DNA from: Escherichia phage IME178
DNA length: 64,000 nucleotides
Strand: one strand, 5' to 3'
Sequence record: NC_104190.1
The notes under the pieces: generated by a model
What the model was told of the DNA's origin: nothing
The model's input: the letters and a program-made list of their open reading frames with translations, nothing else
Databases searched by the model: none
Made by a program: the position numbers and the translations under genes
Part shown: positions 1 to 64,000 of the stretch, piece after piece
Layout of the letters: every line of letters begins with the position of its first letter
Numbering within the stretch: the stretch's first letter is position 1

Positions 1-393
1 CCAGATGATTATAAATGGGTTAAGCCTAATGTAATCTTCTTTGGAGAGCATGCCCCTGCATACGCAGAAATGTATAATGTTTTTGATGGTATTACCAGTC
101 AAGATATGATCATTGTGGTTGGTTGCTCTAACCAAGTAATTAACTTCTACTGGGAATTATTTCCTGTTCTTAATAGGACTGCTGCGAAATTTATGGTAGT
201 TAACTACTATGATAGTGCCCTAGCAGCAGAGCCAGGCTATCAAGGTATGACTCGTAGTGAGATGTACCAGTTGGAAGAACGCGGTGTCCCTTACTGGAGT
301 AAAGGTGCGGTAGATGCTTTCAGTGACCCTGATTTTATTGCTCGTGTAGAAGCTCATTTAGAGGGTAGACCTTATGTGTCAGGAAATAAGTAA
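1..393 (+). CDS. Sir2-family NAD-dependent deacetylase-like protein, C-terminal part (5' end lies before the window)
   Basis: Frame is open from base 1; translation PDDYKWVKPNVIFFGEHAPAY...DMIIVVGCSNQV resembles the Sir2 C-terminal region (PNV.FFGE, then hydrophobic stretch + G.S). Confidence 0.55.
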   Translation, partial: PDDYKWVKPNVIFFGEHAPAYAEMYNVFDGITSQDMIIVVGCSNQVINFYWELFPVLNRTAAKFMVVNYYDSALAAEPGYQGMTRSEMYQLEERGVPYWSKGAVDAFSDPDFIARVEAHLEGRPYVSGNK

Positions 394-886
394 TACTCCA
401 ATTATTTTTCTAGATATTGATGGGGTGCTCAATTCGAGCATCTCCCACCATCATGCACCTGATAATGAAAAGATTTTCTTTGGGAGTGACTGGGTTTTCA
501 AACCGCTTCTCAAGGCTTTTCAAGATTTTATTCGTCCTTCCTCGATAATGATTGTTGGGGTATCCTCATGGTTCTCTGTCAGGAATGAGATGGAGAACGT
601 TCAGATTATGACCGGATTAGGTCTTATCGATCGTTTTCTTGGTACAACGGATTTTACTGGGGGTGGGCTATCTAGAGGTAATTCTGTTCTCCGTTTCGTT
701 GAAAAGCATAAGCTCAAACATTGGTGTGTACTTGATGATGCGGGTGCTATGATGTATCAGTACCCAACGGTTATAGTCAACGGTAGGACTGGGATAAATC
801 TTCAGGATTTAAGAGCTGTTAGCTATATGCTAGAATTTAGCCCAGATCTTGAAATGTGTAAATCCTTACAACAATTTAAGGTGTAA
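374..886 (+). CDS. HAD-superfamily phosphatase-like protein
   Basis: 170-aa ORF with N-terminal IIFLDIDGVLN (HAD motif I, DxDG); overlaps the end of the Sir2-like gene. Confidence 0.55.
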   Translation: MCQEISNTPIIFLDIDGVLNSSISHHHAPDNEKIFFGSDWVFKPLLKAFQDFIRPSSIMIVGVSSWFSVRNEMENVQIMTGLGLIDRFLGTTDFTGGGLSRGNSVLRFVEKHKLKHWCVLDDAGAMMYQYPTVIVNGRTGINLQDLRAVSYMLEFSPDLEMCKSLQQFKV

Positions 887-898
887 ATATGTTCAATA

Positions 899-1315
899 AT
901 GTATTCTCTAAAGAAGCTAACCCAGTTTTGGTTAACTTTTGGCGTACTCTCCCAGCTAGTGTATAATGAGGCTATTAACTCTTTGAAAATATGGTGTGAG
1001 AATAACGAAATCTCCTTTGCTTTTAAAGATGATATTGATGAGGCCCCCTGTATTGGTTTAATTGTGCAGGTAGAGGATGGCCTTGAAGAGATTGTGGGCT
1101 GGAAAGAGTTAGACGAAATGGGCTTAGTTTTTGCGTTAAACTATAAGCTGTTTATGCCTGCTAAGCATCGCCTCGTTGTTAACTATAAAAATAGTGAATC
1201 TCCTGGTTTTCAGGTTAATGAACGTTATGGTTGGTCTTACTTACCGGAAGAAGTAAATGAGGGGATTCAGAAACTTCGACGTTTCGGGTATATGATCCCA
1301 GGTTTAACTGCTTAA
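899..1315 (+). CDS. hypothetical protein, tandem paralogue 1
   Basis: 138-aa ORF sharing D(E/D)(A/P)PCIG...W.EL..MGL..ALN...F and C-terminal R(F/V)G..(I/V)PGL with the next ORF. Confidence 0.55.
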   Translation: MYSLKKLTQFWLTFGVLSQLVYNEAINSLKIWCENNEISFAFKDDIDEAPCIGLIVQVEDGLEEIVGWKELDEMGLVFALNYKLFMPAKHRLVVNYKNSESPGFQVNERYGWSYLPEEVNEGIQKLRRFGYMIPGLTA

Positions 1316-1324
1316 GGAGGCAGA

Positions 1325-1714
1325 ATGGAACAAGTATACTGGCGTCAGATTGACCCTAGTTTGGTGAAGCGTGCGGAGAAGCTGCTACAACGTTGGTTGG
1401 GGGTAAGACAAGCCTCCTTCACTTTTCCTGAGCAGCAAACAGATGATCCCTGTATTGGTGTTTTCCTATCCGGCTACGCCGGGGAATGGGAGATGGACTG
1501 GAATGAATTGTCCGCTATGGGTTTAATTGTTGCCCTAAACTTCTCTATATTCCATCCACGTGGTTTGGCCATATGTCGTGTGCCTGATGACGGTTGTTCG
1601 CCCCATCTTTTACAGGTGGAAGATGATACTTGGGAGTATACTCCGGATATTCTTAAAGAAGCTAAAGAACAATTAAACCGTGTTGGGATCTATGTTCCGG
1701 GATTAAATGACTAA
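1325..1714 (+). CDS. hypothetical protein, tandem paralogue 2
   Basis: 129-aa ORF, paralogue of 899..1315; RBS GGAGG immediately upstream. Confidence 0.6.
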   Translation: MEQVYWRQIDPSLVKRAEKLLQRWLGVRQASFTFPEQQTDDPCIGVFLSGYAGEWEMDWNELSAMGLIVALNFSIFHPRGLAICRVPDDGCSPHLLQVEDDTWEYTPDILKEAKEQLNRVGIYVPGLND

Positions 1715-1808
1715 TGATTTTTATTAGCTGAACTATGATTACCGAGTCATTTTGGCTCGGTTTTATCCGTACTCAAGACCAATGATAGCACCATCCGGAA
1801 AATTTTAC

Positions 1809-1837
1809 TTGCAGGATGCCCAAAATCTTGATATAAT
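1809..1837 (+). promoter_or_regulatory. sigma70-type early promoter (TTGCAG, 17-bp spacer, TATAAT) with conserved downstream ATTGAATTGAGAGA
   Basis: Member of a repeated promoter family in this window; sits about 500 bp upstream of the likely start of the 2338..5127 gene. Confidence 0.4.
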
Positions 1838-2337
1838 ATTTATATTGAATTGAGAGACATTAGTAAAAATTGATTTTGCTAATTTTTCTTGTTTACAATC
1901 CGCGATACGGAACAGTTAGGCTGCCCCATTAAGGGTTGTTTTAACTGTTACATGTTAGTTTTTAAACAAATAGTTAATAGAATACTTAGCGATCTGCGCC
2001 CCATAGGAACCCTGGTAAGGCCTCGAAGCAACCTAGTATGAGGTGGTTGTGAAGTGAGATGGGAGGAGTGAAAAACTACCGAGACGTGATTCTGTAAGTT
2101 ATATTGCATCTAGTATGAGCTAGTATATGAAGCATTAGGTGAGCAAATCTGGCTTAGCGGCCATCCTCAAGGATTTGTGCGATATAGCAAAGCAGCAGCG
2201 CAGCGTGAAAGTGGAAGTTGCCACCCCACTTCAGTATTTGCGATTAATTTGTTGAGAAATTGACAGTAACAGTTGTTCTATTCTTTCTGAATAGTCCTAA
2301 AGAAAATTTATTTCATTTCCAACACAGGAGTATTGTT

Positions 2338-5127
2338 GTGTTCTCAATCCTACAAGGTCATGCAGGATTTCATCGCGATTTAGCCACAGGCAATTGGCGA
2401 GAAGTTAAAGCAGAAGATTATCTTTTTGCTAAAAGATTTTCCTCAAAGCATCCTGAAGGTAAACCAGCTTCAATGCCCTTCAAGTTTGATGTAATTGATG
2501 AAGTTGATCCTCAAACCCTAGTAGAAATGCTTCCTCTTATGAGACGTTTAACGTCTGACCCTCATATCGTTGCGGTACGAGGTAGATGTCTTGCACCTAA
2601 AAATAATGTGCGACGTAAGAAGGGCAACTTTAATGTATCTAACCCAAGTCATATAATTGCAATGGACGTGGATGGTATTGTGGATACAGGTGGTTGTAAC
2701 AAGTTTGATCTTGTTGGCATGGCTCGACATATTATTAGAATGTTAAATAGTATTAGTGAGGATATGTTTCCTCTTGATGCAGGGTTTATCGCTCATGCAT
2801 CGTCTTCGGCTGGGCTAAAACCAGGTATCCGAATGCACTTAATACTAGAATCTAATGTTAAAGTAACTCAGGGTCAAATCAAATTCTTATTTACATCTAT
2901 CAATGAAAGTAGTAGACAAAAGTATGGCTTTGATATTGCCGACTTAGCTTATTACTCTTCCGTACAGCTCCATTATTTTGCAGATCCGTTATTTACCGAT
3001 GGTATAGTAGATCCGTTTAAAGCGGAGGGTGCTTCACGTCTGGTATTTGTTAAAGGTTCTAAAGTAAATTTACCAAATAATCTGGTTGACTATGAAACAA
3101 CTAGAGGTGAGTTTAAGGAGGAGTTTTACTCTTTACTCGATCAAATTAAAGGTAAAAAAGCTGCCTCTGATAAAGTAGAGGAAACTATCAGCGAACTAGA
3201 AGAAGCTGAGGATGGGGTGTACTTGCGTATTATCCCCAAACTATACCATAGAGCATTAGAGGATGGTGTTGATTTTGCATGGCTAGAAAAAGAAATCCGT
3301 CCAGCCTTATCAGAATATATCGCAACTAAAGATAACAGTCGTAATATTCAAGATTACTTTAATAACGGTCGTAAACAGGCTCTGAAAGCATTTGTTAATA
3401 ATTCTAAACGCGATATACCTGATGTTTTAAAAGGTATTCCACTTAAAAAGCTAGAAACTAACTCCCTAGAAACTGATAACTTCTTGAAATTAAATACTGT
3501 GCCACCAGAAGGTTATATGACTTTTGTAAAAGCAAGTCTAGGTACAGGTAAAACCACGGCGGTTGTGCGTTGGTTAGATTCAGGAGTTATTAAAGGTAAT
3601 TTCTTAGCAATTACCAATACTAGAGCGCTGGTGTCTTCAAATGCTAAGAAATTCAGTGCAGGACAATATGATAAGTCTGTAGATATGCTTAATTTTAAGC
3701 GTGGTGCTATTGACCGTATGTCCACAACTATTCACTCTTTGCATAAGTTCAAGAGTTTTATTGGTCAAATTGATGCAATCTTTATCGATGAATGTGATGC
3801 TGTAATGAATGACCTGTTATTCGCCCCGGTTGTTAAACAACGTCGTGAGTGTATTCAGGTTCTTCGGGATATTCTTGCAACTGCAAAAATCATTATATTA
3901 TCAGATGGTGATATTAGTGCAGAAACAATTGAAGCATATGGTTCCTTGATTGAGTTTGATAAACCGGTTGCATTTTATAATCACCACCGTAAGATGTTGT
4001 CAAAAGCTCATGCTTATGAGTTCCCTGATGAATCCAGTATTTGGGTTGCACTTCAGACTTCTCTAGAGATGGGTGAGAAATCTATTCTGGTATCTGACTG
4101 TGGCCCTGATGAGCTGAATGAGAAGGGCATGGCATTACGTCGTAATACGGGTGCGTTAGTTAAGGAAATCCACTCAAACTCTACGTCTGATGTAGATATT
4201 CGACGTATTCTGGATTACACAACTAATGAGCTAATTGACCAACAAATTGATTGCTTATTATGTAGTCCATCCGTAACTAGTGGTGTTGACTTCAACTATT
4301 TTGATAACGTATTCGTTATTACTAGAACCAGCAACCAAGCGCCAAACATGCGTTTCCAAGCAATCAGGCGCGACCGTGGTGCTCAGAACATCTATTATTT
4401 TATTGATAAATCTACGAGTGGATTCTCCGCAGGTTCTGAACAATATAACATTGATGAAGGTTGGCTGGAGTTAGCACAGCAATTATACGCACGTCGCAGG
4501 GAGCTGGAATCTAGGAACTATACTAGTACTTTACGTTATTACTTGCTTGATCAGGGTGCAACTATTGATATTTTCAGTGAAAGCTGGGGAACTATCGAAG
4601 GTGCAGGCAAAGAGTATACAGAAGAGCGAATCAAAGCCATTTTGTATTCAACTCCTGATTATTGCGCTCCACGTCATGCGGATGCGTATGAAGCTAAACT
4701 ACTTCTTGTTCGCTACTATCATCTTGAGTCTATTAAAGATGTAACAGTTGAGCATGTTGAACAATATATCAAGGATAAACCGAATGATCGAGCTGCATTC
4801 TTCCATAAAATGCACGAGATGTTCTGGGAAGATATTAAGAAGTGTTCAAACGTCACTATCAAACCATTCATAGAAGCTCTGAAAGGTAAGAAGAAAGATT
4901 TCTTCCTTAAAACAGGTCAGAGTGCTAACCCAAAATATGCGAGAATGTATCTTGGTATGATGGGTATTGGTAAGGATATGAACACTGAAAATATTGTAGA
5001 CTGGTACAGAACCTATTGTAAAATCGAGTGTATGCCAATCCCATATAAGTTTATGACTGATGAGGAGAAACATATGCATGATGAAGCAATGGCAGAGCTA
5101 GGTGCTAGAAATGACAGTGAAGAATAA
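2338..5127 (+). CDS. putative primase-helicase: AEP-like primase domain fused to P-loop NTPase
   Basis: Long ORF (track 2260..5127); likely start GTG 2338 after RBS AGGAG. N-terminal IIAMDVDGI and GIRMHLIL resemble AEP primase motifs I/II; Walker A GTGKT and Walker B IFIDECD follow. Confidence 0.65.
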   Translation: MFSILQGHAGFHRDLATGNWREVKAEDYLFAKRFSSKHPEGKPASMPFKFDVIDEVDPQTLVEMLPLMRRLTSDPHIVAVRGRCLAPKNNVRRKKGNFNVSNPSHIIAMDVDGIVDTGGCNKFDLVGMARHIIRMLNSISEDMFPLDAGFIAHASSSAGLKPGIRMHLILESNVKVTQGQIKFLFTSINESSRQKYGFDIADLAYYSSVQLHYFADPLFTDGIVDPFKAEGASRLVFVKGSKVNLPNNLVDYETTRGEFKEEFYSLLDQIKGKKAASDKVEETISELEEAEDGVYLRIIPKLYHRALEDGVDFAWLEKEIRPALSEYIATKDNSRNIQDYFNNGRKQALKAFVNNSKRDIPDVLKGIPLKKLETNSLETDNFLKLNTVPPEGYMTFVKASLGTGKTTAVVRWLDSGVIKGNFLAITNTRALVSSNAKKFSAGQYDKSVDMLNFKRGAIDRMSTTIHSLHKFKSFIGQIDAIFIDECDAVMNDLLFAPVVKQRRECIQVLRDILATAKIIILSDGDISAETIEAYGSLIEFDKPVAFYNHHRKMLSKAHAYEFPDESSIWVALQTSLEMGEKSILVSDCGPDELNEKGMALRRNTGALVKEIHSNSTSDVDIRRILDYTTNELIDQQIDCLLCSPSVTSGVDFNYFDNVFVITRTSNQAPNMRFQAIRRDRGAQNIYYFIDKSTSGFSAGSEQYNIDEGWLELAQQLYARRRELESRNYTSTLRYYLLDQGATIDIFSESWGTIEGAGKEYTEERIKAILYSTPDYCAPRHADAYEAKLLLVRYYHLESIKDVTVEHVEQYIKDKPNDRAAFFHKMHEMFWEDIKKCSNVTIKPFIEALKGKKKDFFLKTGQSANPKYARMYLGMMGIGKDMNTENIVDWYRTYCKIECMPIPYKFMTDEEKHMHDEAMAELGARNDSEE

Positions 5128-5344
5128 AAAATGGGAAACAAGGAAGTTTCCAGTAAAAGAACGTAAAGTTCCTGTTTACGACACTTCGGAAAAGCTATGT
5201 AGGGTGGTACCGCATAGACTAGCTGGCATCCCTAACATATCCGAGTGGTTACTTAAACAACGGAAAACTAACGTGTCTCTTCGCGTAGGCTTTGAGTTAG
5301 ATAAAGTCTATGCTGAACTTGCTTCTTTGCTCAAGGAATCGTAA
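5111..5344 (+). CDS. hypothetical protein
   Basis: ORF track 5102..5344; ATG at 5111 overlaps the end of the upstream gene. Confidence 0.35.
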   Translation: MTVKNKKWETRKFPVKERKVPVYDTSEKLCRVVPHRLAGIPNISEWLLKQRKTNVSLRVGFELDKVYAELASLLKES

Positions 5345-5352
5345 AAATTTAT

Positions 5353-5381
5353 TTGCATAGTGCAAAAAATTTCTGTATAAT
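5353..5381 (+). promoter_or_regulatory. sigma70-type early promoter (TTGCAT-17-TATAAT) with conserved ATAAATTTGAGAGAGGAG leader
   Basis: Leader/RBS runs directly into the ATG at 5413. Confidence 0.5.
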
Positions 5382-5412
5382 AGATTCATAAATTTGAGAG
5401 AGGAGTTTAAAT

Positions 5413-6117
5413 ATGGCTGGTTCTCGTAGAAAGAAACATATCCATGAAATCCCGGATGAAGTCTTTAAAAAGGTTATAGAGCATCTGGAGAACGGTGGTA
5501 CTAAGAAAGCAGCATGTGAAATGCTCGGCGTATCGTCCAATCCAACTATGGAAAGGATGATTGAAGAATGGCAAGACCGCCAGATTCAGGTTGCCGAAAT
5601 GAAGAAAAAGAAACGTGGCACTCTCATTGAAGGCATTGAGTTAGCCAACGTTATTGAGCAGTATTTATCTGGTGATTCTTTTGAAGAAATTGCCGATCGT
5701 AATTATCGCTCTGTAGCAATGGTTAAATCTGTTCTGGAACGATATGGTGCTCTACTTCGTTTGAACGATATTGTAGATCCATTGAATCCTCCAATTATTC
5801 CTGATGATGCTGTAGCAGAAGAATTTGCAGTTGGTGAGCTTGTTTGGGTTCCTGGATACCAGTGTATCGGTGAAATCAAAAAAGCAATGGATAATCCTGT
5901 TGGTTGTTACCGTGTATGGCTTCTATCAGAAGGCAAACAACAGAACGTTCATTATATGAATTACGAGTTGGCCTCTGTTAAACATCTGGAAAAGTTAGGG
6001 GTTGACGTAAAATCTCTAGGATATAAATGGACTAGTGAAGAAATTATTACGTTGATTAACGAAGCTGTTAAGGCTGCCCTGAAACTTGATAAAGAAAAAG
6101 GAAAACGCCGTGAGTAA
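5413..6117 (+). CDS. helix-turn-helix DNA-binding protein (putative regulator)
   Basis: 234 aa; two HTH-like stretches (GGTKKAACEMLGVSSNPTMERMIEEW and SFEEIADRNYRSVAMVKSVLERYG). Confidence 0.55.
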   Translation: MAGSRRKKHIHEIPDEVFKKVIEHLENGGTKKAACEMLGVSSNPTMERMIEEWQDRQIQVAEMKKKKRGTLIEGIELANVIEQYLSGDSFEEIADRNYRSVAMVKSVLERYGALLRLNDIVDPLNPPIIPDDAVAEEFAVGELVWVPGYQCIGEIKKAMDNPVGCYRVWLLSEGKQQNVHYMNYELASVKHLEKLGVDVKSLGYKWTSEEIITLINEAVKAALKLDKEKGKRRE

Positions 6118-6373
6118 GCTAACAGATTTGCTTAAAGATGGAGATGTAAAATATCTCCAGCGGGATAGCTGGGGTAATTGGGATGCTCGTACTTATTACT
6201 CTACTATTATAAAAGTAGATGTTGATAATAATGATATTATCGAGTTTACCTGGTGGCCCAATGAAGATGGGTATACCAAGTTCGATATAAAAGACGCAAC
6301 ATGGAAGACCACCTCCCTAACCCTAGAAGAAGCTCTGGCGGATGATTGGGAGATCGTTGAGCTAGATGTATAG
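6110..6373 (+). CDS. hypothetical protein
   Basis: ORF track 6086..6373; probable GTG start at 6110 after AAGGA, overlapping the upstream stop. Confidence 0.45.
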   Translation: MSKLTDLLKDGDVKYLQRDSWGNWDARTYYSTIIKVDVDNNDIIEFTWWPNEDGYTKFDIKDATWKTTSLTLEEALADDWEIVELDV

Positions 6374-6393
6374 CAGTTATCGAAAAATTTCAG

Positions 6394-6422
6394 TTGCTTA
6401 ATCCTATAATTCTTGATATAAT
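6394..6422 (+). promoter_or_regulatory. sigma70-type early promoter (TTGCTT-17-TATAAT)
   Basis: Same family; upstream of the gene at 6480. Confidence 0.45.
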
Positions 6423-6479
6423 ATTCTCATAGTTTGAAAGAACTATTCTGTTTAATTCTTAATTAAGGAAATATAAAAT

Positions 6480-6890
6480 ATGACTACTCCAACTCAGTGG
6501 ACTGATGAACTGTTCGAAAAAATGTCTTCCGAATACGTTGCTCGTATGGAACAATTCCCAGAGGATGAACGTCCTGGTGTTAGCATGGAAATTGTTAGCG
6601 AAATTGCCCAGGAAAATGGTGTAACTCCGAACGGTTTTCGTATGAAGCTAACTAAAGCAGGTTTGTATATCAAGAAAGCTGCTGGCTCTGCTTCTAAATC
6701 TAGTGCATCTACTGGAGAAAAAGCTTCTGGTGGTTCTCGCACTTCTAAAGCTCAAGCTCATGCCGACCTTCGTTCAGCATTCTCTGATGCTGGCCTAGCA
6801 CCAGATTTTCTGGATGATGCAATTATCGACAAACTGACCGGTAAAGCGGCTGCTCATCTGGCAGAAGCAATCCGAGCTATCACTAAGTAA
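6480..6890 (+). CDS. A2-like paralogue (small, apparently highly expressed protein)
   Basis: 136 aa with E. coli-optimal codons; shares W(T/N)(D/E)E, EIA(Q/K), KLT(K/S)A and a C-terminal KL(T/E) helix with the 135-aa A2-like ORF at 56311..56718. Confidence 0.6.
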   Translation: MTTPTQWTDELFEKMSSEYVARMEQFPEDERPGVSMEIVSEIAQENGVTPNGFRMKLTKAGLYIKKAAGSASKSSASTGEKASGGSRTSKAQAHADLRSAFSDAGLAPDFLDDAIIDKLTGKAAAHLAEAIRAITK

Positions 6891-6926
6891 TTTTTAGATA
6901 AATCCACCAACAAAAGGAACACAGTT

Positions 6927-7223
6927 ATGACCAAAGCTGAAATTATCGCACAATGTGAAAAATTTGGTGAGTTTTATCTTCATTACGAGAAACTTCGTCA
7001 GAAAGGAACCACATACCTTCAGGGTACGATGGAATTTGATCCAGCCCAAGATAAATATCTAGCTGAGCGTATTAAACGTGAACGTATTCGTAAAGCGAAA
7101 GATGATGAGATCCTTGTCTTCTCTCGTACTAATGATAGTTTCCGTTTTATTCCTGTCGAGAAAGTCCGTCGTGTGACTAGCCTCCAATCAGAGTTAGATC
7201 GTGCTTCTCCAGTAGGCCGATAA
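6927..7223 (+). CDS. hypothetical protein
   Basis: 98-aa ORF followed by a terminator hairpin. Confidence 0.5.
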   Translation: MTKAEIIAQCEKFGEFYLHYEKLRQKGTTYLQGTMEFDPAQDKYLAERIKRERIRKAKDDEILVFSRTNDSFRFIPVEKVRRVTSLQSELDRASPVGR

Positions 7224-7233
7224 GAAACCAATT

Positions 7234-7256
7234 AGCCCCTATATGGGGCTTTTTGT
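7234..7256 (+). terminator. rho-independent terminator (AGCCCCT-ATAT-GGGGCT + T-run)
   Basis: Perfect stem followed by TTTTTG. Confidence 0.6.
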
Positions 7257-7273
7257 GTATTTGGAATATGTAA

Positions 7274-7582
7274 ATGAGCGAACAGGTAAATCAAAACTAT
7301 GAAGGACACGTTGATGACCAGTCCATCATACTTTGGGAGAAGGAGGGAGAACAAGTAAGATTAACAGTATCTGAATTTCGTGGGAATCTATACATGGGTA
7401 TTCGTTACTGGCTTCTTGATATTAATGATGAATGGTTTCCAACGAAATCTGGCTTCTCTTTTCCTTACACCCTAGAAACAACATCACAGCTTTTCTATGC
7501 GTTTACACAGATTCTTAGCGAATCTGAGGTTTTACATGAAGTACAGAAACGAGCTGAAGAACTCAAAGCCAAGAATGCCTAG
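7274..7582 (+). CDS. hypothetical protein
   Basis: 102-aa ORF; stop codon lies inside the terminator stem. Confidence 0.5.
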   Translation: MSEQVNQNYEGHVDDQSIILWEKEGEQVRLTVSEFRGNLYMGIRYWLLDINDEWFPTKSGFSFPYTLETTSQLFYAFTQILSESEVLHEVQKRAEELKAKNA

Positions 7583-7596
7583 TTCTTGGCTTTTTC
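7568..7596 (+). terminator. rho-independent terminator (GCCAAGAA...TTCTTGGC + TTTTT)
   Basis: Inverted repeat followed by T-run. Confidence 0.6.
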
Positions 7597-7609
7597 TTTA
7601 TAAATGTAT

Positions 7610-7638
7610 TTGCTTTCAACTCAGTTTTATTATATAAT
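7610..7638 (+). promoter_or_regulatory. sigma70-type early promoter (TTGCTT-17-TATAAT) with conserved ATAAATTGATGAGAGA leader
   Basis: Upstream of the ligase N-terminal ORF. Confidence 0.5.
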
Positions 7639-7669
7639 ATTTATATAAATTGATGAGAGATATAAATAA

Positions 7670-8640
7670 ATGACTAATGTAAAAGACTTTATTAAACGCT
7701 GTCAAGAAGCATATTATCAAGGTATGTCTTTAATCTCTGACGAAGAATATGATCGTCTGATTAAAAGATTTCCATTAGAAGAAGAGATCGGGCCTAAGGG
7801 TGATATTCCACATCTGTATCGTATGTATTCTTTACAGAAAGTTTATTATAATCGTGGAGATAAACCTCCGTTCAACCCGTTAGGTCAGGTAGAAACTGAT
7901 AAGTTAGATGGTTGTGCGATTTCTCTGTTATATATTAATGGAGAATTTGTTCAAGCACTAACTCGTGGTAATGGTATTCTAGGGAATGATGTCACAAGCA
8001 ACGTAAGATTGCTGAATATCCCTAAAAAGATTTCCCAAAAAGTACCTACTCAAATCACTGGTGAAGTTCTAATTACAAAAGAAGTAGAAAATAAACGTAA
8101 CTTTGCCTCTGGTGCTATTAACCTCAAAGATAGCGATGATTTCGTACAACGTATTGGGGAAGGTGGTTTAATCTTCGTTGCATATGGTATCCAGTGTTCT
8201 GCTGAATCTGTAGGTATTACAGAAGCGTACTTAAAAGATATGCTCTGGCTGGAGAATGAGACTTCTTAACAGTTGTTAATGTGCGTTCCTTCTTTAAGTG
8301 GATTCCGACGGATGGTAAAGTTGTTCGTATTAATGACAACAACAAATTCTTCCGTGAAGGCTGGACTAATAAATTTCCTCGTGGAGCATTCGCTATTAAA
8401 GAAGATGAAGAAGGCGAGATTACAACTCTTACTAAAGTTGAATGGCAGGTAGGGGCTTCTGGTAAAGTAACTCCAGTTGGTTATTTCGAATCGGTAATTA
8501 TTGATGATGCTACAATTGTTAAGGCGACTCTTAATAACGTTGATTATATTAACTCTCTTGATCTAGAGATCGGTTGCCAGATTCGAGTAATTCGTGCTGG
8601 TGGTGTAATCCCGTGCATAGTAGAGCGAGTATACGATTAA
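7670..8640 (+). CDS. NAD-dependent DNA ligase, N-terminal subunit (adenylation + OB domains); frame break near 8260-8269
   Basis: Two track ORFs (7670..8269, 199 aa, KLDG KxDG motif; 8281..8640, 119 aa) in different frames separated by 11 bp; together about 322 codons. Confidence 0.6.
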
Positions 8641-8692
8641 TATATGTAACCCTTTGCTACCCATCTACCATATAGGAATTATAAAGTGGTTA

Positions 8693-8721
8693 TTGACATT
8701 TTCGCCGCTTAGGTATATACT
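8693..8721 (+). promoter_or_regulatory. near-consensus sigma70 promoter (TTGACA-17-TATACT) inside the ligase spacer
   Basis: Followed by a 7-codon mini-ORF (MARVSKVS). Confidence 0.4.
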
Positions 8722-8785
8722 ATTATCATTCAGTTGAGGGATAGAAAGTTATGGCGAGGGTAAGCAAAGTTAGTTAAAATTGTAG

Positions 8786-8814
8786 TTGCTAAATGCTTAA
8801 ATACTTGCTATAAT
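8786..8814 (+). promoter_or_regulatory. sigma70-type early promoter (TTGCTA-17-TATAAT) with conserved leader
   Basis: Same family; leader AAATTGATAAGGAAG precedes ATG 8845. Confidence 0.5.
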
Positions 8815-8844
8815 ATTTATATAAATTGATAAGGAAGAAATTTG

Positions 8845-9615
8845 ATGAAAATCGAAATTCCAACACAATGTCCCTCTTGTGGTTCTAAGCTAGATCTTGT
8901 CAATGGACAATTATTCTGTCGTAATAAGTCCAACTGTCCAGCGCAATCAAGTAAGTTAATTGAGAACTTCTGTACAAAAATGAAGTTAAAGGGCTTTGGT
9001 CCAAAAACTATTGAGAAGCTGGAGCTGACGAAGATTTCAGAACTATTTTACCTAACCGAACAAGATTTGGTTAGAGCCGTGGGTAGCAAGGTTGCCGCTA
9101 AGTTAATTAGCGAATTAAATACTAAAGTTCGCGGAGACATTGACTTTGGTTCAGTTCTCGGTTCTTTAGGAATCCCTCTAATAGGAGAGGTTGCAGCAAA
9201 GAAATTATCCCAAAATTGCAACAGCTTCCATGATGTGAAGGCTGACGGCAAGGCTGGAGAAAACTATAAAGCCTGGCTAAATTCCCCACAAGGCAAGGAT
9301 GTTATCGAACTACCGTGGAAATTCTCAACTGGTGCTAAAGCTAAAACCGTCGTTACTGATGATTTAGTTGCCCAGCCAAATGGAATCGCGGTATGTATTA
9401 CCGGGTCTTTGCAAGACTTTGCAAATAGAACGGATGCAACAAACTATTTAGAAGGTCTAGGATATACGGTTAAGAAATCCGTTACCAAAGACGTCAAATA
9501 CCTGATCTGTGAGGATGAATCAAAACGTTCTTCCTCATCTTATAAGAAAGCCGAAACGAATGGGATAGAAATCCTGTCGATTAAAGAACTATTGGAGAAA
9601 AATAATAATGTCTAA
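8845..9615 (+). CDS. NAD-dependent DNA ligase, C-terminal subunit (Zn-finger, HhH, BRCT-like)
   Basis: CPSCGS...CRNKSNCPAQ zinc-finger motif; ORF track 8842..9615, ATG at 8845. Confidence 0.65.
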   Translation: MKIEIPTQCPSCGSKLDLVNGQLFCRNKSNCPAQSSKLIENFCTKMKLKGFGPKTIEKLELTKISELFYLTEQDLVRAVGSKVAAKLISELNTKVRGDIDFGSVLGSLGIPLIGEVAAKKLSQNCNSFHDVKADGKAGENYKAWLNSPQGKDVIELPWKFSTGAKAKTVVTDDLVAQPNGIAVCITGSLQDFANRTDATNYLEGLGYTVKKSVTKDVKYLICEDESKRSSSSYKKAETNGIEILSIKELLEKNNNV

Positions 9616-10375
9616 ACTGAACTGGAACGTAGAAGGTGTAACCGAGTCTCTGAAAGCAAAAGCCACTGCTCTGGGTGTTTCTGTAATCTCTCAAGAACAA
9701 GTAGCTGCTATCGCTGCTGAACTGGCTGCTGAAACTGGCAAAGATGTTACTGCTCGCTCTGTTGGCTCTAAACTGCGTAAAGAAGGTTTTGAAGTACAGA
9801 AAGCTAACGAAGTACAGAAATCCCCGTGGACTCCTGAGCAGGAAGCTGAACTGGTTGATTTCCTGAACGCTCATGCTGGTCAGTATACCTATGCTGAAAT
9901 CGCTGCTGCTGTAGCTGGTGGTCAGTTCGGTGCTAAGCAGGTACAGGGTAAGATTCTGAGCCTGGAAATGACCGCTTCTGTTAAGCCAACCGAAAAAGCT
10001 GCTGCTGTTCGTTCCTTCACTCCGGATGAAGAAACTGATTTTGTTAATCAGGTTGTTGCTGGTGCTACTATTGAAGCTATCGCTGCTCACTTCGGTCGTA
10101 ATATCAAGCAGATCCGTGGTAAAGCTCTGAGCCTGCTTCGTGAAGGTCGTATCGCTGCTATGCCGGTACAGGAAACTTCAAGTGCTAAAACTCGTGAAGA
10201 TTTGTTAGAAGGTCTGGATCTGGTTAACATGACTGTTGCTGAGATCGCTGAGAAAACTGGTAAGTCTGAGCGCGGTGTTAAATCTATGCTGTCTCGTCGT
10301 GGTCTGGTTGCTAAGGACTATGATGGTGCCGCTAAGCGTGCTAAACTGGATGCAAAAGCTGCGGCTGCTGAATAA
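9608..10375 (+). CDS. D5-like abundant early DNA-binding protein with four internal HTH-like repeats
   Basis: 255 aa, strongly E. coli-optimal codons; repeated module (W/F)TP(E/D)..E...V...(TYAEIAAAV/TIEAIAAHF)G....(Q/R)GK.LSL. Confidence 0.55.
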   Translation: MSKLNWNVEGVTESLKAKATALGVSVISQEQVAAIAAELAAETGKDVTARSVGSKLRKEGFEVQKANEVQKSPWTPEQEAELVDFLNAHAGQYTYAEIAAAVAGGQFGAKQVQGKILSLEMTASVKPTEKAAAVRSFTPDEETDFVNQVVAGATIEAIAAHFGRNIKQIRGKALSLLREGRIAAMPVQETSSAKTREDLLEGLDLVNMTVAEIAEKTGKSERGVKSMLSRRGLVAKDYDGAAKRAKLDAKAAAAE

Positions 10376-10392
10376 TCTGGTAAATTAAACCT

Positions 10393-10425
10393 AAGGGGAG
10401 GGGGCTATGCTCCTTCCCCTTTTTG
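10393..10425 (+). terminator. rho-independent terminator (GGGGAGGG...CCTTCCCC + TTTT)
   Basis: GC-rich hairpin and T-run directly after the D5-like stop. Confidence 0.6.
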
Positions 10426-10457
10426 CATTTAGAAGGCACGAAAGCGTGCAAAGGAGA

Positions 10458-11930
10458 ATGACCTTGTTTAACGTGCAAGCTGTAGTGTTGAAGATGCTTC
10501 TAGCTTCTGAACAGAAGCAAATAGCATTGGAAACATTCTCAAAACTGCATAAAGATCATTTTAATGACGCTTTCTCCTCAATTTACCAAGCCGTCCAGAA
10601 TTATTATAAAAAATATAACACAATGCCGTCCATTGACGCACTGATGCTTGAAGCTAATAGGAACGCCCGCCTTTCTCAAGCTCTAGTCGTCTTAGCTAAC
10701 ACTCAAATTCCAGAAGTGAGCATGGAACAGGCACTTGAAGTCCTAGAGGCTGAATATACACAGGATTTATTCCTGAAGCTTCTAGAAACAGACGTGCTTC
10801 AAGATTTAACAATGCTGGATCAGGGAGAAATTCTCAACCGAGTTGCCTCCCTTCACTTAAAATTAGAAGAGAAAGTAACGAATACTGGAAAAGTATTCAA
10901 CGCAGATAACATGCGTATTTTCCAGAGAGAAGAAGATACCAAACTGAACCTAATCGCTCTTGGTATTTGTAATGAGTTTGACGCTCAAATTGGTTTAGCT
11001 CGCACAGAAACGTTACTGCTTGGTGGTTGGCGTGGTACTGGTAAATCCATTATCTGTTCAAACATACAGGTTCAGCAATATTTGAATGGAGATATTGCTC
11101 CATACTTCTCAATTGAGATGAAAGAACATGAAGTATTTAGACGTAATCTAGCCATGTTAGCTGGTGTATCCGCACTAGCAATGCGTAATAATACTCTAGA
11201 AGGTGCAGCTCTGCTGAGATTAGCCAGAACTAGAGCTAGAATGTTTAATGGCGGTGAAGAGCTTTTCGATAACTTCGTTAAACAGTACACAATGGCTAAG
11301 ATGAGTGATTTCTACGATATGGAGAGTAAACTAATAGAAGGGTATGAACTACATACTCCTATGATTATCGTTTATGACCCTGAACTGTCCATTACAACAG
11401 TTGATGTAGAATTAAATAAATTAGTTGCTAGATATGGTGATAAAGTTACAGTAGCTTTATTGGACTATATTAACCAAACCCGACTTCCAGACTCTAAAAC
11501 CATTGATATGTATGACTGGAAAGAACAGATGGTTGTTAGCTCGTCTTTCAAATCTATCTGCCAGAAACATAACGTGGCTGGCGTAGCTCCTTACCAGATC
11601 GATCAAGATGGTAGAACACGTATGTCAAAGGGTATTCTTGATTCCGCAGACATGGCTGCTAATCTTAATGCTGCAAAAGCTGATAATGGTCAAGGTGCTA
11701 TTATGTTTGACTTCGTTAAGACTCGTTCTTCTGATAGCGTGAAGTTTATGCCTAAAATGAACTGGGAAACCTTGCGGATGGATAACACTACCAACCTAGC
11801 GATGGAAGATATATCTCAAATGGAAGCTGAGTTCGTTATCCCTATTGAGAAGGATAAGCCGGCTCAACCTAAACGTGCTAAGAAAGACAAAACCGAAAAT
11901 TCAACAGGTGAACAGGCCAGCGATATATGA
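10458..11930 (+). CDS. DnaB-like replicative DNA helicase
   Basis: Walker A GGWRGTGKS and FSIEM motif; track ORF starts at 10407 inside the terminator, ATG 10458 follows RBS AAGGAGA. Confidence 0.65.
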   Translation: MTLFNVQAVVLKMLLASEQKQIALETFSKLHKDHFNDAFSSIYQAVQNYYKKYNTMPSIDALMLEANRNARLSQALVVLANTQIPEVSMEQALEVLEAEYTQDLFLKLLETDVLQDLTMLDQGEILNRVASLHLKLEEKVTNTGKVFNADNMRIFQREEDTKLNLIALGICNEFDAQIGLARTETLLLGGWRGTGKSIICSNIQVQQYLNGDIAPYFSIEMKEHEVFRRNLAMLAGVSALAMRNNTLEGAALLRLARTRARMFNGGEELFDNFVKQYTMAKMSDFYDMESKLIEGYELHTPMIIVYDPELSITTVDVELNKLVARYGDKVTVALLDYINQTRLPDSKTIDMYDWKEQMVVSSSFKSICQKHNVAGVAPYQIDQDGRTRMSKGILDSADMAANLNAAKADNGQGAIMFDFVKTRSSDSVKFMPKMNWETLRMDNTTNLAMEDISQMEAEFVIPIEKDKPAQPKRAKKDKTENSTGEQASDI

Positions 11931-12818
11931 GTAGAATAACAGAACTACTTGATCTGAAAGGCATTGAATATAAAGACACAGGTGGGGACATCCTCATCTG
12001 TTGTCTCAATCCAGATCATGACGATAAACACCCAAGTTTGCGTATTGATCCTGAAACAGGTATTATGCACTGCTTGAGTTGTGGCTTCGGTAAAGGTATA
12101 CCGAGCATTTACCATTATTTTAATGAGACTCAGTACCGACAGTCCCCAAGGCTATCGCAAGTACGTAAAAAGATTTCAGAGATTAGGAATGGGTCAACGA
12201 ATCTTGCAATTCCTGAATCTGCTTACCTTTTCGAAGGTGATTTCCGAGGTATAAGTTCTAAGACCTTGAAGAAATATTTTGCTTTCCAACACCAAGCAGA
12301 CTGGGAAGGCAGAATTGTATTCCCAATCACAGATGCTGTTGGACGCAATATCCTATTTTTGGGTCGTTCTATAAACAGTTCTGCCCCTCCTAAATACTTA
12401 GTAAAACCAAAACAAGTTTCACCACCAATTTTTCCTGTACGATATAATACCCCAATTCTTATTCTAGTTGAAGGTATCTTTGATATGCTGAATCTAGAGG
12501 ATAATGGTATAGACTATGCTTCTTGTTGCTTCGGTACACATCAGTTTACTTCAGATAACATTGCAGATAAGTTTAGTCCGTATATTATTGCTGGTGTTAA
12601 AGTTGTTGTTATCTTACTAGATAATGATGCTTCTGGTAATAAAGCTGCACAAGCACTGGCTAAGCTAATTCGTACAAAAAACGCGTTTAACACCTGTAGT
12701 TGCTAACTTTCTTCTGCCTGAAGGTAAAGACCCAGGTGACTTAAGTAAAGAAGAAATTGATATGTTAGCAAAACGTATTGAAATTTTAGTTGCTGAATCG
12801 CTTAAAGATTTGGTATAA
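11927..12818 (+). CDS. DnaG-like DNA primase (zinc-binding + TOPRIM); frame break at A6 run near 12676-12681
   Basis: CCLNPDHDDKHPSLRIDPETGIMHCLSCGFGKG zinc motif; track ORF ends 12706 but the +1 frame continues with LPEGKDPGDL (TOPRIM-like) to stop at 12818. Confidence 0.65.
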
Positions 12819-12867
12819 TAGTCCTAAATAACTGAGGAGCTACTATGGAATATGTATATATATTTAT

Positions 12868-13176
12868 GTGGATGTTCCAGTGTATGATAGTATAACACAC
12901 AAAGAGGTTAAACTAGAGCGGTTTACAACACTGGAGTCCCTTAATAAACGAAAGAATTTCCATTTATTTGGTGATCCTAAATTACCTGCATCTTATATTT
13001 ACTTTAAAGTAAAAGATACAGGTCAAGAGGTATACCTAACATATGATTGGGCTGTTGTAGAAAATACTGAGCAATCTATGAAAGCGCTAGATGCTTTTCT
13101 GCGTATAGATGAAGAATTTCGGGTACTAGAAAAGCAGCGCAATGAAATGCGTAAATTACTTCACACCTATAAATAG
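12868..13176 (+). CDS. hypothetical protein
   Basis: 102-aa ORF with alternative start; an RBS-preceded ATG at 12845 is in another frame, so the start is uncertain. Confidence 0.4.
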   Translation: MDVPVYDSITHKEVKLERFTTLESLNKRKNFHLFGDPKLPASYIYFKVKDTGQEVYLTYDWAVVENTEQSMKALDAFLRIDEEFRVLEKQRNEMRKLLHTYK

Positions 13177-13179
13177 TAT

Positions 13180-13208
13180 TTGCTATTATCCCAATATTTT
13201 GATATAAT
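13180..13208 (+). promoter_or_regulatory. sigma70-type early promoter (TTGCTA-17-TATAAT)
   Basis: Upstream of the polymerase gene; leader carries GAGGAG. Confidence 0.5.
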
Positions 13209-13269
13209 ATATTGGTAAGTTAGAGAAGAAACACTGAAGTTATACTTACTTACCAAGAGGAGATTAAAT

Positions 13270-15837
13270 TTGAAAATCGCAGTAGTTGATAAAGCTCTAA
13301 ATAACACTCGTTATGATAAACATTTCCAGCTATACGGCGAGGAAGTTGATGTATTCCATATGTGTAACGAGAAGTTATCTGGTCGTTTGCTTAAAAAGCA
13401 CATTACTATTGGAACACCAGAAAACCCATTTGATCCGAATGATTATGATTTTGTTATACTAGTAGGTGCTGAACCTTTCCTGTATTTCGCAGGTAAGAAA
13501 GGCATTGGTGACTATACTGGTAAACGTGTAGAGTATAATGGATATGCTAACTGGATTGCGAGTATCAGCCCAGCCCAGTTACACTTTAAACCTGAAATGA
13601 AACCAGTTTTCGATGCAACAGTAGAAAATATCCACGATATTATCAATGGTCGTGAGAAGGTTGCAAAAGCTGGTGATTATCGTCCTATTACTGACCCTGA
13701 GGAGGCAGAAGAATATATCAAGATGGTGTATAATATGGTTATCGGACCTGTCGCATTCGACTCCGAAACCTCAGCACTATACTGTCGAGATGGTTATCTG
13801 CTTGGTGTTTCTATGTCTCACCAAGAGTATCAGGGTGTGTATATCGATTCTGATTGTCTCACAGAGGTTGCAGTATATTATCTCCAGAAAATTCTGGACA
13901 GTGAAAACCACACTATTGTTTTTCACAACTTGAAGTTCGATATGCACTTTTATAAGTACCATCTGGGGCTTACTTTTGATAAAGCGCATAAAGAACGCAG
14001 GCTCCATGATACCATGTTGCAGCACTATGTTCTAGATGAGCGTCGTGGTACTCATGGCTTAAAATCTCTAGCTATGAAGTACACCGATATGGGTGACTAT
14101 GACTTCGAACTAGATAAGTTTAAAGATGATTACTGCAAAGCACATAAAATTAAGAAAGAAGATTTCAGCTATGATCTGATTCCTTTTGATATTATGTGGC
14201 CATATGCTGCAAAAGATACAGATGCTACTCTACGTCTTCATAACTTCTTCTTACCAAAAATTGAGAAGAATGAAAAACTTTGCAGTCTGTATTATGATGT
14301 TCTAATGCCTGGTTGTGTATTTCTCCAGCGTGTTGAGGATCGTGGTGTACCTATTTCTATTGATCGTTTAAAAGAAGCTCAGTACCAGTTAACCCATAAT
14401 CTGAATAAAGCTCGTGAAAAGCTGTATACTTATCCAGAAGTCGTTCAGCTAGAGAAAGATCAGAACGAAGCATTTAATCCTAACTCTGTTAAGCAGCTAC
14501 GTGTTCTTCTGTTTGACTATGTTGGCTTAACTCCAACAGGTAAACTGACGGATACTGGAGCAGACTCTACAGATGCAGAAGCTCTGAACGAATTGTCTAC
14601 GCAGCATCCAATTGCTAAGACTCTACTAGAGATTCGTAAGCTGACTAAGCTGATCTCTACTTATGTTGAGAAAATTCTTCTGAGCATTGATGCAGATGGT
14701 TGCATTCGTACTGGCTTCCACGAACACATGACTACTTCTGGTCGTCTGAGTTCTTCTGGTAAACTGAACCTGCAACAGTTACCTCGTGATGAATCTATTA
14801 TCAAGGGTTGTGTAGTAGCTCCTCCGGGGTACCGTGTAATCGCGTGGGACTTAACAACTGCGGAAGTTTATTATGCTGCTGTTCTATCTGGTGATAGAAA
14901 TATGCAACAGGTATTTATCAACATGAGAAATGAACCTGATAAATACCCGGACTTCCACTCTAACATCGCACACATGGTATTTAAGCTCCAATGCGAACCC
15001 CGTGATGTTAAAAAGCTGTTCCCAGCTTTGCGTCAAGCAGCTAAAGCAATCACCTTTGGTATTCTGTATGGTTCTGGCCCAGCTAAAGTAGCTCATTCTG
15101 TTAACGAAGCTCTTCTGGAACAGGCTGCTAAGACAGGCGAACCGTTTGTAGAATGTACGGTTGCAGATGCTAAAGAGTATATCGAAACTTACTTCGGTCA
15201 GTTCCCACAGCTTAAGCGTTGGATTGATAAGTGCCACGATCAGATCAAGAATCATGGATTTATCTATAGTCACTTTGGTCGTAAGCGTCGTCTGCACAAT
15301 ATCCACTCCGAAGACCGTGGTGTTCAGGGTGAGGAAATCCGTTCTGGATTTAACGCAATCATTCAGTCTGCTTCTTCTGATAGTCTCCTTTTAGGTGCTG
15401 TAGATGCAGATAATGAGATCATTTCTCTTGGCCTAGAACAAGAGATGAAGATTGTTATGCTAGTTCACGACTCCGTAGTTGCTATTGTTCGTGAGGATTT
15501 GATCGACCAATACAATGAAATCTTGATTCGTAATATTCAGAAAGACCGCGGTATTAGTATTCCTGGCTGTCCGATTGGTATTGATTCAGATTCTGAAGCT
15601 GGAGGTTCTCGCGACTACTCTTGTGGTAAGATGAAGAAACAGCACCCATCAATCGCTTGTATTGATGATGATGAATATACTCGTTATGTCAAGGGTGTAT
15701 TACTTGACGCAGAATTCGAGTATAAGAAACTAGCTGCAATGGATAAAGAGCATCCAGATCATAGCAAATACAAGGATGATAAGTTTATTGCTGTATGTAA
15801 AGATTTGGATAACGTGAGAAGGATTCTCGGTGCTTGA
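13270..15837 (+). CDS. family A DNA polymerase with 3'-5' exonuclease domain
   Basis: 855-aa ORF, the length known for T5 DNA polymerase; TTG start 8 nt after GAGGAG. Confidence 0.85.
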   Translation: MKIAVVDKALNNTRYDKHFQLYGEEVDVFHMCNEKLSGRLLKKHITIGTPENPFDPNDYDFVILVGAEPFLYFAGKKGIGDYTGKRVEYNGYANWIASISPAQLHFKPEMKPVFDATVENIHDIINGREKVAKAGDYRPITDPEEAEEYIKMVYNMVIGPVAFDSETSALYCRDGYLLGVSMSHQEYQGVYIDSDCLTEVAVYYLQKILDSENHTIVFHNLKFDMHFYKYHLGLTFDKAHKERRLHDTMLQHYVLDERRGTHGLKSLAMKYTDMGDYDFELDKFKDDYCKAHKIKKEDFSYDLIPFDIMWPYAAKDTDATLRLHNFFLPKIEKNEKLCSLYYDVLMPGCVFLQRVEDRGVPISIDRLKEAQYQLTHNLNKAREKLYTYPEVVQLEKDQNEAFNPNSVKQLRVLLFDYVGLTPTGKLTDTGADSTDAEALNELSTQHPIAKTLLEIRKLTKLISTYVEKILLSIDADGCIRTGFHEHMTTSGRLSSSGKLNLQQLPRDESIIKGCVVAPPGYRVIAWDLTTAEVYYAAVLSGDRNMQQVFINMRNEPDKYPDFHSNIAHMVFKLQCEPRDVKKLFPALRQAAKAITFGILYGSGPAKVAHSVNEALLEQAAKTGEPFVECTVADAKEYIETYFGQFPQLKRWIDKCHDQIKNHGFIYSHFGRKRRLHNIHSEDRGVQGEEIRSGFNAIIQSASSDSLLLGAVDADNEIISLGLEQEMKIVMLVHDSVVAIVREDLIDQYNEILIRNIQKDRGISIPGCPIGIDSDSEAGGSRDYSCGKMKKQHPSIACIDDDEYTRYVKGVLLDAEFEYKKLAAMDKEHPDHSKYKDDKFIAVCKDLDNVRRILGA

Positions 15838-16327
15838 TTTCAAATTGCCCGTATATGCTTTACGGGCTTTTGTATCAATTGAGCAAGAAGGTGATTATTC
15901 CGTAATTACAACAAGATATAATAAATATGTGCTAGATAACAGGAAGTTGCCTGGCACTTTTTCTCAACGTAGGCTTATTCTATTTGAGAAACGGAAAGAA
16001 TTACCATATAAGCTCTATCCTATTAGAGGTAGAATATCAATGTTGTCTCAATTAGTTGGGTCAAAGCGTAGCCAATTTATAGATTCTGATGGAAATCTTA
16101 TTAACTGGAAGAAAACTACGTTCTATGATGTTGTCACCTCTAAAGTTTTGCATTCAGCTAGAATTTATAACGGAAAATACCAATGCTATGTAGCTAAAGT
16201 TCCGTATCCATTTGTATTATCCTATGTTCCAGCTTATATAAGCTATATTCTGGTAAATAATAGCCCTGTTATTTATCAAGTCCATCAAGAGGAGCCTGAA
16301 ATTCCTAGACTTAGAATAAAATTATGA
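15830..16327 (+). CDS. hypothetical protein (start uncertain, possibly ATG 16039)
   Basis: 165-aa track ORF begins inside the polymerase terminator; a shorter ATG-initiated version is more plausible. Confidence 0.35.
   Translation: MLDFKLPVYALRAFVSIEQEGDYSVITTRYNKYVLDNRKLPGTFSQRRLILFEKRKELPYKLYPIRGRISMLSQLVGSKRSQFIDSDGNLINWKKTTFYDVVTSKVLHSARIYNGKYQCYVAKVPYPFVLSYVPAYISYILVNNSPVIYQVHQEEPEIPRLRIKL
15847..15872 (+). terminator. rho-independent terminator (GCCCGTA-TATGCTT-TACGGGC + TTTTG)
   Basis: Perfect 7-bp stem directly after the polymerase stop. Confidence 0.55.
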
Positions 16328-17676
16328 AGGTTGTTATATCTAATAAAGCCTATTTCAAGCCCGATGATGAACTTTGGGATTATTGTAGTAAGCAAACCAC
16401 TTATCACATAGAGACAATGACTAGTAAATACCCTATTATGTATAAGAATAGTGGTGTTGTTGCCAAAGAGATTAAGTGGATTCCTATTACACGTCTGGAC
16501 TTACTAGATGCTAAAGGAGTAAAATACGAATTAGTAGATAAACGTACATTAGCTCCGGTAGATATACCAAAACCTAAGTTCAAGCTGCGTGAAGAAGACC
16601 AGCTCCCAATATATGAAGAGTGCGATGATACCTGTATTATTAATGGTAAGCCTGGGTTTGGTAAAACTATCCTAGCCCTTGCACTTGCGTATAAATTTGG
16701 CCAGAAAACTTTGGTAATCTGTACGAATACATCCATTCGTGAAATGTGGGCGGCAGAAGTTCGTAAATGGTTTGGGTTTGAACCGGGCATTATAGGTTCT
16801 GGGAAATACAATATTGATCCACCAATTGTGGTCAGTAATATTCAAACAGTGAATAAACATGCGAATAATCTTTCTAAAGTATTCGGTACTGTTATAGTTG
16901 ATGAAGTTCACCATTGTGTGGCTACAACTTTCACTAACTTCCTAGAAATATCATGTGCTCGCTATAAAATTGGACTATCCGGCACATTAAAACGGAAAGA
17001 TGGTCTACAAGTTATGTTCAAAGATTTCTTTGGATATAAGATCTTTAGCCCCCCGGTTAATAATACTGTTGCACCTACAATCCATAGGTACTCCGTACCT
17101 GTTGAGTTATCAGGAAACCAAAACGTACCATGGGCATTACGTGCTAACGATGTGTATAATCATCCTAAATATCGAGAGACTATTATAAACCTGGCACATT
17201 TATACGTGAATATGGGGCATAAAGTACTCATTGTAAGTGATAGAACAGAGTTAATCCAAACAGTATTAGAAGCTCTTGCACAGCGTGGTGTTACAACATA
17301 TGAAATTATAGGGGCAACCCACTTAGATGACCGATTAAAAATTCAGGAAGATATAGCAAAAGGTGGACCTTGTGTACTTGCAGCAGCTCAAAGCATCTTC
17401 TCTGAAGGTATTTCTCTTAATGAGTTGTCTTGTTTAATAATGGGAAGTCTCATTAATAATGAGTCTCTCATTGAACAGCTTGCAGGTCGTGTTCAACGTA
17501 TTGTCGATGGTAAACTCGACCCTATTGTTGTAGATCTAATTATGAAAGGTGGCACTGGACTAAGACAGGCTTCTGGACGTATGGCAGTATATCGTAACAA
17601 CGGGTGGAAAACTATTACCATGACTCCTGAGAAAGCAGTTCAATTAGCTAAAATTGCATTTGGCAACAGCTCATAA
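16324..17676 (+). CDS. SF2 ATP-dependent DNA helicase (D10-like)
   Basis: 450 aa; Walker A GKPGFGKT, DEVH box (VIVDEVHHC); ATGA start/stop overlap with the upstream ORF. Confidence 0.7.
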   Translation: MKVVISNKAYFKPDDELWDYCSKQTTYHIETMTSKYPIMYKNSGVVAKEIKWIPITRLDLLDAKGVKYELVDKRTLAPVDIPKPKFKLREEDQLPIYEECDDTCIINGKPGFGKTILALALAYKFGQKTLVICTNTSIREMWAAEVRKWFGFEPGIIGSGKYNIDPPIVVSNIQTVNKHANNLSKVFGTVIVDEVHHCVATTFTNFLEISCARYKIGLSGTLKRKDGLQVMFKDFFGYKIFSPPVNNTVAPTIHRYSVPVELSGNQNVPWALRANDVYNHPKYRETIINLAHLYVNMGHKVLIVSDRTELIQTVLEALAQRGVTTYEIIGATHLDDRLKIQEDIAKGGPCVLAAAQSIFSEGISLNELSCLIMGSLINNESLIEQLAGRVQRIVDGKLDPIVVDLIMKGGTGLRQASGRMAVYRNNGWKTITMTPEKAVQLAKIAFGNSS

Positions 17677-17760
17677 ATGATGTATAATATACACATAAAT
17701 TTGAGAGAGAAAGTTTCGGATTGATAAGAAAGTCCGAAGCAGAAAAATAAAAAATTTTAG

Positions 17761-17790
17761 TTGCTAAATTCTCTCGAAATCTAGTATAAT
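17761..17790 (+). promoter_or_regulatory. sigma70-type early promoter (TTGCTA-18-TATAAT) with conserved ATAAATTCGAGGAG leader
   Basis: Second of two tandem promoter-like elements; the first has TATAAT at 17683-17688. Confidence 0.45.
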
Positions 17791-17897
17791 ATATACATAA
17801 ATTCGAGGAGAAAATAAAAATTAAATTCTTCGATTATGAAAAGCTATACTTACTAGCTAGAGGAAATTCCGACCTAATTATTAAGCTATTCAAAAGA

Positions 17898-18182
17898 ATG
17901 CTTACAGAGCCTGATGCTCACCAATTATTGGTCGGTTCCTCATTCATTTTGAATGAATCAACAATAGTTGATAATCCAAATAAATTGTCTAATAGACAAC
18001 TGGCAGAATATCTAGGAATTTTAAGTCTACGAAATTATGCCGAATACAAGTTTACAAACGATCCTAGTTTGGACATACAATATGTTCCAGTATGGATACC
18101 ACGTTTAGTAATCGACACTAACCCACTAATCGCAATTAACAAATCGAAATTAATCTTTAAAGAGGAAATAAAATATGGCTAA
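17898..18182 (+). CDS. hypothetical protein
   Basis: 94-aa ORF between the promoters and the SSB-like gene; weak RBS. Confidence 0.35.
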   Translation: MLTEPDAHQLLVGSSFILNESTIVDNPNKLSNRQLAEYLGILSLRNYAEYKFTNDPSLDIQYVPVWIPRLVIDTNPLIAINKSKLIFKEEIKYG

Positions 18183-18948
18183 GTCTTGGGGCGAAACTAC
18201 TGGCGGTTCTAACGATAAAATCGAATTCCTGAAGTTCAACAACGGTATCACTCGTGTTCGTATCGTTTCTGGTGTTCTTCCACGTTATGTCTATTGGCTG
18301 ACTAATAAAGAGGGTAATGTAGCTCCTTTCGAATGTCTCCGTTTTAACCGTGACAAAGAGAGCTTTGTTCGTGGTAAAGCTGATCCGGTTCATGAGATGG
18401 GCTTTTTCGAGAAAGAGCTGGATAAAGACGGTAATCGTGTTCCGCTGAAACCGAAGAAAAACTATATCGCTTTTGTTATCGACCGTTCTGATAACAAACT
18501 GAAAGTAATGGAAGTCAAGGCTACTATTCTGAAAGGCATCCAGTCTATCATGAAGCAGTTGAATCTGGCAACTCCGTTTGATATTGATATTTCTATCGAG
18601 AAAAAAGGTAAAGGTTTCGATACTGAGTATGATGTACAGCAGATTGCTGCTATGCAGTTCCAGATTAAGCTGCAAGATCCCAACAGTGCAGAATCTAAGC
18701 AATACGCTGCAGATGTAGATCTGATCGGTGAAGCTATGTGTGATGGAGATGGCGACATCATTAAGTTCGAAAAAGTTCCTTCTCTGGAACAAACTTATCC
18801 GGTTCCTACCTATGAAGAGCAGAAAGAAGCAATTCAAGCCTTCATGGAGGGTCGTGAGAATAAAGATGATGATGCCAAATCTGGTAATAGCAATGCAGGC
18901 TCCCAGAAAGGTATTGACACAGAAGCTGCAAGCGATCTGGACGACTAA
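18175..18948 (+). CDS. putative single-stranded DNA-binding protein (acidic C-terminal tail)
   Basis: 257 aa with optimal codons; C-terminus DTEAASDLDD is acidic as in phage SSBs; strong terminator follows. Confidence 0.5.
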   Translation: MAKSWGETTGGSNDKIEFLKFNNGITRVRIVSGVLPRYVYWLTNKEGNVAPFECLRFNRDKESFVRGKADPVHEMGFFEKELDKDGNRVPLKPKKNYIAFVIDRSDNKLKVMEVKATILKGIQSIMKQLNLATPFDIDISIEKKGKGFDTEYDVQQIAAMQFQIKLQDPNSAESKQYAADVDLIGEAMCDGDGDIIKFEKVPSLEQTYPVPTYEEQKEAIQAFMEGRENKDDDAKSGNSNAGSQKGIDTEAASDLDD

Positions 18949-18954
18949 TAAATA

Positions 18955-18979
18955 GAGGGGCTTCGGCCCCTTTCTTTTT
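18955..18979 (+). terminator. rho-independent terminator (GGGGC-TTCG-GCCCC + TTTCTTTTT)
   Basis: GC stem with tetraloop and T-run. Confidence 0.65.
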
Positions 18980-18984
18980 AACCA

Positions 18985-19962
18985 ATGAGAATATTATTTA
19001 GTGCTGATCATCATATCAAACTAGGACAAGATAAAGTTCCAAAGGAATGGCAGAAGCGTCGCTTCCTGATGCTGGGAGAACGGTTAAATGATATATTCCA
19101 TAATCATAACTGTGATCTTCATATTGCTGGTGGTGATATACTTGATGTTGCCGATCCGTCGTCAGAAGAAATAGAACTGCTTGAACAGTTCATGTCAAGA
19201 CTTGACCATCCAGGCAAAATCTTTACTGGAAATCATGAAATGTTAACGAAAACTATTTCATGCCTATATCATTATGCGGGGGTTATTAATAAAGTAACGA
19301 GTGGGAAGTGGGAAGTAGTTACCAAACCATATCGTTCCCCTGAATTTGATATTGTTCCGTATGATGAAATCCATAAGTCTAAGTGGAAACCATCTGAATC
19401 AAAACTATGTTTCACGCATGTTCGTGGTGAAATCCCTCCACATGTAAAACCAGAAATTGATCTAACTAAGTACAACTGTTATGATACTGTAATTGCTGGC
19501 GATTTACATTCTTATACTAATAGCCAGACTATCGGGTCTACTAGACTCCTCTACCCAGGGTCCCCATTAACTACATCGTTCCATAGAGAACGCACAAAAG
19601 GTACAAATGGTTGCTTTATCGTTGATACCGACACATTAAAAGTAGAATGGATTGAACTCGGTGATTTACCACAACTGATTCGTAAAACAATCGGAGCTGG
19701 TGAAGAGATGGAACCTAGTGATTATGATCGTGTAGTCTATGAAGTTACTGGTGACGTTGTTCAACTAAAGTCTATCAAAGACTCTGATTTATTAGATAAG
19801 AAGATTAACCATCGAGTTACTAAAGATGCTAAGTTAAATCTTGTTGATCTTGATATGTTGGGCGAACTTGAACTTTACTTCCGTGAAGTCGAGAAGCTAT
19901 CTCAAGGCGACATTGATAGAATCTTGGCTAGAGCTGCGAAATATGTCAAAGATTACAATTAA
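18985..19962 (+). CDS. SbcD/Mre11-like nuclease (D12-like)
   Basis: Calcineurin-like phosphoesterase motifs (SADHH, GGDILD, GNHE). Confidence 0.7.
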   Translation: MRILFSADHHIKLGQDKVPKEWQKRRFLMLGERLNDIFHNHNCDLHIAGGDILDVADPSSEEIELLEQFMSRLDHPGKIFTGNHEMLTKTISCLYHYAGVINKVTSGKWEVVTKPYRSPEFDIVPYDEIHKSKWKPSESKLCFTHVRGEIPPHVKPEIDLTKYNCYDTVIAGDLHSYTNSQTIGSTRLLYPGSPLTTSFHRERTKGTNGCFIVDTDTLKVEWIELGDLPQLIRKTIGAGEEMEPSDYDRVVYEVTGDVVQLKSIKDSDLLDKKINHRVTKDAKLNLVDLDMLGELELYFREVEKLSQGDIDRILARAAKYVKDYN

Positions 19963-21781
19963 GACACTAAAATTTAGTAACGTTATGTCTTACGGTAAGG
20001 ACATCGTAATTCATTTCGATAAGAATCCAGTTACCCAACTAATTGGTGGCAATGGGTTAGGGAAATCCACTATTGCTACTGTTATTGAAGAACTATTTTA
20101 TAATAAGAACTCTCGAGGTATCAAGAAGGATGCTCTGTTCTCTTGGTCTTCTCAGAAAAAAGAGTATGATATGCACGCTTACTTCTCGAAAGATGAAGAT
20201 GAGTATGAACTACACAAAGTAGTTAAATCAACTGCTAAAGTAACTCTTATTAAGAATGGAGAAGATATTAGTGGACACACGGCAACCCAAACATACAAGA
20301 TGATTGAAGAGATTATGGGTGGTGACTTCCAAACATTCACCAAACTAATTTATCAATCAGTGGGTTCCAATCTAGACTTTCTAAAAGCAACAGATGCAAC
20401 ACGTAAGGCTTTCCTTGTTAACTTGTTTAATCAAGAACAGTACAAAGAAATGTCAGAAACTATTAAGGCTGACCGTAAAGAAATAGCAAATACCTTAAAT
20501 AATTTGCAGGGCCAAATGGCTGTAATTACGAAAATCCTTAATGGAAAGAATAACTTGGGAACCTTACAAGAACCAGTCGAAGTGCCTGAGTTTGATGAAG
20601 AGCCATTAGCACAAGAACTTACTGAATCGAAAATTAAGGCGGCATTAGCCAAGTCTCAAGAGGCTAATATTACTAAATTGCGTAATTTGGACAAAGCTGT
20701 ACAAGTTGCCGAACAATCTTTCGAGCCTTTCAAAAATTTACCCGCGCCCACTGACCAAAATGAAGAGATCTCGAGTGTTACGCGTGACCTAACGATTGTG
20801 ACCTCACGTGCGGGCGAAGTCAAGAAACGTTATCAGAAGTTCAAGCAAGAAGCTTCAAATACTGAATGTCCTACTTGTGGTACTCATCTGGATACAACTG
20901 CTGCTCAAAAAGCAATGGATATGGCCAGAATAGAATATGACCCCCTGTTCAAAGAGAAGCAATCTCTTGAAGCTAAGCTAGAACAGTTGAAGAAAGAACA
21001 ACTTGAGTACGTTGCGTATACTAGAGCAAAGGATGCTTTGGATAAAGCAGTAGCAGCTAGAGACGAATTCAAAAATTCAATGAGTGATACTTCTTTTGAA
21101 GAACTCAATGTGCAAAACCTACAGGTGCAAATCCGACAATTAGAACAGGAAATAGCTGATGGCCGTTCTAAGGTTGCAATTGCCAAAGAGCATAATGCAA
21201 ATATTGAACTAGCCAATGCAAAATATAAAGCGAAACTAGAACAGATTGAGAAAGCTGAGGCAGAAATGTCTGAGATTACTTCCAAACTGGATGGAGTATC
21301 AGAAGCTGTTGCTGATCTCGATATTCTGATCGCCGCATTGAAAAATCTGGTAGGGTATAAACTAGAACATAGTGTGAAAGTATTTGAAGAACTAATTAAT
21401 AAATATCTTTCTATTATGACTGGTGGTAAGTTCGCACTTGGATTTGAACTTGATGAAACGAAATTACAAGTAGTAATCTTCAATGATGGAAACCGTACTA
21501 GTATGGAGAACTGCTCTACTGGTCAGCAAAGTCGAATCAACCTAGCAACTCTGTTAGCTATTCGAATGCTACTAACATCTATTAGTAAAGTTAATATTAA
21601 TCTTCTATTCCTTGATGAAGTAATTAGCTTTATTGATACGAAAGGACTTGACACTCTTGTTGAATTATTAAATGAGGAAGAAAGTCTAAATTCTATCATT
21701 GTTTCTCATGGGCATACGCATCCATTAGCCCATAAGATTACTGTCAAAAAAGATGCAGAAGGATTTTCCTACTTAGAATAA
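19943..21781 (+). CDS. SbcC/Rad50-like ATPase (D13-like)
   Basis: Walker A GGNGLGKST, long coiled-coil, CPTCG zinc-hook, Walker B LLFLDEV; track 19841..21781, ATG 19943 in the same frame. Confidence 0.7.
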   Translation: MSKITIKTLKFSNVMSYGKDIVIHFDKNPVTQLIGGNGLGKSTIATVIEELFYNKNSRGIKKDALFSWSSQKKEYDMHAYFSKDEDEYELHKVVKSTAKVTLIKNGEDISGHTATQTYKMIEEIMGGDFQTFTKLIYQSVGSNLDFLKATDATRKAFLVNLFNQEQYKEMSETIKADRKEIANTLNNLQGQMAVITKILNGKNNLGTLQEPVEVPEFDEEPLAQELTESKIKAALAKSQEANITKLRNLDKAVQVAEQSFEPFKNLPAPTDQNEEISSVTRDLTIVTSRAGEVKKRYQKFKQEASNTECPTCGTHLDTTAAQKAMDMARIEYDPLFKEKQSLEAKLEQLKKEQLEYVAYTRAKDALDKAVAARDEFKNSMSDTSFEELNVQNLQVQIRQLEQEIADGRSKVAIAKEHNANIELANAKYKAKLEQIEKAEAEMSEITSKLDGVSEAVADLDILIAALKNLVGYKLEHSVKVFEELINKYLSIMTGGKFALGFELDETKLQVVIFNDGNRTSMENCSTGQQSRINLATLLAIRMLLTSISKVNINLLFLDEVISFIDTKGLDTLVELLNEEESLNSIIVSHGHTHPLAHKITVKKDAEGFSYLE

Positions 21782-21784
21782 AAC

Positions 21785-22267
21785 ATGGCTGTAGATAGTA
21801 GAGAGAAAGGCAAACGTGGTGAATATCAAGTAAGAGATATTTTACGTGAACGTACAGGTCTTGAGTGGGAACGTGTTCCTGGCTCTGGTGCTTTTGGCCA
21901 GAGCCATGGACTGAAGGGTGACATCTACCTTCCACCACAAAGCGGACACATTAGTAAATACTGCTTCGAAGTTAAGTGGTATAAAGATGATGCATTATCA
22001 AGTAATTTATTTAATGTTGGTGAATCTACTCTAGAGAAGTGGTGGCAGCAGTGCTCACGTGAAGGTGAGCAGATGAACTCCAAACCTGCATTAATATTCA
22101 AAAAAGACAGAGGACAGTGGTTAATAGCTTTGGATAGTTCAGACCCGATGGTTGACAACTTAATGAGTCGTACCCATATGGTGTTAAATAAGAAAGACAT
22201 GGAGATCGTAATTGGTTTATTTGAGCCGTGGCTACATCATGCATCTGTTGAGGACTTAATTAAATAA
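21785..22267 (+). CDS. Hjc-like Holliday-junction resolvase / PD-(D/E)xK nuclease
   Basis: KGKRGEYQVRDILRERTG...ERVPGSGA...GDIY...FEVKWYK matches the Hjc-type resolvase pattern. Confidence 0.5.
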   Translation: MAVDSREKGKRGEYQVRDILRERTGLEWERVPGSGAFGQSHGLKGDIYLPPQSGHISKYCFEVKWYKDDALSSNLFNVGESTLEKWWQQCSREGEQMNSKPALIFKKDRGQWLIALDSSDPMVDNLMSRTHMVLNKKDMEIVIGLFEPWLHHASVEDLIK

Positions 22268-23142
22268 TGAGTAAATCCTGGGGAAAATTTATTGAAGAAG
22301 AGGAAGCTGAAATGGCTTCCCGTCGTAATCTAATGATTGTTGATGGAACTAACTTAGGCTTTCGCTTCAAGCATAACAATAGTAAAAAACCATTTGCCTC
22401 AAGTTATGTTTCTACGATTCAATCTCTAGCAAAATCTTATTCTGCTAGAACTACAATAGTTTTAGGAGATAAAGGGAAGTCTGCATTCCGCTTAGAGCAT
22501 CTTCCAGAGTATAAAGGGAATCGAGATGAGAAATACTCTCAGCGTACGGAAGAGGAGAAAGCGTTAGATGAGCAGTTCTTCGAGTATTTGAAAGATGCTT
22601 TCGAACTATGTGAAACTACATTTCCAACCTTCACTATTCGTGGCGTAGAAGCAGATGATATGGCAGCTTATATTGTTAAGCTGATTGGGCATCTTTATGA
22701 TCATATTTGGCTAATTTCTACCGATGGTGACTGGGATACTTTATTAACTGATAAAGTATCTCGCTTCTCTTTCACAACACGTCGTGAATACCATCTTCGT
22801 GATATGTATGAGCATCATAATGTTGACGATGTAGAGCAGTTTATCTCTCTGAAAGCAATTATGGGTGATTTAGGAGATAATATCCGTGGTGTTGAGGGTA
22901 TTGGGGCAAAACGCGGGTATAACATTATTCGTGAATTTGGTAACGTTCTGGATATTATTGATCAGCTTCCACTGCCTGGAAAACAGAAATATATACAGAA
23001 TTTAAATGCTTCGGAAGAGTTGCTTTACCGAAACCTAATTCTGGTTGATTTACCTACCTACTGTGTGGATGCTATTGCTGCTGTAGGTCAAGATGTACTA
23101 GATAAGTTTACAAAAGATATTTTGGAGATTGCAAGACAATGA
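22267..23142 (+). CDS. flap endonuclease / 5'-3' exonuclease (D15-like)
   Basis: 291 aa, the length known for T5 D15; acidic metal-binding clusters and H3TH-like region. Confidence 0.8.
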   Translation: MSKSWGKFIEEEEAEMASRRNLMIVDGTNLGFRFKHNNSKKPFASSYVSTIQSLAKSYSARTTIVLGDKGKSAFRLEHLPEYKGNRDEKYSQRTEEEKALDEQFFEYLKDAFELCETTFPTFTIRGVEADDMAAYIVKLIGHLYDHIWLISTDGDWDTLLTDKVSRFSFTTRREYHLRDMYEHHNVDDVEQFISLKAIMGDLGDNIRGVEGIGAKRGYNIIREFGNVLDIIDQLPLPGKQKYIQNLNASEELLYRNLILVDLPTYCVDAIAAVGQDVLDKFTKDILEIARQ

Positions 23143-23585
23143 TTAAAATTAAGTTAACCCATCCAGATTGTATGCCTAAGATTGGTTCCGAAGATGCCGC
23201 AGGTATGGATCTACGAGCATTCTTTGGTACTAACCCTGCTGCAGATTTACGTGCTATTGCACCAGGCAAATCCTTAATGATTGACACCGGTGTCGCGGTA
23301 GAAATTCCGCGAGGTTGGTTCGGTTTGGTAGTTCCTCGCAGCTCTTTAGGTAAACGCCATCTGATGATTGCAAATACCGCAGGAGTGATCGACTCAGACT
23401 ATCGTGGAACTATTAAGATGAACCTTTATAACTATGGTTCTGAAATGCAAACTCTGGAGAATTTTGAAAGACTTTGTCAACTAGTAGTAGTACCACACTA
23501 CTCAACGCATAATTTTGAAATAGTTGATAAACTAGGGGAGACTGATCGTGGAGAAGGCGGATTTGGAAGCTCAGGAAGTAAATAA
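23139..23585 (+). CDS. dut: dUTP diphosphatase (dUTPase)
   Basis: 148 aa with conserved dUTPase motifs (AAGMDL, PRSS, IDSDYRG, RGEGGFGSSG). Confidence 0.85.
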   Translation: MIKIKLTHPDCMPKIGSEDAAGMDLRAFFGTNPAADLRAIAPGKSLMIDTGVAVEIPRGWFGLVVPRSSLGKRHLMIANTAGVIDSDYRGTIKMNLYNYGSEMQTLENFERLCQLVVVPHYSTHNFEIVDKLGETDRGEGGFGSSGSK

Positions 23586-23605
23586 TTTACATATCAAATA
23601 AATAA

Positions 23606-23641
23606 TAAACCCCAATGGACAAAATCCATTGGGGTTTTTAT
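23606..23641. terminator. bidirectional terminator hairpin between convergent early (+) and late (-) blocks
   Basis: AACCCCAATGG-ACAAAAT-CCATTGGGGTT flanked by T-runs on both strands. Confidence 0.65.
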
Positions 23642-25789
23642 TTACTTACTTGCCTTTAATTCCGCAATCTCAGCTTCCATCGCTTCGATCCTCTGCATTA
23701 ATACCTGCACAACGTGCATGGTATCCAGAAGCATCGGCGTGGTGTCCAGCTCCTTCTGCTCCACAACCTCTCCTGGATTATTGCCAACATATTTGCGCGT
23801 CTTAACATATAAAGGCTCAACAACCTCTGCTTGCTGTGCAATCACGCCATGCCGAACTCGATTTTGTTCGTCATTGTCATAAATGAACTCTACAAATTCC
23901 AGCCCTTTAATATTAGAGTATGATTTGTCAACTCCAACAGGGGCGATGCCGTGTTTTACACGTGAGTCAGAAGTACCATTTTTTGTATAACTAAAGTTCC
24001 CGTAATCAGTCGAACCATATATTTGACCATCAATATCAAAAAAGTAACGACAGAATTTTCCATTATCTCCACCGACCACCATGCAAGCTGTACCGAAGGC
24101 ATTATTACCTGGTATGTACATATGGAGCCCTATCTTGGTGGGATATCCGTTGGGGCGATATCCACCAATAGAATAACCACGAACTAGTGTGTCTGAACCG
24201 CTAGCAATGGCTACCCGATCCATGCCGTTGGTAGTCAGGTTGTCTATTCCAGCATCCGTAATGCCATTCCATGTGCCCATAGGCGTATTCATACGGAAGG
24301 TATTAATCTTACCCGATTGGCGGAAGTCTGCCGTACCATCTTCGTAAAACTTATAAGAGTGCTTAGCGGAGCCCTCAGCCTCAATAATCGCAGCCCCCGA
24401 GGAGCCCCAGATAGTATCAGAGTATAGACGAGCAAACCGCTTACCTGCTGGGTTGGAATATTCAGATACTACTTCACCACCACGAACGGAGGTATTCTGC
24501 GGAGGTGCGCTACTATCTGCATTCTTAACACTCCATGATGTATTTGCTGCAACGAAACCACCCGACGCACGGATTACCCACACACCGACAAAGTTTCGTG
24601 TAAGAATTTCATCATTTGATGTTCCGTAAATTGGACTTGAACGTGAGGCGTCAAAATTTAGTGTATTATAGCGCCCAGATAATGCAATATTTCCTGTACT
24701 TGGAATCGCATCCCCATCACCATTAGGAAAAATCGCATTATCAACAAAGAATGCACCACTAGCAGTAGAGCCAAATACCTGGGCGTAGCTAGTACTTGAG
24801 TAGCTAGGAACAGCAGCAGTAATATTAGGTGCAGCAGATTCAAATAGCTGGCCATTTGCACCACTATTTCCACCATCTCCACGACCATAAAGAGCGCGTA
24901 TTGATCCCTCCTGCACCCCATTCTTATCTGGAACACGAAAAGTTGTTGTCCCATTTCCTGATGAGTACTTACCGCGCTGAAATTTATCAGCCAGCCATTT
25001 AGAATCATCTATAGCACCCACCATTTGAGCGTAAGCCCAAAGCTCCGGCCAGTCAGCCCTGTTAAGAAGCTGCCCATCAGAAACTACCTCATAAGGTTGA
25101 ATATACGCACGACTATCGCGAAGGTGAAAATCACCTACACCATAGTTCATGACACCATTCATTGTGGGTCCTACTGTGCCAGTATTAATTTTGTTCTCCA
25201 CCCAACGCTTAGTTACAGCATCATAATCATTAACGGGGTCTCCCGCAAGGGGAGTAGATCCAATAGGTCGCACATTTAGCCACGCAGCTGCGCGATCTGC
25301 TAAATCTGATAAATTATTTTCAGTCAATAGGCTTTCGTCTTTTGTTGGCACATTATAACTTTGTCTAAAAGCTTCTTTTGATACTACTCCAGTACCTCCT
25401 TGTTCTATAGAAAGTGCAGTGGTTAAACCTGTTAAAGATTTAATAGTTGAGTTGGCACCATCCATGTCTATACTAGCAAATCTTGACCATGCAGTCCATG
25501 AATTGTAAAAAGATCTACTATATATCTCATTACGATTATAAGGTAAGTAAATTTGAGTACAAGAAGTCGCTAAATTGCTTGCATTATTTTTTAAAACTAG
25601 TAATGTACCTGCAGCCGCAACAGGATAGTTAAGAGAAGTAGGAGAGTTAGCATTTTCAGATTGCCAATACTTTCCATACACACTCCCATCAAGTGTATTT
25701 AAATTTGTTCCTGTAGTAATTAAACCATATACAGGTAAAGCGGCTACATCAGTAGCCTTTAAGTTAATTTTATCAATTCTAAGAGCCAT
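23642..25789 (-). CDS. L-shaped tail fiber protein (LtfB-like) with C-terminal intramolecular chaperone domain
   Basis: 715 aa; C-terminal ~130 aa resembles the self-cleaving chaperone of T5 pb1-type fibers. Confidence 0.65.
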   Translation of the reverse strand: MALRIDKINLKATDVAALPVYGLITTGTNLNTLDGSVYGKYWQSENANSPTSLNYPVAAAGTLLVLKNNASNLATSCTQIYLPYNRNEIYSRSFYNSWTAWSRFASIDMDGANSTIKSLTGLTTALSIEQGGTGVVSKEAFRQSYNVPTKDESLLTENNLSDLADRAAAWLNVRPIGSTPLAGDPVNDYDAVTKRWVENKINTGTVGPTMNGVMNYGVGDFHLRDSRAYIQPYEVVSDGQLLNRADWPELWAYAQMVGAIDDSKWLADKFQRGKYSSGNGTTTFRVPDKNGVQEGSIRALYGRGDGGNSGANGQLFESAAPNITAAVPSYSSTSYAQVFGSTASGAFFVDNAIFPNGDGDAIPSTGNIALSGRYNTLNFDASRSSPIYGTSNDEILTRNFVGVWVIRASGGFVAANTSWSVKNADSSAPPQNTSVRGGEVVSEYSNPAGKRFARLYSDTIWGSSGAAIIEAEGSAKHSYKFYEDGTADFRQSGKINTFRMNTPMGTWNGITDAGIDNLTTNGMDRVAIASGSDTLVRGYSIGGYRPNGYPTKIGLHMYIPGNNAFGTACMVVGGDNGKFCRYFFDIDGQIYGSTDYGNFSYTKNGTSDSRVKHGIAPVGVDKSYSNIKGLEFVEFIYDNDEQNRVRHGVIAQQAEVVEPLYVKTRKYVGNNPGEVVEQKELDTTPMLLDTMHVVQVLMQRIEAMEAEIAELKASK

Positions 25790-25798
25790 TTTAATTCC

Positions 25799-26104
25799 TC
25801 ATGCCCACATGCGAACAGGTGTTTCTGGGTTTACTATAAATTTATCTAGTATAGAGAGATCAAAATCATCAATATTCATAATACGCAGATTAACGTGATA
25901 TCCTTCTTGCACTACATACTCAATATCCTCTATATTTTGGTACTCTGTTAAGGGTTTTACAGGCTGACTAATAGTACCTATAAAATCAATACTGACATTT
26001 TCACAGTATAAACTACCTGTTTCTTCATCTAAACTAAAGCCAAATTTTATCAAATTAATTTTCATTTCATCAGCATTAGTAAATTTTAGATATAAATCTT
26101 TCAT
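25799..26104 (-). CDS. hypothetical protein between the two fiber genes
   Basis: 101-aa ORF. Confidence 0.45.
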   Translation of the reverse strand: MKDLYLKFTNADEMKINLIKFGFSLDEETGSLYCENVSIDFIGTISQPVKPLTEYQNIEDIEYVVQEGYHVNLRIMNIDDFDLSILDKFIVNPETPVRMWA

Positions 26105-26150
26105 TATAGAATCCTTAATTTTATGGGAGCATTATATAATGCTCCTGTAC

Positions 26151-28340
26151 TTACCGTAAGCCATTAATCTGATCATTATTTAAGGCCCTATACCATACTC
26201 GGAAATTCTTAATATGATATACAAATTTAGAAGGGGTAGGAGATGGTGATGCACCTAACCTAGACGGAATACCTGTCAAACTCACGGGAGTACTAGTAGA
26301 TTTAGCAGTTTTACCATTAAAATAGTTGCTTATTTCATTTCCAACTATTTTTTGAGCATAGGTCATAGGAGGTAGACTTTCTATATCTGGAATAGCTAAG
26401 GTTGGCCCTGTACTAGATCTATATGTTCTTATAGTGGCATTATCATCGCTATCACAGCGGCAGATAATGTCATACCTAGAACCTCTTACTTGCATAACTT
26501 CTACATAACTAGTATAAGGTCGTACTTTACAATTAAATTCAAAAGATACTGTGCGCTCAAAGTAGTCTGCTAGGGTTCTATAGCCGGCATTATCTGGTAT
26601 ACACCACCATTCATCTGCTGTTCTAGTAGTAGTGGTATTAGTACTATTACGGATGTAAGAAGTTGGAGCTATGCCTTCCTCAACCTGTATACCCCAAATG
26701 TAGAAACCAGAAACACCATCCCCCTCATAGACAGCAGTAGTAGTAGTTTTAGCCATCTGGAGTCTAAATATAGTGCTTTGACTTGCAGTGGCTGCAAAAG
26801 AAATCCAAATTCTATATATACCTCCAGTTAATCTCTCATACCCCCCTCTAATATTACTAGCAGAACCAGTTGTTACAACAGTTTCATTTTTAATATCAAA
26901 AAACATACCAGCAGTTGTACCAGAAGCTACACGTAGATATACTAAACGATTTGCAGTATCATCTTTAACGTAGGCAGAGTAACAATAAAAAGTATCAGCA
27001 GTCAAAGATATTCCTTTATCGTTGCAGTAGTGCTCGCTGTTACTGGTACTCTCGGTAAATTTAGTCATCAACATTTCGCCGGTAGGACAAGCCGAAGCAT
27101 TAGGGGTTGTAATAACTAGATTACCACCAGTAATTGCTTCTGAATTAGTATATAAATTAGTACACTGAGACTCCATTAATAAACCTTGCTTTTCAAATCT
27201 AGGTTCATTAATATCTGCAAAACACATTTTACCACTTTTATCTATATAACTGGCGGTAGTTGAGCGAGTAAAATTTGCAGATTTTGTTGGCAATTCCAGA
27301 GTTACATCATTAATTGTTGCTAAATCGTAAGGGGCCATACCAGATAATAATCTCATATCATCAGTTAAAGGTACCCAAACATCCGGATAGGGGACAGGTT
27401 CATATATAATAATACTAGCAGCAGAAGCAGCGGCGGCAGCTTCAGAAGCTTTAGCATTAATTTCAGAAGCTTTAGCATTAGTTTCAGATGTTTTAGCATT
27501 AGTTTCTGATGTTTTAGCATTAGTTTCTGATGTTTTAGCAGCATTTTTACTTGCTAAAGCATCTGCGGCACTTCCAGCAGCTGCATTTTTACTTGCTAAT
27601 GCGTTAGTTTCGCTAGTAGCAGCATTCGTCTCAGATGTTTTAGCATTAGTTTCAGAAGTTTTTGCTGCTGTTTGTGATTTAGCAGCAGCATTTTTACTTG
27701 CTAATGCATTAGTTTCGCTAGCAGCAGCATTCGTAGCCGAATTAGCTGCAGCTAATTCGGAAGCTTTAGCATTAGTTTCAGAAGTCTTAGCGTTAGTTTC
27801 AGAAATTTTTGCTGCTGTTTGTGAAGCTGCTGCTGCAGTTTTACTTGCTAATGCATTAGCTTCACTAGTAGCAGCATTCGTCTCGGAGGCTTTAGCTTTG
27901 GTTTCACTAGTCTTTGCATTAGTCTCAGAGGTTTTTGCATTAGTCTCAGAGGTTTTAGCCTTGGTTTCACTAGTCTTTGCATTAGTCTCAGAGGTTTTAG
28001 CTGCAGCTGCTGATTCTGCAGATTTAGTAGCTGATGCAGCAGACTTAGTAGCGGACGTAGCAGATTGAGTAGCAGAAGCTTCAGAAGCTTCAGCAGAAAT
28101 AGCAGCTTCCTGTTCAGAGTTCTTAGCATTAAGCTCTGAAGTCTTAGCAGCTATTTCGGAGTCTTTTGCAGCTGCAGCAGACTTAGCTGCAGCCTCAATA
28201 GATGATACTAACTCACTTGCAGTAATAGAGCTAATAGAGTTACCAAGAGTTACTGTATATCTAGGAAATTTACTAGCAGTAGCTTTAGTATCATCAATAT
28301 TTAATATCTGTTGTACAATAATCTTAGTAATTACTGCCAT
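26151..28340 (-). CDS. L-shaped tail fiber protein (LtfA-like): Ala/Ser/Thr-rich repeat shaft plus C-terminal lectin-like domain
   Basis: 729 aa; long (AKTSETN)n-type repeat tract then a globular C-terminal domain. Confidence 0.65.
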   Translation of the reverse strand: MAVITKIIVQQILNIDDTKATASKFPRYTVTLGNSISSITASELVSSIEAAAKSAAAAKDSEIAAKTSELNAKNSEQEAAISAEASEASATQSATSATKSAASATKSAESAAAAKTSETNAKTSETKAKTSETNAKTSETNAKTSETKAKASETNAATSEANALASKTAAAASQTAAKISETNAKTSETNAKASELAAANSATNAAASETNALASKNAAAKSQTAAKTSETNAKTSETNAATSETNALASKNAAAGSAADALASKNAAKTSETNAKTSETNAKTSETNAKASEINAKASEAAAAASAASIIIYEPVPYPDVWVPLTDDMRLLSGMAPYDLATINDVTLELPTKSANFTRSTTASYIDKSGKMCFADINEPRFEKQGLLMESQCTNLYTNSEAITGGNLVITTPNASACPTGEMLMTKFTESTSNSEHYCNDKGISLTADTFYCYSAYVKDDTANRLVYLRVASGTTAGMFFDIKNETVVTTGSASNIRGGYERLTGGIYRIWISFAATASQSTIFRLQMAKTTTTAVYEGDGVSGFYIWGIQVEEGIAPTSYIRNSTNTTTTRTADEWWCIPDNAGYRTLADYFERTVSFEFNCKVRPYTSYVEVMQVRGSRYDIICRCDSDDNATIRTYRSSTGPTLAIPDIESLPPMTYAQKIVGNEISNYFNGKTAKSTSTPVSLTGIPSRLGASPSPTPSKFVYHIKNFRVWYRALNNDQINGLR
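27420..28200 (-). repeat. in-frame tandem repeat tract of about 21 bp (7-aa) units inside the LtfA-like gene
   Basis: Repeated gtttcagatgttttagcatta-type units on the + strand encoding SETNAKT-like heptads. Confidence 0.6.
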
Positions 28341-28762
28341 TATTTAGTTACCCCATCACTGATAAATACTTTACCCTCCATTATACGAAAGGAGCTAATT
28401 GCGGATCCTATAACATCTCTAGTCATAATTATATCATAGTATCCTGCGAATCGCTGACGGGGGTTATATTTATCTCTATCTTTAGATGCTTTAGCTCCTA
28501 TATTTTCTACAGATTCTACCGGTAAACTTATAGCTACAGCCCCTTGAGCAGCATCAATAATACTAGTAGTAAAGGATGCTAATATCTCCGCATTCTCATC
28601 TAGGCTATTTTTTATTGTACCCCTTAGAGAATATCCGGTTAAATTAACAGGAGTATTTGTAGGCGGATAAGTAGTATCATCAACATCTAAGAATTGCATC
28701 ATTAGACCATAGGGTACTTTCTCATCTATCACTAAGTCTATAACTCTATTTTCAGTACTCAT
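28340..28762 (-). CDS. collar/fiber-attachment protein (p132-like)
   Basis: 140 aa, same length and position as T5 p132 between the pb4-like and fiber genes. Confidence 0.5.
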
Positions 28763-28766
28763 TATT

Positions 28767-30840
28767 TTACCTTATGTGAATATATCCATTTACTAGATCT
28801 ATCTTCATTTTGTACGCAGCTTCTGGATTTCCTGATAATGCTGCATTTCTATCATAAATAGTGTTAACCCCTATCTGGGATAAGAAAGCATTACCTGCCA
28901 CTATTTTATCCGCAGTAATAGTGCCATTAACTACCATATTACCATGCAGTACCATGGCCGGGTTGATCCAACCATAGCCATTCCATTGTCTAGTAAATGC
29001 TGTCTGCGGAGCACCACTATTAAATTGAGTTAGCACATCATATTTAACAGGAGGGGAGCCAAAGTTACTTTGGAAGAATGCATTAGCTTGGTTATCATCC
29101 CACCCGCCTAGCCCAGCTATTCCAACGGAATACATGCCAGGACCCCTTTGACCATCTGCACCAATCGTACCTTCAGTACCGCTCCATTGAACTACATCAG
29201 ACCAGCTAGTACCTTCTAATAGCTTATTAGTAACAGGATCTAGAGTACCAGTAGTAGCGTAGATATTCTGAGTCATATCAGTACGATTAGGAGGTGTTTT
29301 AGACCAACCAGGGGGTGGATAATCCTGTTCTAAGGGCTTAGCAGGTAGATTCTTACCTAGTTTGTAAACAAATACTGTTTGCTTACCCTGCATCCCAGTA
29401 CCAATATCTACGTCTCCATTAGGAGTACCAATAACAACTCCACTAGAAATACGAAGAGTATCGCCATCATAGCGTATCCACTGAGTAGCATTACCTATAT
29501 CTAACTTTGGCTTAGCAGAAGTGTTATCCATTCCCATCCAGATACCAGATTTTGTATCCCCCCAAGTTTTACCCTGAGTATATATTGCAGGGTTATCTTG
29601 GCCAGTTAGATTGGTCATTACAAAGTTAGCAGCATTGATAGTTTTAGTTATAACACTACCATCAACGTTAACTATCTTTTTAACCGGATCAAAAGATATT
29701 GGTGCTTTTCCTTCAGCATCTAGAAGACCTATATTAATAGCACCGGTAGCGGCATCAATTAAAAAATGTTTGTTTCCAAGTAGATCCATCTTTGATCTTA
29801 CCCTTAATATACGCATAGTTTACTTCAATACCCGTTTCATTAACAAAACTATTGTCAAGAGGAGTATCCTCATTTAGTGTAAAAGTCTGTACTGCAGAAT
29901 CTGTAACATCTTGAGCATCTGGTCCCCATGCTATAGAAGAGACTTTAAATTTATGCTCAATTTTCCACGGAAACGATATAATAGTTGCCGCTTGTGCAGC
30001 ACCTACGTTAATTTTTTGAGCTTTAGTCCATCCAGTTTTTTTGAATTCTACTGAATCTATATAAGAAACAACAAATTCGCGAACGTTAGCGCCAGCTCCT
30101 CTATACCATTCCCATTGTACACGGAGATCATATCTTTCTTTACCATCAGCAATCCTTGCAGCTTTGAAAGTAATGTTGTTAGGAGCAGTAGGAGGTACAA
30201 AGTTATACTCTACAGTAAGAACTTTGGAAAATTCAAAGTATCCAGAAGAGTCTACAGTTACACCATCTGGCATGGTAACTTGCCCAGATATGCGTACTTT
30301 GTAATCCCCAACAGGAACACCCCCAAATCTAATAGTGGGAGATAGTGGACCTATATAATACTTTACCCACGGGCTATTTGAAGGTTGAGTACTTTTTAAC
30401 TCAATAGTACAATAACTAGCTTCTCCTGTAGTCTCTATAACTACTATAGGGGCACCTACACCCACATCTACTGGATCAGCCTCTGATCTAGCGGCAGTAA
30501 TAGTAGGTTTTCTCTTAGTACTAAAGGTAGTTTTATTGGATAAGTTTATGCCAATTTTAGCCTCTAATAGCTCAGAGTCTATAATAGAGTCATAGAAAGC
30601 CCCTTGAACCTCATAAGAAGTTGAAGGGGTTAGATTATTAATCATTACAAAGAAAGTATCTATACCGGTATAGTCACGTCTATCAATACTTTCTCCTAAC
30701 TTTAACCAAAAGGATCTACCAATAACGTCATAATCAGTATATATAGAGTGCTGGACATACGCCATTGTATATCCAGTCATTATACTATTTAAGACCATTT
30801 TGGCTGGTGCATTATTCGAAATCATTAAATGGATGCCCAC
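28767..30840 (-). CDS. baseplate/tail-tip protein pb4-like; frame break near 29755-29816
   Basis: Two overlapping track ORFs (30840..29755, 361 aa; 29816..28767, 349 aa) in different frames; total span about 690 codons, close to T5 pb4. Confidence 0.5.
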
Positions 30841-33674
30841 TCCACAGACTGTTCCCCCTCATCTCCTTCTGCTCTAATACGAAAATATAGTTTTCTATTG
30901 ATCCCTAGAGCATCACTGTTATGGAGAGCAAAATCTGCCTTATTATACATTAATAAATAGTCATAAGTATACTGATTTTCAATACGTACACTTCTTAGCA
31001 TTCTATTCTGGGAGTCATAGATTTCCAGAGTATAGAATATACTTTCTATTATATCTTCTTCTGGTATCCTATCCCAAGCTAGTTTTACATCTGGGCCTAC
31101 AAATTCAGTTACATCCCTGGAAGCCGTATTAGTTACCCTAAAATTAGATACTACACTTAGGTTTTTAGCAGAGTTAAGTTCTATAGATAATGTTACTGGA
31201 GAACTTCTTCTACCATTTATATCCACAGCCCTTATTTCAAATATCGCTAAGCCTGCAGGCTCTCCAATTATCTCTTGGATCATGCGTTCATTGGGATTTG
31301 TTTCTAGTTGCTGCACAATATAAGGTTCAGCATGACCGGAATGCACGATAGAGTAATAAACTACGTTATTAGTTAAGCTTGGAAGCCAAGATAACTCACC
31401 ATTTTTTCCTATAGAACCAACTAAACCACCAGGTGTAGGGGTATATTTAAAATCCCTAGGAGGAAGAACGTTGTTACTAATATCTGGTATATCATTACCA
31501 CTATTATCTACTTGATCAGAGTTGATAAATACATCTTCCCCATACTCCTGTAGGGTAACATTTATCTTTCCTTCCCTAGAGTTTTCGACTTCATCTACTA
31601 AAAAGTACTTCTTATCCCATCCGTAACGGTCGTAGGTAAATGCAATAGCATCGTTAGGCTCAATACCAATGAATTGATATGGTAAAGAAAATGAGAGGGT
31701 TCTAGAATACCTAGATTTCTTAAGTTCTCTGTCTGCAAAACTTCTAGCAGTATAGTAGTTAGTTATATTTGCAAAAGATAACTGTAATTTTTGTCTAAAT
31801 TTTTATCTTGCTCTTTATATTTAGAGTTGTAAAAGGTAATAGAGTTAGTTTTCCAGCTAAGAGCTGGGTCTACGATGGATGCTTGAACTGAGTTGAATTT
31901 ATTTCTACCAGTAGTATCTGATAGCTCTAAATCACCATAAGTATCCAGAAAATTAATCTCTAATGGAGTATTAGAATATTTTTCTACAGTAATCCTATAT
32001 TGACCAGATAAGTTGTTAATAGCCCCACCGTAGGACTCTAGCAAACCTTGCACGTTTTTTAAATACTGATTCAGATGTGTCTAGAATAGTATTCATTTGT
32101 ACTATTTGTCTATTTTCTGCTAATGGATCAGTCCACCCAACATATCTCCAGTATGGCTGCCAGGATACTTGGTAAGATTCATCTATAATATCTAAGATAG
32201 CAGCTTCTTGTACCAATTGTTGGAGAGGGAACTGATCAATAGCAATGTTTGCACCATACCTATCTGAAGTTAAGTAGTCAAGTGTTTGCCAAATACCATT
32301 TAAACTAGTACTATTAGCAGTTACTCTACCATCAGAATGATAGATTTTTATCTTCTTACCCTGAATCTCAGCACTAACTTCTGGAATCTCAGTTCTATTT
32401 TCATTAATAGTAAAGCGTACTACCGCGTATGCAGTATCTAATAGTTTATATCTAGCATCCCAGTACTCAGGTCCATTGCCGTTCATATTTTGGAGATAGA
32501 ACCCACGTTCCTTCGCTATATTTACTAATACTTCAGAAGCCGTTTGATCAGCTTTTCCATGATAAGTCCAAATCCTTATATCACCATTACCATCGTTATA
32601 CTTATATTCCTGGCCATGCACAGAAGGACTACTAGAAGATATTCCTGATGCTATTCTTTGCATGGTGTCTCCGGCTACTTTTTTAACACCGAAACAGGTT
32701 CTAGCAGAACTATCATTAGAGTCCATACAAATCATGGGGTTATCCCCAAAGGAAAAGTCAAGAAAACCGTCTATCTCTCCTTCAGCAAAAGCATATACTA
32801 CATAAACTATATTAGGATTGTGTAATTCCGTATCCGCAAAAATAGGTATTCCCGGTATTTTCTGTACACCATAAACTACTGGTATATACTTAGCAGCAAG
32901 GTTAAAATCTATATCTACTTCTTTAGTAACAGTCTCATAATACTTTTTAAGACTATAACTTCTAGATAGTCCAAATAGCTTTTTCTTAGACTTTAGCTTG
33001 TATCTTTCTTCCTGTACCTGATACTTTGCTAGAATAGAGATACTTTTATTGGCGTGAAAGAAACCGTAGTCTTCTTGGTACTCAAGTCTTTTAGCCCCGT
33101 TAGATGGAACTAATTGTCCTGCTACAACCTCAAGCCCTCTATGAGAAGCATCATCAGTAAATCTACCGTTAACCCTATCAAAATCATAGAATTGGTTAGA
33201 ACAATTCCAAGTAATTGTAGAGGTTCCAACCCCAGAAATACTAATGTTGTCCTTAATACCTCCACCAGTAATTCTCCCTCTAAAGTATAATAAAGGGCCA
33301 TTTGTGTCTGGGTCTACAGGTAAAATAGAACCATCCTCTGTAATAATTGCTTGGTGGATTGATACTAGTCTATCTAAAAAGGACACCCCATTCTGCACTA
33401 GTTTCAGTACTTCATCCTGCGCTGTACCTGTAATAGTAAAAGATAGACTGCCAATAGATAAATCTCTGTTTTGTTTATGTGTGCTAATAGACTTAACTTT
33501 ACCGGCCTGGTACAAAATACCATTATATAGTACATCTCTAAAATAGTCAGTTAAGTAAATAAAAGCAGTACTAGTACCAGTAGAGCCGGGTAATTCTAGA
33601 GAAATTAGACTAGCAGTTTTTATTCTGCTATTATTTTTTAAGTAGTTTCTAGCACTATCTAATATTTTTTTCAT
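30825..33674 (-). CDS. baseplate hub protein pb3-like; two compensating frame breaks
   Basis: Span is exactly 950 codons (T5 pb3 is 949 aa). Frame holds 33674..32016, shifts for 32053..31763, then returns to the original frame from about 31802 to 30825 (hand translation is open and coding-like). Confidence 0.6.
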
Positions 33675-34284
33675 AGACTTTCCCGTAAATTTAATGAGAT
33701 GTTGGAGTATGTTCCGTTATTATTTAGTGTAGATCCAAAAGCATCACCATTCATGAGTTTTGTTCTAAATAGTATTCCATTAAATACTGGCTTCTCCGCT
33801 CCAGTAGTAGTTATAAATAAATCAGGGTATAAGTTTATGGACCATGTATTACCTGATTTGTTAAATGATGTTATTTTATATACTTTTGGGTGGTTAGATA
33901 GCTTAAATAGATCCCCTGGTTTTGGAGTACCTGTAAGAAGCCCTTTTGTATCCATAGTTATATTAGAACCCTTCTGTCCAGCAGGTATACTTACTAGACT
34001 AGTATTACCTCTAACTCTAAAAGCTTCGTATTGGGGTAATATAACGTCTATATAACCACCAGTCCTTTTGTATTCTAGAATAAAAGCATCTAGAACACTA
34101 TATTCATCTGGAAATAATTCTGGATAAGAAATATTTATACCCCAGTATTGAGCAGATACCTTACTTCGTTAACTTTACCATTTGGTAACTCATCACGAAT
34201 TACTGGGTCATTGTCAATCAGGTTAACACTTTCGAATCCTAAGCCTGAAAGTTCTGGATTCGTGTATGGGTCTGGTAATCTCAT
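33671..34284 (-). CDS. distal tail protein pb9-like; frame break
   Basis: ATG 34284 after AGGAG opens a frame that stops near 34090; C-terminal part is track ORF 33955..33671 in another frame; span about 204 codons as in T5 pb9. Confidence 0.5.
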
Positions 34285-34393
34285 AGTTAATTTCTCCTCT
34301 TTAATAACAATATTATAATAGTATTAGAAAATTTTATCAAGAAATTTTTATTTTTCCATAAAGAAAAGGAGGACTCAAAGTCCTCCTCCAGTT

Positions 34394-37300
34394 TTAAGAA
34401 TTTCCTAATGTTTTCAGACTAGCACCGTTCTCATTCAGAGCTAATTCTACTGCGTCTCTTAGAGCACTACTATTACTAGAAGCAAATTCTCTGAAACTTG
34501 CAGCATCCATAGCACTAATATTCAGGATGATAGGTCTTCCTGAAGTTGAGTTAGATGAAGTTTTTAGCTCATCATTAGGTGTAGCTTTCATAGGAACCAT
34601 AGGGGTAACTACTTCTGTACCATGCTCACCCATTTGATAGCTAACCCCAGGGTACATATTACCACCCTCAGCACGAGGAACGAAGGAGTTAGCACCGCCT
34701 ATACCTTTATCGCCTCGAATATAAGATAATTCACCTGCGTTAGCAGACATAGACACATCTATATTCTTTTGACGCTCTCCTAAGGTTAAGTAACTAGTTG
34801 TATCCGCTCCAGAATCTGCAATACTTGACATACCAGATGCAGAAGATGCTTGAGCAAGAGCTAAGGCACCTGCCAAACCTGCCGCCACCATCAAAGGAAT
34901 AGAGAACGGGTACGGTACAGCTGTCGCCGCTTGCATTACAGCTACTGCAGTTTGGATGATGATCTGCTTCTTAGCTGCGTCTTGTTGAATCTTCAACTTT
35001 TCAGCTTCTAGTTTCTTCAACTTAGCTTTAGATGCTTCTGATTTACCATCACGTTTCTGCTCTGCTGCAATAGCCTGATCAATTGCACTAACCTGTTGAC
35101 TAGTACTATATTGAATCATAGAGGCCACAGTCTGCATACCTGCTGCGATCGTGGAAGTAGTGTCTAAAGACCCCATAGAGAACTGAATCATAGCATTGGT
35201 TAAATTACCCATGCTTTGAGCTACAGCAGTTGCTTCGGAATTTAACTCAGATAGTTTAGAAATTGCCTGATCATAAGAAGCCATTCTATTTCCCATATCA
35301 GCAAAATCTTTATCTTCTCCAGATAGTCCAGTTGTAGGAGTGTACACAGCACCTAAAGAAGATCCAACAGAAGCTTGCATCTCCGCATTTCTCTGTGCCC
35401 TTAAACCTGCTAGTTGTGCCCTAGTTTCAGCTATCTTTTTATTATATTCCGCTTGTGCCGCAGCATTACCTAATGTTTTCTGCTTTAAGTCTTCATATAA
35501 TTTTAGCTGTTCCTGTAAGCGCTCCGCATTTCCCATTAATGGTTTAGCAGTAAATTGTCTTTGCTGTTCTTCCTCTCTACCAGCAGCCATTGAAGCAATC
35601 TGATCTTGGCGGAATTTCCAGATTTCACGTTCAATTTGGGCTTGAGCACGTCTAGACTGTTCCGCCTCTTTCTGTTTATCAGCTTGTTTTGTGTACCATT
35701 CGTACTTCTCTTTTTCAACGGTCAATTCAAGATTTAACTGTGCTAGACGATACTGAGTATCTGTCATAGTACGGTTATTTAAGAGGGCTATCTCACGATC
35801 TACACCCAGAATTTTATCTGTGTAATCCTTAACCTTCTTCTGAGCCTCCATACCCTGATTGGTAAGTTTAAGTTTCTCCAGCTGAATTTTTTCAATTTCT
35901 TTCTCAACAGCTTTATTTCCCTGATTAGTTTGAAGTACACGGCGTAAAGCAGCTTCTTGCTCTTCTAACTGTTGGAGTTCTAAACGCCTACCGGCTTCCT
36001 GTGCCTTTTCTTTATCTTTAGTTTGATTGTATACGTCAGCTATCTTCTGTTGAACTGCTAACTGGTTCTTAGTCTCATTACCAGTTAGTTTAACGTACTC
36101 AGATAAGGCCTGAGACGCAGTTTTCATTTCAGACAGAGTATTGTAGCCTAGGTTAAGATTTTTAACATATTCATCAGCACTCTTACCAGTACCTAGAGAT
36201 AGAGATTCTATGTTTTTTATAGCATCTGCTAAAGTAGCACTAGTTTTAGCAGCAGTATCTGTATTCTGAGCAACGTTCTGTATATCATTAGCTAAGTCAC
36301 TAGCAGTTTTCTTAGTCTGATTGTACGCTTTCTGCTGCTCAGTTAGTCCTTTTAATACAGTAGAGTTAAAATCGTATACAGCGCCAGGATCTGTAGAATC
36401 TCTCTGTAGATTAATCTGTTTCTGAAACTGTGGATTAGCTTTTGCAGCAGCAGCTCCAGCAGCTTGATACGCTGATTTCCAAGCATTGAGGTTCTCTGTA
36501 GAATCCTCTACTTCCTTACCAAGTCTAGTTACTTGTAGACCCATAGCTGCAGTTTCTGCTACAAATTGCTTATTGGCCTCCGAAGCACCTGCTGCTGCAA
36601 GACCAATAGGAATACCTTCGCCAACTTGACGTATAGCTAGTTTTGTATAGAAATCTGCTTGTTCCATTCGTTTATCGAACTCAGATTTTAGCTTATTACG
36701 CTTATCAAGAGATTCCTTATACATATCTAGAGCTTTATTATAGCCTTCTTCAGAAGCAGCTAAACTTAAAGCAACAGCACCAACGTTGGTAGGGTCTATC
36801 TGTCTATTAGTTTTTTCTTGAGCTCTAGCTGCCTCCGCAGATATAGAAGCCTGAGATGTATAAAATACTGTATTGATAGCATCAATTACCGGCCCTAAAT
36901 ACTTAGCAGCAGCTTGTTGTATTTTTCTTAGTGCAGCATCTGCATTAGCAGCAAATTGCTCCCATGGAGTTGCACGTAGTACTTCATCTAGGTAGCCAAA
37001 CCGCTTAGTAGATTCAGCAATTACCGCGTTAGCGTATGCTTGTTGTTTCTGGAAAGTGGTAAGACTATTAACATTATATGTTATACCTGTGTTTGCAGCA
37101 TTTAACTGTTTAACATAATCAGCATATGCGTCATTAAGACGGATGGTGACACCAAGTTCATCCAGAAGTTCGATTTCTTGTTTAGATACGCCCTTAATTA
37201 CACGGTTAAGTGCATCAGTCATATCAACACCAAGAACAGCAGCAGCACGACGAGCTACTAAACCAAATTTATTAAGTTGTTCGGCATCAAATCCATAAGC

Positions 37301-38074
37301 AGATGCTGAAGATGCCTGTCTCATTGCTTCCTCAAAAGAAATAGCATATCCAGCAGCTTCTTGTAGTGATCTAGCAAGGGTCTGAACAGGAGTACCTGTC
37401 TGAGTACCTACTATAACACCAAATTTTTCTAGACGATTTAGCTGATCACCTAGTTTAAGTTGTTCAAATGCTGATTGCAAAACGAAGATGTTGGAAGCAA
37501 GAGCTGCGTACATAATAGGTAAACTACCACCGATCTTAGCCATTGCCGCAAAATCACGAGTTGCACCACGTGCTGAACCAGAAGTATTACCAATAGCTCT
37601 AGAAGCTCTACCAGCGGCACCAGCAGTATCATTAAAACCCCTAGCTGTGCCACCTAATGCTCTATTAGTATCATATAATCTATCCTGGACTTTTTCTGTT
37701 GCAGCTGCAACATCATTACCCATTGTTTTAACAGATCTAGAAACTCCATCGAATCCAATTTCTAGTTTATCTGTTACTTCAATAAGCTGGATAGCCAGGT
37801 AGTCTAGCTTATCACCAATACCATCAATGGATTTAGTGATACCAGCCATACCCCTACTAGCTTGCATTTTAGTAAGACTTTTCGCTGCTCTGTCTGCTGC
37901 CCTCTCAATGGAATAAAGAGTTCTGGGCATTTTACCTAACTGCTCATTTGTCAGTTCGGAAGCAGCAGCAGCATTTTCCAACGCATCAGATACGTTTTCA
38001 ATAGACTTTGCAGTACGAGTTGCCCCCTTCTGTTTAACGTCTATTAGTAATTCTCGTATTAGCTTATCAGTCAT
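34394..38074 (-). CDS. tail tape-measure protein (pb2-like)
   Basis: 1226-aa ORF, coiled-coil rich with hydrophobic segments and Gly-rich C-terminal region; sits between chaperone and tip genes. Confidence 0.8.
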   Translation of the reverse strand: MTDKLIRELLIDVKQKGATRTAKSIENVSDALENAAAASELTNEQLGKMPRTLYSIERAADRAAKSLTKMQASRGMAGITKSIDGIGDKLDYLAIQLIEVTDKLEIGFDGVSRSVKTMGNDVAAATEKVQDRLYDTNRALGGTARGFNDTAGAAGRASRAIGNTSGSARGATRDFAAMAKIGGSLPIMYAALASNIFVLQSAFEQLKLGDQLNRLEKFGVIVGTQTGTPVQTLARSLQEAAGYAISFEEAMRQASSASAYGFDAEQLNKFGLVARRAAAVLGVDMTDALNRVIKGVSKQEIELLDELGVTIRLNDAYADYVKQLNAANTGITYNVNSLTTFQKQQAYANAVIAESTKRFGYLDEVLRATPWEQFAANADAALRKIQQAAAKYLGPVIDAINTVFYTSQASISAEAARAQEKTNRQIDPTNVGAVALSLAASEEGYNKALDMYKESLDKRNKLKSEFDKRMEQADFYTKLAIRQVGEGIPIGLAAAGASEANKQFVAETAAMGLQVTRLGKEVEDSTENLNAWKSAYQAAGAAAAKANPQFQKQINLQRDSTDPGAVYDFNSTVLKGLTEQQKAYNQTKKTASDLANDIQNVAQNTDTAAKTSATLADAIKNIESLSLGTGKSADEYVKNLNLGYNTLSEMKTASQALSEYVKLTGNETKNQLAVQQKIADVYNQTKDKEKAQEAGRRLELQQLEEQEAALRRVLQTNQGNKAVEKEIEKIQLEKLKLTNQGMEAQKKVKDYTDKILGVDREIALLNNRTMTDTQYRLAQLNLELTVEKEKYEWYTKQADKQKEAEQSRRAQAQIEREIWKFRQDQIASMAAGREEEQQRQFTAKPLMGNAERLQEQLKLYEDLKQKTLGNAAAQAEYNKKIAETRAQLAGLRAQRNAEMQASVGSSLGAVYTPTTGLSGEDKDFADMGNRMASYDQAISKLSELNSEATAVAQSMGNLTNAMIQFSMGSLDTTSTIAAGMQTVASMIQYSTSQQVSAIDQAIAAEQKRDGKSEASKAKLKKLEAEKLKIQQDAAKKQIIIQTAVAVMQAATAVPYPFSIPLMVAAGLAGALALAQASSASGMSSIADSGADTTSYLTLGERQKNIDVSMSANAGELSYIRGDKGIGGANSFVPRAEGGNMYPGVSYQMGEHGTEVVTPMVPMKATPNDELKTSSNSTSGRPIILNISAMDAASFREFASSNSSALRDAVELALNENGASLKTLGNS

Positions 38075-38156
38075 GTTTTATTTTTCCCAATAAAAAGGCT
38101 CTGGGCAAATCACCCAGAGCCAAGCCTCATCGTGGAACGCCCATTGGAGGAAAATT

Positions 38157-38525
38157 TTACCGTGCACGAGATCTAGCATGTGGCTTAACGTTAGGAATCC
38201 TCCCGTTTTGCGGTTTATGCTTCTCAGCACGTTTACGTGCAGCATCTACAGCTTTAGCATCAAATATATTGATAATGTGTAGAACAAATTCTTTTTCTAT
38301 GGGATCAGTAATCCCATAAATATCAAATAAAACACCTAGAGCAGCTTTGTCTTTACCTATAAAGATAGGAAAGTCACCCGGTATGAAACAGTCAATCAGA
38401 CTGTTATAAATATTCATACTAATAGATACAATAGGTGGAAAATCCTCAAGTTCAACGGGCATAGCCTTTGGATCAGGTTCTATACCCATTGACTCGCAAA
38501 GTATTAAATATTGTTGTTTAGTCAT
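38157..38525 (-). CDS. tail assembly chaperone, downstream frame (possible G-T fusion segment)
   Basis: 122-aa frame is open upstream to about 38600 and overlaps the end of the 134-aa ORF by about 23 nt in a +1 offset. Confidence 0.5.
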   Translation of the reverse strand: MTKQQYLILCESMGIEPDPKAMPVELEDFPPIVSISMNIYNSLIDCFIPGDFPIFIGKDKAALGVLFDIYGITDPIEKEFVLHIINIFDAKAVDAARKRAEKHKPQNGRIPNVKPHARSRAR

Positions 38526-38586
38526 TTTAGATGCTGAGCTTTTAATACATTTGTCTGCAAAATCAGCAACAGCATCTAGAAGTTCT

Positions 38587-38991
38587 TTACGCTTTTGAGC
38601 TACGAAAAGTGTCTAAGTGGAACACTGTCTGGTTGATCCAAGAATCAAACGCAGCAGAGTTCTGCATGAGCATTACAGCATTGTCGCGGCTAAAAGGAAC
38701 TTCAGTAGCAGGATCAGCATCTGTTTCAATCAGCATCAGTTTTTCAACGTCACCTACAGTCAAACCAGTCCAACCTTTAATAGCTGCGTCAACAAATGCT
38801 TCAATGAACTTATCATCATCCTGGACTTGCATCAGCGTACCATTAACCCATTCATCACGTTTAGCAGAAGAAATAACACGTTTAGAGGTAGCACGAGACA
38901 TATAGTTAAGTTCTAGTTTAAAGTTCGGCATACCTGGGTAGGAAAGAGTAATAGTACGAGTATCAAGAGTAATATCTTTTAAATTAATCAT
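38587..38991 (-). CDS. tail assembly chaperone (G-like)
   Basis: 134-aa ORF immediately upstream of the tape-measure operon position. Confidence 0.55.
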   Translation of the reverse strand: MINLKDITLDTRTITLSYPGMPNFKLELNYMSRATSKRVISSAKRDEWVNGTLMQVQDDDKFIEAFVDAAIKGWTGLTVGDVEKLMLIETDADPATEVPFSRDNAVMLMQNSAAFDSWINQTVFHLDTFRSSKA

Positions 38992-39888
38992 TTTTTAATT
39001 TCTCCAAAGAAATCTATTCTCACTGGGTCTGAAGAAGCAGTAGGTATAATATCCCACTCAACTCTATACACATCTGAGAGATCTAGGCGTTTTGTAATAC
39101 GTGCTGAAGGAAAATCTATAGAAATATTATTATTTCTTATATTTAAAGGTACATCTGTCTCCGGTTCGATATTGTAAACCATATCTCCTGCAAAACGTTT
39201 TTAAGTAATATAGAGAAATGGTTGCCGAAGCATTCATTTCATTTACATAAGCTCTTTTATTATTATAAATTTTATTTATATCAAAAACACTCTTATCTTC
39301 TCTCCAAGAGCACTGCTGCTGGAAAGATAAGGAGGCAGAGATAAGACCGGGTAAGATGCTACCATTAGTAGAAGCTATTACTGGGCTATAAGACATTACT
39401 TCACCCTGTATAATAGAAGCTGCTTCTCTATAGGTAGATACTTCTGAGAATTTCCCAGACTCAATACCAACATTAAGAATTGGTATGTTCTTATCTAAAG
39501 AAAAATCTACCGTAGATACATAACAGTTTTCAAAATATACACAGTTACTATCTTTGTTTACTATATAGATATTGAATATAATAGGTTCAATATTACTACT
39601 ATATAGTGGGAGTAAGAAAGTATTACCTTTTCTATCAAAACCTAACCATTCAAAGAAGTTAGCCTCTGTAAGAGTATTACTGAAATTTACGGCTAGAGAG
39701 ATAGAAGAGGGGGTTTGAGCATTTATAATAGAGTCTGCATAGTTAGTTCTACGATGAACAGTCCTACGAAGAGTCTTGAATTCCTCGTAGGAAGTCTGTA
39801 TATCATAGTTTGATAGGGCATCAAAATGAAATGCCCTACCATCATACTCAACTATAACTTTTGACTCTCTCATTAGAGAGTAGTACAT
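38988..39888 (-). CDS. tail protein p140-like; frame break near 39130-39182
   Basis: Track ORFs 39888..39130 (252 aa) and 39182..38988 (64 aa) overlap in different frames; span about 300 codons (T5 p140 is 298 aa). Confidence 0.5.
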
Positions 39889-39892
39889 TTAA

Positions 39893-41287
39893 TTAACCAC
39901 CTGTTGTTACAGTAATCTGTTTAGTACCTTTAACTCCAGAACCATCCTTAGCTGTAGCTTCAACAGTTACCGCACCTGTTTTACTAGCATGGGCTGTTAA
40001 TAGTCCTGCTGCATTGATAGTAGCTGCATCACCAGCAGTGATAGCCCAAGTAACTTCTTTATTCTTTGCGGAAGAAGGAGTAATTTCAACACTCATCTGA
40101 AGAGTAGCCGAGTTGTTTACTGTAGTAGCATCACCAGCAGATTTAACAGTAATTGCGGTTACAGCATTAGTAGCACCATCACCATTAACAATCAAGTTAT
40201 TAATAGTTGTTTTGGTATATTTACTAGAGAAGCCTAAGTAACCTTCATCACCAGCATCCAGATCAGATGGAATAGCTTTAAACTCTACTGAAGTACCAAG
40301 TACATCATCAGTTTCAATAGTAGGAATATTAACGTGTGCTTGTTTAGCTACCAAAATAGCCGCAGGACGTTCTTCATCGTATTCACCACCAAGTACTAGA
40401 GCAATTTCGAAGCGGTTAACTACCTTCAGAGTTTTGATAAGATCTTTATACAGCTCCATAGAACCAAGAGATTTATCATTCAGATAGGCAGTTAATGAAC
40501 CAGTTAGTTCAAATGCGCCAGTAAATGAACCGATCGGAATATTTACACGGGACATAATATTCGGGGTTAGATACGTGATGTTATTATTAATGGTGAAAGT
40601 ACCACCAGTAATAGGTATGTCATAAGACTTATTGGTATCCATATCCTTGATCTTCAAGATCGTTAGTTTGTTCTTAATATAAGAACCCTGGATAGTCATA
40701 TAAGTTTCATCATCAATACCTAACTCATCTGGGTCAAATGGTTGCTCATCCAGAGGAATAAGCTGATTACCATTACCGGACCAAGTTACACGGCCAATAT
40801 CTTCGATATCAACGTTAACTTCTGCCTGATTAATCTGACAGGAATCGATATAACTCCATGCTTTATCAGTCAGAATATAAATATGTAACATTGCTAACTC
40901 ATGATAGGAGTTATCTTTGAAGTTAACCATGAAGTTAGCCTCGTTATTGTGTGCCCCTGTATTACCTTCTAAGTTAATAGCTTTACCACTAGAAAGTGCA
41001 TGCCATAACATATAGTCAGGAACGATTTGCTTCTGATCATCTTTATTGATATAGGGCAGGATGTAAGTAGAGAAACTCCACTCAGCCGCGTTTAAAGAGT
41101 CGTTAAAACGTTTAGAACCACGAGTTGGACGCGGACCAGCTTCATTAACAGTAATATCTGTTGAGTTACTGTCCTGACCCCAAGAAATATCATCCTGAAC
41201 TAGAATCTCTTGCGTGTTGGTCTTATTATGACCAGTCTTAACCGTAGACACGAAGATTCGAGTATTACGTAATAGTTGTAAAGACAT
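39893..41287 (-). CDS. major tail tube protein (pb6-like) with C-terminal Ig-like domain
   Basis: 464 aa, the length of T5 pb6; C-terminal Ig-like segment (TWAITAGDAATINAAGLLTAH...). Confidence 0.8.
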   Translation of the reverse strand: MSLQLLRNTRIFVSTVKTGHNKTNTQEILVQDDISWGQDSNSTDITVNEAGPRPTRGSKRFNDSLNAAEWSFSTYILPYINKDDQKQIVPDYMLWHALSSGKAINLEGNTGAHNNEANFMVNFKDNSYHELAMLHIYILTDKAWSYIDSCQINQAEVNVDIEDIGRVTWSGNGNQLIPLDEQPFDPDELGIDDETYMTIQGSYIKNKLTILKIKDMDTNKSYDIPITGGTFTINNNITYLTPNIMSRVNIPIGSFTGAFELTGSLTAYLNDKSLGSMELYKDLIKTLKVVNRFEIALVLGGEYDEERPAAILVAKQAHVNIPTIETDDVLGTSVEFKAIPSDLDAGDEGYLGFSSKYTKTTINNLIVNGDGATNAVTAITVKSAGDATTVNNSATLQMSVEITPSSAKNKEVTWAITAGDAATINAAGLLTAHASKTGAVTVEATAKDGSGVKGTKQITVTTGG

Positions 41288-41313
41288 TTAATTATTTTCT
41301 CCTAATCTGTAAC

Positions 41314-41799
41314 TTATCTGCGAAGTGACCTACGTGGAGGCTGATACCTCACTGTTACATTTATTTCTGCTAAACCATATGGGGCCAGTAGACCCTCATC
41401 TGTACTAACTGATGTAATGATCATATCAGTTGCCTCACATGGGAAGGTCGATCCATTAGGTTTACTAACAGTATATTCTAAATTTCCACCTGTGTCAATA
41501 ACGGTTTTTATATCCGCTACGAGTTTTTCAAGTTGCTCTTGAATGTCTGTTTTCTCTTTATCGTACACCAGGATTGGAAGTTCTAAAAACATCCACTGTT
41601 GGCCCGAAGGAAGATACTGCCCAGTTTCAGTTCCGATATGAACTGCCACATAAGGAAACTCTCGTATTTCCTCAAATTTATAAGTTTGACGAGAAACGTT
41701 TCCATATAGGTTATTAAAATATTCGTCAGGTTGAGAACCATCCAACTGTTTAGATATACGGTCAACCAGAGCTTGTGCAATACTTGTTCTATGATCCAT
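41314..41799 (-). CDS. tail completion protein (p142-like)
   Basis: 161 aa, same length and position as T5 p142. Confidence 0.55.
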   Translation of the reverse strand: MDHRTSIAQALVDRISKQLDGSQPDEYFNNLYGNVSRQTYKFEEIREFPYVAVHIGTETGQYLPSGQQWMFLELPILVYDKEKTDIQEQLEKLVADIKTVIDTGGNLEYTVSKPNGSTFPCEATDMIITSVSTDEGLLAPYGLAEINVTVRYQPPRRSLRR

Positions 41800-41802
41800 T
41801 TA

Positions 41803-42571
41803 TTAGGTTCCTTGATTAACCTTGATTTTATATCTAGAGTGAATCAGGTCTCTTGCAGCTTTTGCTATAGCCTCACCAATAAGTTTTTGGGGGTTTCTAG
41901 CGCCTGGGTAAGGTCGTAGAGATAATCTTTGATATGTAGATACTGCTGGATTAAATACAGAATATGGACGTACCATATAATTATACGTCACGTTTAATTC
42001 AGGAGCACCTTTACTAGTCTCTGCATCTCTAAGCATAACATCCTTAATTTTCAGAGAATTTGCAAACCTGCCAGTTCTAAATTTTAATGGCGCTCCTGTC
42101 TTTTTCATATCCTTTATTAAGTACTCTTTAGCAACTATCTCTAATATAACCTTCATATTGCTATTTGATACAAAACGTCCGGAAGCACCTGTTACTGCAC
42201 CTGAGTATCCATCCTCTACGTCTCTAGGATCCCCAAAGTTTACCTGTACTCTGCCTGTAGAACGTTTTTTTACCTACAGAGGATTTTTTACCCGCGGTTG
42301 CTTGTATTAAGTTCTCTAGAGCACCTAAATCCCCCGAAAGATCTAAACTAGAGGATACTGCTTTTAGTATAGAGGCTGTTCTAACATCAAGAAGATCTTG
42401 TGATACGGGTTTTGAAAACTTAAAAGATACTTGAGCAACAGTACCATCTCTGGTAGGATCTTTTAACCCTGTCTCAACAGAATACACAACAGTATTCTTA
42501 TTATTTTCAGATCGTCCTGCAGTATCTAGCTGCTCTTTAATAATTTGTTTAGCTAGATCGGAAAGAGACAT
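41803..42571 (-). CDS. head-tail joining protein (p143-like); frame break near 42156-42224
   Basis: Track ORFs 42571..42224 (115 aa) and 42156..41803 (117 aa) in different frames; T-runs in the gap; span about 256 codons. Confidence 0.45.
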
Positions 42572-43083
42572 TATACTCTCCTATACACTTCAATAATAGT
42601 ACGAATATGCTCTGGGATACCAGACTTAGTGCTATTGAAGGTTACTGTTTCACCACCAATTGTTTTAGCTTGGCGGTAATCTTGTTTGTGCCAATGATCT
42701 ACTAACATACATGCTGCAAGTTTGAGATCTTCAGGTATTGGATTGAATCCACCTTGTGTATATGCTACATCCATATAACCTTCTGGAGGATTAAATTTGA
42801 GAAGGATAATACCATCAGAGTATAGCTTATACTGCTCTGGGTCAATCTCATTATCGTTAATCGTCACTTTAGTTACGGAGGTAGCAGATGGTGAGCTCAG
42901 AAAATATTTCCTACGTGTAGGTTTTGTATTGATTAACTGGTCTACCGCATCAGCATCATCCATGCCTAGAAGGCTCGTAATCAGCGCATTGGCAGCAGTA
43001 ATCATCATTTCTACACCAGATTCTAATTCAGGTCGTTTTAAACCACCATATAATCTATAATCTTCGGCTGTGATGATTTGCAT
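42571..43083 (-). CDS. head completion / adaptor protein (p144-like)
   Basis: 170-aa ORF between capsid and tail-joining genes; ATGA overlap with the downstream gene. Confidence 0.55.
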   Translation of the reverse strand: MQIITAEDYRLYGGLKRPELESGVEMMITAANALITSLLGMDDADAVDQLINTKPTRRKYFLSSPSATSVTKVTINDNEIDPEQYKLYSDGIILLKFNPPEGYMDVAYTQGGFNPIPEDLKLAACMLVDHWHKQDYRQAKTIGGETVTFNSTKSGIPEHIRTIIEVYRRV

Positions 43084-43142
43084 TTATTTTTCCCAATAAA
43101 AAAGGAGAGCCGAAGCTCTCCTTATCGGCTGAAAAGCCTGTA

Positions 43143-44519
43143 TTAAGATGCAGCGTAAGTACCGGATACAACGCCGTTATTAAAGTAACGTTGCAGGTTA
43201 ACACGCTGGGTAACGTAGTACGCGTCACGCTGTTTACCAGCTTGGCGCTCACGTTCAACAGTAACAGCACGCTGACGCGGCATTACAAAGTTATCTTTAT
43301 AAACGATAACTGCGAATTCTGCGGAAGCAGCTTTAGCAGGGAAGTATTCAGAAACTACAACTGGCAGACCATAAATACGACCAACCTGACCTTGCAGTTT
43401 AACAGCATCGTTACCAACCTGTGCAACATCCTGCCATTCTTCATCTTCCAGCAGATCGTAATAAGCATCCATAGATACGATCAGTACTAGTTTGCTAAGT
43501 TTCAGACCATGACGGCCCAGTTTACGACGCAGTTTAGAAATAGTTTTAGCAGTTACTAATACAGAACCATCAGCTTTAGCCTCGGTAACAACCTTAGCAC
43601 TATCTTCGCTAGCAAGGGTCAGCAGACCTTTCGGCTTACCAGAACCATCACCAGTCATGAAAGCTTCTTCGATAGAAACAGCGTGTGCTTCAATCAGGCG
43701 TTTACGCAGCAGAGGCAGCAGAGAGAAGATTGCATCTTCTTCAGTTTCATCAGTAATGAAGGACTTAGCAGCTAATTTGTAAGTACTGAAATGAATTTCA
43801 GTCAGAGCACCTTTAACTTCTTCACCAGTAGTTGCATCAGTACCATAAGTAGAAGCAGCAACCCAAGTAGCTTTACCAGCATCTGGTTCAACTAGCATAG
43901 TAAGAATCTTACTAGACATCGGCAATTCTTCGAACAGTGCACCAACTACCAGCTCTTTCTGCAGATCACGAATGATACGCTGGGAGAAAATAGTTTCATA
44001 GTTTTCACTAGAAACCTGAACTGAAGAAGAGGTGTTTACAGCTTTAAGGTGATTCTGACCATGTTCAGTTTCGAATACGCCTTTTTCCATTACATAAGAT
44101 AGCAGAACTAGTTTTTCAACTTCATCTTCGAAAGCTTCCTGAGTACCATACAGTGCTTTAGCTACGCTATCACCGACGAAGGAACGTCCTTCACGAGCTG
44201 CCAGTAGAGATTTGATTTCGTCCTGAAGACCAACAATAGTTTCCTGTTGTTTTTCTACAGTCTGTGCAAACAGTTCTGCGCTCTTTTTAGATTTTTCATC
44301 CAGGGATTTAACCAGTTCCAGAGCTTCTTCTAGCTTCTGACGATCTTCGCCAACTGCTTTAGAAACCAGATCATTCATACGAGCCAGTTCTTTTTCTTCC
44401 TGCTCTTTACGCATACGTTCAGCTTCAGCAGCTTTCTGAGCAGCGGTCAGACCTTCCAGAGATTTAGCCAGATCACCCAGACCAAGTTCTTCTTTCAGCT
44501 TATTAATATCAATAGTCAT
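43143..44519 (-). CDS. major capsid protein (pb8-like) with N-terminal scaffolding delta domain
   Basis: 458 aa (the length of T5 pb8); coiled-coil N-terminal ~150 aa, HK97-fold-like remainder; strongly optimal codons. Confidence 0.85.
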   Translation of the reverse strand: MTIDINKLKEELGLGDLAKSLEGLTAAQKAAEAERMRKEQEEKELARMNDLVSKAVGEDRQKLEEALELVKSLDEKSKKSAELFAQTVEKQQETIVGLQDEIKSLLAAREGRSFVGDSVAKALYGTQEAFEDEVEKLVLLSYVMEKGVFETEHGQNHLKAVNTSSSVQVSSENYETIFSQRIIRDLQKELVVGALFEELPMSSKILTMLVEPDAGKATWVAASTYGTDATTGEEVKGALTEIHFSTYKLAAKSFITDETEEDAIFSLLPLLRKRLIEAHAVSIEEAFMTGDGSGKPKGLLTLASEDSAKVVTEAKADGSVLVTAKTISKLRRKLGRHGLKLSKLVLIVSMDAYYDLLEDEEWQDVAQVGNDAVKLQGQVGRIYGLPVVVSEYFPAKAASAEFAVIVYKDNFVMPRQRAVTVERERQAGKQRDAYYVTQRVNLQRYFNNGVVSGTYAAS

Positions 44520-44536
44520 TTTTAAATAATTCTCCG

Positions 44537-45168
44537 TTATTCTTTAACGTAGCCTAAAGCTATCGCAAGTTTTTCTAGTTCAGAAAGATTACGTTCTTGA
44601 GCTGGGACAGCTTTAGAACTTATTGCAGTAAAAGATTTACGCCATTCAGTGTAATCATGACCATTCATGCTCTTAGCGAGATTGAATGTTGAGTCCTGAT
44701 TACAAGGTACAGAAACTACCGAACTTCGTATAGTTCTAAATCTTTAATAATAAATATATCAGTAGCTTCATCCCACTCTGCATCTAGGCAGCGGAATCCG
44801 ATACTAAAAGTTTTCAGTACACCGTTTCTAATTAGTGAAAAGATAGCCGGATCAGAACTTTCATAGATCTCGCATTCGATTTCGAGACCCATTTCAGTAG
44901 GGTTAAGATCAATACACTTGCCGATTGGACGACGATGGTCGTGTCCGAAAAGAATAATCGGGTTTTTCATATAGTTAGCAAGTGCATTAGATGTTTTCCA
45001 TGCCGAAGCAGGAATTACATCACCAGCACGATCTTTACTAATTGTATTAGCGAATCCACGGATCTTTACAACACCTTCTTTGGATTCGCTATCAATAGAT
45101 TTAATATAAGCATCTAAATGAACCGGTGCTGATTTTAACTTGTTATAGTCAATAGCAGCTTGTGTCAT
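44537..45168 (-). CDS. prohead protease (pb11-like); frame break near 44716-44730
   Basis: Track ORF 45168..44716 (150 aa, GHDH motif); coding continues in another frame to a stop at 44537; span 210 codons + stop less one base. Confidence 0.55.
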
Positions 45169-45171
45169 TTA

Positions 45172-45657
45172 TTAGCCTCCAGGAACAGTAGGATTAACTG
45201 TTACAGCACATGCAGTAGAATCCTTACTTACTTGCTTACTATCTGTTACAGTTACTTTATAAGAGCCGGCATCCTCAGCTGCTGCTGTAGGCTTAGTATA
45301 GGTAGCTCCTGAAGCATCCGGAATCGGAGAACCATCTTTAGTCCATGCGTAAGTATATGGACCAGTACCACCAGCTGCAGTAACAGAAAGTGTTAATGCT
45401 GCTCCCTCTTCAACGGACGTGCTAGCAGTTAAATCTTTAGAAAGAGTTAATGGGGGAGCAGGAGGAACTGCTTTACCATATGCCTCTACAAATTTCTTCC
45501 ATACTTTGCGGTTAGTATGCGCAGATGAAAGTCCTAGTTCTCTACGCAGAAAAGCATAGCTAGGAACATATTTATGCGCAGCAACCGTAGCAAAGAAGAT
45601 ATGAGATTCTGGTAGTTTTTCACCAAAAATGGTCTTTAGACCACTATAATCAATCAT
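45172..45657 (-). CDS. capsid decoration protein with Ig-like domain (pb10-like)
   Basis: 161 aa; C-terminal Ig-like segment (LTLSVTAAGGTGPYTYAWTKDGSPI...SYKVTVTD). Confidence 0.6.
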   Translation of the reverse strand: MIDYSGLKTIFGEKLPESHIFFATVAAHKYVPSYAFLRRELGLSSAHTNRKVWKKFVEAYGKAVPPAPPLTLSKDLTASTSVEEGAALTLSVTAAGGTGPYTYAWTKDGSPIPDASGATYTKPTAAAEDAGSYKVTVTDSKQVSKDSTACAVTVNPTVPGG

Positions 45658-46871
45658 TCTTTATCTCCCTCGGTGGAACCTTGAGGTCTACCACCTTCTT
45701 GACCGGATACGCCTGTTGCAGAACCAGCGACGTTAGCAGGAATACGAATCTTATTCATCTGCTCATCATCTAAAGGCTCAAGGTTCAGCTCTAAACGAGC
45801 TTCGTTACCAGTTATAATACCATTATTAACCAATGAGGTTAAATGTTTAGCCTCAGATTCTTTATCTGGTGTTAATGCAGCTACTTCCTTAGTATTAGGA
45901 GTAATCTTATAACCAAAAAAGAAAGTAAGAGAACTAGTCAGCTTGTTCAGCATAGGGATGATAGTCATGTAATAGAACAGTTCGATGTTTGGTCGAATGT
46001 TCGCGTTATTACCACCATCAAGTAGCACTTGCGGAACACCAAAGGCTAGACAGATAGATTTATTAAATCCTTCGATGTCTTCCTTAAAGTCTAGATCTTT
46101 AAAAGAGGATATTTGGGAGTACGGTTTAGCTTTCATACCACCATCTAGAATCAGGACAGAAGACTGACCCGTACTAGGATTATAATCGAGTTGTAATTCT
46201 TCTTGTTTACGCTCACGCAATTTCTTGTTCAGAATTTCATCCGTCTCAAGAATAAGACCAATCACGGTTCCGTTATCGAGAAACTTCTCTTTAAAGTTAA
46301 GCATCTTGGAACGCTTCTCAAGAGAATCAATAACAGTAGCAACACGAGATTGTCCAGAAATTTGAGAATTTGTGCCACACACGTAACTGTTATCCTTTAT
46401 AAAGATAATCTCATCTACGCGATAGTCTATCTGGTTATTAAATATAAATTTTTTGATAAACTTATTGGCATCTGCCTCTACTTGCATTAGTGCAGCAGGG
46501 ACATGATAAAGTGCTGTGCCATCCCAATAGATGTATGCACAACCTTCAAAAAGTAGGTCAGTGACTACAAGTCTACGGAATGTGCTTATATCCATGAATG
46601 GATTAGGTCGTACATTTAAGAGAGTGTCTAGAGTCTTTGCCTTGATGCCATTGGCATACGTGACAATATTATATTTATCTCCGACAGTATAAGAACACTC
46701 CGCCGCACTATCTATAACCATATTAGCAGTTCTATTGAGAATCTCAATTTTACTGTAGGCTTGTCCAGTGGTAAAAGGCTTACGGTTAGTGCGATGACTA
46801 ACTGGTTCCATGTCTCTTATAATACGTTGACCCGGATTTAGCTTTTCAGTAATCCAGCTTTTAAAACCCAT
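45654..46871 (-). CDS. portal protein
   Basis: 405-aa ORF between terminase and protease genes; acidic C-terminus. Confidence 0.75.
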   Translation of the reverse strand: MGFKSWITEKLNPGQRIIRDMEPVSHRTNRKPFTTGQAYSKIEILNRTANMVIDSAAECSYTVGDKYNIVTYANGIKAKTLDTLLNVRPNPFMDISTFRRLVVTDLLFEGCAYIYWDGTALYHVPAALMQVEADANKFIKKFIFNNQIDYRVDEIIFIKDNSYVCGTNSQISGQSRVATVIDSLEKRSKMLNFKEKFLDNGTVIGLILETDEILNKKLRERKQEELQLDYNPSTGQSSVLILDGGMKAKPYSQISSFKDLDFKEDIEGFNKSICLAFGVPQVLLDGGNNANIRPNIELFYYMTIIPMLNKLTSSLTFFFGYKITPNTKEVAALTPDKESEAKHLTSLVNNGIITGNEARLELNLEPLDDEQMNKIRIPANVAGSATGVSGQEGGRPQGSTEGDKE

Positions 46872-47308
46872 TATAAGAACCTTGCGAATCCTGATTTTGT
46901 TTCAGTCTTGACTTGTGTCTTTTCTTGAGGATTCTGTAATTTGTCTTTCTGCTTTTGAACCCACACTTTTTGCTTATTAGCAGAAAATAAAGGAGGTTCT
47001 TTTGTGTAAACCTTATGTAATAATTGGTGATGGTGTACACAAAGGGTAACAGTGTCTTCTACTAGCTCATGCCTATATCGATCATAGAATGCCGTCCTAT
47101 TTGAAAGGACTATTTCTTCGTCAGTGAAATCCAATTGGAGTTCTTTAGCAAATTTTTTAACTAGTAGAGACACCGTATGGTAATGATGAAGCTCTAATTC
47201 TTCAGCACAACCGCAGATAGCACATTGAGAGTCTTTTTTATATTGACTTTTTATTCCGTCTCTCATAAGGGATATAGCATCGCGTTTATATTTTATATTG
47301 CTTGCCAT
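46871..47308 (-). CDS. HNH endonuclease-like zinc-binding protein
   Basis: CAICGC...HHYH...CVHHHQLLH motifs; ATG at 47308 follows RBS GAGGAG (track ORF 46871..47395). Confidence 0.6.
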   Translation of the reverse strand: MASNIKYKRDAISLMRDGIKSQYKKDSQCAICGCAEELELHHYHTVSLLVKKFAKELQLDFTDEEIVLSNRTAFYDRYRHELVEDTVTLCVHHHQLLHKVYTKEPPLFSANKQKVWVQKQKDKLQNPQEKTQVKTETKSGFARFL

Positions 47309-47422
47309 AGTGTTCTCCTCAACTGTATGAATATAGTATACATAATCGTATCGAATTTGTAAAGGGGATTTTAAAATGCAGGAATGGGATACCAACTGAG
47401 TAGTATCCCTTCCTATACTTAT

Positions 47423-48739
47423 TTATTTACCACGGGAAATAGAGTAAATTCCATAGCGCAGAGCATCACAGAGGTGAGAGTTAGCATCATGACGTGGTTT
47501 TTCACGTGATAATTTTTCTTCACCTTCTTGGAAATCCCACTTGTAATTCTGCAATGCGTGAATTAATGAGGAACATGAAGCATCCACAATAATCTTGCCT
47601 TGTTGGAATAGTGCTTGCAAGCATGCTAGACCATCTAGGACAGATTTTTTAGCTGGAGCTGATGCAATTTCATGTTCATAAGCTAAGTCCTGACGGAACT
47701 GAGCTGCTGCAGAGTCAACAAAAATACGATCAACTTTATAACGATCTATACAGTGCTGAATATACGCAGCATGTTGCGCTGTAGTTTTCTCCGCCTGCTG
47801 GTACTCTTCTAATACATAGTAAGTATCTGTATCATAGTGGTACTTAATAGTAAGAACTGCTGTAGGATCACGATAACCAACGTCAATACCAAGCAACGTT
47901 TCGAATGCTTCATCATCTTTAAAGAAGTGACGCATACCTTTGAGATCTTTAACATGGTCGATGGCATTAAAGGTATCGAAGATCTGACCTTCGAATACAG
48001 AAAAGTCAGCCTCATATTCCTGGCGGAAGTAGTTTTTACTAACTGTGCGACGTGCTTCTTCGATATCATTCAGATCAGCACGTGGGTTATCACGATATGT
48101 ACCATGAATAGATACCCAGTTAGGTAATGTATCATCAAATCCATAGGCGTAAAACTCTTTAAACCAGTTACCCCCACGAGGAGTGGAAATAAATAGAGCC
48201 TTAGAATTAGGCTTATCTAGAGTAGGACGCAACTGAACTCTAAAGGCATCACCACCCACATCTGAAATTGCCGCCTCATCGAATATGATAAAGTCATATG
48301 AACGTCCAACTGCGGAGTCAGCCTGCGCCGCAGAAGCTAGTTTAAACAGAGAACCATTAGCCAACTCTATTTCTTTATCTTTAGCGTTTTCACGTTCAGT
48401 TTGTAGGCCATACTTCTTAATAAGACCACGAATCTGAGACCATCCAATGTTGGCCAGTGAGTAGTTAGGAGCAACTACTAGCACCTTTACGTTAGGCTCC
48501 AGCAATTTTAGGAATCCAAGTGTATATGCTATAAAGGATTTGCCTACACGGCGTGACACACACGCCGTTACAAAACGATGTCTAGGGTCCTCTAAAGCAT
48601 TGATGATTGCTATTTGAGGACCATTAGGTGTAATACCTTCTTGTGCTAGTATTCCTGAAACAGGTAGACGAAAGAAACGTTTATCTATCCCGAAATCAAT
48701 AACATCTACTGTGTTAACGTAGGGTCTTGATACTTCCAT
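47423..48739 (-). CDS. terminase large subunit
   Basis: 438 aa (the length of T5 TerL); Walker A-like VSRRVGKS, Walker B IIFDEAA, C-terminal nuclease-like region. Confidence 0.85.
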   Translation of the reverse strand: MEVSRPYVNTVDVIDFGIDKRFFRLPVSGILAQEGITPNGPQIAIINALEDPRHRFVTACVSRRVGKSFIAYTLGFLKLLEPNVKVLVVAPNYSLANIGWSQIRGLIKKYGLQTERENAKDKEIELANGSLFKLASAAQADSAVGRSYDFIIFDEAAISDVGGDAFRVQLRPTLDKPNSKALFISTPRGGNWFKEFYAYGFDDTLPNWVSIHGTYRDNPRADLNDIEEARRTVSKNYFRQEYEADFSVFEGQIFDTFNAIDHVKDLKGMRHFFKDDEAFETLLGIDVGYRDPTAVLTIKYHYDTDTYYVLEEYQQAEKTTAQHAAYIQHCIDRYKVDRIFVDSAAAQFRQDLAYEHEIASAPAKKSVLDGLACLQALFQQGKIIVDASCSSLIHALQNYKWDFQEGEEKLSREKPRHDANSHLCDALRYGIYSISRGK

Positions 48740-49221
48740 TACTTCTTACCTCCAGTAGCTAGGGAAGTAATTAAGTCCATGTAGTTTTGATCCCCAGCTC
48801 CAGCAATAATATTATTCTGGATATTGGTCTGGTTAGCTGGAGTACGGGCTGCTGCCTTCACTTTCTCCAATTCTACCATCATTTTCATTTCTTCCATCTT
48901 CATCTTGTGTGCCTTCCAGAGAATGTCCATAATATCCTGGTCAGAACCCATGCCGGTTTCTTCTAGTTCCTCTAGTTTACGCTTAATAACTTCATCTAGA
49001 ACACCAAACAAACGATCTCTGTTACGGAATCCACTTTCCATAAAAATATCGTTTAAGTAGTTCTTAACTTCGCTACGATTCATAATATCTCGGAAAGCAA
49101 TTTCGGACATTCCAAGACTACGTGCGGCAGAAGGCACATCACTCCCGCACTGTAAATAAGCTTCAATCACATCCATCCCTTCAGGGGACATAAGATCTGG
49201 TACTAATACATCATTTGCCAT
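48739..49221 (-). CDS. putative terminase small subunit / DNA-binding protein
   Basis: 160 aa with N-terminal HTH-like segment ([22 protein letters not shown]); directly upstream of TerL with start/stop overlap. Confidence 0.45.
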
Positions 49222-49231
49222 ATTTCCTCCT

Positions 49232-50989
49232 TTAGGTAAGGCGTTGAACTGTTACTCTTAATCTAGGTAGGAAAACTGCACTACCTAAACTTACGTGCAT
49301 AACTACCCCTAACTCTACATTTCCGTTCCCCAGATTTTTAGCAGTGTATATAAAACTATTTCTACTTAGGGCATTGTTAGGTGTGTATCTAAAAGCAGAT
49401 GTAGTATGAAAAGGTACTAAATACCCTACTGGTAGTGTTAAAATCTGGTGGAATATCGCGTCTCCATTGCTATAACTATATGCTCTTCTTCCTTGCACTT
49501 GAAACACACCGTTATTCCATGTATTAGCAGGAACACCTGCACAGTTAAGATTACCTGATATAACTTCAGTGGTAAGAATTACTGTAGCATTGCCACCCGG
49601 TATACCTAGCCCAATAGTTGATAAACCAACGTATCTATCTCCTGTTCCCGGGTAGCTAGGAGTAATATCATCTCCCATATAAGAACTACCTACATTTCCA
49701 CCAAAAAGTCGTAATGGAACTGCTGAAGGCCCCCAAACAACCCCGTGTTCATTACCGATAGTATTATCATTAGAGTTTACGTACCATTGCTTACCAGCTC
49801 CGAATTTGTAAATACTAATTTGAGACTTAGCCCCTCCATAGTCTACAGGAGACCATAAACTCCCGTTACTAGAACCTACAAGTTCACACCTTGCAGTGGT
49901 ATCCCCAAAGGCCCCAGTGTACGCTGCATTATTTCCAATATATTCCATATCTGGTCTATAACCTAAGTTACCGAAAGCGTTCTGGTTAATAAACTTGTAT
50001 CCAGTATTGGGAAGACTAACCCCTTTAATTATGAAATTAGAAGGAGATATAAGAATATCTGAACCAGTAAAAGGATTACCAGAGATACTCATACCACCAT
50101 TTGAGTATCTTAAATTCAAAACGTACCAAATAACTTTAGTAGGGGTTATGTTATACCAATCCTGTAATATTGTAGCGTTACCAGATTGGTTAGCTAAATT
50201 AGTTGTAGAACCCCTACAAACAAATCTGTTACCTCCATCATGATACATAGTATTTACATTACCAGGAAGACCTTGTCTTACCCCACCATACCCACGTATG
50301 TTAGAGTTACAAACATAAAACCAATCGTGCCCTCTGTGTGCTGATCCTAAAGGAGACATCCATCCTGGGTCCCAGTAATATTGGTTATTACCATCTATAG
50401 GTACTGTACTACTATTAGTAGGGAATCCTAACTGTGCAAAAGCTTCTGCAACAGTAATACCTACTGGAGCTCCTGCACCTGGCCTAACTATACCATGATA
50501 CGTACTATGTAAGGTAGTACCCCCTGTACCATTCCTAGAAATAGATTCTTCATGTCCTATAGATGGATTATAGTTATATGTACCAGATGCCAGGCTATTA
50601 CCAAATGCAAATCCACTAGTCTGGGAAACACTAGCAAAAGATCTAAAAGGATCTGCTTGAGTGGCAACTATAGTTTGACCCACCTTACTCTGAGTACCAT
50701 TAAGAAAAGCCCTATGAGTACCATTTATCTCAATAGCAGTTAGTATAACTCTACCAGGATCGTTAGATTTAATATTTATTATGTCAGCGGGCATTTGACA
50801 TACAAAAAACCCATTACCGGCATCACCTAACCCAGACTCATAAGTACCATCAACTAGGACAAATGGCATGTCACTATGAAAAATACTATTGGCATTTGGA
50901 CTATAGTGACGATTAATGTCACCACCAGATTCAGTATTTAAAGATAGTACGGTCTTACCATCGCTATATTTTCCAGCGAAAAAACCCAT
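49232..50989 (-). CDS. receptor-binding tail protein (pb5-like)
   Basis: 585-aa Gly/Asn/Ser/Thr-rich protein encoded divergently from a lipoprotein gene, the arrangement known for T5 oad(pb5)/llp. Confidence 0.6.
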
Positions 50990-51014
50990 ATAATCTCCTA
51001 TTATAAAAATGTAT

Positions 51015-51043
51015 TTGCTTTCATCCCTCTATTTTGCTATAAT
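51015..51043 (+). promoter_or_regulatory. sigma70-type early promoter (TTGCTT-17-TATAAT) with conserved ATAAATTAGAAATGGAGAGA leader, driving llp
   Basis: Same promoter family as the replication genes, in the divergent pb5/llp intergenic region. Confidence 0.5.
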
Positions 51044-51074
51044 AGATTCATAAATTAGAAATGGAGAGATAAAT

Positions 51075-51341
51075 ATGAAAAAGTTTGTGATTGCACTAGT
51101 TGCCGCAGTTATGTTATCTGGTTGTGCACCTGCTCCCAAACCATTTTGTACTGGATTTGTAAAATCTTTTGGGGGTGCGGGAGAAGAACATTATGGCCTC
51201 AAGGTTCAAAAAGTTCGTATTAAGGGAGATCGCTTCCCAGTAGTACAACTCCGTACTAAATTTGGGTGGTGGGATCTCAGTCAGTTTGACCTTAAATATG
51301 GTGATTGTAAATTTAAACTAGAGCAATCTAACTACCTGTAA
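51075..51341 (+). CDS. llp: Llp-like lytic-conversion lipoprotein
   Basis: 88 aa with signal peptide and lipobox LSGC; divergent from the receptor-binding gene. Confidence 0.65.
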   Translation: MKKFVIALVAAVMLSGCAPAPKPFCTGFVKSFGGAGEEHYGLKVQKVRIKGDRFPVVQLRTKFGWWDLSQFDLKYGDCKFKLEQSNYL

Positions 51342-51518
51342 TTAGTATAAAGCAAAAAGACATCTAAGTAAACTAAATTTTTTATTTTTTGGACGGTATA
51401 TTGGCAGAAACCACTATGTAAGAAAAGTAGAAGTCCTTCTAGGAAGTCACAAGCATGGTTGGTTGTGCACAAATTATAAAATAATTTAAAATACCACATT
51501 TATTGGAGCATGAAAGAT

Positions 51519-51647
51519 ATGTCAAATAAAAGAAAGAACAGGCGTGGAGAAGTTTACGAAGCGTGGATTAATATTTACGGATTTGGTTTTGTATTATTCC
51601 TAATCTTCGTAGGTTTTTGGTTAGCAGCTATGGCGGGGTGGATCTAA
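51519..51647 (+). CDS. small single-pass membrane protein (42 aa)
   Basis: MSNKRKNRRGEVYEAW then hydrophobic helix; below the ORF-track length cutoff. Confidence 0.4.
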   Translation: MSNKRKNRRGEVYEAWINIYGFGFVLFLIFVGFWLAAMAGWI

Positions 51648-51802
51648 TGGAATGGGTAATTATTGGCATATTCGTCTTATTGATACTTATCTTTGTAGGC
51701 TTACGTGTAATAGATACCTCTATAACCCAAACAGAGATTAAATTAATGCAGTTGAGCAATAGATTATCTAGAATTGAGACTTTATTAGAGGAGCGTAAAT
51801 AA
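51647..51802 (+). CDS. small membrane protein, MEWVII family member 1
   Basis: MEWVIIGIFVLLILIFVG...RIETLLEERK; ATG overlaps previous stop. Confidence 0.5.
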   Translation: MEWVIIGIFVLLILIFVGLRVIDTSITQTEIKLMQLSNRLSRIETLLEERK

Positions 51803-51909
51803 TGGAATGGGTAATTATTGCACTACTAGGGATTGTGATTATCGGGCAGTGTATTTTAGATAATCATCTAGCTAGAATTGAAACCTTATTATTGGAGAAA
51901 CGTAAATGA
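51802..51909 (+). CDS. small membrane protein, MEWVII family member 2 (35 aa)
   Basis: MEWVIIALLGIVIIGQ...RIETLLLEKRK; paralogue of the preceding ORF. Confidence 0.45.
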   Translation: MEWVIIALLGIVIIGQCILDNHLARIETLLLEKRK

Positions 51910-52100
51910 TGGAAGCGGCAATTACACTAATGGTAATATTAGTTTGGATAATCTTTATTGCCTCTCGTATTGTGTACGTTCGCCTAAAAACTCTAGAAGC
52001 CCAGGTAAAACAACAACAAGTTGCTCTAGAAAAGCTAGTATTACTCCAACGTTGTGATAGCACCCGTATTCTGCAAATTGAGAGGGAATTAGATGTTTAG
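51906..52100 (+). CDS. small membrane protein (64 aa)
   Basis: N-terminal TM helix then coiled charged tail; ATGA overlap. Confidence 0.5.
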   Translation: MMEAAITLMVILVWIIFIASRIVYVRLKTLEAQVKQQQVALEKLVLLQRCDSTRILQIERELDV

Positions 52101-52338
52101 TATTGTAATTGCTTTTATTATCGGGATACTCGCGGGAGTTTTCGGAACAACTGCGGCAATTAACAAGCATCGGGAATATATTGCGGGAGTGACGCGGGAG
52201 ATTGCGGAAAGGGAGCGGAAGTTTGACGAGAAACGTGCGGAGTTTGAACGAGAATGGTCGGATGGTTCTCGGGCGTCGCGGAAGAGATTTCGCATGTCAG
52301 AATCAGGAGACAAGCCGGTAGACAGGAGAAGCTCATGA
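52093..52338 (+). CDS. small membrane protein with charged C-terminal tail (81 aa)
   Basis: TM helix MFSIVIAFIIGILAGVFG then Arg/Glu-rich tail. Confidence 0.5.
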   Translation: MFSIVIAFIIGILAGVFGTTAAINKHREYIAGVTREIAERERKFDEKRAEFEREWSDGSRASRKRFRMSESGDKPVDRRSS

Positions 52339-52538
52339 AAGAATTCGGGCAGTTTAAAATAACCCAAGAAAAACTAGAAAAGATGGGTATCACCCAAAAG
52401 ATGCTACAGGTTTTTCCTAAGTCTTCGGAAATTCCAGAAGGATTTATGAGGTTTTATGAAGCTATAGAGTACATTAATAATCTTGTTAAAACGGACCCTA
52501 CGTGGCAATCAGTTCTCAAGCAGTTAGCCCATAAATAG
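52335..52538 (+). CDS. hypothetical protein (67 aa)
   Basis: ATG 52335 six nt after AGGAG (track 52254..52538). Confidence 0.45.
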   Translation: MKEFGQFKITQEKLEKMGITQKMLQVFPKSSEIPEGFMRFYEAIEYINNLVKTDPTWQSVLKQLAHK

Positions 52539-52695
52539 CGCTAATTACCAATCCTCCAAATTTCATAAGATTACACATGGAGGTGTGTCCAGTGGCCCCC
52601 CAGATGAGAATGAGTCTCATTACCGCCCGGTACTTAGCAGGCTAATAGTCACGGCATGTTACCATTACACACCGTGACTATTTCAACTTTAATTA

Positions 52696-53430
52696 TTACG
52701 CAACTTTTAATTTCTCAATATATTGTTGCGGGCTGCAACTATATTCTGCGCGTTCTTCCTCGGTCATACCTTCCCAGCATAATTTCAAACGATCAGCTAG
52801 GAACTGATAATCATTATCATCGTCGAGAGATTCATCAATAAAGGTTTCACCTATCAATGCCACGCCGATTGATAGAATATCATTAACGGCTTGTGCGTCC
52901 AGCGTTTTAAATCCGTATGACGCTGCCGCTGATAACACGCCTTTATGATCATCAATCATTGTAAATTCAGCGTTCGGATATAACTGTTTAAATAACTCAA
53001 AATAATAAGATTTATATACTGCGTCTTTACTATGGTAAATTTCGCTAACCTTATCAGCTTTAAAATATTTATGCAGTGTATCACGGGAAAATACGCGAAT
53101 ATTGCTTTTATCACGACCGCGTAAACCTTGTTTGCGCAGGAAGTAATAATCTGATTTGCTCATTAGTCGAGCGGTACAAATAATGTTTAAAGTATTTGCG
53201 TCATTCATGCACTGGCGCATGTATTCAACTAATGGTAATAATGTATCTTGCATTATTAAATGATGTTTGCAGGCTTCATTTTTATATTTATTTAAATCTA
53301 AATTGCCCTCATTATCAAAGCAAGGCGCTACACGATGGAAAGAATTAACGATAGTGCCGTCTAAATCCCAAATCATAACGCGGGAAATATGCGGGAAGCT
53401 GCGGGAAATGTTCATAATAGCTTTATTCAT
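52696..53430 (-). CDS. dmp: 5'-deoxyribonucleotidase (dmp-like, HAD family)
   Basis: 244 aa with HAD motif I WDLDGT; same length as T5 Dmp; lies in the pre-early block. Confidence 0.7.
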   Translation of the reverse strand: MNKAIMNISRSFPHISRVMIWDLDGTIVNSFHRVAPCFDNEGNLDLNKYKNEACKHHLIMQDTLLPLVEYMRQCMNDANTLNIICTARLMSKSDYYFLRKQGLRGRDKSNIRVFSRDTLHKYFKADKVSEIYHSKDAVYKSYYFELFKQLYPNAEFTMIDDHKGVLSAAASYGFKTLDAQAVNDILSIGVALIGETFIDESLDDDNDYQFLADRLKLCWEGMTEEERAEYSCSPQQYIEKLKVA

Positions 53431-53516
53431 TTGTTACGTTCTCCATTTAAGGGATTAGATTAATTCAATCTAGCCCACTAATTATATTTTATTAGTGGGC
53501 TATGTTCAATTAACTA

Positions 53517-53915
53517 TTAGAACGCCAGACCAAAAGCAAGAGCATCAGCGATAAAACTAACATCCTCACCTGATACATGGGAACGAATACCCGCGCAGGT
53601 ATATACTTTTGCGCTGATCAATTGATCATCGAGGCAAGCGAGGCAAGGCGCGACAACTGCAAAGGCTAGACCGGATTTTACGGCGTCAATGATAATCGTT
53701 TCTTGTTTCACTGTGTCAACATAAACACCTGCGGCCTTAATGTAGCTACTTGCGCGGCCTTGCGCATAGGCAAAGGTAGTAACCTGCAAAGCGTCATTGA
53801 AATCTAACAGATCATCAATAACGTGCCCCGCCTCGACGTGGTAACGTTCACCATTAGAATAAACCAGAACAATGGAAGACTGAGCGCGGTCAAATGGAAT
53901 ATTTTGCTTTTTCAT
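53517..53915 (-). CDS. hypothetical pre-early protein
   Basis: 132-aa ORF flanked by intergenic stem-loops. Confidence 0.45.
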   Translation of the reverse strand: MKKQNIPFDRAQSSIVLVYSNGERYHVEAGHVIDDLLDFNDALQVTTFAYAQGRASSYIKAAGVYVDTVKQETIIIDAVKSGLAFAVVAPCLACLDDQLISAKVYTCAGIRSHVSGEDVSFIADALAFGLAF

Positions 53916-53953
53916 GTTTATAAAACTCCAATTAGTTTAATAATGGATTTAAT

Positions 53954-54211
53954 TTATTTGATAATAATCTGCATCTGGTACGGCGTTAATTCACCGTTTA
54001 CGGGTAAATTATTATCGCTTAGCCACTCATAAAAAGCGCTATCGTCATCAAAAGGAACAACATCATTATCACGGGAATCGACGGAAATAATGCCATCAGT
54101 ATTAGTTTTGGCGGCTAGGATAGGCCCGAAGCTGTAAACTTTATCGGATTCCATTTCATCCGGTGAAATGAATACTTTTTCGTCCAATGTTTTGGGTAAT
54201 GTAACTTTCAT
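53954..54211 (-). CDS. hypothetical pre-early protein (acidic)
   Basis: 85-aa ORF. Confidence 0.45.
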   Translation of the reverse strand: MKVTLPKTLDEKVFISPDEMESDKVYSFGPILAAKTNTDGIISVDSRDNDVVPFDDDSAFYEWLSDNNLPVNGELTPYQMQIIIK

Positions 54212-54267
54212 TTTTTGTGACTCCTGTAATAGCGGCTGTATTTCAAGCCGCTAGGGAAATAATTTAA

Positions 54268-55932
54268 TTACGCAAAGAATTTACCATTCTTAAAGTCAAT
54301 CAAAGTGCGTTGACCGTTTGCATAGGTAATTAAATGCGTTTGCGTCCAGCTTGACGCGCCAACGTTGTAACCCATATCCAGACTACCCGCTACGCCAGCG
54401 GTATATACGCCACCGTAAATGCTGGCGGTATGGGTGTGCCCCGTGTTCAATTTACCCAATTTCTTAAATTGTTTCGGGTTGCCACGGCTGCCGTTAATGC
54501 CGTTGTGACCGTGTACGCCGCATTCAATACCTGCAATCTTGAAAGATTGGTCAGTGGTTAGGAAAATGGCGTTAAACTCACAACCTGCAACCTTGCGCAA
54601 CGCATAATCTAGCACGTTGAAGGTATCGTCATGCTCACCGATTGCCGCATAGATTGCAGCATTCAGGCGGTGATACAGTTCCGCGTTCGCGGGATCGTCT
54701 TTGATGTTAGCATTACGATCATCAAGCCAACGGGATAACGCTAGATCGTGATTTGATTCAACAATGATTGTTTGACTAAAATCACGTTCCATTGACTCCA
54801 GCACGCGACCGGTATCGATAAGGTCATCCAGAACTTTATCACGTCCGGCGGCATACTGTTTCGCTAGGAATACACCCGAAGCGCGGTTATGATGATTGCG
54901 CGATGTAAAATCGTGAACGTCATGGATAAACTGATATTTTGGTTTAAGAATATCAAGCAAGCTATTTTCGCCAGCCCAAGATGCGGCGGCGCACTCTTCA
55001 TCTAATTTTTCGGCGTGAATATCACCATACTGCAAGCCTAAAACATGCCCCGATGTCTCATAGCATCCGGCAGGAGTAGCGCACACATTCAGATCATAAA
55101 ATACCCCGCTTTCGTCCATCGTTTCGAGCTGGCGTACAAAAAATTCCCCGTCCTCGTCGAACTCAACAATCAGCGCACCGAAGTTATGCAGTGCTTCCGC
55201 TTTTTGTCCTGCTTTCTGCTGAATGTAGTTTTTGAGCGTTGCCGTTCCGGTTGAGTACATACGGCGCACTACTTCACCTTTTAAAGCTGGTACGCTTTCA
55301 GCGGTAATTTTAGCGTGACCAATTGCCAGACCTTCAATATTTAAAGCCGTTGCAGTTTCTGCGAATCCAGAAAGCGGATAATCTGCGGTAGGCAAAACAT
55401 TAATTTCAGCCATGAAAGCAAAACGGCGGTTATTTAAAAACACGTTTTTGCTGCAAATATATTTATCAAACGCAGAATCATATTTGATTCCGTCTGCACC
55501 TTCTCCATTTTGGAAGCCGTTTTTATTATAAATATACTTAGAAACAAGCAAATCGGCACCGATATATTCAGCGAATTTTTCCAGACTTGCTAAAAAGTTT
55601 TTATGCGGGAAAGTATTATTCTGAATCGACGTAATAATAAAACGTTTACCCTGTTTTACTTCCCATTGCTCAACCGTACTAGAAACAATCCCAGCCGCTT
55701 CGGGGCGCTCGTCGTTTTTAATGGCTTTTGCTACTTTTGCCGCTTTCGGTTTAGCTGGTTTGTTTGCTTCCAGCCAATCACAAATGGCGGTGGAATGTTT
55801 CGTTGTATCGTAGACTGCTTTTGATATATCGTCGCAGACCTCCAGTTTAGTAGCGCGCAGACGTTTACCATAGAAATTAAAGTCAGCGGCCATTTTCAGA
55901 ATAACGGTTTGTTTTTCTGCGGAAATAATCAT
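54268..55932 (-). CDS. A1: A1-like pre-early protein (metallophosphoesterase-type nuclease)
   Basis: 554 aa (T5 A1 is 556 aa); metallophosphatase motifs GDIHAE, GVHGHNG, GHTHT. Confidence 0.7.
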   Translation of the reverse strand: MIISAEKQTVILKMAADFNFYGKRLRATKLEVCDDISKAVYDTTKHSTAICDWLEANKPAKPKAAKVAKAIKNDERPEAAGIVSSTVEQWEVKQGKRFIITSIQNNTFPHKNFLASLEKFAEYIGADLLVSKYIYNKNGFQNGEGADGIKYDSAFDKYICSKNVFLNNRRFAFMAEINVLPTADYPLSGFAETATALNIEGLAIGHAKITAESVPALKGEVVRRMYSTGTATLKNYIQQKAGQKAEALHNFGALIVEFDEDGEFFVRQLETMDESGVFYDLNVCATPAGCYETSGHVLGLQYGDIHAEKLDEECAAASWAGENSLLDILKPKYQFIHDVHDFTSRNHHNRASGVFLAKQYAAGRDKVLDDLIDTGRVLESMERDFSQTIIVESNHDLALSRWLDDRNANIKDDPANAELYHRLNAAIYAAIGEHDDTFNVLDYALRKVAGCEFNAIFLTTDQSFKIAGIECGVHGHNGINGSRGNPKQFKKLGKLNTGHTHTASIYGGVYTAGVAGSLDMGYNVGASSWTQTHLITYANGQRTLIDFKNGKFFA

Positions 55933-56022
55933 AGTAATAAAACTCCATTAAAGGGATTAGATTAATAATGGCAATATTGCCAAATATAACGCCTCAAATA
56001 ATAGGCGTTATAATTTGCAACA

Positions 56023-56220
56023 TTAATTTAAAGGCACTAGGCTAGAACTAACACCACAAGCAACGGCAGCGATAAAACAAAGCAGACCTAAACGTTTTGC
56101 TAACTTAGATTTACGTTTAAAATAATACGAATCTAAATCATTTTGAAAATAAGCGAACAATAATGAGGCCGCCATAATAAACAAGCCTAGAATCAAAGAT
56201 TCAGTAGGGAAGAAAACCAT
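56023..56220 (-). CDS. small two-helix membrane protein
   Basis: 65 aa, two hydrophobic segments. Confidence 0.45.
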   Translation of the reverse strand: MVFFPTESLILGLFIMAASLLFAYFQNDLDSYYFKRKSKLAKRLGLLCFIAAVACGVSSSLVPLN

Positions 56221-56310
56221 TTTTAAAACTCCTGATTTAAGGGAAGAAAATAACTATCGCTAAACAGTTATATTATTGCCCCCTCACTAGAAGGGGGCAA
56301 GGTATAACTA

Positions 56311-56718
56311 TTATTCGCCTGCGGCTTGTTTTACTTCATCAGCAACGCCTAACAATTGCGCTACTGCGTCCAGCGTTTCAAGTTTTGCACTTTCAAGGCT
56401 TGCCAGATCATCGGCGTCTTTGATAATACCGGAATCGATAGCGTGTTTTGCAATTACTCGCACATAGTGAGCTTTACGCACAGAGCTACCGCCGCCAACT
56501 TTACGCGGCTTATCGCTTTTTTGATAGGCTTTTGCACTGGTCAATTTTGAGCGAACGGATACAGGGGAAGCCGCGCCTACTGCTTTTGCAATCTCTTTCA
56601 GGCCGTCGCTATTTGCGAAATCTAAACCGTTTTCATTGATTAACTGCTGGTACATAGAAACAGCTTTCTGAGTGTTTTCTTCGTTCCATGCGAATTTTGC
56701 GGTTTTAGCGTTAGTCAT
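56311..56718 (-). CDS. A2: A2-like pre-early DNA-binding protein
   Basis: 135 aa, adjacent to A1 as in T5; paralogous to the ORF at 6480..6890. Confidence 0.55.
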   Translation of the reverse strand: MTNAKTAKFAWNEENTQKAVSMYQQLINENGLDFANSDGLKEIAKAVGAASPVSVRSKLTSAKAYQKSDKPRKVGGGSSVRKAHYVRVIAKHAIDSGIIKDADDLASLESAKLETLDAVAQLLGVADEVKQAAGE

Positions 56719-56816
56719 GATAAAAACTCCTATTAGTTTAATTTAAGGGATTAGATTAACTTAATGTTAATCGTTATATCCCCCTGAAATAAGGGGGATA
56801 TAAAGTTAACACTAAA

Positions 56817-57068
56817 TTACAACACAGCTTCCCATTTTTCGTTGCGTTGAACAACCTTTACAACATCGCCGGATTTAACGCGAACGCTAAAAACGGGCTT
56901 GCCGTTGTTACTGCGTTCATTTTCAGCATATACCGCGTCGATTGTATCGAATGGCATAAGCGCCGCACCTTTAATACGTTCGGCCTTTCCGGTTAATTCA
57001 TCCGTTTTAGTAACGAAAGGAATAAAGACGGATTGACCAATTTTAGGCGCGGTAATAACGTTTTGCAT
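56817..57068 (-). CDS. hypothetical pre-early protein
   Basis: 83-aa ORF followed by stem-loop and leader motif. Confidence 0.45.
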   Translation of the reverse strand: MQNVITAPKIGQSVFIPFVTKTDELTGKAERIKGAALMPFDTIDAVYAENERSNNGKPVFSVRVKSGDVVKVVQRNEKWEAVL

Positions 57069-57829
57069 AATATAGACTCCAGTTATTTGATGGATTGTTC
57101 CGCATTACCTGCTAGAAGGTAGCAGGTAATAAGTAACAATCCGCTCGCCAGTTTAATCAATTTAAAGAACTCCACGTAGGCCGCTATATCCCGTTAGGGG
57201 GCGGGGCGCATTATGGTAAGCACCGACCGTCAAATTTTATCAAGTTATCGCTCTTATCGAACTGGGTACATCTTAAAACCTATCGGCTAGGTTGTCAAAT
57301 AATTTTTTGCAGTTTTTTATGATTTTCTTTCAAGTCAATCATAATGTTTCGCCAGATCATTTCCAGACCTTGCTGGCGACCTTTCTTGTACTGCGTGAAT
57401 CTATATTTTACTGATCTTTGAGCTACTGTCAACAAATTTTTTTGTTTTGCTATCTAGTGCCTTAATAGGCTTGCCAGTGATCAAAAGCGTTTGTTTCATA
57501 TCGTCGATTCCTTATAATGAATAAGTTTACCGCCGATAGGCTTTAAGATATACCCAATTTTTTAAAGAGCGCGGCGGTAAACTTTCCGCCGTGTAGTTCG
57601 TCATTGCCGCCCTACGAGATAAATAATAACAAACAACGAAAAAAGGCGCAACCTTATTTTTGTAAAGAAATGTAAAGACACGATCCACCGAACGGCGTGC
57701 GGCGACGGCCTAAAATTAAAAGAAACGGGCGCGCGAATACCACAAAACAGAGCAAATAGGCAAGTAATTTTTTCATTTATATTTGCTTTGCCCTACTTGA
57801 CAAAATCTAAAAAGCTCGTGGCAGCGATA

Positions 57830-58320
57830 AACGGCTTATCCCCTTATGATGGGATGGCTAAAAACTTTATTGCGTTCTGGAGCGTTTTAGACGCATTCTA
57901 GCCCTGTTGATAACTTATCCCCAAAAGCAAAAATGAAATTTTCCTAGTTATCCACTTGACTTTTATTTTCCAGTGGATAACTACTTATTTTATGAAATAA
58001 ATTAATTGACTTTTGTTTGCTAGTATGTATCGGAAAGATAGCAGACTAATAATTGCTAGAATGATAATCATGCTGGTGGATTGTAACAGCGTAAACTATT
58101 AGCAGACTATTAATCACGGAAAATCTCATTAGCTAACTAACTATTTCATGTTATATAATATACATATAAATTAATGAGAAATAATAACTACAAGAAATCA
58201 TCTAGCTAAGTGAGAACCACTATCATTTAAGTTATCCACAACGTTATCTACAGCACAAAATAACTTGACACGATAGGCGGCGATATAAGGACTTTTGCAC
58301 AGACTTATCCACAGGTTATT
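57830..58320. promoter_or_regulatory. non-coding region with DnaA-box cluster and inverted repeats
   Basis: Exact TTATCCACA at 58232-58240 and 58305-58313; inverted TTATCCACT pair at 57948-57956/57972-57980; TTATCCCC half-boxes nearby. Confidence 0.55.
58131..58159 (+). promoter_or_regulatory. early-family promoter-like element (TATAAT at 58154-58159, conserved ATAAATTAATGAGAAA leader)
   Basis: Matches the conserved -10/leader motif; weak -35; about 450 bp upstream of 58608. Confidence 0.35.
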
Positions 58321-58607
58321 CCACTGTATAAATATACAGGGTAAAAAGGTAGTGTTAACAACTGCAATCAATTTTAAGCGGCCTAAATCGCATTCTAACG
58401 AGCTAAACGCTGCAAGGTAATAGTAAAGTAAAGCCTCAATGTTGCGGCCTGGTGGCTTCACCGTGTTTTGCTCTTTACTACACCGCTGCGCGGTTATCAT
58501 AAAAGTAGGCGCTAGGCAAGGAATAAAAAACATTTTCTTTTTTCTTGCCCCTAGTGAACAAATATCTATATCATTCACCTACCGATTAACGAGGGGGACA
58601 AAATAAA

Positions 58608-59612
58608 ATGTCTACTGTAAGAATTGCAGTACCAGCAAACGCCACTATTATTAAAGGCAGTTTGCGCAATCTGTTAGATGGTAGTAGCGTGGCAAGCGTA
58701 CAGCATACCGCTACTATTATCGAAAAGATTCATGATAGAATTTTAGACGATGAGGATACTCATTATTCAGTTGAAGATTTCACACAATTACTAGACCAGA
58801 AAAGGGCGCTAGTAATTTTCAACCGTGATTATCACATTTTCCGCAATCAACGTGGAAGTGATATTGATTTTATCATTGTTGGTTATAGTGAGTCTAATAG
58901 TGGTTACATTGCGCGATTATATAACGTGCGAGAAAAAGAGCAAGTAACAGCAACAAAAGTAAGTAATATCAGGACTGATAGTGTCGGATCGTTATTAACT
59001 AGCATTTGGCGTGAACTATCAGCTAATTACAAAAGTGCTGATAGTGATGTAATTTCTACAACTGGCGTGTTATGTTTTGAACGCGCTAGTGGCAACATGT
59101 TGATCCCTAGTGATTATTTAGAGTATGGGAATGAATCAAACGTTGCAAATGCTGGATTTACACTAAAACCAGTTGACAATATTGAAAAACATGCTGTAAA
59201 TTCTAACACTCAAAGCGTTAATACTCAAACTACTGAAAACAAAGGAAAAAACACCATGACCAAGATTGCTAACATCGTTGCCGCTAATAAATCCGCTGTT
59301 GTAAATGCTGCAAAACTGGAAGCGGGTAAAATTGCATTAACTCAAATCACGAAAGTAGCGGCTAAAAAAGCACCGTTCATGATCAAAGGTTATATCGATA
59401 CGCCTATTGGTCGGGTAGTGATTGCTAACCTGCTGAGTGTAGCGGTTGACCAGTACGCACCGACTAACCAAAAAGCGAAAGCGGTAGCAGGGGCGGCTAT
59501 GGAAGCGGCAATGCTGGAAATGGTGCAAAGTTTTAACATCGCTGAAATGATTGATGAAATGGTGAAAGGTATTGATATTTCTACTTTTACCACTAGCACC
59601 GAAATCGAGTAA
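58608..59612 (+). CDS. hypothetical protein
   Basis: 334-aa ORF with RBS GAGGGGGA; no recognisable motif. Confidence 0.55.
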   Translation: MSTVRIAVPANATIIKGSLRNLLDGSSVASVQHTATIIEKIHDRILDDEDTHYSVEDFTQLLDQKRALVIFNRDYHIFRNQRGSDIDFIIVGYSESNSGYIARLYNVREKEQVTATKVSNIRTDSVGSLLTSIWRELSANYKSADSDVISTTGVLCFERASGNMLIPSDYLEYGNESNVANAGFTLKPVDNIEKHAVNSNTQSVNTQTTENKGKNTMTKIANIVAANKSAVVNAAKLEAGKIALTQITKVAAKKAPFMIKGYIDTPIGRVVIANLLSVAVDQYAPTNQKAKAVAGAAMEAAMLEMVQSFNIAEMIDEMVKGIDISTFTTSTEIE

Positions 59613-59677
59613 TAATATTTAGTGGGGATTATTTCCCCACTTTACTATTCCCTTGTTAATTAATAGGAGGCTAATAA

Positions 59678-60172
59678 ATGGCTGAGGAAAAATACGGCTT
59701 CTCGCTAGGAGAAGTGAGCACGGCTAAACATGATATGATCATTTTAGTCGATTGTCATACTGGCTATTGCGGGGAAGGGAATACCGAGGAATATTTTGTT
59801 CCTGCTGGTACGGATCTAGACGCTTTAGCTCACGAAATGGCTATTGATAATGCTTCTCGTTTTGGTAGCGATGGATATGAGGATGAGGAAACGGGCGAAT
59901 GGTATGAGAATGAAAACGTATATGCAAGCCTTTATCATTATCAGTTAAGTAAATCCGGCACATATGTAAACGGCGGCGATCCTATTAATTCCGTCATGAA
60001 ATTAATTATTAAATATGGCGGCGTCGAGATAGTTGGTAACAAAGCGGTAATATACGCAAATCGACTAAAACAGCTTGTTTATATTCCTGATAGTACCCGA
60101 TGGGAGGAATACGCTGTTTTGCATGACGAATTGAAACGATGTTTCAATGTTGAATCCTTACAAGTAGTCTAA
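59678..60172 (+). CDS. hypothetical protein
   Basis: 164-aa ORF, RBS TAGGAGG. Confidence 0.55.
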   Translation: MAEEKYGFSLGEVSTAKHDMIILVDCHTGYCGEGNTEEYFVPAGTDLDALAHEMAIDNASRFGSDGYEDEETGEWYENENVYASLYHYQLSKSGTYVNGGDPINSVMKLIIKYGGVEIVGNKAVIYANRLKQLVYIPDSTRWEEYAVLHDELKRCFNVESLQVV

Positions 60173-60276
60173 TGTAAAGTTTTGTAAAGGTCGCCTTTTA
60201 TGGCGGCCTTTTTTGTTATAATGCCTTTACACCAAAACGGTGGATTGAAAATTTCCCAAAAATTTGGAGGCTTAAA

Positions 60277-60507
60277 ATGGTTGCTTATTCTTCTGCTAGT
60301 CATCTGTTCACCGCTCAAGGTTGGGTGTCCAATCGCGTTGTTATCCATGAGATGGTGCAGGAGTTCGGTATTGCTAAAACTTATAATACCATTCAGGAGC
60401 TTTATAACGCCGATAAAATCGATCAGCAAACGGCTGGCTTTTTACTGGATACCCTGAAAGCGGAACACTGTACCAAAAAACAAGCTGCAAAAATTGTTTT
60501 AATGTAA
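60277..60507 (+). CDS. hypothetical protein
   Basis: 76-aa ORF, RBS GGAGG. Confidence 0.5.
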   Translation: MVAYSSASHLFTAQGWVSNRVVIHEMVQEFGIAKTYNTIQELYNADKIDQQTAGFLLDTLKAEHCTKKQAAKIVLM

Positions 60508-60553
60508 TTAGTAACGGGGGATATTATATCCCCCACTGACTAGGAGAATAAAA

Positions 60554-60703
60554 ATGATTATTTTTCGAGCTATTCTGGCGGGTATCTTGGGCGCTATTTT
60601 ATCGTTGTTTGCAATAGCTTTCGGTGTTCACGCCGTTATTATCGGCGCTGGCATTGCTGCGTTTTCTTATCTGCTGGGCTGCATGACTAGTAAAGGAGAA
60701 TAA
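60554..60703 (+). CDS. small hydrophobic membrane protein (49 aa)
   Basis: MIIFRAILAGILGAILSLFAIAFGVHAVIIGAGIAAFSYLLGCMTSKGE; RBS TAGGAGAA; below the ORF-track cutoff. Confidence 0.45.
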   Translation: MIIFRAILAGILGAILSLFAIAFGVHAVIIGAGIAAFSYLLGCMTSKGE

Positions 60704-60705
60704 AA

Positions 60706-60918
60706 ATGATTCGTAACGTTTCCCTTGCGCGTTCGAAAGGTTTTAAGCTGGTGGATGTTAACACGTTCGAGCGGGAAGATTGTAAAATCGAATATGTAGC
60801 ACGTAACAAAAATGCCTTTCGTGTTACTGAGAAAAAATTCGACAAGCGCGGCAACGTGATAGCTGAAACAGTTAAACACTTTGCCACCTTTTACGCTGCG
60901 TTTCGTGGGGTATTATAA
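60706..60918 (+). CDS. hypothetical protein
   Basis: 70-aa ORF, RBS AAAGGAGAA. Confidence 0.5.
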   Translation: MIRNVSLARSKGFKLVDVNTFEREDCKIEYVARNKNAFRVTEKKFDKRGNVIAETVKHFATFYAAFRGVL

Positions 60919-60919
60919 A

Positions 60920-61264
60920 ATGGTTATTTATGAGGGCAATCGTTTTGTTGCTAATTGCCGTCCGGCATTATTAGCAAACTACTTAAACCAGCTTTCACCA
61001 GCTTATAAGGGCGTTATTAATATTTATGAGGGCAAGGCGCATTATAAAGTCAATGCGGTTGTTGCCCGTGAACTAGCGTTTCAATTTTTGACCTTTGCAT
61101 CTTGCGACGTTCAGGTTATGGGTGAAGCATTAATTGCAGAAAATGATGATGATTTTATTAATATTTTCCGCAAGGTATGTACCGAGCGCCTGATAATGAA
61201 AGGCGCGTATATTCAATCCACTGCGGATAGTATTGAAACAGCGTTTCGAAAGGTGGCGCAATGA
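60920..61264 (+). CDS. hypothetical protein
   Basis: ATG 60920 in frame with track ORF 60881..61264. Confidence 0.5.
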   Translation: MVIYEGNRFVANCRPALLANYLNQLSPAYKGVINIYEGKAHYKVNAVVARELAFQFLTFASCDVQVMGEALIAENDDDFINIFRKVCTERLIMKGAYIQSTADSIETAFRKVAQ

Positions 61265-61476
61265 GCGAAATTACTTGGGGTACACTGCTGAAGGTTAAAC
61301 GGGTAAAATTAACACAAGATTTATGGGGAGTAGGTAAAACAGGGGATGTATTCAATGTGTTTAAAGACTCACATCATAGGTTTATAAGAAGAAATAACAA
61401 TATGGGCACAGCGTTTTATTTAATTGATTTAATCAAGTTATATGGTGAGGATATTTTCGAGCTAGAATATGAATAA
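61261..61476 (+). CDS. hypothetical protein
   Basis: 71-aa ORF with ATGA overlap. Confidence 0.45.
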   Translation: MSEITWGTLLKVKRVKLTQDLWGVGKTGDVFNVFKDSHHRFIRRNNNMGTAFYLIDLIKLYGEDIFELEYE

Positions 61477-61609
61477 CTATATAATTTTTTTGAGGTATTG
61501 CAATGAGATTATATATTTTCGTTGGTAATGTTGAGGCAGCTAATGATTCCGCTGGTGGCGATAACGTTCGCCGCTATTGACAAAAATATATTTACTAGGA
61601 GTTATTATT

Positions 61610-61804
61610 ATGGTTACGCTGATTTGCATTAAAGCCGATGGCGACACGATAGCACGGAAAGGGCAAAAGTATAAAGCCCAAAAAGATCGACTACTCAAAA
61701 CAGTTGAGCGTTACACAGTGCCCGATCTCAAATATTCAGTAGTTGGGCGCGAGGGGATTCTAAGGGCGACACTTGAGAACGCTATTTTTGAGATAGTCAA
61801 CTAA
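61610..61804 (+). CDS. hypothetical protein
   Basis: ATG 61610 after AGGAG (track 61577..61804). Confidence 0.45.
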   Translation: MVTLICIKADGDTIARKGQKYKAQKDRLLKTVERYTVPDLKYSVVGREGILRATLENAIFEIVN

Positions 61805-61819
61805 TAACGGGGCGTTACT

Positions 61820-62014
61820 ATGAGCAATAAAATTGTTGTAACCAAAATCAGTACAATGGTTGATGTTTTTTACGTGCCCGATACGCCGGAAAACCGACAA
61901 GCGGTCGAGCGTGGTGAGTATGATAAGGTGATTTATGATCACGATGGTTATTATCAGCATTTAGTGGATTCCTACGGGGAGGAGGAGAAGATCACGCATC
62001 GACTACCCGACTAA
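61820..62014 (+). CDS. hypothetical protein
   Basis: 64-aa ORF. Confidence 0.45.
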   Translation: MSNKIVVTKISTMVDVFYVPDTPENRQAVERGEYDKVIYDHDGYYQHLVDSYGEEEKITHRLPD

Positions 62015-62291
62015 TAATCACGGGGCGCAACTATCAGGAAGTGCCCCCAATTGTCAAATGAGAATGCTTCTCATTTGACCGCGCCCGCGATGGTTAGCCT
62101 GCTAATGGTTAGGGTGTTACGTGTCGCCTTGTGTGATCGTTAGCGAGCTAACTAATTTCTAAGCCTCCTCCAATTTTGCCCCTGTTTTAGTATCCCCAAC
62201 AAAATTAAACGCGTTAGAATGCGATCTAGGACGTTTTAGCGGTATATTAGAATTATTCACTGCGTAGGAATACTGTATATTTGTACAGTAG

Positions 62292-62381
62292 GATAAGCTG
62301 TTGATAAGTCTGTTGATAACGCTTCAAAATGGCTAGGATTTTGTCAAGTCAAATCGTGCTGTTGATAAGTCTGTGGATAAC
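62292..62381. promoter_or_regulatory. duplicated GCTGTTGATAAGTCTGT(T/G)GATAAC element with exact DnaA box on the reverse strand
   Basis: Two copies about 60 bp apart; TGTGGATAA at 62372-62380. Confidence 0.5.
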
Positions 62382-62614
62382 TTAAATAATAGTGTTTCTC
62401 ACTTCCATTCTTGAATGATTCTCATTATCATTCGCATTTCACTATCTAACTAATAATCATTTCACTTTTTAAATGAGAATCGTTTCACTTCCTGAATAAT
62501 TTTTATTTCACTTTCTAAATACAAATCATTATCATTCGCATTCCGCTTTTTAAATGAGAATGATTCTCATTTTTATTCGCATTCAGGCGAGCAGGGCAAT
62601 TGCCCTGCGCTTTT

Positions 62615-63264
62615 GTGCAAAACCGACATTTGCCCCCATGGATTACGCGTGGGCGTGTATGTGCGAATCCGACAATTTTTGGTAGTGTGCAAATCCGACC
62701 CGAAAAATTTTCATAGTGTGCGAATCCGACAATGAATTTTCCTAAAAACTCCAGCAATCCGATGCTGCGCATCAATCCTGTGGAATTAGCTAGAATATGT
62801 GCAAATCCGACATGGGTTTATTTGTGCGAATCCGACAAGATTTTTGTGACTTCGATGAGAGGGTGTGTGATTGTGTGGGTTTGGGGAGAAGTTGAGAGAG
62901 CGAGAGAAAATTAGGGGAACTGCGAGAGGGGCGCATGTTTGGTGCGGAGCACCCGATTTGCGGGGGTTTTGGAGAAGAGTTGAGAAGATTTGGGTTAATT
63001 TGAGATAAGTGCAGATAAAGTAAAATTTTATTAGCTAAATTGGGTTAATTTGAGATAAGTGCAGATAAAGTAAAATTTTATTAGCTAAATGGGGCAAAAT
63101 AGCTTGACAAGTGAAAATTTCTGTGGCTCTAAAAACTCAGGCAATCATGGGCCTTCGGCCCGAAATAATGCTGCCATTTTCAGGAGATTATATATTCCTA
63201 AAAACTTAGGCAATTGTGCAAATCCGACCATAAATTTCTAGAAACACAATGTGCAAATCCGACA
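62615..63264. repeat. array of eight irregularly spaced copies of GTGC(A/G)AA(T/A)CCGAC(A/C)
   Basis: Copies at 62615, 62661, 62687, 62718, 62799, 62824, 63216, 63251; an 18-bp perfect palindrome GCAGGGCAATTGCCCTGC at 62591-62608. Confidence 0.6.
62991..63090. repeat. perfect 50-bp tandem duplication
   Basis: TGGGTTAATTTGAGATAAGTGCAGATAAAGTAAAATTTTATTAGCTAAAT occurs twice back to back. Confidence 0.7.
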
Positions 63265-63728
63265 GTAATTTCTGGAAATGTGTTTTCAAAAAATGTCTCC
63301 TAGAAATAACCGCCCTCCCTATAACCGCCCTGTATTAAACCGCCTAGTATATGTTCCTAGAAACTTAGGAGAACCGCCCACTAGAAGTGTGATATCTCGT
63401 GAGAACTCTGGAGTTTCTAGGAAAGTGTTGTGCCATCCTAGCAGATGAGCGGCAACAGGTGTATCATCTTGAACACAGATATTGCCTTTAAATATTATAA
63501 AATAAATTAAAAGTAAAGTAGCCCCCATTACATGTGTGCTTACTCGTGGGGCGCGTGATTAATTACGTAAGTCCTCGACTGTCATACCTCTGTTGCTCGG
63601 TCGCAAAGAGTTAACGAAGTCTCGTGTAATAATCATCGCCCCTAGAGTTCAAAACAAGAGTTGTTTTTAATCTATGTGATTATTATAACATGTGCCGCAA
63701 TGAGTTGTCAAGAAGATTTTGTTAACGT

Positions 63729-64000
63729 TTATACATCCCCTTCGAGATTGGTATTGGGATCGTAAATCTTCTTGGCTCCTGTATTTAATAGGAATCGCTC
63801 TGCAAGTTGTGGGTGAATATCAAAGAACTCTGTGCATCCTTCGAATCCCTTTAAATTACAGCGGTATTTCTTAAAGTAGATATGAGCAGCGGCTTCTAGA
63901 TCTCTAGGATTATGGGTTTCATAGATCCCATACACGTATAAATCATCAAAACCACGATAGACTATCTTATCTAAGTTTAGTGTTTGAATCCTATTATGTG
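63729..64000 (-). CDS. hypothetical protein (5' end beyond window)
   Basis: Minus-strand frame is open from the window edge to stop at 63729; track ORF 63729..63935. Confidence 0.4.
   Translation of the reverse strand, partial: HNRIQTLNLDKIVYRGFDDLYVYGIYETHNPRDLEAAAHIYFKKYRCNLKGFEGCTEFFDIHPQLAERFLLNTGAKKIYDPNTNLEGDV

Follow-up and report, generated by a model that had tools for sequence, protein, structure and literature searches.

The A2 protein of bacteriophage T5 binds DNA as a dimer and forms an A1-A2 complex with A1 (bioRxiv 10.1101/866236), and the D2 protein is a bipolar helicase, amber mutants of which lack DNA synthesis (PMC3632103). A2, D3, D5 and T5.114 were among only 17 genes scored 'Fit' in a CRISPRi-ART knockdown screen of T5 (PMC11879866), meaning that their knockdown lowered phage fitness. 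A relationship between A2 and D3 is never discussed in the searchable T5 papers; the grouping is already implied by PHROGs, which place both in phrog_1725, and its description here is therefore a modest finding, to which the GcrA-like fold, the four related repeats in D5 and the conserved D3-T5.114 operon are new. GcrA, a cell-cycle regulator (PDB 7ye1), consists of a DNA-binding domain (DBD), a linker and a helical domain.

In Escherichia phage IME178 (NC_104190.1; the window is the entire stretch of 64,000 nucleotides that was analysed), the two genes have exactly the coordinates and lengths given by a first-pass annotation made from the sequence alone (Table 1). The first is orthologous to T5 D3 (T5.113), its product being 98-100% identical to D3-named proteins of T5-like phages, and the second is A2, as its counterparts in close relatives are annotated; the first-pass annotation had not recognised the 136-aa protein as the product of the classical gene D3. 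Both proteins match phrog_1725 over their full length (E 4.7e-50 for D3, E 3.4e-52 for A2). The precomputed Pfam accession PF26822 is assigned to 67 of 67 A2 hits and also to three divergent D3 orthologues; local copies of the Pfam and NCBIfam models gave no match to D3 or A2. The motifs previously pointed out are present in D3 (W7-T-D-E, SEIAQENG, MKLTKAG) and in A2 (W11-N-E-E, KEIAKAVG, SKLTSAK), and the host-optimal codon usage is borne out by codon adaptation indices that rank fourth (D3, 0.526) and fifth (A2, 0.470) among 58 ORFs of the window, D5 being highest (E. coli weights after the Sharp and Li table). The ribosome-binding sites are AAGGAA, 9 nt 5' of the ATG of D3, and TAGGAG, 5' of the ATG of A2.

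Table 1. Features of the D3 and A2 loci of phage IME178, in order of position in the window.
Feature	Position	Strand	Remarks
D2 helicase gene	5413..6117	+	Conserved neighbour upstream of D3; phrog_3611, E 3.8e-128
Sigma-70 early promoter 5' of D3	6394..6422	+	Homologue of T5 P-N26; TTGCTT, 17-nt spacer, TATAAT
D3 gene	6480..6890	+	136-aa ORF; early paralogue of A2; matches phrog_1725
D3 N-terminal three-helix (GcrA/Myb-like HTH) domain, aa 6-66	6495..6677	+	Model helices 9-23, 28-46, 50-59
D3 flexible Ser/Lys/Gly linker, aa 67-89	6678..6746	+	Ends in GG-x-R-T-S-K-A; pLDDT < 50 at 68-86
D3 C-terminal helical domain, aa 90-136	6747..6887	+	Model helices 90-103, 113-118, 121-135
T5.114 homologue	6927..7223	+	98 aa; second gene of the D3 operon; candidate partner; phrog_3696
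Intrinsic terminator ending the D3-T5.114 unit	7234..7250	+	Hairpin AGCCCC-TATAT-GGGGCT, then T run
D5 gene	9608..10375	+	Third protein with a module of the A2/D3 N-domain family, as four HTH repeats in tandem
A1 gene	54268..55932	-	Conserved neighbour and known partner of A2; phrog_1745 'DNA transfer protein', E 1.9e-244
A2 gene	56311..56718	-	135 aa; pre-early DNA-binding protein needed for second-step transfer (entry of the remaining genome); phrog_1725
A2 C-terminal helical domain (S-L-E motif), aa 82-135	56314..56475	-	Model helices 82-95, 102-110, 113-123, 126-132
A2 linker, aa 69-81	56476..56514	-	Near-invariant D-x-P-R-K-V-G-G-G-S-S-x-R-K-A; pLDDT < 50 at 74-76
A2 N-terminal GcrA/Myb-like HTH domain, aa 9-68	56515..56694	-	
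Two strong sigma-70 promoter-like sites	57270..57432	-	Upstream of the T5.007-A2-T5.005-A1-dmp pre-early operon

Pairwise evidence for homology of D3 with A2 is marginal by itself: BLASTP aligned 104 aa at 26% identity with E 0.006, another run gave E 0.05-0.14, and the Smith-Waterman score (z = 4.2) was reached by 9 of 5000 shuffles. The profile evidence is decisive, with HHalign probabilities of 90% (E 1.6e-6) for sets of close orthologues, 98.4% (E 9.5e-15) for diverse sets of 30 D3-like and 30 A2-like sequences, and 98.8% (E 1.1e-16) for the N-terminal domains alone, and a bridging pair is provided by the D3 and A2 proteins of Vibrio phages, which are 32% identical over 122 aa. Among the 202 ORFs of the window, A2 is the top non-self match of the D3-like N-domain HMM (E 4.6e-8) and D3 that of the A2-like HMM (E 7.3e-8); D5 ranks next, and no other ORF falls below E 0.09. 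The C-terminal domain profiles alone showed no detectable similarity in HHalign (probability 0.5%), and the C-domain HMMs each match only their own protein in the window. Thus a true paralogue of A2 does lie in the early replication block, as had been proposed, the alignment being better than chance, whereas the shared C-terminal helix that had been proposed finds no counterpart in the profiles; homology has statistical support only in the N-terminal helix-turn-helix (HTH) domain and in the linker motif.

AF2 models (pLDDT 75 for D3 and 84.5 for A2) have a common helix-linker-helix plan, and the predicted folds agree. Each protein consists of a three-helix HTH domain at the N terminus, a basic, flexible Gly/Ser linker and a small C-terminal helical domain. 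In Foldseek searches of BFVD, the D3 model retrieved A2 proteins of Vibrio phages at ranks 3 and 4 (probability 1.00 and 0.98) and the A2 model retrieved the D3-like protein A0A679DSY2 at rank 5 (probability 0.99), while flexibility of the linker keeps global TM-scores between the families down at 0.37-0.44. The D3 linker motif, with little or no variation at G84, G85, R87, T88, S89, K90 and A91, aligns with GGGSSxRKA of A2, whose linker has invariant D69, R72, K73, G75, G76 and R81, together with K82, the first residue of the C-terminal domain. The C-terminal domains are subfamily-specific: a K-L-T-G-K-A-A motif is invariant in that of D3, and S107, L108 and E109 are conserved in that of A2.

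The same D3/A2 pair occurs in T5-like relatives, as the first-pass annotation had suggested checking: D3 is found in 887 phage records and A2 in 894, with matching genus counts. The presence of the pair in about 890 records, those of Vibrio phages included, implies that the duplication predates Demerecviridae. A combined profile matched 418 clusters (50% identity), the best 150 of which separate cleanly into 106 D3-like and 44 A2-like, and D3 is the more conserved, with 432 of 887 records at least 95% identical versus 185 of 894 for A2.

The neighbours of the two genes are also conserved, and differ. A1 and dmp adjoin A2 in all distant loci examined, including those of Vibrio phages and one metagenomic contig, and the pre-early operon of IME178 is preceded by sites at 57432..57405 (TTGACA-16-TAAAAT, 11 of 12 matches) and 57298..57270 (TTGACA-17-TAAGAT). 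D3 sits in a block with D2, T5.114, a PC4-like gene, ligase and D5, directly behind an early promoter, as had been predicted; the latter is near-identical to the 'promoter P-N 26' stretch of T5 record AY543070, and was missed by a generic promoter scan because its -35 hexamer is TTGCTT. The position of the terminator behind T5.114 likewise corresponds to one annotated in AY543070. Distant D3-like loci in IMG/VR contain D2 (62 of 69), the PC4-like gene (61 of 69) and ligase (58 of 69), and in 62 of 67 the gene directly 3' of the D3-like one is a T5.114 homologue. Since no counterpart of A1 or dmp lies beside D3, and T5.114 compared with A1 shows no similarity, the earlier idea of a duplicated module reduces to a single gene. 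The N-terminal module also recurs in D5, repeat 1 of which matches the A2-like N profile with 96.7% probability (E 4e-10) and repeats 3 and 4 with 92-95%, and D5 residues 204-230 exceed the cut-off of Pfam Sigma70_r4_2.

The reading favoured here is that A2 and D3 probably arose from a single small ancestor that bound DNA and was duplicated before Demerecviridae diversified, and now act as stage-specific DNA-binding adaptors. The common N-terminal domain and linker motif would bind phage DNA, presumably in D3 as well, and the C-terminal domain, diverged past recognition and invariant within each subfamily, would let each protein self-associate and dock to a partner specific to its stage. A2, made from first-step DNA, binds DNA as a dimer and joins its fixed neighbour A1, as published; D3, an abundant product of the strong early P-N26 encoded inside the D2 helicase/T5.114/PC4-like/ligase/D5 block, is probably the equivalent adaptor for early replication or DNA-handling machinery, its most likely clients being T5.114, the conserved operon partner, and D2 helicase. 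Given their different subfamily-specific C-terminal domains and different fixed neighbours (A1/dmp versus D2/T5.114), A2 and D3 probably share a DNA-binding mode and not a role in second-step transfer. D3 may have a function related to that of A2, later in infection; the D3-A2 observation of the first-pass annotation is confirmed as real, and its interpretation is partly supported.

A less probable alternative, though one of some weight, is that a mobile HTH module became attached to C-terminal domains that have no relation to each other, making D3 and A2 domain relatives instead of whole-gene paralogues. Because the C-terminal domains show no sequence relationship, the case for whole-protein paralogy is made by the matching lengths (135 versus 136 aa), the common architecture and the place at which the linker motif lies, and the module does recur: D5 has it four times, the metagenomic proteins P0124 and P0133 twice. 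Independent grafting sits poorly with the equal domain order, with GG...(R/S)KA at the same place behind the HTH within the significant alignment, with a first C-domain helix that begins at the linker motif in both AF2 models, and with cross-family alignments that in some BLAST cases span 105-130 residues and in Foldseek cover whole chains.

It is rather improbable that A2, D3 and D5 set the pre-early/early/late programme of T5 by acting, like GcrA, as cofactors of the sigma-70 RNA polymerase of the host, with the HTH on promoter DNA and the C-terminal domains on sigma-70. The GcrA DBD is the best solved neighbour of the A2/D3 N-domain (Myb-like class), its profile match to D3 or A2 (probability 64-67%, 67% for D3) covering the whole DBD; D5 is annotated as needed for late transcription and early shut-off and contains a Sigma70_r4-type HTH; and the switching of temporal classes in T5 is still unexplained (PMC7472727). 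RNA polymerase preparations from T5-infected cells, however, contained A1, T5.026 and a capsid fragment, A2 and D3 being absent (PMC7472727); what fails in A2 mutants is DNA transfer and not the shut-off of host or pre-early functions; the Pfam GcrA model did not match A2 or D3 even at E up to 10; and neither C-terminal domain matched GcrA or any solved chain.

Far less credible is that D3 is a later functional copy of A2, continuing or backing up its role with A1 in second-step transfer or end processing after full genome entry. The common DNA-binding domain and linker motif and the timing (A2 pre-early, D3 early) would fit, but each is required by itself, A2 being essential and D3 scoring 'Fit', and the two are therefore not redundant; moreover, each has its own invariant C-terminal domain, D3 is locked in the D2-ligase-D5 block, and a clean split between the subfamilies has persisted from a time before the family's diversification. 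Chance or compositional similarity between two small helical Ala/Lys/Ser-rich proteins, to which the weak pairwise BLASTP values might have pointed, is refuted by the E values of the profile-profile comparisons (1e-15 to 1e-16), clean reciprocal HMM matches, reciprocal fold matches and the independent grouping of both proteins in PHROGs.

Among known systems, the three-helix domains of Myb/SANT proteins have a regularly spaced tryptophan triad that is absent from A2 and D3, and Pfam Myb models gave only sporadic sub-threshold matches (1 of 19 A2 sequences, E 0.17). Caulobacter GcrA (DBD PDB 5yiu; full length 7ye1) resembles A2 and D3 in the W-T/N-x-E that opens helix 1, the I-A-x-x-L/V-G of helix 2, the R-x-x-V/L-x-x-K recognition helix and the overall plan of DBD, flexible linker and small helical domain, but in A2 and D3 an extra 12-14 residues separate helix 1 from helix 2, and the C-terminal domains are unlike the sigma-70-interacting domain of GcrA. 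T5 D5, an abundant early DNA-binding protein (phrog_323), has the same HTH module (96-97% probability for repeat 1 against the A2/D3 N-domain profiles) and, like D3, belongs to the early block and scored 'Fit', but carries four tandem repeats in 255 aa instead of one, without the GG...(R/S)KA motif and without a C-terminal domain of A2 or D3 type. T5 A2 differs from D3 in having S-L-E where the C-terminal domain of D3 has K-L-T-G-K-A-A, and D3 is early instead of pre-early, outside the terminal repeat and never beside A1 or dmp; the two are alike in their N-terminal HTH, GG...(R/S)KA linker motif, size, three-part architecture, high expression signals and importance for infection.

The window covers the right-hand portion of a T5-like genome (Tequintavirus/Epseptimavirus-type), in which early replication genes and late genes occupy opposite strands; an origin-binding protein is encoded at 2260..5127. 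The early-region ORF under study is 98-100% identical to T5-like 'D3 protein' entries (T5.113 in T5 itself), and its proposed paralogue is A2; the coordinates, lengths and motifs quoted for both ORFs by the first-pass annotation, which had placed an A2 paralogue in the early replication region, were all correct when checked on the window sequence. The A2 of the window has the length found in T5 and its closest relatives, and the majority of A2 database clusters (Epseptimavirus-type) are of 138 aa, with three additional residues near the N-terminus. An antisense ORF inside D3 gave tblastn matches in 37 related loci and was rejected as a gene, being no more than the conservation of D3 read from the other strand.

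Coordinates of the genes, signals and motifs discussed in the text
Feature	Position	Strand	Length	Remark
Early replication genes	~1-23.6 kb	+
D2 helicase	5413..6117	+
P-N26-type promoter	6394..6422			start of the D3 unit
D3	6480..6890	+	136 aa	T5.113 orthologue
Antisense ORF	6494..6742	-	82 aa	rejected as a gene
D3 linker motif	6678..6746			GGxRTSKA
T5.114 homologue	6927..7223	+	98 aa	phrog_3696
Terminator	7234..7250			end of the D3 unit
D5	9608..10375	+		four HTH copies
Probable D11	18175..18948	+	257 aa	774 nt
Late genes	23.6-51 kb	-
Inferred major capsid protein	43143..44519
A2	56311..56718	-	135 aa
A2 linker motif	56476..56514			DxPRKVGGGSSxRKA
T5.007 homologue	56817..57068	-	83 aa	DUF7177

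Taken by themselves, the two sequences have a similarity that is borderline (BLASTP: 26% identity over 104 residues, E 0.006; Smith-Waterman z = 4.2, with 9 of 5000 shuffles scoring as high), and it is family information, in the form of profiles, that carries the relationship beyond chance. With sequences from two database searches, D3 and A2 orthologues were aligned separately; the two alignments matched each other in HHalign with 90% probability (E 1.6e-6), and alignments of 30 diverse D3-like and 30 diverse A2-like sequences with 98.4% (E 9.5e-15). An exhaustive HMMER search with a combined profile of A2 and D3 retrieved 418 clusters (50% identity; E up to 0.001), nearly all 110-160 aa in length and matched full-length; the best 150 of these split cleanly into 106 D3-like and 44 A2-like clusters, which scored 46-235 bits with the HMM of their own subfamily versus 1-36 bits with the other. 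In a control search over all 202 ORFs of the window, an HMM of the D3-like N-domain matched A2 (E 4.6e-8), the A2-like N-domain HMM matched D3 (E 7.3e-8), D5 came next (E about 1e-4), and beyond these three no ORF fell below E 0.09. The next-best match of the D3-like N-domain HMM was D2 (E 0.09; residues 79-113), where a weak HTH_28 match (E 2.4e-4) lies under the Pfam cut-off; D2 may carry a helix-turn-helix (HTH) of its own.

Existing classifications already contain the pair. The phrog_1725 'DNA binding protein' profile matches D3 (E 4.7e-50, residues 1-136) and A2 (E 3.4e-52, residues 5-128); since this profile holds both subfamilies, the independently built subfamily profiles were also compared, with the result stated for the 30-sequence alignments, and the PHROGs grouping was reached independently of them. 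The precomputed Pfam accession PF26822.1 is attached to 67 of 67 A2 hits but only three of 52 D3 hits, the divergent orthologues in clusters P0044, P0047 and P0051, and is absent from the clusters nearest the window's D3. A local Pfam scan of D3 and A2, from a copy that lacks the PF26822 model, gave no hit, and Pfam and NCBIfam scans of both proteins and 34 family members found no significant family, returning scattered sub-threshold HTH matches only.

AlphaFold2 models (pLDDT 75 for D3, 84.5 for A2) share one plan, in which a low-confidence Gly/Ser/Lys linker joins a three-helix N-domain to a C-domain of three to four helices (D3 residues 90-136, A2 residues 82-135). In a Foldseek search of BFVD with the D3 model, Vibrio-phage A2 proteins (probability 1.00 and 0.98) ranked directly behind two D3-like proteins; with the A2 model, Vibrio-phage A2 proteins and fragments ranked ahead of the D3-like A0A679DSY2 (probability 0.99). 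Global TM-scores were low (about 0.4), as expected for two domains on a flexible linker. When the profiles were cut by domain, the N-terminal domains matched with 98.8% probability (E 1.1e-16), and the significant alignments include the linker motif (GGxRTSKA in D3, GGGSSxRKA in A2), which is among the most conserved stretches of both families. Despite this conservation its pLDDT is below 50 in both models, as expected if the segment were to fold only on binding DNA or a partner. In D3, residues G84, G85, R87 and K90 belong to this motif, and R54 and K56 to the recognition helix. The C-terminal domain profiles have no similarity (probability 0.5%): the C-domain of D3 has no match to the conserved S-L-E region of A2, and a C-domain HMM finds only its own protein. 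The N-terminal and central motifs noted in the first-pass annotation are thus genuine homologous features, and the 'C-terminal helix' it also cited, finding no support in the sequence statistics, was dropped as evidence. The weightiest alternative, possible though doubtful, is that A2 and D3 share a mobile HTH module and nothing more; the dissimilar C-domain profiles are what such a module would leave, and on the other side stand the linker motif within the alignments and the like overall length and domain order of the two proteins. Both C-domains are helical, match in size and are placed alike, and they may be homologous.

Replication and late transcription both require D5, an abundant early DNA-binding protein that consists of four tandem copies of an HTH of the A2/D3 N-domain kind. 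Repeat 1 matched the A2-like and D3-like N-domain profiles with 96-97% probability (E 4e-10 to 6e-9), repeat 3 matched both with 92.5-93%, and repeat 4 matched the D3-like profile with 95.4% and the A2-like profile with 64%; among themselves the repeats matched with 59-95% in five of six pairings. Thus, three important T5-like proteins are built on one module. Residues 204-230 of D5 match Pfam Sigma70_r4_2 above its cut-off, other HTH and Myb matches being weaker. Two metagenomic A2-like proteins, P0124 (207 aa) and P0133 (205 aa), have two tandem N-terminal HTH copies followed by a single linker motif and a single C-domain, an architecture between A2, with one copy, and D5, with four.

Profile searches of all PDB sequences found no solved relative of A2 or D3 by sequence and did not return the GcrA chains. 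The sequence of the GcrA DNA-binding domain (from PDB 7ye1), compared directly with both subfamily profiles, aligned over its whole length with 64-67% probability. The Pfam GcrA model had no match at E up to 10 among the 34 family members, and Pfam Myb_DNA-bind_6 matched one of 19 A2 sequences (E 0.17) and no D3 sequence. We conclude that the N-domain of A2 and D3 is probably a GcrA/Myb-like HTH, a likeness as distinct from established membership of the GcrA family. Next in weight, and unlikely, is that A2, D3 and D5 are GcrA-like cofactors of RNA polymerase, which agrees with the whole-length alignment and sits poorly with the silence of the Pfam GcrA model. A broader reading that we consider improbable would make A2, D3 and D5 a phage-specific family of GcrA-like DNA-binding cofactors that act one after another, either on phage DNA or on the sigma-70 transcription machinery of the host; on the same improbable footing, the pre-early phase would belong to A2, the early phase to D3 and its operon partner T5.114, and the switch from early to late to the four-repeat D5. 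If that were true, a single duplicated DNA-binding module would underlie the temporal switching of T5 transcription as well as second-step DNA transfer.

The two genes are about equally widespread: by tblastn, 887 phage records have D3 and 894 have A2, and the counts agree genus by genus (D3/A2: Vibrio 350/356, Salmonella 267/271, Klebsiella 81/81). The presence of the pair in T5-like relatives was borne out as far as the Vibrio phages (Ermolyevavirinae), where both genes have the contexts seen in T5, so that the duplication is older than the family. One Vibrio-phage D3 begins W-N-E-E-N-T-A in the fashion of A2, and shares 32% identity over 122 residues with A2 from a closely related Vibrio phage. 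Of the two, D3 is the slower to evolve; A2 is much more variable among close relatives.

The neighbourhoods of the two genes are distinct and conserved. Among 69 distant IMG/VR loci with about 45% identity to D3, in counts limited by contig ends, D2 was present in 62, a PC4-like gene in 61, ligase in 58 and D5 in 37. Every D3 locus examined has the gene between D2 and the ligase genes. In 62 of 67 distant loci, the ORF immediately after the D3-like gene is a homologue of T5.114; its assignment as the PC4-like gene was rejected. D3 and the T5.114 homologue form a two-gene unit from a P-N26-type promoter to a terminator; P-N26, an early promoter, was located through the annotated T5 record (AY543070), having been missed by a generic promoter scan. 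T5.114 was considered as a counterpart of A1 in a duplicated A2-A1/D3-T5.114 module and rejected, as its homologue has no similarity to A1 or to other window proteins. Wherever a distant A2 locus was examined, A1 and dmp adjoin the gene, even on a metagenomic contig with permuted gene order; in the window, two strong promoter-like sites precede A2. Narrower A2-like alignments searched against IMG/VR returned isolate genomes almost exclusively. The T5.007 homologue, adjoining A2 upstream, is matched along its whole length by Pfam DUF7177 (E 9.8e-42), is kept beside A2 in Klebsiella and Pectobacterium phages, was undetected in Vibrio and Proteus-type A2 loci, and is reported to be dispensable in T5 (2026 preprint). 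A2 has A1 and dmp beside it within the pre-early (terminal-repeat) region; D3 does not, and should not be named an A2. That D3 is a later-acting copy of A2 working with A1 is very unlikely, the shared N-domain fitting such a role and the position of D3 in the early region, away from A1, speaking against it. Chance resemblance, compatible with the borderline pairwise scores, is scarcely credible beside the profile matches.

By codon adaptation index, with E. coli weights from the Sharp-Li table, the five highest genes of the window are D5, the gene we take from its size and position to encode the major capsid protein, the probable D11, D3 and A2, in that order. The third (CAI 0.538) is probably D11, judged by its length, and D11 is a 'Fit' gene marked 'Ambiguous' in the T5 CRISPRi-ART table (PMC11879866). 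That screen found only 17 'Fit' genes, among them A1, A2, D3, D5 and T5.114 (PMC11879866 supplements). A2 is an essential protein; it has been reported to bind dsDNA as a dimer and to associate with A1 (bioRxiv 10.1101/866236).

On the homology, architecture, age and contexts observed here, the best-supported reading is that A2 and D3 descend from a small, abundant DNA-binding protein that was duplicated long ago. The HTH and linker motif that they share are the likely DNA-binding part, and the C-domains, diverged from each other and invariant within each subfamily, the likely part for self-association and partner binding. A2 serves A1 in the pre-early phase, and D3 most likely serves the machinery of early replication or DNA handling, its candidate partners being T5.114 or the D2 helicase; we infer both the DNA binding of D3 and its adaptor role.

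How A2 helps the remaining 92% of the T5 genome to enter the cell is a puzzle more than 50 years old, and its mechanism is still termed unknown in a 2026 preprint. D3, as an ancient and equally important paralogue, suggests that the shared HTH and linker bind DNA, and points to the C-domain, the part that differs, as the source of partner specificity. A2, D3 and the four D5 repeats make a natural comparison set for mutagenesis, domain swaps and structure work, and D3 gains its first structural hypothesis, with T5.114 flagged as its likely partner, both being important T5 genes. In the searchable literature, no paper found discusses the A2-D3 relationship or a GcrA-like fold of A2. The grouping is already implicit in PHROGs and automatic annotation, and the CRISPRi-ART gene table labels both A2 and D3 'DNA binding protein', phrog_1725 (PMC11879866); the gain is incremental, with no new biochemical principle demonstrated. 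Compared with Myb/SANT domains, the N-domain of A2 and D3 departs from the signature of spaced tryptophans, the first tryptophan alone being conserved. The finding is genuine and of use to T5 biologists, and is unsurprising in kind, A2 and D3 falling within the known class of small phage HTH proteins.

Follow-up and report, generated by a model that had tools for sequence, protein, structure and literature searches.

Eight conserved genes of Escherichia phage IME178 (Tequintavirus, GenBank MZ398246.1) are split by nine one-base frame switches. The affected genes are ligA, the DnaG-like primase gene, pb4, pb3 (with two switches), pb9, p140, p143 and the prohead protease gene. Very probably, the nine breaks are errors in the deposited consensus, with a technical cause that we infer from the assembled sequence. 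The gene splits would then be a flaw in data quality and not a trait of the phage's biology.

The frame switches were located by tblastn of the proteins of HMD-P3, the closest relative, against the window (the whole stretch of 64,000 nucleotides that was analysed), in which they show up as adjacent HSPs in differing frames (Table 1). This search returned exactly eight genes and nine switches in total. About 33 other conserved genes compared with HMD-P3 in this way were full length, and no further broken gene was found within 7670-50989. The initial annotation had reported eight conserved genes divided into adjacent ORFs in different frames, and this was borne out, as were its gene identifications. 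Identity to the HMD-P3 orthologues is 92-100% per fragment, and the Pfam curated cut-offs are passed by ligA, primase, pb9, p140, p143, the protease and the pb4 spike. The N-terminal fragment of pb3 is without a Pfam match and matches annotated pb3 or baseplate hub proteins of 949 aa. The T5 tail tip is built from pb9, pb3, pb4 and p140, and p143, also a tail protein, has been detected by mass spectrometry (PMC10038345).

Table 1. Split genes, their frame breaks and further indels in IME178. The eight split genes were delimited by tblastn with HMD-P3 proteins and one-base repair (two such repairs in pb3).
Feature	Position	Strand	As written in IME178	After repair (genes) or in relatives (breaks, indels)
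ligA (NAD-dependent DNA ligase subunit A)	7670..8640	+	7670-8269 (199 aa, QYC97238.1) and a next-frame fragment to 8640	323 aa; DNA_ligase_aden at residues 47-200, DNA_ligase_OB at 252-321
ligA break	8261..8261	+	A1, one base lost	A2 (14/14 fetched loci)
DnaG-like primase	11927..12818	+	11927-12706 (259 aa, QYC97243.1); final 46 codons in a different frame	296 aa; Toprim domain (179-271) crosses the break at ~codon 251
Primase break	12676..12681	+	A6, one base gained	A5 (27/27 fetched loci; IMG/VR scan 19/19)
pb4 (central straight fibre)	28767..30825	-	N-terminal fragment of ~355 codons and C-terminal fragment 28767-29816	685 aa; PB4_spike domain within the C-terminal fragment
pb4 break	29761..29766		A6 on the + strand, one base gained	Five bases in 8/8 aligned relatives (AAAAA in two, AAGAA in six)
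pb3 (baseplate hub protein)	30825..33674	-	32016-33674 (552 aa, QYC97263.1), 91-codon middle piece in another frame, 322-codon C-terminal piece	949 aa
pb3 first break	32055..32060		T6 on the + strand, one base gained	T5 (20/20 fetched loci)
pb3 second break	31788..31792		T5 on the + strand, one base lost	T6 (10/10 fetched loci)
pb9 (distal tail protein)	33671..34284	-	Split at ~codon 42	204 aa; Pfam pb9 A-domain N-terminal profile (residues 3-86) crosses the break
pb9 break	34163..34163		A1, one base lost	A2 (27/27 fetched loci; IMG/VR scan 19/19)
p140 (baseplate tube protein)	38988..39888	-	39130-39888 (252 aa, QYC97269.1) and a C-terminal piece	299 aa; Pfam Baseplate_Tube_p140 continuous over 1-297
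p140 break	39198..39202		T5, one base gained	T4 (19/19 fetched loci)
p143 (tail completion protein family)	41803..42571	-	42224-42571 (115 aa, QYC97273.1) and a C-terminal piece	255 aa; Pfam T5_p143 continuous over 1-255
p143 break	42265..42271		T7, one base gained	T6 (28/28 fetched loci; also L188, L189)
Prohead protease (Peptidase_S78)	44537..45168	-	44716-45168 (150 aa, QYC97277.1) and a 61-codon C-terminal piece	210 aa; S78 domain (32-167) crosses the break at codon 149
Protease break	44722..44723		A2, one base lost	A3 (29/29 fetched loci; IMG/VR scan 27/27; L188, L189 intact)
Intergenic A run	17749..17754		A6, private to IME178	A5 (13/13 relatives)
Intergenic GT insertion (2 bp)	8646..8647		GT just past the ligA stop codon	Absent from 8/8 relatives
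DUF7415 gene (142 aa; Pfam DUF7415), outside 7670-50989	889..1315	+	2-bp CC deletion at ~959/960	

Changing one base per break restored all eight ORFs without a single internal stop, and the repaired lengths are exactly those of the homologues, as the initial annotation had expected from the summed spans of the fragments. After repair, six of the eight genes have a Pfam profile that continues through the break: the ligase adenylation domain, Toprim, the pb9 A domain, p140, p143 and Peptidase_S78. Secondary lesions beyond the one base per break, such as extra stops, larger deletions or rearrangements, were not found in the eight genes. In the repaired frame, dN/dS ranges from 0.046 to 0.098 upstream of the breaks and from 0.074 to 0.101 downstream. 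Purifying selection is thus equally strong on both sides, and it acted on the downstream codons during practically all of the time since the relatives diverged.

All nine coding breaks lengthen or shorten an A or T run by one base, with five gains and four losses relative to the relatives. The initial annotation had placed only some of the breaks at homopolymers, which was too few, as all nine lie at mononucleotide runs, three of these being only 2-3 nt long in relatives. Its A6 at 12676-12681 is exact, and its T6 "near 32040" lies in fact at 32055-32060. In relatives, the runs measure 2, 5, 5, 5, 6, 2, 4, 6 and 3 nt in the order of Table 1 and are invariant, with at least 6 nt at only two of the nine sites. 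The IME178 runs at 8261, 34163 and 44722-44723 are only 1-2 nt, and the longest run at any break is T7. Runs of at least 4 nt account for 5.8% of the region and contain six of the nine breaks (binomial p = 3e-6). The restriction to A and T is not significant in this AT-rich genome, where A/T runs of at least 4 nt number 478 and G/C runs 102. Two observations are counterpoints to reading the breaks as errors. Most sequencing platforms are accurate in runs of 2-3 nt, where three of the breaks lie. Replication slippage likewise prefers mononucleotide runs, so the homopolymer context alone cannot separate an error from a real mutation.

The comparison with the closest relatives at each break, which the initial annotation had proposed, drew on eight relatives from GenBank, on the Logan contigs L188 and L189, and on as many as 29 fetched loci per site; some genomes are counted twice among the fetched loci, being present in both GenBank and IMG/VR. 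The run length of the relatives differs from that of IME178 at all nine breaks. The IME178 length was common to 0 of the 3-29 fetched loci at every coding junction, which makes IME178 the sole outlier. In 8-way alignments, IME178 alone deviates at each break and the flanking sequence is otherwise near-identical to that of the relatives. IMG/VR contigs scanned at three junctions (primase, pb9 and protease; 19-27 contigs) did not contain the IME178 allele. The two Logan contigs encode a receptor-binding protein identical to that of IME178 and lack its break alleles. Among the relatives, no length variation was seen at the nine coding sites in about 20-29 independent genomes per site.

We also screened for lineage-unique indels whose length is not a multiple of three. 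The automatic screen gave 13 in IME178 and 0-2 per genome in the eight relatives, with about 50 kb compared for each. After curation, nine of the 12 unique indels of IME178 were inside conserved coding sequences, compared with none of the seven listed for the relatives (Fisher p = 0.003, with small numbers); these seven represent six distinct sites, because the EC148 and T5_ev212 entries share one. The lineage-specific indels of the relatives are all intergenic or at gene edges. The proportion of nine in 12 for IME178 is close to the fraction of the region that is coding, which suggests that its indels were not filtered by selection. The non-coding indels include the A6 at 17749-17754, upstream of a promoter-like TTGCTA...TATAAT. 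At the DUF7415 gene, the first ~24 codons are shifted to another frame, the written ORF restarts at 899, and the 471-nt query spans 473 nt in all 12 best GenBank matches. The two 2-bp events (GT at 8646-8647 and CC at ~959) are less typical of the homopolymer-artefact pattern.

If the breaks are consensus errors, base-calling or consensus building would have set the length of short A/T runs off by one base, with five runs over-called and four under-called in coding DNA and at least one more miscall in intergenic DNA. The assembly would have been left unpolished and unchecked against relatives. The gene caller would then have broken up every affected gene into two or three ORFs, with the pieces going on to be annotated and released as proteins. 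Flow-based chemistry or a long-read consensus at low coverage would fit the mixture of gains and losses in runs down to 2 nt better than Illumina data of the usual kind. Six of the truncated products are found verbatim in NCBI as IME178 proteins, which means that the breaks belong to the deposited record MZ398246.1. The public record annotates these fragments as proteins, and they are also present in UniRef. Truncated primase or ligase fragments also occur in the T5-like GenBank records vB_Kpn_3, SE18 and VAH1, and going by these products the artefact is common among such records.

Alternatively, the indels could be real in the sequenced DNA, arising by recent slippage at mononucleotide runs, in contingency-locus or mutator style, with defective genomes or sub-populations dominating the consensus. 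We regard this as improbable. Homopolymer slippage is a genuine mutational mechanism in phages, all IME178 breaks lie in mononucleotide runs, and undecayed downstream codons are also compatible with very recent events. A 2025 preprint describes hypermutable homopolymer contingency loci of at least 6 nt in T2 and T4 (PMC12633550). However, the variants there are minority genotypes, with a mean of ~3e-4 per read. Genes for infection (e.g. tail fibre) and replication, likely essential according to the authors, are depleted of such repeats (PMC12633550). A lytic phage that forms plaques could not have, as its majority genotype, a single genome with nine simultaneous knock-outs affecting the tail tip, prohead protease, primase and ligase subunit. 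Slippage is further disfavoured by the scarcity of runs of at least 6 nt in relatives and by the invariance of the nine sites among independent genomes. A specific version, likewise improbable, is that the written run lengths are true and the stock carried a heavy slippage load in essential genes, for example through a mutator polymerase or through defective genomes kept by co-infection and complementation at high multiplicity. If true, the stock would show that contingency-like frameshifting can run rampant naturally in a T5-like phage.

We give almost no credence to programmed recoding, in which the written sequence would be correct and functional and the frames would be joined by ribosomal +1/-1 frameshifting or by transcriptional slippage at A/T runs. 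Programmed frameshifts are used in tail-chaperone genes of tailed phages, and some of the IME178 breaks do lie at T7, T6 or A6 runs, which are weakly slippery. Yet programmed shifts are conserved among relatives, and all relatives are uninterrupted at the nine sites. At three sites (A1 at 8261, A1 at 34163 and AA at 44722-44723) there is nothing to slip on. Transcriptional slippage is known to be efficient in runs of about 8-9 or longer, and the longest run here, 7, falls below this. Recoding would also require both shift directions, and two shifts within pb3, and nine low-efficiency events cannot supply virion and replication proteins. With a two-frame organisation that is not conserved and slippery sequence lacking at three sites, we rejected the breaks as candidates for recoding.

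Equally implausible is pseudogenisation, which would make the window a T5-like element that has lost its function and is in decay, such as a remnant or a defective genome. In its favour, interruptions affect several essential genes, as they do in prophages undergoing decay. But the downstream dN/dS of 0.07-0.10 equals that upstream, so that selection is not relaxed and there is no decay, each break is a single base free of additional damage, the other conserved genes compared are full length, and the record comes from a lytic isolate in culture that belongs to a strictly virulent genus. Li et al. 2023, as cited in PMC10373560, describe IME178 as a lytic isolate in their title. The initial annotation had favoured indel errors over pseudogenisation, and the private one-base changes, the full-length repair, the equal dN/dS and the intergenic indels of like kind support this choice. 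Its suggestion that the frameshift in pb3 might be genuine and compensated is refuted. In the upstream frame, translation between the two indels stops at codon 553, and the 91-codon stretch as written contains 13 stops. In the shifted frame, the same stretch matches pb3 residues 538-628 at 97.8%.

Among known systems, the breaks most resemble homopolymer indel errors in unpolished assemblies. As in those, the run lengths change by one base, the changes are private to one record and affect both coding and non-coding DNA, and adjacent ORFs sum to the length of the intact homologue. IME178 differs in that three of the nine sites, at 2-3 nt, fall below the run length that is classically prone to error. 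Phage contingency loci (PMC12633550) are alike in that one-base homopolymer changes frameshift phage genes. Their variants, however, are reversible minority genotypes, whereas the IME178 changes stand in the consensus and affect eight virion and replication genes at once. Contingency loci are also defined by tracts of at least 6 nt, and the IME178 sites are mostly shorter and invariant in relatives. We therefore do not place these sites, invariant tracts of 2-6 nt in tail-tip, protease, primase and ligase genes, in that class. Tail-chaperone frameshifting of the lambda gpG/gpGT type shares with IME178 two overlapping frames that have to be joined. It is conserved and uses a slippery heptamer, in contrast to IME178, whose relatives have single ORFs and where several sites are without slippery sequence. 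The Tequintavirus relatives (T5, HMD-P3, EC148, MM-1, fp01, AKFV33, T5_ev212 and SSP1) have the same gene order and gene lengths across the region, and their proteins are 90-100% identical to the repaired IME178 proteins. Within this group, the nine frame breaks are exclusive to IME178, and the genes of the relatives are single uninterrupted full-length ORFs.

The study that gives the IME178 accession (MZ398246.1) places the phage in the genus Tequintavirus (PMC10373560). Exact matches of ten ORF products identify the window as part of the IME178 record, which is 108,588 bp long and has proteins numbered QYC972xx. The closest records in the annotated phage collection are T5-like phages about 95-96% identical to it (HMD-P3, fp01, EC148, MM-1 and others). 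For comparison, we took a syntenic region of about 50 kb with its annotation from eight relatives, T5 included. When 41 HMD-P3 proteins were used as tblastn queries against the window, exactly eight genes gave adjacent HSPs in differing frames, while most others gave one full-length HSP. The frame switches bear out the initial annotation, which had described eight genes with nine breaks. Its gene names were also correct and have Pfam support (ligase adenylation and OB, zinc ribbon and Toprim, PB4 spike, the pb9 domains, Baseplate_Tube_p140, T5_p143 and Peptidase_S78). A second tblastn, with additional HMD-P3 proteins over the remainder of the window, added one frame switch, in a DUF7415 gene; all other conserved genes of the window are unbroken.

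Frame breaks in IME178 genes, with the HSPs that delimit them and the run lengths on the + strand
Gene	Protein (aa)	HSPs (residues)	Break	IME178 run	Relatives' run	Basis
DUF7415 gene (889-1315)	142		~959/960, near 5' end; 2-bp CC deletion			tblastn, Pfam
ligA	323	1-197, 198-323	8261	A1	A2	tblastn, HMD-P3 query
Primase	296	1-251, 251-296	12676-12681	A6	A5	tblastn, HMD-P3 query
pb4	685	1-355, 352-685	29761-29766	A6	five bases	tblastn, HMD-P3 query
pb3, N-terminal break	949	1-539, 538-628, 628-949	32055-32060	T6	T5	tblastn, HMD-P3 query
pb3, C-terminal break			31788-31792	T5	T6	tblastn, HMD-P3 query
pb9	204	1-42, 42-204	34163	A1	A2	tblastn, HMD-P3 query
p140	299	1-233, 230-296	39198-39202	T5	T4	tblastn, HMD-P3 query
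p143	255	1-108, 101-255	42265-42271	T7	T6	tblastn, HMD-P3 query
Prohead protease	210	1-149, 150-210	44722-44723	A2	A3	tblastn, HMD-P3 query

The break sites were aligned to HMD-P3 DNA and in 8-way alignments covering 81 nt round each site. Every break is an A- or T-run whose length is off by one base, within flanks that closely match the relatives (5 insertions and 4 deletions). Six of the nine lie in runs of at least 4 nt, and such runs make up 5.8% of the region (p = 3e-6). Comparison with the closest relatives at each break, which the initial annotation had called for, left IME178 as the sole outlier at all nine. We scanned IMG/VR with patterns accepting both alleles at the protease, primase and pb9 junctions and observed the relatives' allele only (27/27, 19/19 and 19/19, respectively). 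A fuzzy-flank search of all fetched loci, where IMG/VR duplicates of GenBank phages mean that some genomes are counted twice, found the IME178 run length at the nine coding junctions in 0 of 3-29 loci per site; the p143 junction was covered by loci retrieved for the protease. Two Logan contigs (L188 and L189) encode a receptor-binding protein (RBP) identical to that of IME178, their DNA being 94-97% identical, and neither is broken at the p143 or the protease site.

As deposited, each split gene meets a stop codon a few codons past the break. Adding or removing one base per break gave ORFs of 323 (ligA), 296 (primase), 685 (pb4), 949 (pb3), 204 (pb9), 299 (p140), 255 (p143) and 210 aa (protease) with no internal stops, and the Pfam domain runs unbroken across the break in six of the repaired proteins. 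The values for pb3, the protease and pb9 agree with the initial claim that the pieces sum to the length of the intact homologues. A real compensated frameshift had been proposed as the alternative for pb3. Its two indels have opposite sign and lie 270 nt apart, which brings the downstream frame back in register. However, in the upstream frame the intervening 91-codon stretch is interrupted by 13 stops; in the shifted frame it matches pb3 residues 538-628 at 97.8%. Therefore, this is not a tolerated compensated frameshift. For the repaired genes, dN/dS by the Nei-Gojobori method was 0.046 upstream and 0.074 downstream of the breaks against HMD-P3, and 0.098 and 0.101 against EC148. Purifying selection has thus acted on the codons past the breaks as it has on those before them, throughout the divergence from the relatives. 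The frame lesions are without evolutionary age.

Private indels were screened all-against-all in IME178 and the eight relatives, with clustering, keeping those that were lineage-unique and of a length not a multiple of three. This gave 13 indels for IME178, against 0-2 per relative. On inspection, all private indels of the relatives were intergenic or at gene edges, as at the T5 pb4/pb3 junction, where other phages have overlapping start and stop codons. Two IME178 flags are natural variants and were rejected as extra errors: 53430 has the same length in fp01, and 38092-38096 also occurs in three IMG/VR loci. The other eleven are the nine coding breaks, 17749-17754 and 8646-8647. Coding indels account for 9/12 in IME178, a total that still includes 38092-38096, vs 0/7 in the relatives (6 distinct sites; Fisher p = 0.003). 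At 17749-17754, upstream of a promoter-like TTGCTA...TATAAT, the intergenic run is A6 in IME178 only and A5 otherwise; the intergenic GT insertion at 8646-8647, directly after the ligA stop, is likewise IME178-only. Both indels are probably of the same error class as the coding breaks. We also rejected the one-base differences from HMD-P3 at 26119, which fp01 shares, and at 28768, which T5 and SSP1 share; like 38092-38096 and 53430, they are natural intergenic or gene-edge variants. The same holds for the runs at 57437, 57558 and 57639, whose lengths vary among the few relatives available.

With the DUF7415 gene, which falls outside the range of 7670-50989 described initially, the affected genes number nine. 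Its first ~24 codons are out of frame and the deposited ORF restarts at 899. All 12 of the 12 best GenBank matches cover 473 nt vs the 471-nt query, which means that the CC deletion is private to IME178. An insert of ~380 bp (12820-13198), absent in HMD-P3, separates the primase and DNA polymerase genes and carries a 102-aa ORF (12868-13176); its product has no Pfam match and is 99% identical to an equally placed hypothetical protein of MM-1. The lateral tail-fibre gene (26151-28340) is one 729-aa ORF with internal repeats, and the same locus holds two overlapping annotated ORFs in HMD-P3 (481 and 222 aa) and fp01. Either the HMD-P3 and fp01 records may themselves be split or the difference may be real repeat-number variation.

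The record labels pb3, p140 and the tape-measure protein as 'tail fiber protein'. The tape-measure/pb2 homologue among these, QYC97266.1 (34394-38074, 1226 aa), was taken as the IME178 RBP by a J Virol study of 2023, in whose RBP tree IME178 was an outlier (PMC10373560); the mistake arises from the generic annotation. The real RBP is QYC97283.1 (49232-50989), a 585-aa protein with the Pfam domain Phage_T5_RBP5 that is labelled 'hypothetical protein'. Its group includes the RBPs of AKFV33, fp01 and EC148, each likewise of 585 aa, and the AKFV33 annotation records similarity to BF23. The RBP gene is followed by a Cor/Llp-like receptor-blocking gene at 51075-51341. IME178 may therefore be wholly independent of FhuA. 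Just upstream of the start of the receptor-blocking gene, a short GA repeat has a 2-bp (GA) deletion at 51066 relative to L188, which the indel screen did not flag as unique to IME178.

The fragments were annotated and deposited as if genuine proteins, and at least six truncated products have entered NCBI nr and UniRef (QYC97238.1, QYC97243.1, QYC97263.1, QYC97269.1, QYC97273.1 and QYC97277.1), and several truncated IME178 products serve as representatives of their 90% clusters. The error density in the region is ~1 per 3.6-3.9 kb; extrapolated from this, the whole 108.6-kb record probably holds roughly 30 such errors. The same clusters contain other truncated T5-like entries, namely primases of 197 aa (Klebsiella phage vB_Kpn_3) and 110 aa (Salmonella phage SE18) and an 89-aa ligase fragment of vB_EcoS_VAH1. 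Judging by these entries, frame-break artefacts seem common in the T5-like group. The 90% clusters of the T5-like ligase, protease and p143 (window 7670-8269, 44716-45168 and 42224-42571) also hold many 'Enterococcus faecalis, partial' entries (MFP90..., contigs of 300-1000 bp), which look like T5-like phage contamination of bacterial assemblies.

The protease, primase and ligase subunit serve core morphogenesis and replication functions. The T5 tail tip is built of pb9, pb3, pb4 and p140, and p143 is a tail protein seen by mass spectrometry (PMC10038345). IME178 is described as a lytic isolate in a reference cited in PMC10373560, and in a plaque-forming phage all eight genes cannot be off in the majority genotype. 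The split genes are in all likelihood an artefact of the deposited sequence. Since the changes are private, homopolymeric, in both directions, of similar density in non-coding DNA and perfectly repairable, uncorrected homopolymer-length errors in the consensus are the best-supported explanation, and we hold it with high confidence. Run lengths would have been miscalled in the consensus and left uncorrected, splitting the genes. As biology the breaks do not matter, because the phage itself almost certainly carries intact genes; as data hygiene they have a small weight. Genome scans should class such a feature automatically as an artefact when several unique +/-1 homopolymer indels coincide with perfect repairability and no decay.

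Among the rival explanations, real slippage mutations or contingency loci at homopolymers have a precedent in a 2025 preprint on hypermutable homopolymers of at least 6 nt in T2 and T4 (PMC12633550). We rejected them, since most IME178 tracts are shorter than 6 nt, tract lengths are invariant in every relative, and virion and replication genes would all be off simultaneously. Programmed recoding was rejected because the two-frame layout occurs in no relative and three sites have no slippery sequence. Pseudogenisation fails on the equally low dN/dS either side of the breaks and the absence of secondary lesions; the initial annotation had already favoured indel errors over it, a view that the private homopolymer changes, the repairability and dN/dS support. 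In T2 and T4, the homopolymer variants are a reversible minority, at a frequency of about 3e-4 per read. The repeats themselves are under-represented in genes for infection and replication, described by the authors as likely essential (PMC12633550). The run-length changes in IME178 thus differ from these contingency loci, which are minority variants in tracts of at least 6 nt, whereas the IME178 changes are at consensus level, mostly in shorter tracts and in other gene classes.

What the first reader, a model, noticed from the sequence alone, without database searches (positions are those of the whole stretch)
8640..8845. Ligase is split into two subunits by a 200-bp spacer carrying a consensus promoter and a 7-codon mini-ORF
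The adenylation/OB part and the Zn-finger/HhH/BRCT part are separate genes. The spacer holds a near-perfect sigma70 promoter (TTGACA-17-TATACT), a tiny ORF (MARVSKVS) and a second early-family promoter. This may be the footprint of a lost mobile insertion (homing endonuclease or intein-type), with ligase reconstituted from two polypeptides.
Basis: inference. Interest (0 to 1): 0.4.

Follow-up and report, generated by a model that had tools for sequence, protein, structure and literature searches.

The report
Known split T5 ligase, promoter spacer
This is the already-described two-gene NAD-dependent DNA ligase of T5-like phages; the 204-base gap between the genes is a strongly conserved pair of promoters for the second gene, not the decayed scar of a lost mobile element.

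Summary
ligA ends at 8640 and ligB starts at 8845. The 204-nt spacer holds TTGACA-17-TATACT (P1, 8693-8721), TTGCTA-17-TATAAT (P2, 8786-8814) and a short ORF, MARVSKVS, of 8 codons rather than 7.

The window is a Tequintavirus. The split ligase has been known since the 2005 T5 genome paper, is annotated in hundreds of records, and a homologous two-chain complex is in the PDB (9HU3/9I5I).

All 88 T5-like loci first gathered are split at the same OB/Zn-finger linker, and nearly all carry a strong promoter just upstream of ligB. The P1-P2 tandem sits at fixed distances from ligB in every cultured genus examined. Within tequintaviruses it is far more conserved than the flanking coding sequence.

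The mini-ORF is not conserved outside tequintaviruses. So the spacer looks like a working promoter module, not a footprint.

The junction can still receive mobile DNA. Two Salmonella phages carry a GIY-YIG endonuclease gene there, other genera carry cargo genes, and a fused 568-aa version exists in one T5-like contig. The origin of the split stays open.

Separately, ligA in this window has a unique 1-nt deletion near 8261 that cuts it into two ORFs.

The parts
7610..7638 (+). Early-class promoter in front of ligA (TTGCTT-17-TATAAT). Its -10 and downstream region, 7633-7657, match P2 at 24 of 25 bases.
   Evidence: The corresponding site is annotated as a promoter in AKFV33. A terminator-like hairpin at 7565-7593 lies just upstream.
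7670..8269 (+). ligA 5' ORF of 199 aa: domain Ia, adenylation domain with the KxDG lysine K78. It ends prematurely after the frameshift.
   Evidence: Pfam PF01653, E=5.5e-20. K78 aligns with E. coli LigA K115. tblastn covers residues 1-197 in frame 2.
8259..8262 (+). Site of a 1-nt deletion (GAGAAC in relatives, GAGAC here) that shifts the ligA frame.
   Evidence: Alignment. None of 282 matching phage records shares the deletion. ligA is one 972-nt CDS in AKFV33, NR01, SA001 and DaisyDussoix.
8260..8640 (+). ligA 3' part (motifs IV and V, OB fold), in another frame. An ORF is listed from GTG 8281.
   Evidence: Pfam PF03120, E=8e-22. tblastn covers residues 198-323 in frame 1. Residues 214-320 align with E. 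coli LigA 284-390.
8641..8675 (+). Variable 5' part of the spacer. This is where a GIY-YIG gene (SP3, RUS_R2) and cargo genes (other genera) are found in relatives. It carries a 2-nt insertion shared with phage DaisyDussoix.
   Evidence: pi 0.050; alignment with SP3.
8693..8721 (+). P1: near-consensus sigma-70 promoter, TTGACA-17-TATACT. The predicted start is near 8728. The conserved initial transcribed region is ATTATCATTCAGTTGAGGGA.
   Evidence: Conserved at -151 to -155 from the ligB ATG in 8 lineages. pi 0.004.
8752..8778 (+). Mini-ORF MARVSKVS (8 codons plus stop), preceded by GAGGGA. It is confined to tequintavirus-type phages.
   Evidence: In Sugarlandvirus the ATG is TTG and the ORF is 4 codons; in Slocum it is TTG AGC TAA; it is absent in Vibrio phage River4.
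8748..8814 (+). Predicted RNA hairpin in the P1 leader. It pairs the mini-ORF region with the P2 -35, spacer and -10 sequence.
   Evidence: MFE -32 kcal/mol, z=-4.4 for 8728-8865. Analogous hairpins in other lineages give weaker z scores. Function unknown.
8786..8814 (+). P2: T5 early-class promoter, TTGCTA-17-TATAAT with TGn. The predicted start is near 8821.
   Evidence: Annotated in AKFV33. A promoter at this position is nearly universal in T5-like loci.
8831..8837 (+). Shine-Dalgarno sequence AAGGAAG for ligB.
   Evidence: Sequence. Annotated as a ribosome-binding site in Slocum, Stitch and Sepoy.
8845..9615 (+). ligB, 256 aa: four-Cys Zn finger, HhH and BRCT.
   Evidence: Pfam BRCT and HHH_2. 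Invariant C9, C12, C25, C31. Matches PDB 9HU3 chain B at E=6e-81, and residues 3-123 align with E. coli LigA 402-530.
9608..10375 (+). D5 DNA-binding protein gene. It overlaps the ligB stop by 8 nt, so it probably lies in the same transcription unit driven by P1 and P2.
   Evidence: Annotated as D5 in relatives. The ligB-D5-helicase order is kept in distant loci.

Best explanation
The window comes from a T5-like phage (Tequintavirus). The finding is the family's known two-gene NAD+-dependent DNA ligase.

LigA carries domain Ia, the nucleotidyltransferase domain and the OB fold. LigB carries the Zn finger, HhH and BRCT domains. The two are cut apart inside the short linker that joins OB and Zn finger in single-chain ligases, at about E. 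coli LigA residues 393-400, and they assemble as a heterodimer.

The 204-nt spacer is a functional tandem promoter module. P1 and P2 are both read by host sigma-70 RNA polymerase and start transcription of ligB and the translationally overlapping D5 gene independently of ligA.

A promoter at the P2 position appears to be ancestral to split T5-like ligase loci. P1 was added in the lineage leading to the cultured Demerecviridae. The MARVSKVS mini-ORF is a lineage-specific by-product of the purine-rich, Shine-Dalgarno-like downstream region of P1. It is neither a conserved peptide nor a gene stub.

What is shown: the domain content, the conservation of the split point, the conservation of promoter positions, the strong purifying selection on the spacer, and the existence of a solved two-chain homologue.

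What is inferred: that P1 and P2 fire in vivo, that they serve ligB and D5 expression, and that the two proteins of this particular phage associate.
For: Identity of the locus:
- 439 phage records match 7600-9700; 429 cover at least 80% of it, nearly all at 90-99% identity, with ligase subunit A and subunit B annotations.
- T5 itself (IMG/VR contig of 121,750 bp, L025) has the same arrangement with a 202-nt gap.
- PDB 9HU3/9I5I hold chain A 'DNA ligase (NAD(+))' and chain B 'DNA ligase subunit B', matching at E=5e-103 and 6e-81.

Split point:
- LigA residues 214-320 align with E. coli residues 284-390, and LigB residues 3-123 with 402-530.
- All 88 loci are split at the same place.

Promoters:
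- Hexamers as found.
- P2's -10 and downstream region match the ligA promoter at 24 of 25 bases (22 of 22 in the blastn match).
- P1 and P2 lie at -151 to -155 and -58 to -60 from the ligB ATG in Tequintavirus, Sugarlandvirus, Novosibvirus and four Vibrio-phage lineages. In River4, the pVp-1-like contig L037 and Sugarlandvirus, P2 scores below the scan threshold and was read by eye. In Slocum both promoters were read by eye from the alignment.
- 35 of 44 distinct regions upstream of ligB score at least 10 of 12, against 18 of 880 coding-sequence controls.

Selection:
- pi is 0.003-0.007 across 8676-8844, against 0.09-0.15 at third codon positions and 0.02 at first and second positions.

Mini-ORF:
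- It is lost or reshaped outside tequintaviruses.
Against: - No transcription-start or expression data for T5 could be found in the paper library. Promoter activity and the role in ligB and D5 expression are therefore inferred.
- Within tequintaviruses the whole 170 nt is nearly invariant, including bases between the two promoter footprints. The P1 leader also folds better than shuffles (z=-4.4). Both hint at an extra RNA-level or protein-binding function that this explanation does not include.
- In this window ligA is frameshifted. If that sequence is correct, no active heterodimer could form in this particular phage.
Confidence: 0.8

Rival explanations
1. The split, and possibly the spacer, is the scar of a free-standing homing endonuclease gene. 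Such a gene would have inserted into the OB/Zn-finger linker of a single-chain ligase and later been lost, as in the 'genes in pieces' nrdA of Aeromonas phage Aeh1.
For: - A 218-aa GIY-YIG gene (Pfam PF01541, E=1e-5) lies exactly between ligA and P1 in Salmonella phages SP3 and vB_Sen_SG_WM_RUS_R2. The last ~10 ligA codons there are recoded, as would be expected from co-conversion.
- Other genera carry unrelated cargo at the same junction: a DprA-like gene, a radical-SAM gene, a crAss001_48-like gene and hypothetical genes.
- Fused compact ligases of 555-578 aa exist. One of them sits in a T5-like context, A2-like gene then ligase then D5.
- The precedent is described in PMC3045599 and PMC2988022.
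Against: - Only 2 distinct phages among roughly 440 T5-like records have the endonuclease gene, so it looks like a recent secondary arrival.
- The window's spacer shows no similarity to that gene. Apart from its first ~35 nt it is occupied by conserved promoters under strong selection.
- The most distant split loci have 55-119-nt spacers made of one promoter and no endonuclease remnant.
- The event is too old for a sequence scar to survive, so the idea cannot currently be tested from sequence.
Confidence: 0.15
2. The mini-ORF is a functional upstream or leader ORF, whose peptide or whose translation regulates ligB.
For: - A Shine-Dalgarno-like GAGGGA lies 9 nt upstream of the ATG.
- The region is nearly invariant among tequintaviruses (pi 0.007).
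- The ORF start lies in the 5' arm of the predicted leader hairpin.
Against: - Sugarlandvirus has TTG and a 4-codon frame. Slocum has TTG AGC TAA. Vibrio phage River4 has no start codon at all. All three keep P1 and P2.
- The three substitutions seen inside the ORF among tequintavirus-type phages all change the amino acid: S5G in SP3, S8N in L018, S8I in L031.
- Other tiny ORFs occur in the same spacer, for example ATG at 8794 followed by MLKYLL.
Confidence: 0.05
3. The P1 leader, about 8728-8830, forms a regulatory or processing RNA hairpin. It could be an RNase III site, an mRNA stabiliser, or part of a promoter-interference switch. This would add to promoter function, not replace it.
For: - MFE is -32 kcal/mol against -19.3 +/- 2.9 for shuffles (z=-4.4).
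- In Slocum, Proteus phage 1, Sugarlandvirus and L039 a hairpin has its 3' arm over the P2 -35 region, built from different sequences and including G-U pairs.
Against: - The z scores in the other lineages are weak (-0.9 to -3.2 for the full leaders; +0.1 to -3.1, mean -1.45, across eight lineages for the shorter segments).
- The helices are not in the same register.
- There is no Rfam match.
- No U-tract follows the hairpin, so it is not an intrinsic terminator.
- The lineages are not independent.
Confidence: 0.2
4. The two halves are joined after translation by a split intein.
For: None was found.
Against: - LigA ends at the end of the OB fold, about E. coli residue 393. LigB begins 8 residues before the first Zn-finger cysteine, about E. 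coli residue 400. No extra ~100-aa or ~35-aa intein halves are present.
- Fused relatives show only a 10-13-aa native linker.
- The PDB entries list two separate chains.
Confidence: 0.01

Closest known systems
Bacteriophage T5 NAD+-dependent DNA ligase subunits A and B (ligA T5.116 / AAU05253 and ligB T5.117 / AAU05254; Wang et al. 2005, Virology 332:45)
   Same: An orthologous locus: 90-99% nucleotide identity for nearly all of hundreds of T5-like records, the same gene order (ligA, spacer, ligB, D5, helicase), the same ~202-nt spacer and the same promoters.
   Different: This window has a unique 1-nt deletion that frameshifts ligA near 8261. It also has a 2-nt insertion just after the ligA stop, shared only with DaisyDussoix among the records listed.
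PDB 9HU3 / 9I5I: 'DNA ligase (NAD(+))' chain A (339 aa) with 'DNA ligase subunit B' chain B (248 aa)
   Same: A two-chain homologue that aligns end to end with LigA and LigB (E=5e-103 and 6e-81). It shows that the halves of such a ligase are handled as a complex.
   Different: It comes from a different, unidentified phage and its sequence has diverged from the window's. No paper on it was found in the library, so its activity data could not be read.
Genes in pieces made by free-standing homing endonucleases: Aeromonas phage Aeh1 nrdA split by mobE (PMC3045599); review of mobile elements in T4-type phages (PMC2988022)
   Same: An essential DNA-metabolism enzyme is cut at a domain boundary into two adjacent genes whose products reassemble. 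An endonuclease gene occupies the junction in some relatives (SP3 and RUS_R2).
   Different: In this window, and in more than 99% of relatives, no endonuclease gene is present. The junction instead holds conserved promoters. The split is shared by nearly the whole family, not confined to one phage.
T5 early promoters with a conserved downstream region (TTGCTT-N17/18-TATAATA consensus as annotated in AKFV33; the P_N25 and P_D/E20 type described by Gentz and Bujard, recalled from memory)
   Same: P2 fits the consensus and shares its -10 and downstream sequence with the ligA promoter at 7610 and with other window promoters at 5353, 6394, 12790, 17660, 17761 and 51015.
   Different: P1 has a consensus TTGACA -35 and a TATACT -10. 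Its downstream motif TATACT-N5-CAT-N-CAGTTGAGG occurs at only one other place in the window, upstream of an HNH-like gene at 47317-47340 on the minus strand.
Single-chain bacterial LigA (E. coli 2OWO) and single-chain phage NAD+ ligases (for example Burkholderia phage SURPRISE13, 685 aa)
   Same: The same domain order and catalytic motifs.
   Different: Those are one polypeptide of 650-700 aa. The T5 type is compact (323 + 256 aa) and divided. Fused compact forms of 555-578 aa also exist in metagenomes.

Membership tests
T5-type split NAD+-dependent DNA ligase (LigA/LigB) | N-terminal gene encodes domain Ia, the adenylation domain with the KxDG lysine, and the OB fold | tested here: inconclusive
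   All domains and motifs are present (Pfam; K78 aligns with E. coli K115, and motifs IV and V lie at residues 215-220 and 244). In this window, however, they are divided between two frames by a 1-nt deletion. Relatives have one 972-nt CDS.
T5-type split NAD+-dependent DNA ligase (LigA/LigB) | C-terminal gene encodes the four-Cys Zn finger, HhH and BRCT, and starts with its own RBS and ATG | tested here: met
   ORF 8845-9615 with AAGGAAG at 8831-8837. Pfam BRCT and HHH_2. Invariant C9, C12, C25, C31.
T5-type split NAD+-dependent DNA ligase (LigA/LigB) | Split lies in the OB/Zn-finger linker, and the locus is orthologous and syntenic with T5 ligA-ligB-D5 | tested here: met
   Alignments to E. 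coli LigA residues 284-390 and 402-530. 90-99% identity to nearly all annotated records. Same junction in all 88 loci.
T5-type split NAD+-dependent DNA ligase (LigA/LigB) | The two polypeptides associate and seal nicks using NAD+ | not testable with these tools
   There is only indirect support: PDB 9HU3/9I5I contain both chains of a homologue.
Gene fission by a free-standing homing endonuclease (genes in pieces) | An endonuclease gene, or a recognisable remnant of one, between the two halves | tested here: not met
   The 204-nt spacer has no ORF longer than 27 aa and no similarity to the GIY-YIG gene of SP3. The feature is met in SP3 and RUS_R2 only.
Gene fission by a free-standing homing endonuclease (genes in pieces) | Uninterrupted (fused) homologues exist in related genomes | tested here: met
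   Ten fused compact ligases of 555-578 aa appear among the hits. P0031 lies next to T5 A2-like and D5-like genes.
Split intein | Intein N- and C-fragments at the ends of the two halves | tested here: not met
   LigA ends at the OB fold and LigB starts 8 residues before the Zn finger. No extra sequence is present.
T5 early promoter class | TTGCTT-like -35, a 17-18-nt spacer, TATAAT(A), and the conserved downstream region ATTTATATAAATTGA | tested here: met
   P2 at 8786-8814. Its -10 and downstream region match the ligA promoter at 24 of 25 bases. It is annotated in AKFV33. Activity in vivo was not tested.

The most novel reading that the evidence does not exclude
The split may be kept, and may even have been created, because a promoter module has to sit inside the ligase gene. 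Under this reading the ~155-nt P1-leader-P2 unit, with a leader hairpin covering the P2 -35, is a conserved cis-regulatory device. It would uncouple ligB and D5 expression from ligA, for example by timing, dosage, RNA processing or promoter interference. Gene fission would then be driven by transcriptional architecture and not by a mobile endonuclease.
Probability: 0.2. Interest if true: 0.4.

Novelty: already known. Interest (0 to 1): 0.15.

Why it matters
The split ligase is a textbook-level feature of T5 genomes, so the finding adds little to what is known.

This work does add three things:
- The split point and a promoter at the junction are shared by essentially all split T5-like loci sampled. 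That points to a transcription-unit boundary inside an enzyme gene as the conserved feature.
- The junction is used by a GIY-YIG endonuclease and by cargo genes in some lineages, and fused forms also exist. The locus is therefore a usable natural system for studying how gene fission arises and is tolerated.
- The ligA copy in this particular genome carries a frameshift. Anyone annotating or using this phage should check it.

Tried and rejected
- Rfam scan of 8500-9000 at a permissive E-value: no match.

- Literature searches for the paper behind 9HU3, for other descriptions of split or heterodimeric NAD+ ligases, and for T5 transcription-start data: nothing usable.

- I considered that P1 plus the mini-ORF might be the stub of a lost HNH gene. 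The motif TATACT-N5-CAT-N-CAGTTGAGG followed by ATGGC occurs only here and upstream of an HNH-like gene at 46871-47308 on the minus strand. I dropped this idea for two reasons. The same purine-rich downstream box is kept after P1 in genera that have no ATG there. Similar TTCAG..TTGAGG regions also follow the single ligB promoter of distant relatives, so it looks like a promoter-class feature.

- I considered that the mini-ORF ATG might mark the ancestral ligB start, displaced by insertion of P2. This is weakened because the universal promoter sits at the P2 position, not the P1 position.

- Covariation support for the leader hairpin was sought across eight lineages, but the helices are not in register and the z scores are mixed.

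- The NJ tree of LigB-type sequences is too star-like to say whether fused forms are ancestral or re-fused.

- The Enterobacter phage KKP_3711 hit to the spacer is an unrelated early promoter in the tRNA region.

- IMG/VR relatives of the fused protein P0031 that show T5-like synteny all turned out to be split.
Full report
**What is there**

The window around 7.6-10.4 kb carries these features on the + strand:
- a terminator-like hairpin (7565-7593)
- an early-type promoter (7610-7638)
- a ligA-like gene (7670-8640)
- a 204-nt spacer (8641-8844)
- ligB (8845-9615)
- a D5-like gene that overlaps the ligB stop by 8 nt (9608-10375)
- a helicase gene

Pfam places the NAD-ligase adenylation domain and OB fold in the first gene, and HhH plus BRCT in the second. 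The four Zn-finger cysteines are invariant in an alignment of LigB proteins from five genera.

- TTGACA-17-TATACT at 8693-8721, 11 of 12 matches
- TTGCTA-17-TATAAT with a TGn extension at 8786-8814
- a short ORF at 8752-8778

The peptide MARVSKVS has eight codons, not seven.

**Identity and prior knowledge**

Megablast of 7600-9700 finds 439 phage records. Of these, 429 cover at least 80% of the query, and nearly all matches are at 90-99% identity. [quoted passage not shown]

In AKFV33, NR01, SA001 and DaisyDussoix, ligA is a single 972-nt CDS followed by a 202-204-nt gap and ligB. AKFV33 also annotates the P2 site as a T5-consensus promoter.

The literature already describes this:
- PMC3632103 lists ligA and ligB by accession.

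The PDB holds two entries, 9HU3 and 9I5I. Their chains A ('DNA ligase (NAD(+))', 339 aa) and B ('DNA ligase subunit B', 248 aa) align end to end with LigA and LigB, at E=5e-103 and 6e-81. The two-polypeptide ligase is therefore established, and the finding is not new.

**Where the cut lies**

LigA residues 214-320 align with E. coli LigA residues 284-390. LigB residues 3-123 align with residues 402-530. The cut therefore falls in the few linker residues between the OB fold and the Zn finger. There is no extra sequence at either end, which rules out a split intein.

**How old and how general the split is**

I gathered 7 GenBank loci and 80 IMG/VR loci using an alignment of LigB proteins. All of them, down to 39-45% protein identity, have ligA and ligB as separate ORFs cut at the same place. 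The gap varies with lineage:

| Group | Gap between ligA and ligB |
|---|---|
| Environmental contigs | about 30-119 nt (most 53-119) |
| Tequintavirus-type phages, Sugarlandvirus | 199-204 nt |
| Serratia phage Slocum | 185 nt |
| Loci with genes between the halves | 338-1359 nt |

The genes found between the halves include a DprA-like gene, a radical-SAM gene, a crAss001_48-like gene and hypothetical genes.

A search of 1.84 billion representative proteins with LigB returns mostly ~250-aa proteins. It also returns ten fused compact ligases of 555-578 aa, scattered through a poorly resolved tree. One of them, P0031, lies on a contig between a T5 A2-like gene and a D5 homologue. T5-like phages with an undivided ligase therefore exist. 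The fused proteins show a 10-13-residue native linker where T5 has its spacer.

More distant phage ligases, such as that of Burkholderia phage SURPRISE13, are ordinary single chains.

**What the spacer is**

Three lines of evidence say it is a working promoter module.

1. *Selection.* Among 31 distinct tequintavirus-type sequences, nucleotide diversity across 8676-8844 is 0.003-0.007. It is 0.09-0.15 at third codon positions of the flanking genes and 0.02 at first and second positions. Only the first ~35 nt of the spacer vary, with pi 0.05.

2. *Position.* The two promoters keep their distances from the ligB ATG, with -35 elements at -151 to -155 and at -58 to -60. This holds in Tequintavirus, Sugarlandvirus, Novosibvirus (Proteus phage 1) and four Vibrio-phage lineages. 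The sequence between the hexamers changes. In River4, the pVp-1-like contig L037 and Sugarlandvirus, P2 scores below the scan threshold and was read by eye. In Slocum both promoters were read by eye from the alignment. Where cargo genes are present, they lie upstream of this module.

3. *Generality.* The short spacers of environmental relatives consist of little more than one strong promoter. In 35 of 44 distinct upstream regions the best match is at least 10 of 12, with the -35 at a median of -57. The same is true of only 18 of 880 coding-sequence controls.

P2 is a near copy of the promoter in front of ligA, matching at 24 of 25 bases in the -10 and downstream region (22 of 22 in the blastn match). 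It belongs to the window's early-promoter family.

P1 has a different -10 and downstream motif. That motif recurs only once in the window, in front of an HNH-like gene between terminase and portal.

**The mini-ORF**

The mini-ORF is not conserved:
- Sugarlandvirus has TTG and four codons.
- Slocum has TTG AGC TAA.
- River4 has no start codon there.

The purine-rich box upstream of it (GAGGGA) is conserved, but it behaves as part of the promoter's downstream region. I read the mini-ORF as incidental.

**The mobile-element idea**

Salmonella phage SP3, and the related vB_Sen_SG_WM_RUS_R2, carry a 218-aa GIY-YIG gene. Its start overlaps the ligA stop, and it replaces the first ~50 nt of the spacer. 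The last ten ligA codons are recoded there.

That shows the junction is a landing site. But the gene occurs in 2 distinct phages out of roughly 440, and the window's spacer has no similarity to it. The split is far older than any such insertion. Whether the original fission was caused by an endonuclease gene, by a promoter cassette, or by something else cannot be decided from the present data. The Aeh1 nrdA/mobE case (PMC3045599) remains the closest mechanistic precedent.

**An unexplained extra**

RNA from the predicted P1 start (8728-8865) folds at -32 kcal/mol, against -19.3 +/- 2.9 for shuffles, giving z=-4.4. The hairpin (8748-8814) pairs the mini-ORF region with the P2 promoter sequence.

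Other lineages also have a hairpin whose 3' arm covers the P2 -35, made of different sequences. Their z scores are modest and the helices are not in register. There is no Rfam match. I leave this as a lead.

**A defect in this copy**

Relative to every relative examined, the window lacks one A at about 8261 (GAGAAC becomes GAGAC). This ends the ligA frame at 8269 and leaves motifs IV and V and the OB fold in another frame. None of the 282 records matching that segment shares the deletion.

Either this is an assembly error, or this isolate has a broken ligA. Too few window-specific substitutions exist to tell which: 1 non-synonymous in ligA, and 1 synonymous plus 2 non-synonymous in ligB.

**Verdict**

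The feature is already known and interest is low.

Noticed in passing
window 8259-8262 (ligA): A unique 1-nt deletion frameshifts ligA into ORFs 7670-8269 and 8281-8640. None of 282 matching phage records shares it. It could be an assembly error or a genuinely defective ligA.
   Followed up: partly
window 46871-47395 (- strand), promoter at 47317-47363: A 145-aa gene lies between terminase and portal (phrog_3497, weak HNH similarity at E=6e-6, Cys/His-rich). It is preceded by TTTACA-17-TATACT and by the same downstream motif as P1 (TATACT-N5-CAT-N-CAGTTGAGG, then ATGGC). The motif occurs only at these two places in the window, with none expected by chance. An IMG/VR scan found 45 matches, all apparently on T5-like contigs, at most two per contig.
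   Followed up: partly
L033 3184-3840 (Salmonella phage SP3, NC_048001); also PQ002169: A GIY-YIG endonuclease gene is inserted at the ligA 3' end. In GenBank it is annotated only as a hypothetical protein or as part of the ligase. The adjacent ligA codons are recoded, which suggests co-conversion from a different donor lineage.
   Followed up: partly
L158 2151-3857 (Logan contig SRR12825405_74937): A T5-like contig with an undivided 568-aa compact NAD+ ligase, flanked by an A2-like gene and a D5 homologue. Nine other fused compact forms (555-578 aa) appear in the protein library.
   Followed up: partly
L002 1569-1757 (NR01), and the two-piece hits: Some tequintaviruses carry an extra ~180-nt segment with a 62-aa ORF immediately upstream of ligA. 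SP1a has a ~270-nt insertion somewhere in the region. This is another variable spot next to the ligase.
   Followed up: no
window 9608-9615: The D5 start codon lies 8 nt inside the end of ligB, which suggests translational coupling of ligB and D5. The ligB-D5-helicase order is kept in contigs with only ~40% identity.
   Followed up: no
window 34340-34290 (- strand) and 5353-5420 (+ strand): The promoter at 34340 is followed by ATTAAAGAGGAGAAATTAACTATG. The promoter at 5353 is followed by AGATTCATAAATTTGAGAGAGGAGTT. From memory these look like the T5 P_D/E20 RBS and the P_N25 downstream sequences used in expression vectors. Not verified against a reference.
   Followed up: no
L041 564-1568 (IMG/VR 3300008952_002179): A 334-aa radical-SAM protein gene sits between ligA and ligB in an environmental T5-like contig.
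   Followed up: no

What the first reader, a model, noticed from the sequence alone, without database searches (positions are those of the whole stretch)
9608..10375. D5-like protein is built from four tandem HTH-like repeats
The 255-aa protein contains four ~45-residue repeats of a helix-turn-helix-like module ending in a basic segment (GK.LSL / GVKSMLSRRG), with strongly host-optimal codons indicating very high expression. A repeat architecture could explain cooperative, sequence-nonspecific duplex DNA coating.
Basis: seen in the sequence. Interest (0 to 1): 0.4.

Follow-up and report, generated by a model that had tools for sequence, protein, structure and literature searches.

The report
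T5 D5: four-HTH-repeat DNA binder
This gene is the long-known, very highly expressed double-stranded-DNA-binding protein D5 of phage T5, and it is built from four tandem copies of a small three-helix DNA-binding module, which is a useful anatomical detail but not a new kind of protein.

The parts
8786..8814 (+). Sigma-70-type early promoter of the ligB-D5 transcription unit (TTGCTA-17-TATAAT with an extended-10 TG)
   Evidence: Scan, 10/12 match. It coincides with the promoter annotated in AKFV33 (locus 2287-2316 = window 8786-8815). T5 annotates promoters P-K28b and P-K28a between ligA and ligB.
8842..9615 (+). NAD-dependent DNA ligase subunit B, the upstream gene of the same unit; its last 8 nt overlap the D5 start (ATGTCTAA)
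   Evidence: ORF list and sequence; annotation in AKFV33 and T5.
9608..10375 (+). D5 coding sequence, 255 aa plus stop; GGAG Shine-Dalgarno at 9594-9597
   Evidence: phrog_323 'transcriptional regulator, D5-like', E=1.4e-71. 254/255 identical to T5 YP_006946.1.
9611..9814 (+). Repeat unit R1 (aa 2-69): W6, helices 11-22, 29-43 and 49-58; basic recognition helix ARSVGSKLRK (nt 9752-9781)
   Evidence: hhalign register. AF2 DSSP. Helix 3 conservation 0.86, charge +4. HTH_33 and Tc3-type Pfam hits in 6-7 of 24 members.
9815..10006 (+). Repeat unit R2 (aa 70-133): W74, helices 76-88, 95-101 and 109-118; recognition helix AKQVQGKILS (nt 9932-9961); linker VKPTEK
   Evidence: Myb_DNA-bind_6 in 17 of 24 members. 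R2-R3 hhalign P=2.7e-9.
10007..10183 (+). Repeat unit R3 (aa 134-192): F137, helices 139-150, 155-162 and 166-178; recognition helix IKQIRGKALSLLR (nt 10103-10141); linker with invariant P186
   Evidence: HTH_23 in 14 of 24 members. Best match to the GcrA DBD profile (prob 92%, z=10.4).
10184..10324 (+). Repeat unit R4 (aa 193-239), degenerate: the helix-1 region 197-207 is mostly non-helical in the model; HTH helices 210-217 and 221-231; recognition helix ERGVKSMLSRR (nt 10268-10300)
   Evidence: Sigma70_r4_2 at 28.8 bits against a cutoff of 25.7, found in 19 of 24 members.
10325..10372 (+). Conserved basic C-terminal helix (aa 240-254, GAAKRAKLDAKAAAA), preceded by the conserved DYDG motif; five-unit relatives have a fifth HTH unit in this position
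   Evidence: AF2. D237, G240 and K246 are invariant or nearly so. Five-unit alignment A7.
10393..10426 (+). Intrinsic terminator closing the ligB-D5 unit (13-bp stem with 8 GC pairs, then a T-run)
   Evidence: Scan; a terminator is annotated at the same place in AKFV33.

Best explanation
The gene encodes phage T5 protein D5, an abundant early protein that binds double-stranded DNA. One polypeptide carries four tandem tri-helical helix-turn-helix modules that arose by ancient internal duplication. Each has a basic third helix and, in R2-R4, an acidic first helix. The modules are joined by short conserved linkers and followed by a basic C-terminal helix.

Inferred mechanism. Each module places its basic helix 3 in a major groove, as the structurally closest solved domain, GcrA-DBD, does as a monomer on a 7-bp site. 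One D5 monomer would then contact several successive grooves, perhaps 20-30 bp, with high avidity. Because it is made in bulk, it would load along replicating T5 DNA as an architectural or coating protein. That occupancy would be what makes it necessary for replication, for shut-off of early genes and for turn-on of late genes.

Shown here: identity with D5, the four-unit anatomy, where conservation and charge sit, the expression signals and the codon bias. Inferred: groove insertion by all four units, the footprint size, coating, and the link to the transcriptional switch.
For: Identity: 254/255 to T5 D5, annotated 'DNA-binding protein; required for DNA replication and late transcription'.

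Repeats: profile self-alignment of 153 columns, P=8e-11, score 77 against a permutation maximum of 24. R2-R3 P=2.7e-9. The R3 profile hits 2-4 stretches per D5-length protein.

Fold: AF2 pLDDT 92 with three-helix units in R1-R3, an HTH in R4 and a C-terminal helix; pTM 0.50, as expected for beads on a string. Only local HTH matches in the PDB.

HTH nature of each unit: HTH_33, Myb_DNA-bind_6, HTH_23 and Sigma70_r4_2 recur across 24 members per unit.

DNA-contact surface: helix 3 is the most conserved element in every unit (0.72-0.86 against 0.63 overall) and is basic across the family (+2 to +3.9); helix 1 of R2-R4 is acidic.

Bulk expression: CAI 0.715, rank 1 of 60, grouped with capsid, SSB and D3-type DNA-binding proteins; promoter and terminator; abundance in a virion preparation.

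Monomer with DNA-binding HTH: bioRxiv 10.64898/2026.07.11.737809.

Repeat number varies between four and five in genes at a comparable position, next to the helicase-primase module.
Against: No DNA-binding measurement could be made or read here. The classical biochemistry (cooperative, dsDNA-preferring binding) is recalled from memory, and the papers are not in the library.

The protein has net charge 0 (34 K+R, 34 D+E), unlike typical histone-like coating proteins.

The four units have diverged strongly from one another, yet each is well conserved across phages. That pattern fits four distinct reading heads for a composite specific site at least as well as it fits non-specific coating.

R4 lacks a clear first helix, and its similarity to the other units is weak (P 4e-3 to 7e-5).

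Confidence: 0.6

Rival explanations
1. D5 is a sequence-specific transcription factor. The four diverged HTH units act as four different reading heads that together recognise a long composite site at T5 late (or early) promoters, as Myb R2R3, paired/Tc3 bipartite domains or the archaeal Cbp proteins do. The early-to-late switch would then be a direct promoter-level effect.
For: Each unit best resembles a different HTH family, and each is separately conserved from E. coli phages to Vibrio phages. Databases label the family 'transcription factor D5', 'late gene transcription factor' and 'D5-like transcriptional regulator'. GcrA-DBD, the closest structure, is a sequence-specific reader. The mechanism of T5 class switching is unknown (abstract of PMC7472727).
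Against: D5 has the most extreme codon adaptation in the window, in the company of capsid and SSB, and its homologue was highly abundant in a virion preparation. That points to stoichiometric rather than regulatory amounts. D5 binds an unrelated retron msDNA stem-loop, which suggests relaxed specificity. Classical reports (from memory) describe non-specific cooperative dsDNA binding. The database names are inherited from phenotype, not from a demonstrated site.
Confidence: 0.2
2. D5 works mainly through RNA polymerase rather than DNA. R4 mimics sigma-70 region 4, or the units dock on polymerase or the replisome, so that D5 is a sigma-like or appropriator-type factor.
For: R4 is the only unit to pass a Pfam threshold, and the family is Sigma70_r4_2 (28.8 bits against 25.7; 19 of 24 members). 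Sigma70_r3 and Sigma70_r4 give weak hits. GcrA is an RNAP-sigma70-associated factor.
Against: There is no match to sigma region 2. The Sigma70_r4_2 match covers only the generic HTH part of the model (positions 23-49 of 54). D5 has no cysteine, so it cannot carry GcrA's CCCH sigma-interaction domain. All T5 gene classes are transcribed by the sigma-70 holoenzyme (abstract of PMC7472727), and searches of that paper's text for D5 phrases found nothing.
Confidence: 0.08
3. The four units are not true repeats but four unrelated HTH domains fused together. The apparent periodicity would then be convergence on the generic HTH pattern plus Ala-rich helical composition.
For: On the single sequence only R2-R3 is significant. 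R1-R2 as profiles gives only P=0.045, and R2-R4 aligns only 10 columns. Each unit prefers a different Pfam family. There is no DNA-level repeat.
Against: The off-diagonal alignment runs in register through three consecutive units, including the linkers and the N-terminal aromatic residue (W6, W74, F137), and scores about 20 sd above column-permuted controls that keep composition. Relatives have five much more regular units in the same order. Unit number varies among genes at a comparable position, as expected for duplication and loss.
Confidence: 0.1

Closest known systems
Phage T5 D5 protein (T5.118, YP_006946.1; phrog_323)
   Same: 254/255 identical, same length, same position between ligB and the D6 helicase, with promoter and terminator in corresponding positions.
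   Different: One substitution only (S25 here, D25 in T5). The window comes from a closer relative of Salmonella phage SB9 and Escherichia phage AKFV33.
GcrA DNA-binding domain (Caulobacter crescentus, PDB 5yiu; Pfam PF07750)
   Different: GcrA has one such domain plus a CCCH zinc-finger sigma-70-interaction domain. D5 has four and no cysteine. The Pfam GcrA model matches 1 of 96 D5 unit sequences, at E=0.21. GcrA reads methylated GANTC sites; nothing like that is known for D5.
Myb/SANT repeat proteins (c-Myb R1-R3, CDC5/Cef1, SNAPC4, Reb1, Rap1, Timeless DBD)
   Different: All Myb hits on D5 itself are below Pfam thresholds. Only the first of the three regularly spaced aromatic residues is kept. 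The D5 period is longer (59-68 aa) because of its conserved linkers.
Archaeal CRISPR-repeat-binding protein (PDB 2lvs) and bipartite transposase HTH domains (Tc3, Mos1)
   Different: They have two units, not four; no significant sequence similarity to D5; they are sequence-specific binders.

Membership tests
T5 D5 family (phrog_323, Demerecviridae D5 proteins) | Full-length sequence match to the family profile or the type protein | tested here: met
   phrog_323 E=1.4e-71 over residues 1-253; 254/255 identity to T5 YP_006946.1.
T5 D5 family (phrog_323, Demerecviridae D5 proteins) | Position in the early replication module, between NAD-ligase subunit B and the DnaB-like helicase D6 | tested here: met
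   ORF order in the window matches AKFV33 and T5. Distant metagenomic relatives also lie next to the helicase-primase module.
T5 D5 family (phrog_323, Demerecviridae D5 proteins) | Binds double-stranded DNA; required for replication and late transcription | not testable with these tools
   Taken from the T5 RefSeq annotation and the title of McCorquodale et al. 1979 (reference seen). The paper itself is not held.
GcrA family (Pfam PF07750) | Match to the family HMM above the gathering score | tested here: not met
   Not listed for the whole protein at E<=10. 1 of 96 unit sequences matches, at E=0.21.
GcrA family (Pfam PF07750) | C-terminal CCCH zinc-finger sigma-70-interaction domain | tested here: not met
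   D5 contains no cysteine (composition). The domain is described in PMC5887438.
GcrA family (Pfam PF07750) | Fold of the N-terminal DNA-binding domain | tested here: met
Myb/SANT repeat family (PF00249, PF13921) | Match above the gathering score | tested here: not met
   Window R2: Myb_DNA-binding 17.6 bits against 24.4. Best E among 24 R2 sequences is 4.8e-4 for Myb_DNA-bind_6, and the window sequence scores 12.0 bits against 22.9.
Myb/SANT repeat family (PF00249, PF13921) | Three regularly spaced tryptophans or aromatics per repeat (spacing about 18-19 residues; criterion recalled from memory) | tested here: not met
   Read from the sequence: only the first is kept (W6, W74, F137). R2 has Y93 at +19, but no aromatic at the third position (V112/I116).
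Sigma-70 family | Region 4 HTH together with regions 2 and 3 | tested here: not met
   R4 passes Sigma70_r4_2 (28.8 against 25.7), but only over model positions 23-49. Sigma70_r3 is below threshold and no region 2 hit is listed.
Tandem HTH-repeat DNA-binding proteins (architectural class, not a curated family) | At least two homologous tri-helical HTH units in tandem on one chain | tested here: met

The most novel reading that the evidence does not exclude
D5 is the four-unit representative of an unrecognised phage class of variable-copy (four or five) GcrA/Myb-like HTH-repeat proteins. These would serve as phage chromatin: monomers lay four recognition helices along successive grooves, coat replicating T5-type genomes, and by their occupancy set the early-to-late transcription switch. 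The same repeated HTH surface would be what type IX retrons have evolved to sense.
Probability: 0.25. Interest if true: 0.5.

Novelty: already known. Interest (0 to 1): 0.3.

Why it matters
How T5 switches from early to late transcription is still unexplained, and D5 is one of the few genes known to be required. In 2026 D5 was also reported as the trigger of a type IX retron. A precise domain map turns 'DNA-binding protein' into defined truncations and point mutants: four units, the location of each recognition helix, the conserved linkers and the C-terminal helix. It also gives a structural template (GcrA-DBD on DNA) for modelling. It further suggests that the preprint's 'a helix-turn-helix motif' is one of four, which bears on which surface the retron senses. 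This refines a known protein; it is not a discovery of a new system.

Tried and rejected
- **Block-permutation control.** A 7-column block permutation for hhalign gave scores above the observed value (mean 99). It is invalid, because each block still matches its own copy in the query, so it was discarded. Column permutation and the reversed template were used instead.
- **afdb50.** The library was not available; BFVD was used instead. It returned only a Vibrio-phage D5 at high TM and low-TM multi-HTH proteins.
- **PDB sequence search.** The whole protein found nothing usable. The per-unit profiles gave only weak HTH hits, two of them to designed proteins, which are not evidence of homology.
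- **DRT4 trigger.** The DRT4 'phage-encoded DNA-binding protein' is ORF55, not D5.
- **Classical D5 papers and Davison's review.** Not held in the library. No D5 statements were found in PMC7472727, PMC3632103, PMC11879866 or PMC12916289.
- **The search for related loci with P0241 alone.** It found nothing; the alignment A7 was needed.
- **Recent DNA-level duplication.** Rejected: only 21-30-nt echoes at 64-79% identity.
- **Module superposition.** The four units could not be superimposed on each other because model coordinates are not exposed.

Full report
**What is there.** The window is a T5-like phage (Tequintavirus). The 2 kb around the finding is 99.0% identical to Salmonella phage SB9 and 98.8% to Escherichia phage AKFV33. 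The ORF at 9608..10375 (+) is exactly as described, 255 aa. It matches phrog_323, 'transcriptional regulator, D5-like', at E=1.4e-71. It is 254/255 identical to the type protein T5 D5 (T5.118, YP_006946.1), differing only at residue 25. The T5 RefSeq note reads 'DNA-binding protein; required for DNA replication and late transcription; also is involved in shutoff of expression of ...'. So 'D5-like' is an understatement: this is D5.

**Testing the repeat on the single sequence.** On the window protein alone the claim is only partly demonstrable. Smith-Waterman scores against 1000 shuffles are significant for R2-R3 (z=7.9), marginal for R1-R4 (z=3.2), R2-R4 and R3-R4 (about 2.7), and at chance for R1-R2 and R1-R3.

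**Testing the repeat on the family profile.** I built a 69-sequence family alignment spanning 50-80% identity. I then ran hhalign of the profile against itself with alternative alignments and no boundaries of my own. The first off-diagonal alignment pairs residues 70-225 with 2-170 over 153 columns (P=8e-11, probability 97%). That is the whole protein shifted by one unit, in register through three consecutive units and their linkers. Shifts by two units (136-217 vs 5-102, P=1.3e-3) and three units (205-236 vs 27-64, P=8e-4) follow. Against 150 column-permuted templates, which keep composition and per-column conservation, the null is 15.4 ± 3.0 with a maximum of 24.2. The observed scores are 77.0, 30.7 and 32.0. 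A block-permutation control I also ran is invalid, because the blocks match themselves, and I disregard it.

**Independent check with one unit.** A profile of the R3 unit alone, searched against 1.84 billion representative proteins, matches 2-4 separate stretches inside most D5-length proteins.

**Register.** The units are R1 2-69, R2 70-133, R3 134-192 and R4 193-255. Each opens with an aromatic residue (W6, W74, F137) followed by an acidic stretch. The period is therefore 59-68 residues. The '~45 residues' of the finding describes only the folded core.

**Structure.** AlphaFold2 on the family alignment gives mean pLDDT 92 but pTM 0.50. The helices are 11-22/29-43/49-58, 76-88/95-101/109-118, 139-150/155-162/166-178, (205-207)/210-217/221-231, and a C-terminal helix 240-254. 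That is three clean three-helix units and a fourth in which only the helix-turn-helix is regular. High local and low global confidence is what independently folding beads on a string would give.

**What each unit is.** Scanning 24 family members per unit against Pfam, each unit recurs on a different member of the HTH clan:
- R1: HTH_33 and Tc3-type, 6-7 of 24.
- R2: Myb_DNA-bind_6, 17 of 24.
- R3: HTH_23, 14 of 24.
- R4: Sigma70_r4_2, 19 of 24.

Sigma70_r4_2 is the only Pfam family to pass its curated threshold on the window protein, at 28.8 bits against 25.7. Unit profiles against PDB sequences give weak hits of the same kind: Mos1, Timeless, c-Myb, SNAPC4, TraR and RcsB.

**Where selection acts.** In every unit helix 3 is the most conserved element: 0.86, 0.86, 0.72 and 0.81, against 0.63 for the whole protein. 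It is also basic across the family, with mean net charge +3.9, +2.0, +3.2 and +3.2. Helix 1 of R2-R4 is acidic, at -3 to -4. The invariant residues cluster there: R50, K55, L56 and R57; Q113, G114, K115 and L117; G171 and K172; G223, L228 and R231. All four units therefore look like working DNA-contact modules, not decayed relics. The linkers carry conserved residues of their own (V125, P186, Q188), and so does the C-terminal DYDG-AAKRAKLD segment.

**Evolution.** There is no DNA-level repeat, only 21-30-nt echoes at 64-79% identity, so the duplication is ancient. All 69 aligned family members are 241-267 aa long. By tblastn the family is confined to T5-like phages of Escherichia, Salmonella, Klebsiella, Proteus, Vibrio, Aeromonas and Pectobacterium.

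The module search also uncovered distant relatives of 283-291 aa with five, much more regular, units. In one metagenomic viral contig (L004) a five-unit gene lies immediately upstream of the helicase-primase-polymerase module, with the ligase gene nearby on the opposite strand. A four-unit gene sits in the corresponding position on a 116-kb contig (L009). In both, a small additional HTH ORF lies between D5 and the helicase. Variable copy number at a comparable position is the behaviour of a true repeat protein.

The same profile retrieves long tandem arrays elsewhere: Myb-type arrays that look eukaryotic by sequence (my reading; no organism information was returned), and HTH_7/HTH_23-type arrays with up to 10-11 units. 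The unit therefore belongs to the broad Myb/SANT, HTH_23 and GcrA-like group of tri-helical HTH domains.

**Expression.** D5 is the second gene of a two-gene unit. A sigma-70-type promoter lies at 8786-8814 (TTGCTA-17-TATAAT with TG), coincident with the promoter annotated in AKFV33. T5 annotates P-K28b and P-K28a in the same ligA-ligB interval. Then come ligB (8842-9615), D5 overlapping ligB by 8 nt with a GGAG 10 nt upstream of its ATG, and a 13-bp-stem intrinsic terminator at 10393-10421.

CAI is 0.715, the highest of 60 ORFs (median 0.26, z=3.8). D5 has 47% GC in a 39% GC window (the w table was entered from memory of Sharp & Li 1987). The next-ranked genes are the major head protein, SSB, two D3-type DNA-binding proteins and the tail assembly chaperone. 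All of these are proteins needed in bulk. A D5 homologue was among the most abundant proteins by spectral count in a purified T5-like virion preparation, although D5 is not a known T5 virion component (PMC8624392).

**Mechanism.** The best-supported reading is this. A D5 monomer (26 kDa by mass photometry, bioRxiv 10.64898/2026.07.11.737809) presents four basic recognition helices, each able to enter a major groove. That gives multivalent, high-avidity binding over perhaps 20-30 bp. Bulk synthesis then lets it load along replicating phage DNA. Its requirement for replication, early shut-off and late turn-on would follow from that occupancy.

The anatomy, the conservation pattern and the expression signals are shown. 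Groove insertion by all four units, the footprint, coating and the link to the transcriptional switch are inferred. Repetition explains avidity. Cooperativity needs protein-protein contacts, for which the acidic helix-1 faces and the conserved C-terminal helix are candidates, and non-specificity is a property of the recognition helices. The protein's net charge of zero and the strong divergence between units keep a sequence-specific, composite-site transcription-factor model alive. I give that about 0.2.

**Novelty.** The protein has been known since the 1970s. [quoted passage not shown] In the searchable literature I found no explicit description of the four-fold tandem repeat, its register, the GcrA-DBD resemblance or the five-unit relatives. 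This is therefore an incremental anatomical annotation of a known protein: ordinary in kind, and modestly useful for designing truncations and for interpreting the retron result.

Noticed in passing
window 7670-8640 (around 8261): NAD-ligase subunit A is one 323-aa CDS in AKFV33 and T5, but here it is split into two ORFs (7670..8269 and 8281..8640) by a 1-nt deletion in a short A-run (GAGAAC to GAG-AC). This is either a sequencing error or a real frameshift or pseudogene.
   Followed up: partly
window 11927-12817 (around 12676): The primase ORF is 259 aa here and 296 aa in AKFV33 and T5. A 1-nt insertion in an A-run relative to AKFV33 truncates it. This is the second homopolymer-type frameshift within 5 kb, which suggests sequence-quality problems in the source assembly.
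   Followed up: partly
window 10407-11930: The mechanical ORF start of the D6 helicase (ATG 10407, also annotated that way in AKFV33) lies inside the D5 terminator hairpin (10393-10421). A later ATG near 10459, preceded by AAAGGAGA, looks like the more plausible start; the T5 RefSeq CDS is also shorter (1509 nt against 1524 nt).
   Followed up: no
window 6480-6890 (+) and 56311-56718 (-): There are two paralogous D3-type 'DNA binding protein' genes (both phrog_1725, E about 1e-50), both with high CAI (0.53 and 0.47). The retron preprint also found escape mutations in D3.
   Followed up: partly
window 18175-18948 (+), 43143-44519 (-), 38587-38991 (-): The other strongly codon-adapted genes are SSB (D11; CAI 0.54), the major head protein (0.63) and the tail assembly chaperone (0.45). 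Codon adaptation in this 39% GC phage tracks proteins needed in bulk.
   Followed up: partly
L009 7330-8109 and L004 6098-6652: In distant T5-like metagenomic phages a small extra ORF lies between D5 and the helicase. It appears to contain a single HTH unit of the same type (for example ...MTLAEIAKLTLRSSSSIRSHLLKRNIP...). No such ORF exists in the window.
   Followed up: no
literature: bioRxiv 10.64898/2026.07.11.737809, applied to window D5 residues 53, 74, 149, 232: The retron-escape T5 mutant reportedly carries G53D (R1 recognition helix), W74* (start of R2), V149I (R3 helix 1) and G232D (just after the R4 recognition helix) in D5. A nonsense codon after unit 1 in a gene described as required for replication is odd. 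It may reflect a mixed population, or it may mean D5 is dispensable under those conditions.
   Followed up: no
literature: PMC8624392 (Yersinia phage phiR2-01 Gp110, the D5 homologue): The D5 homologue was among the major proteins by spectral count in a purified virion preparation, although D5 is not a known T5 virion component. It could be carried along on DNA or co-purified because of its abundance.
   Followed up: no
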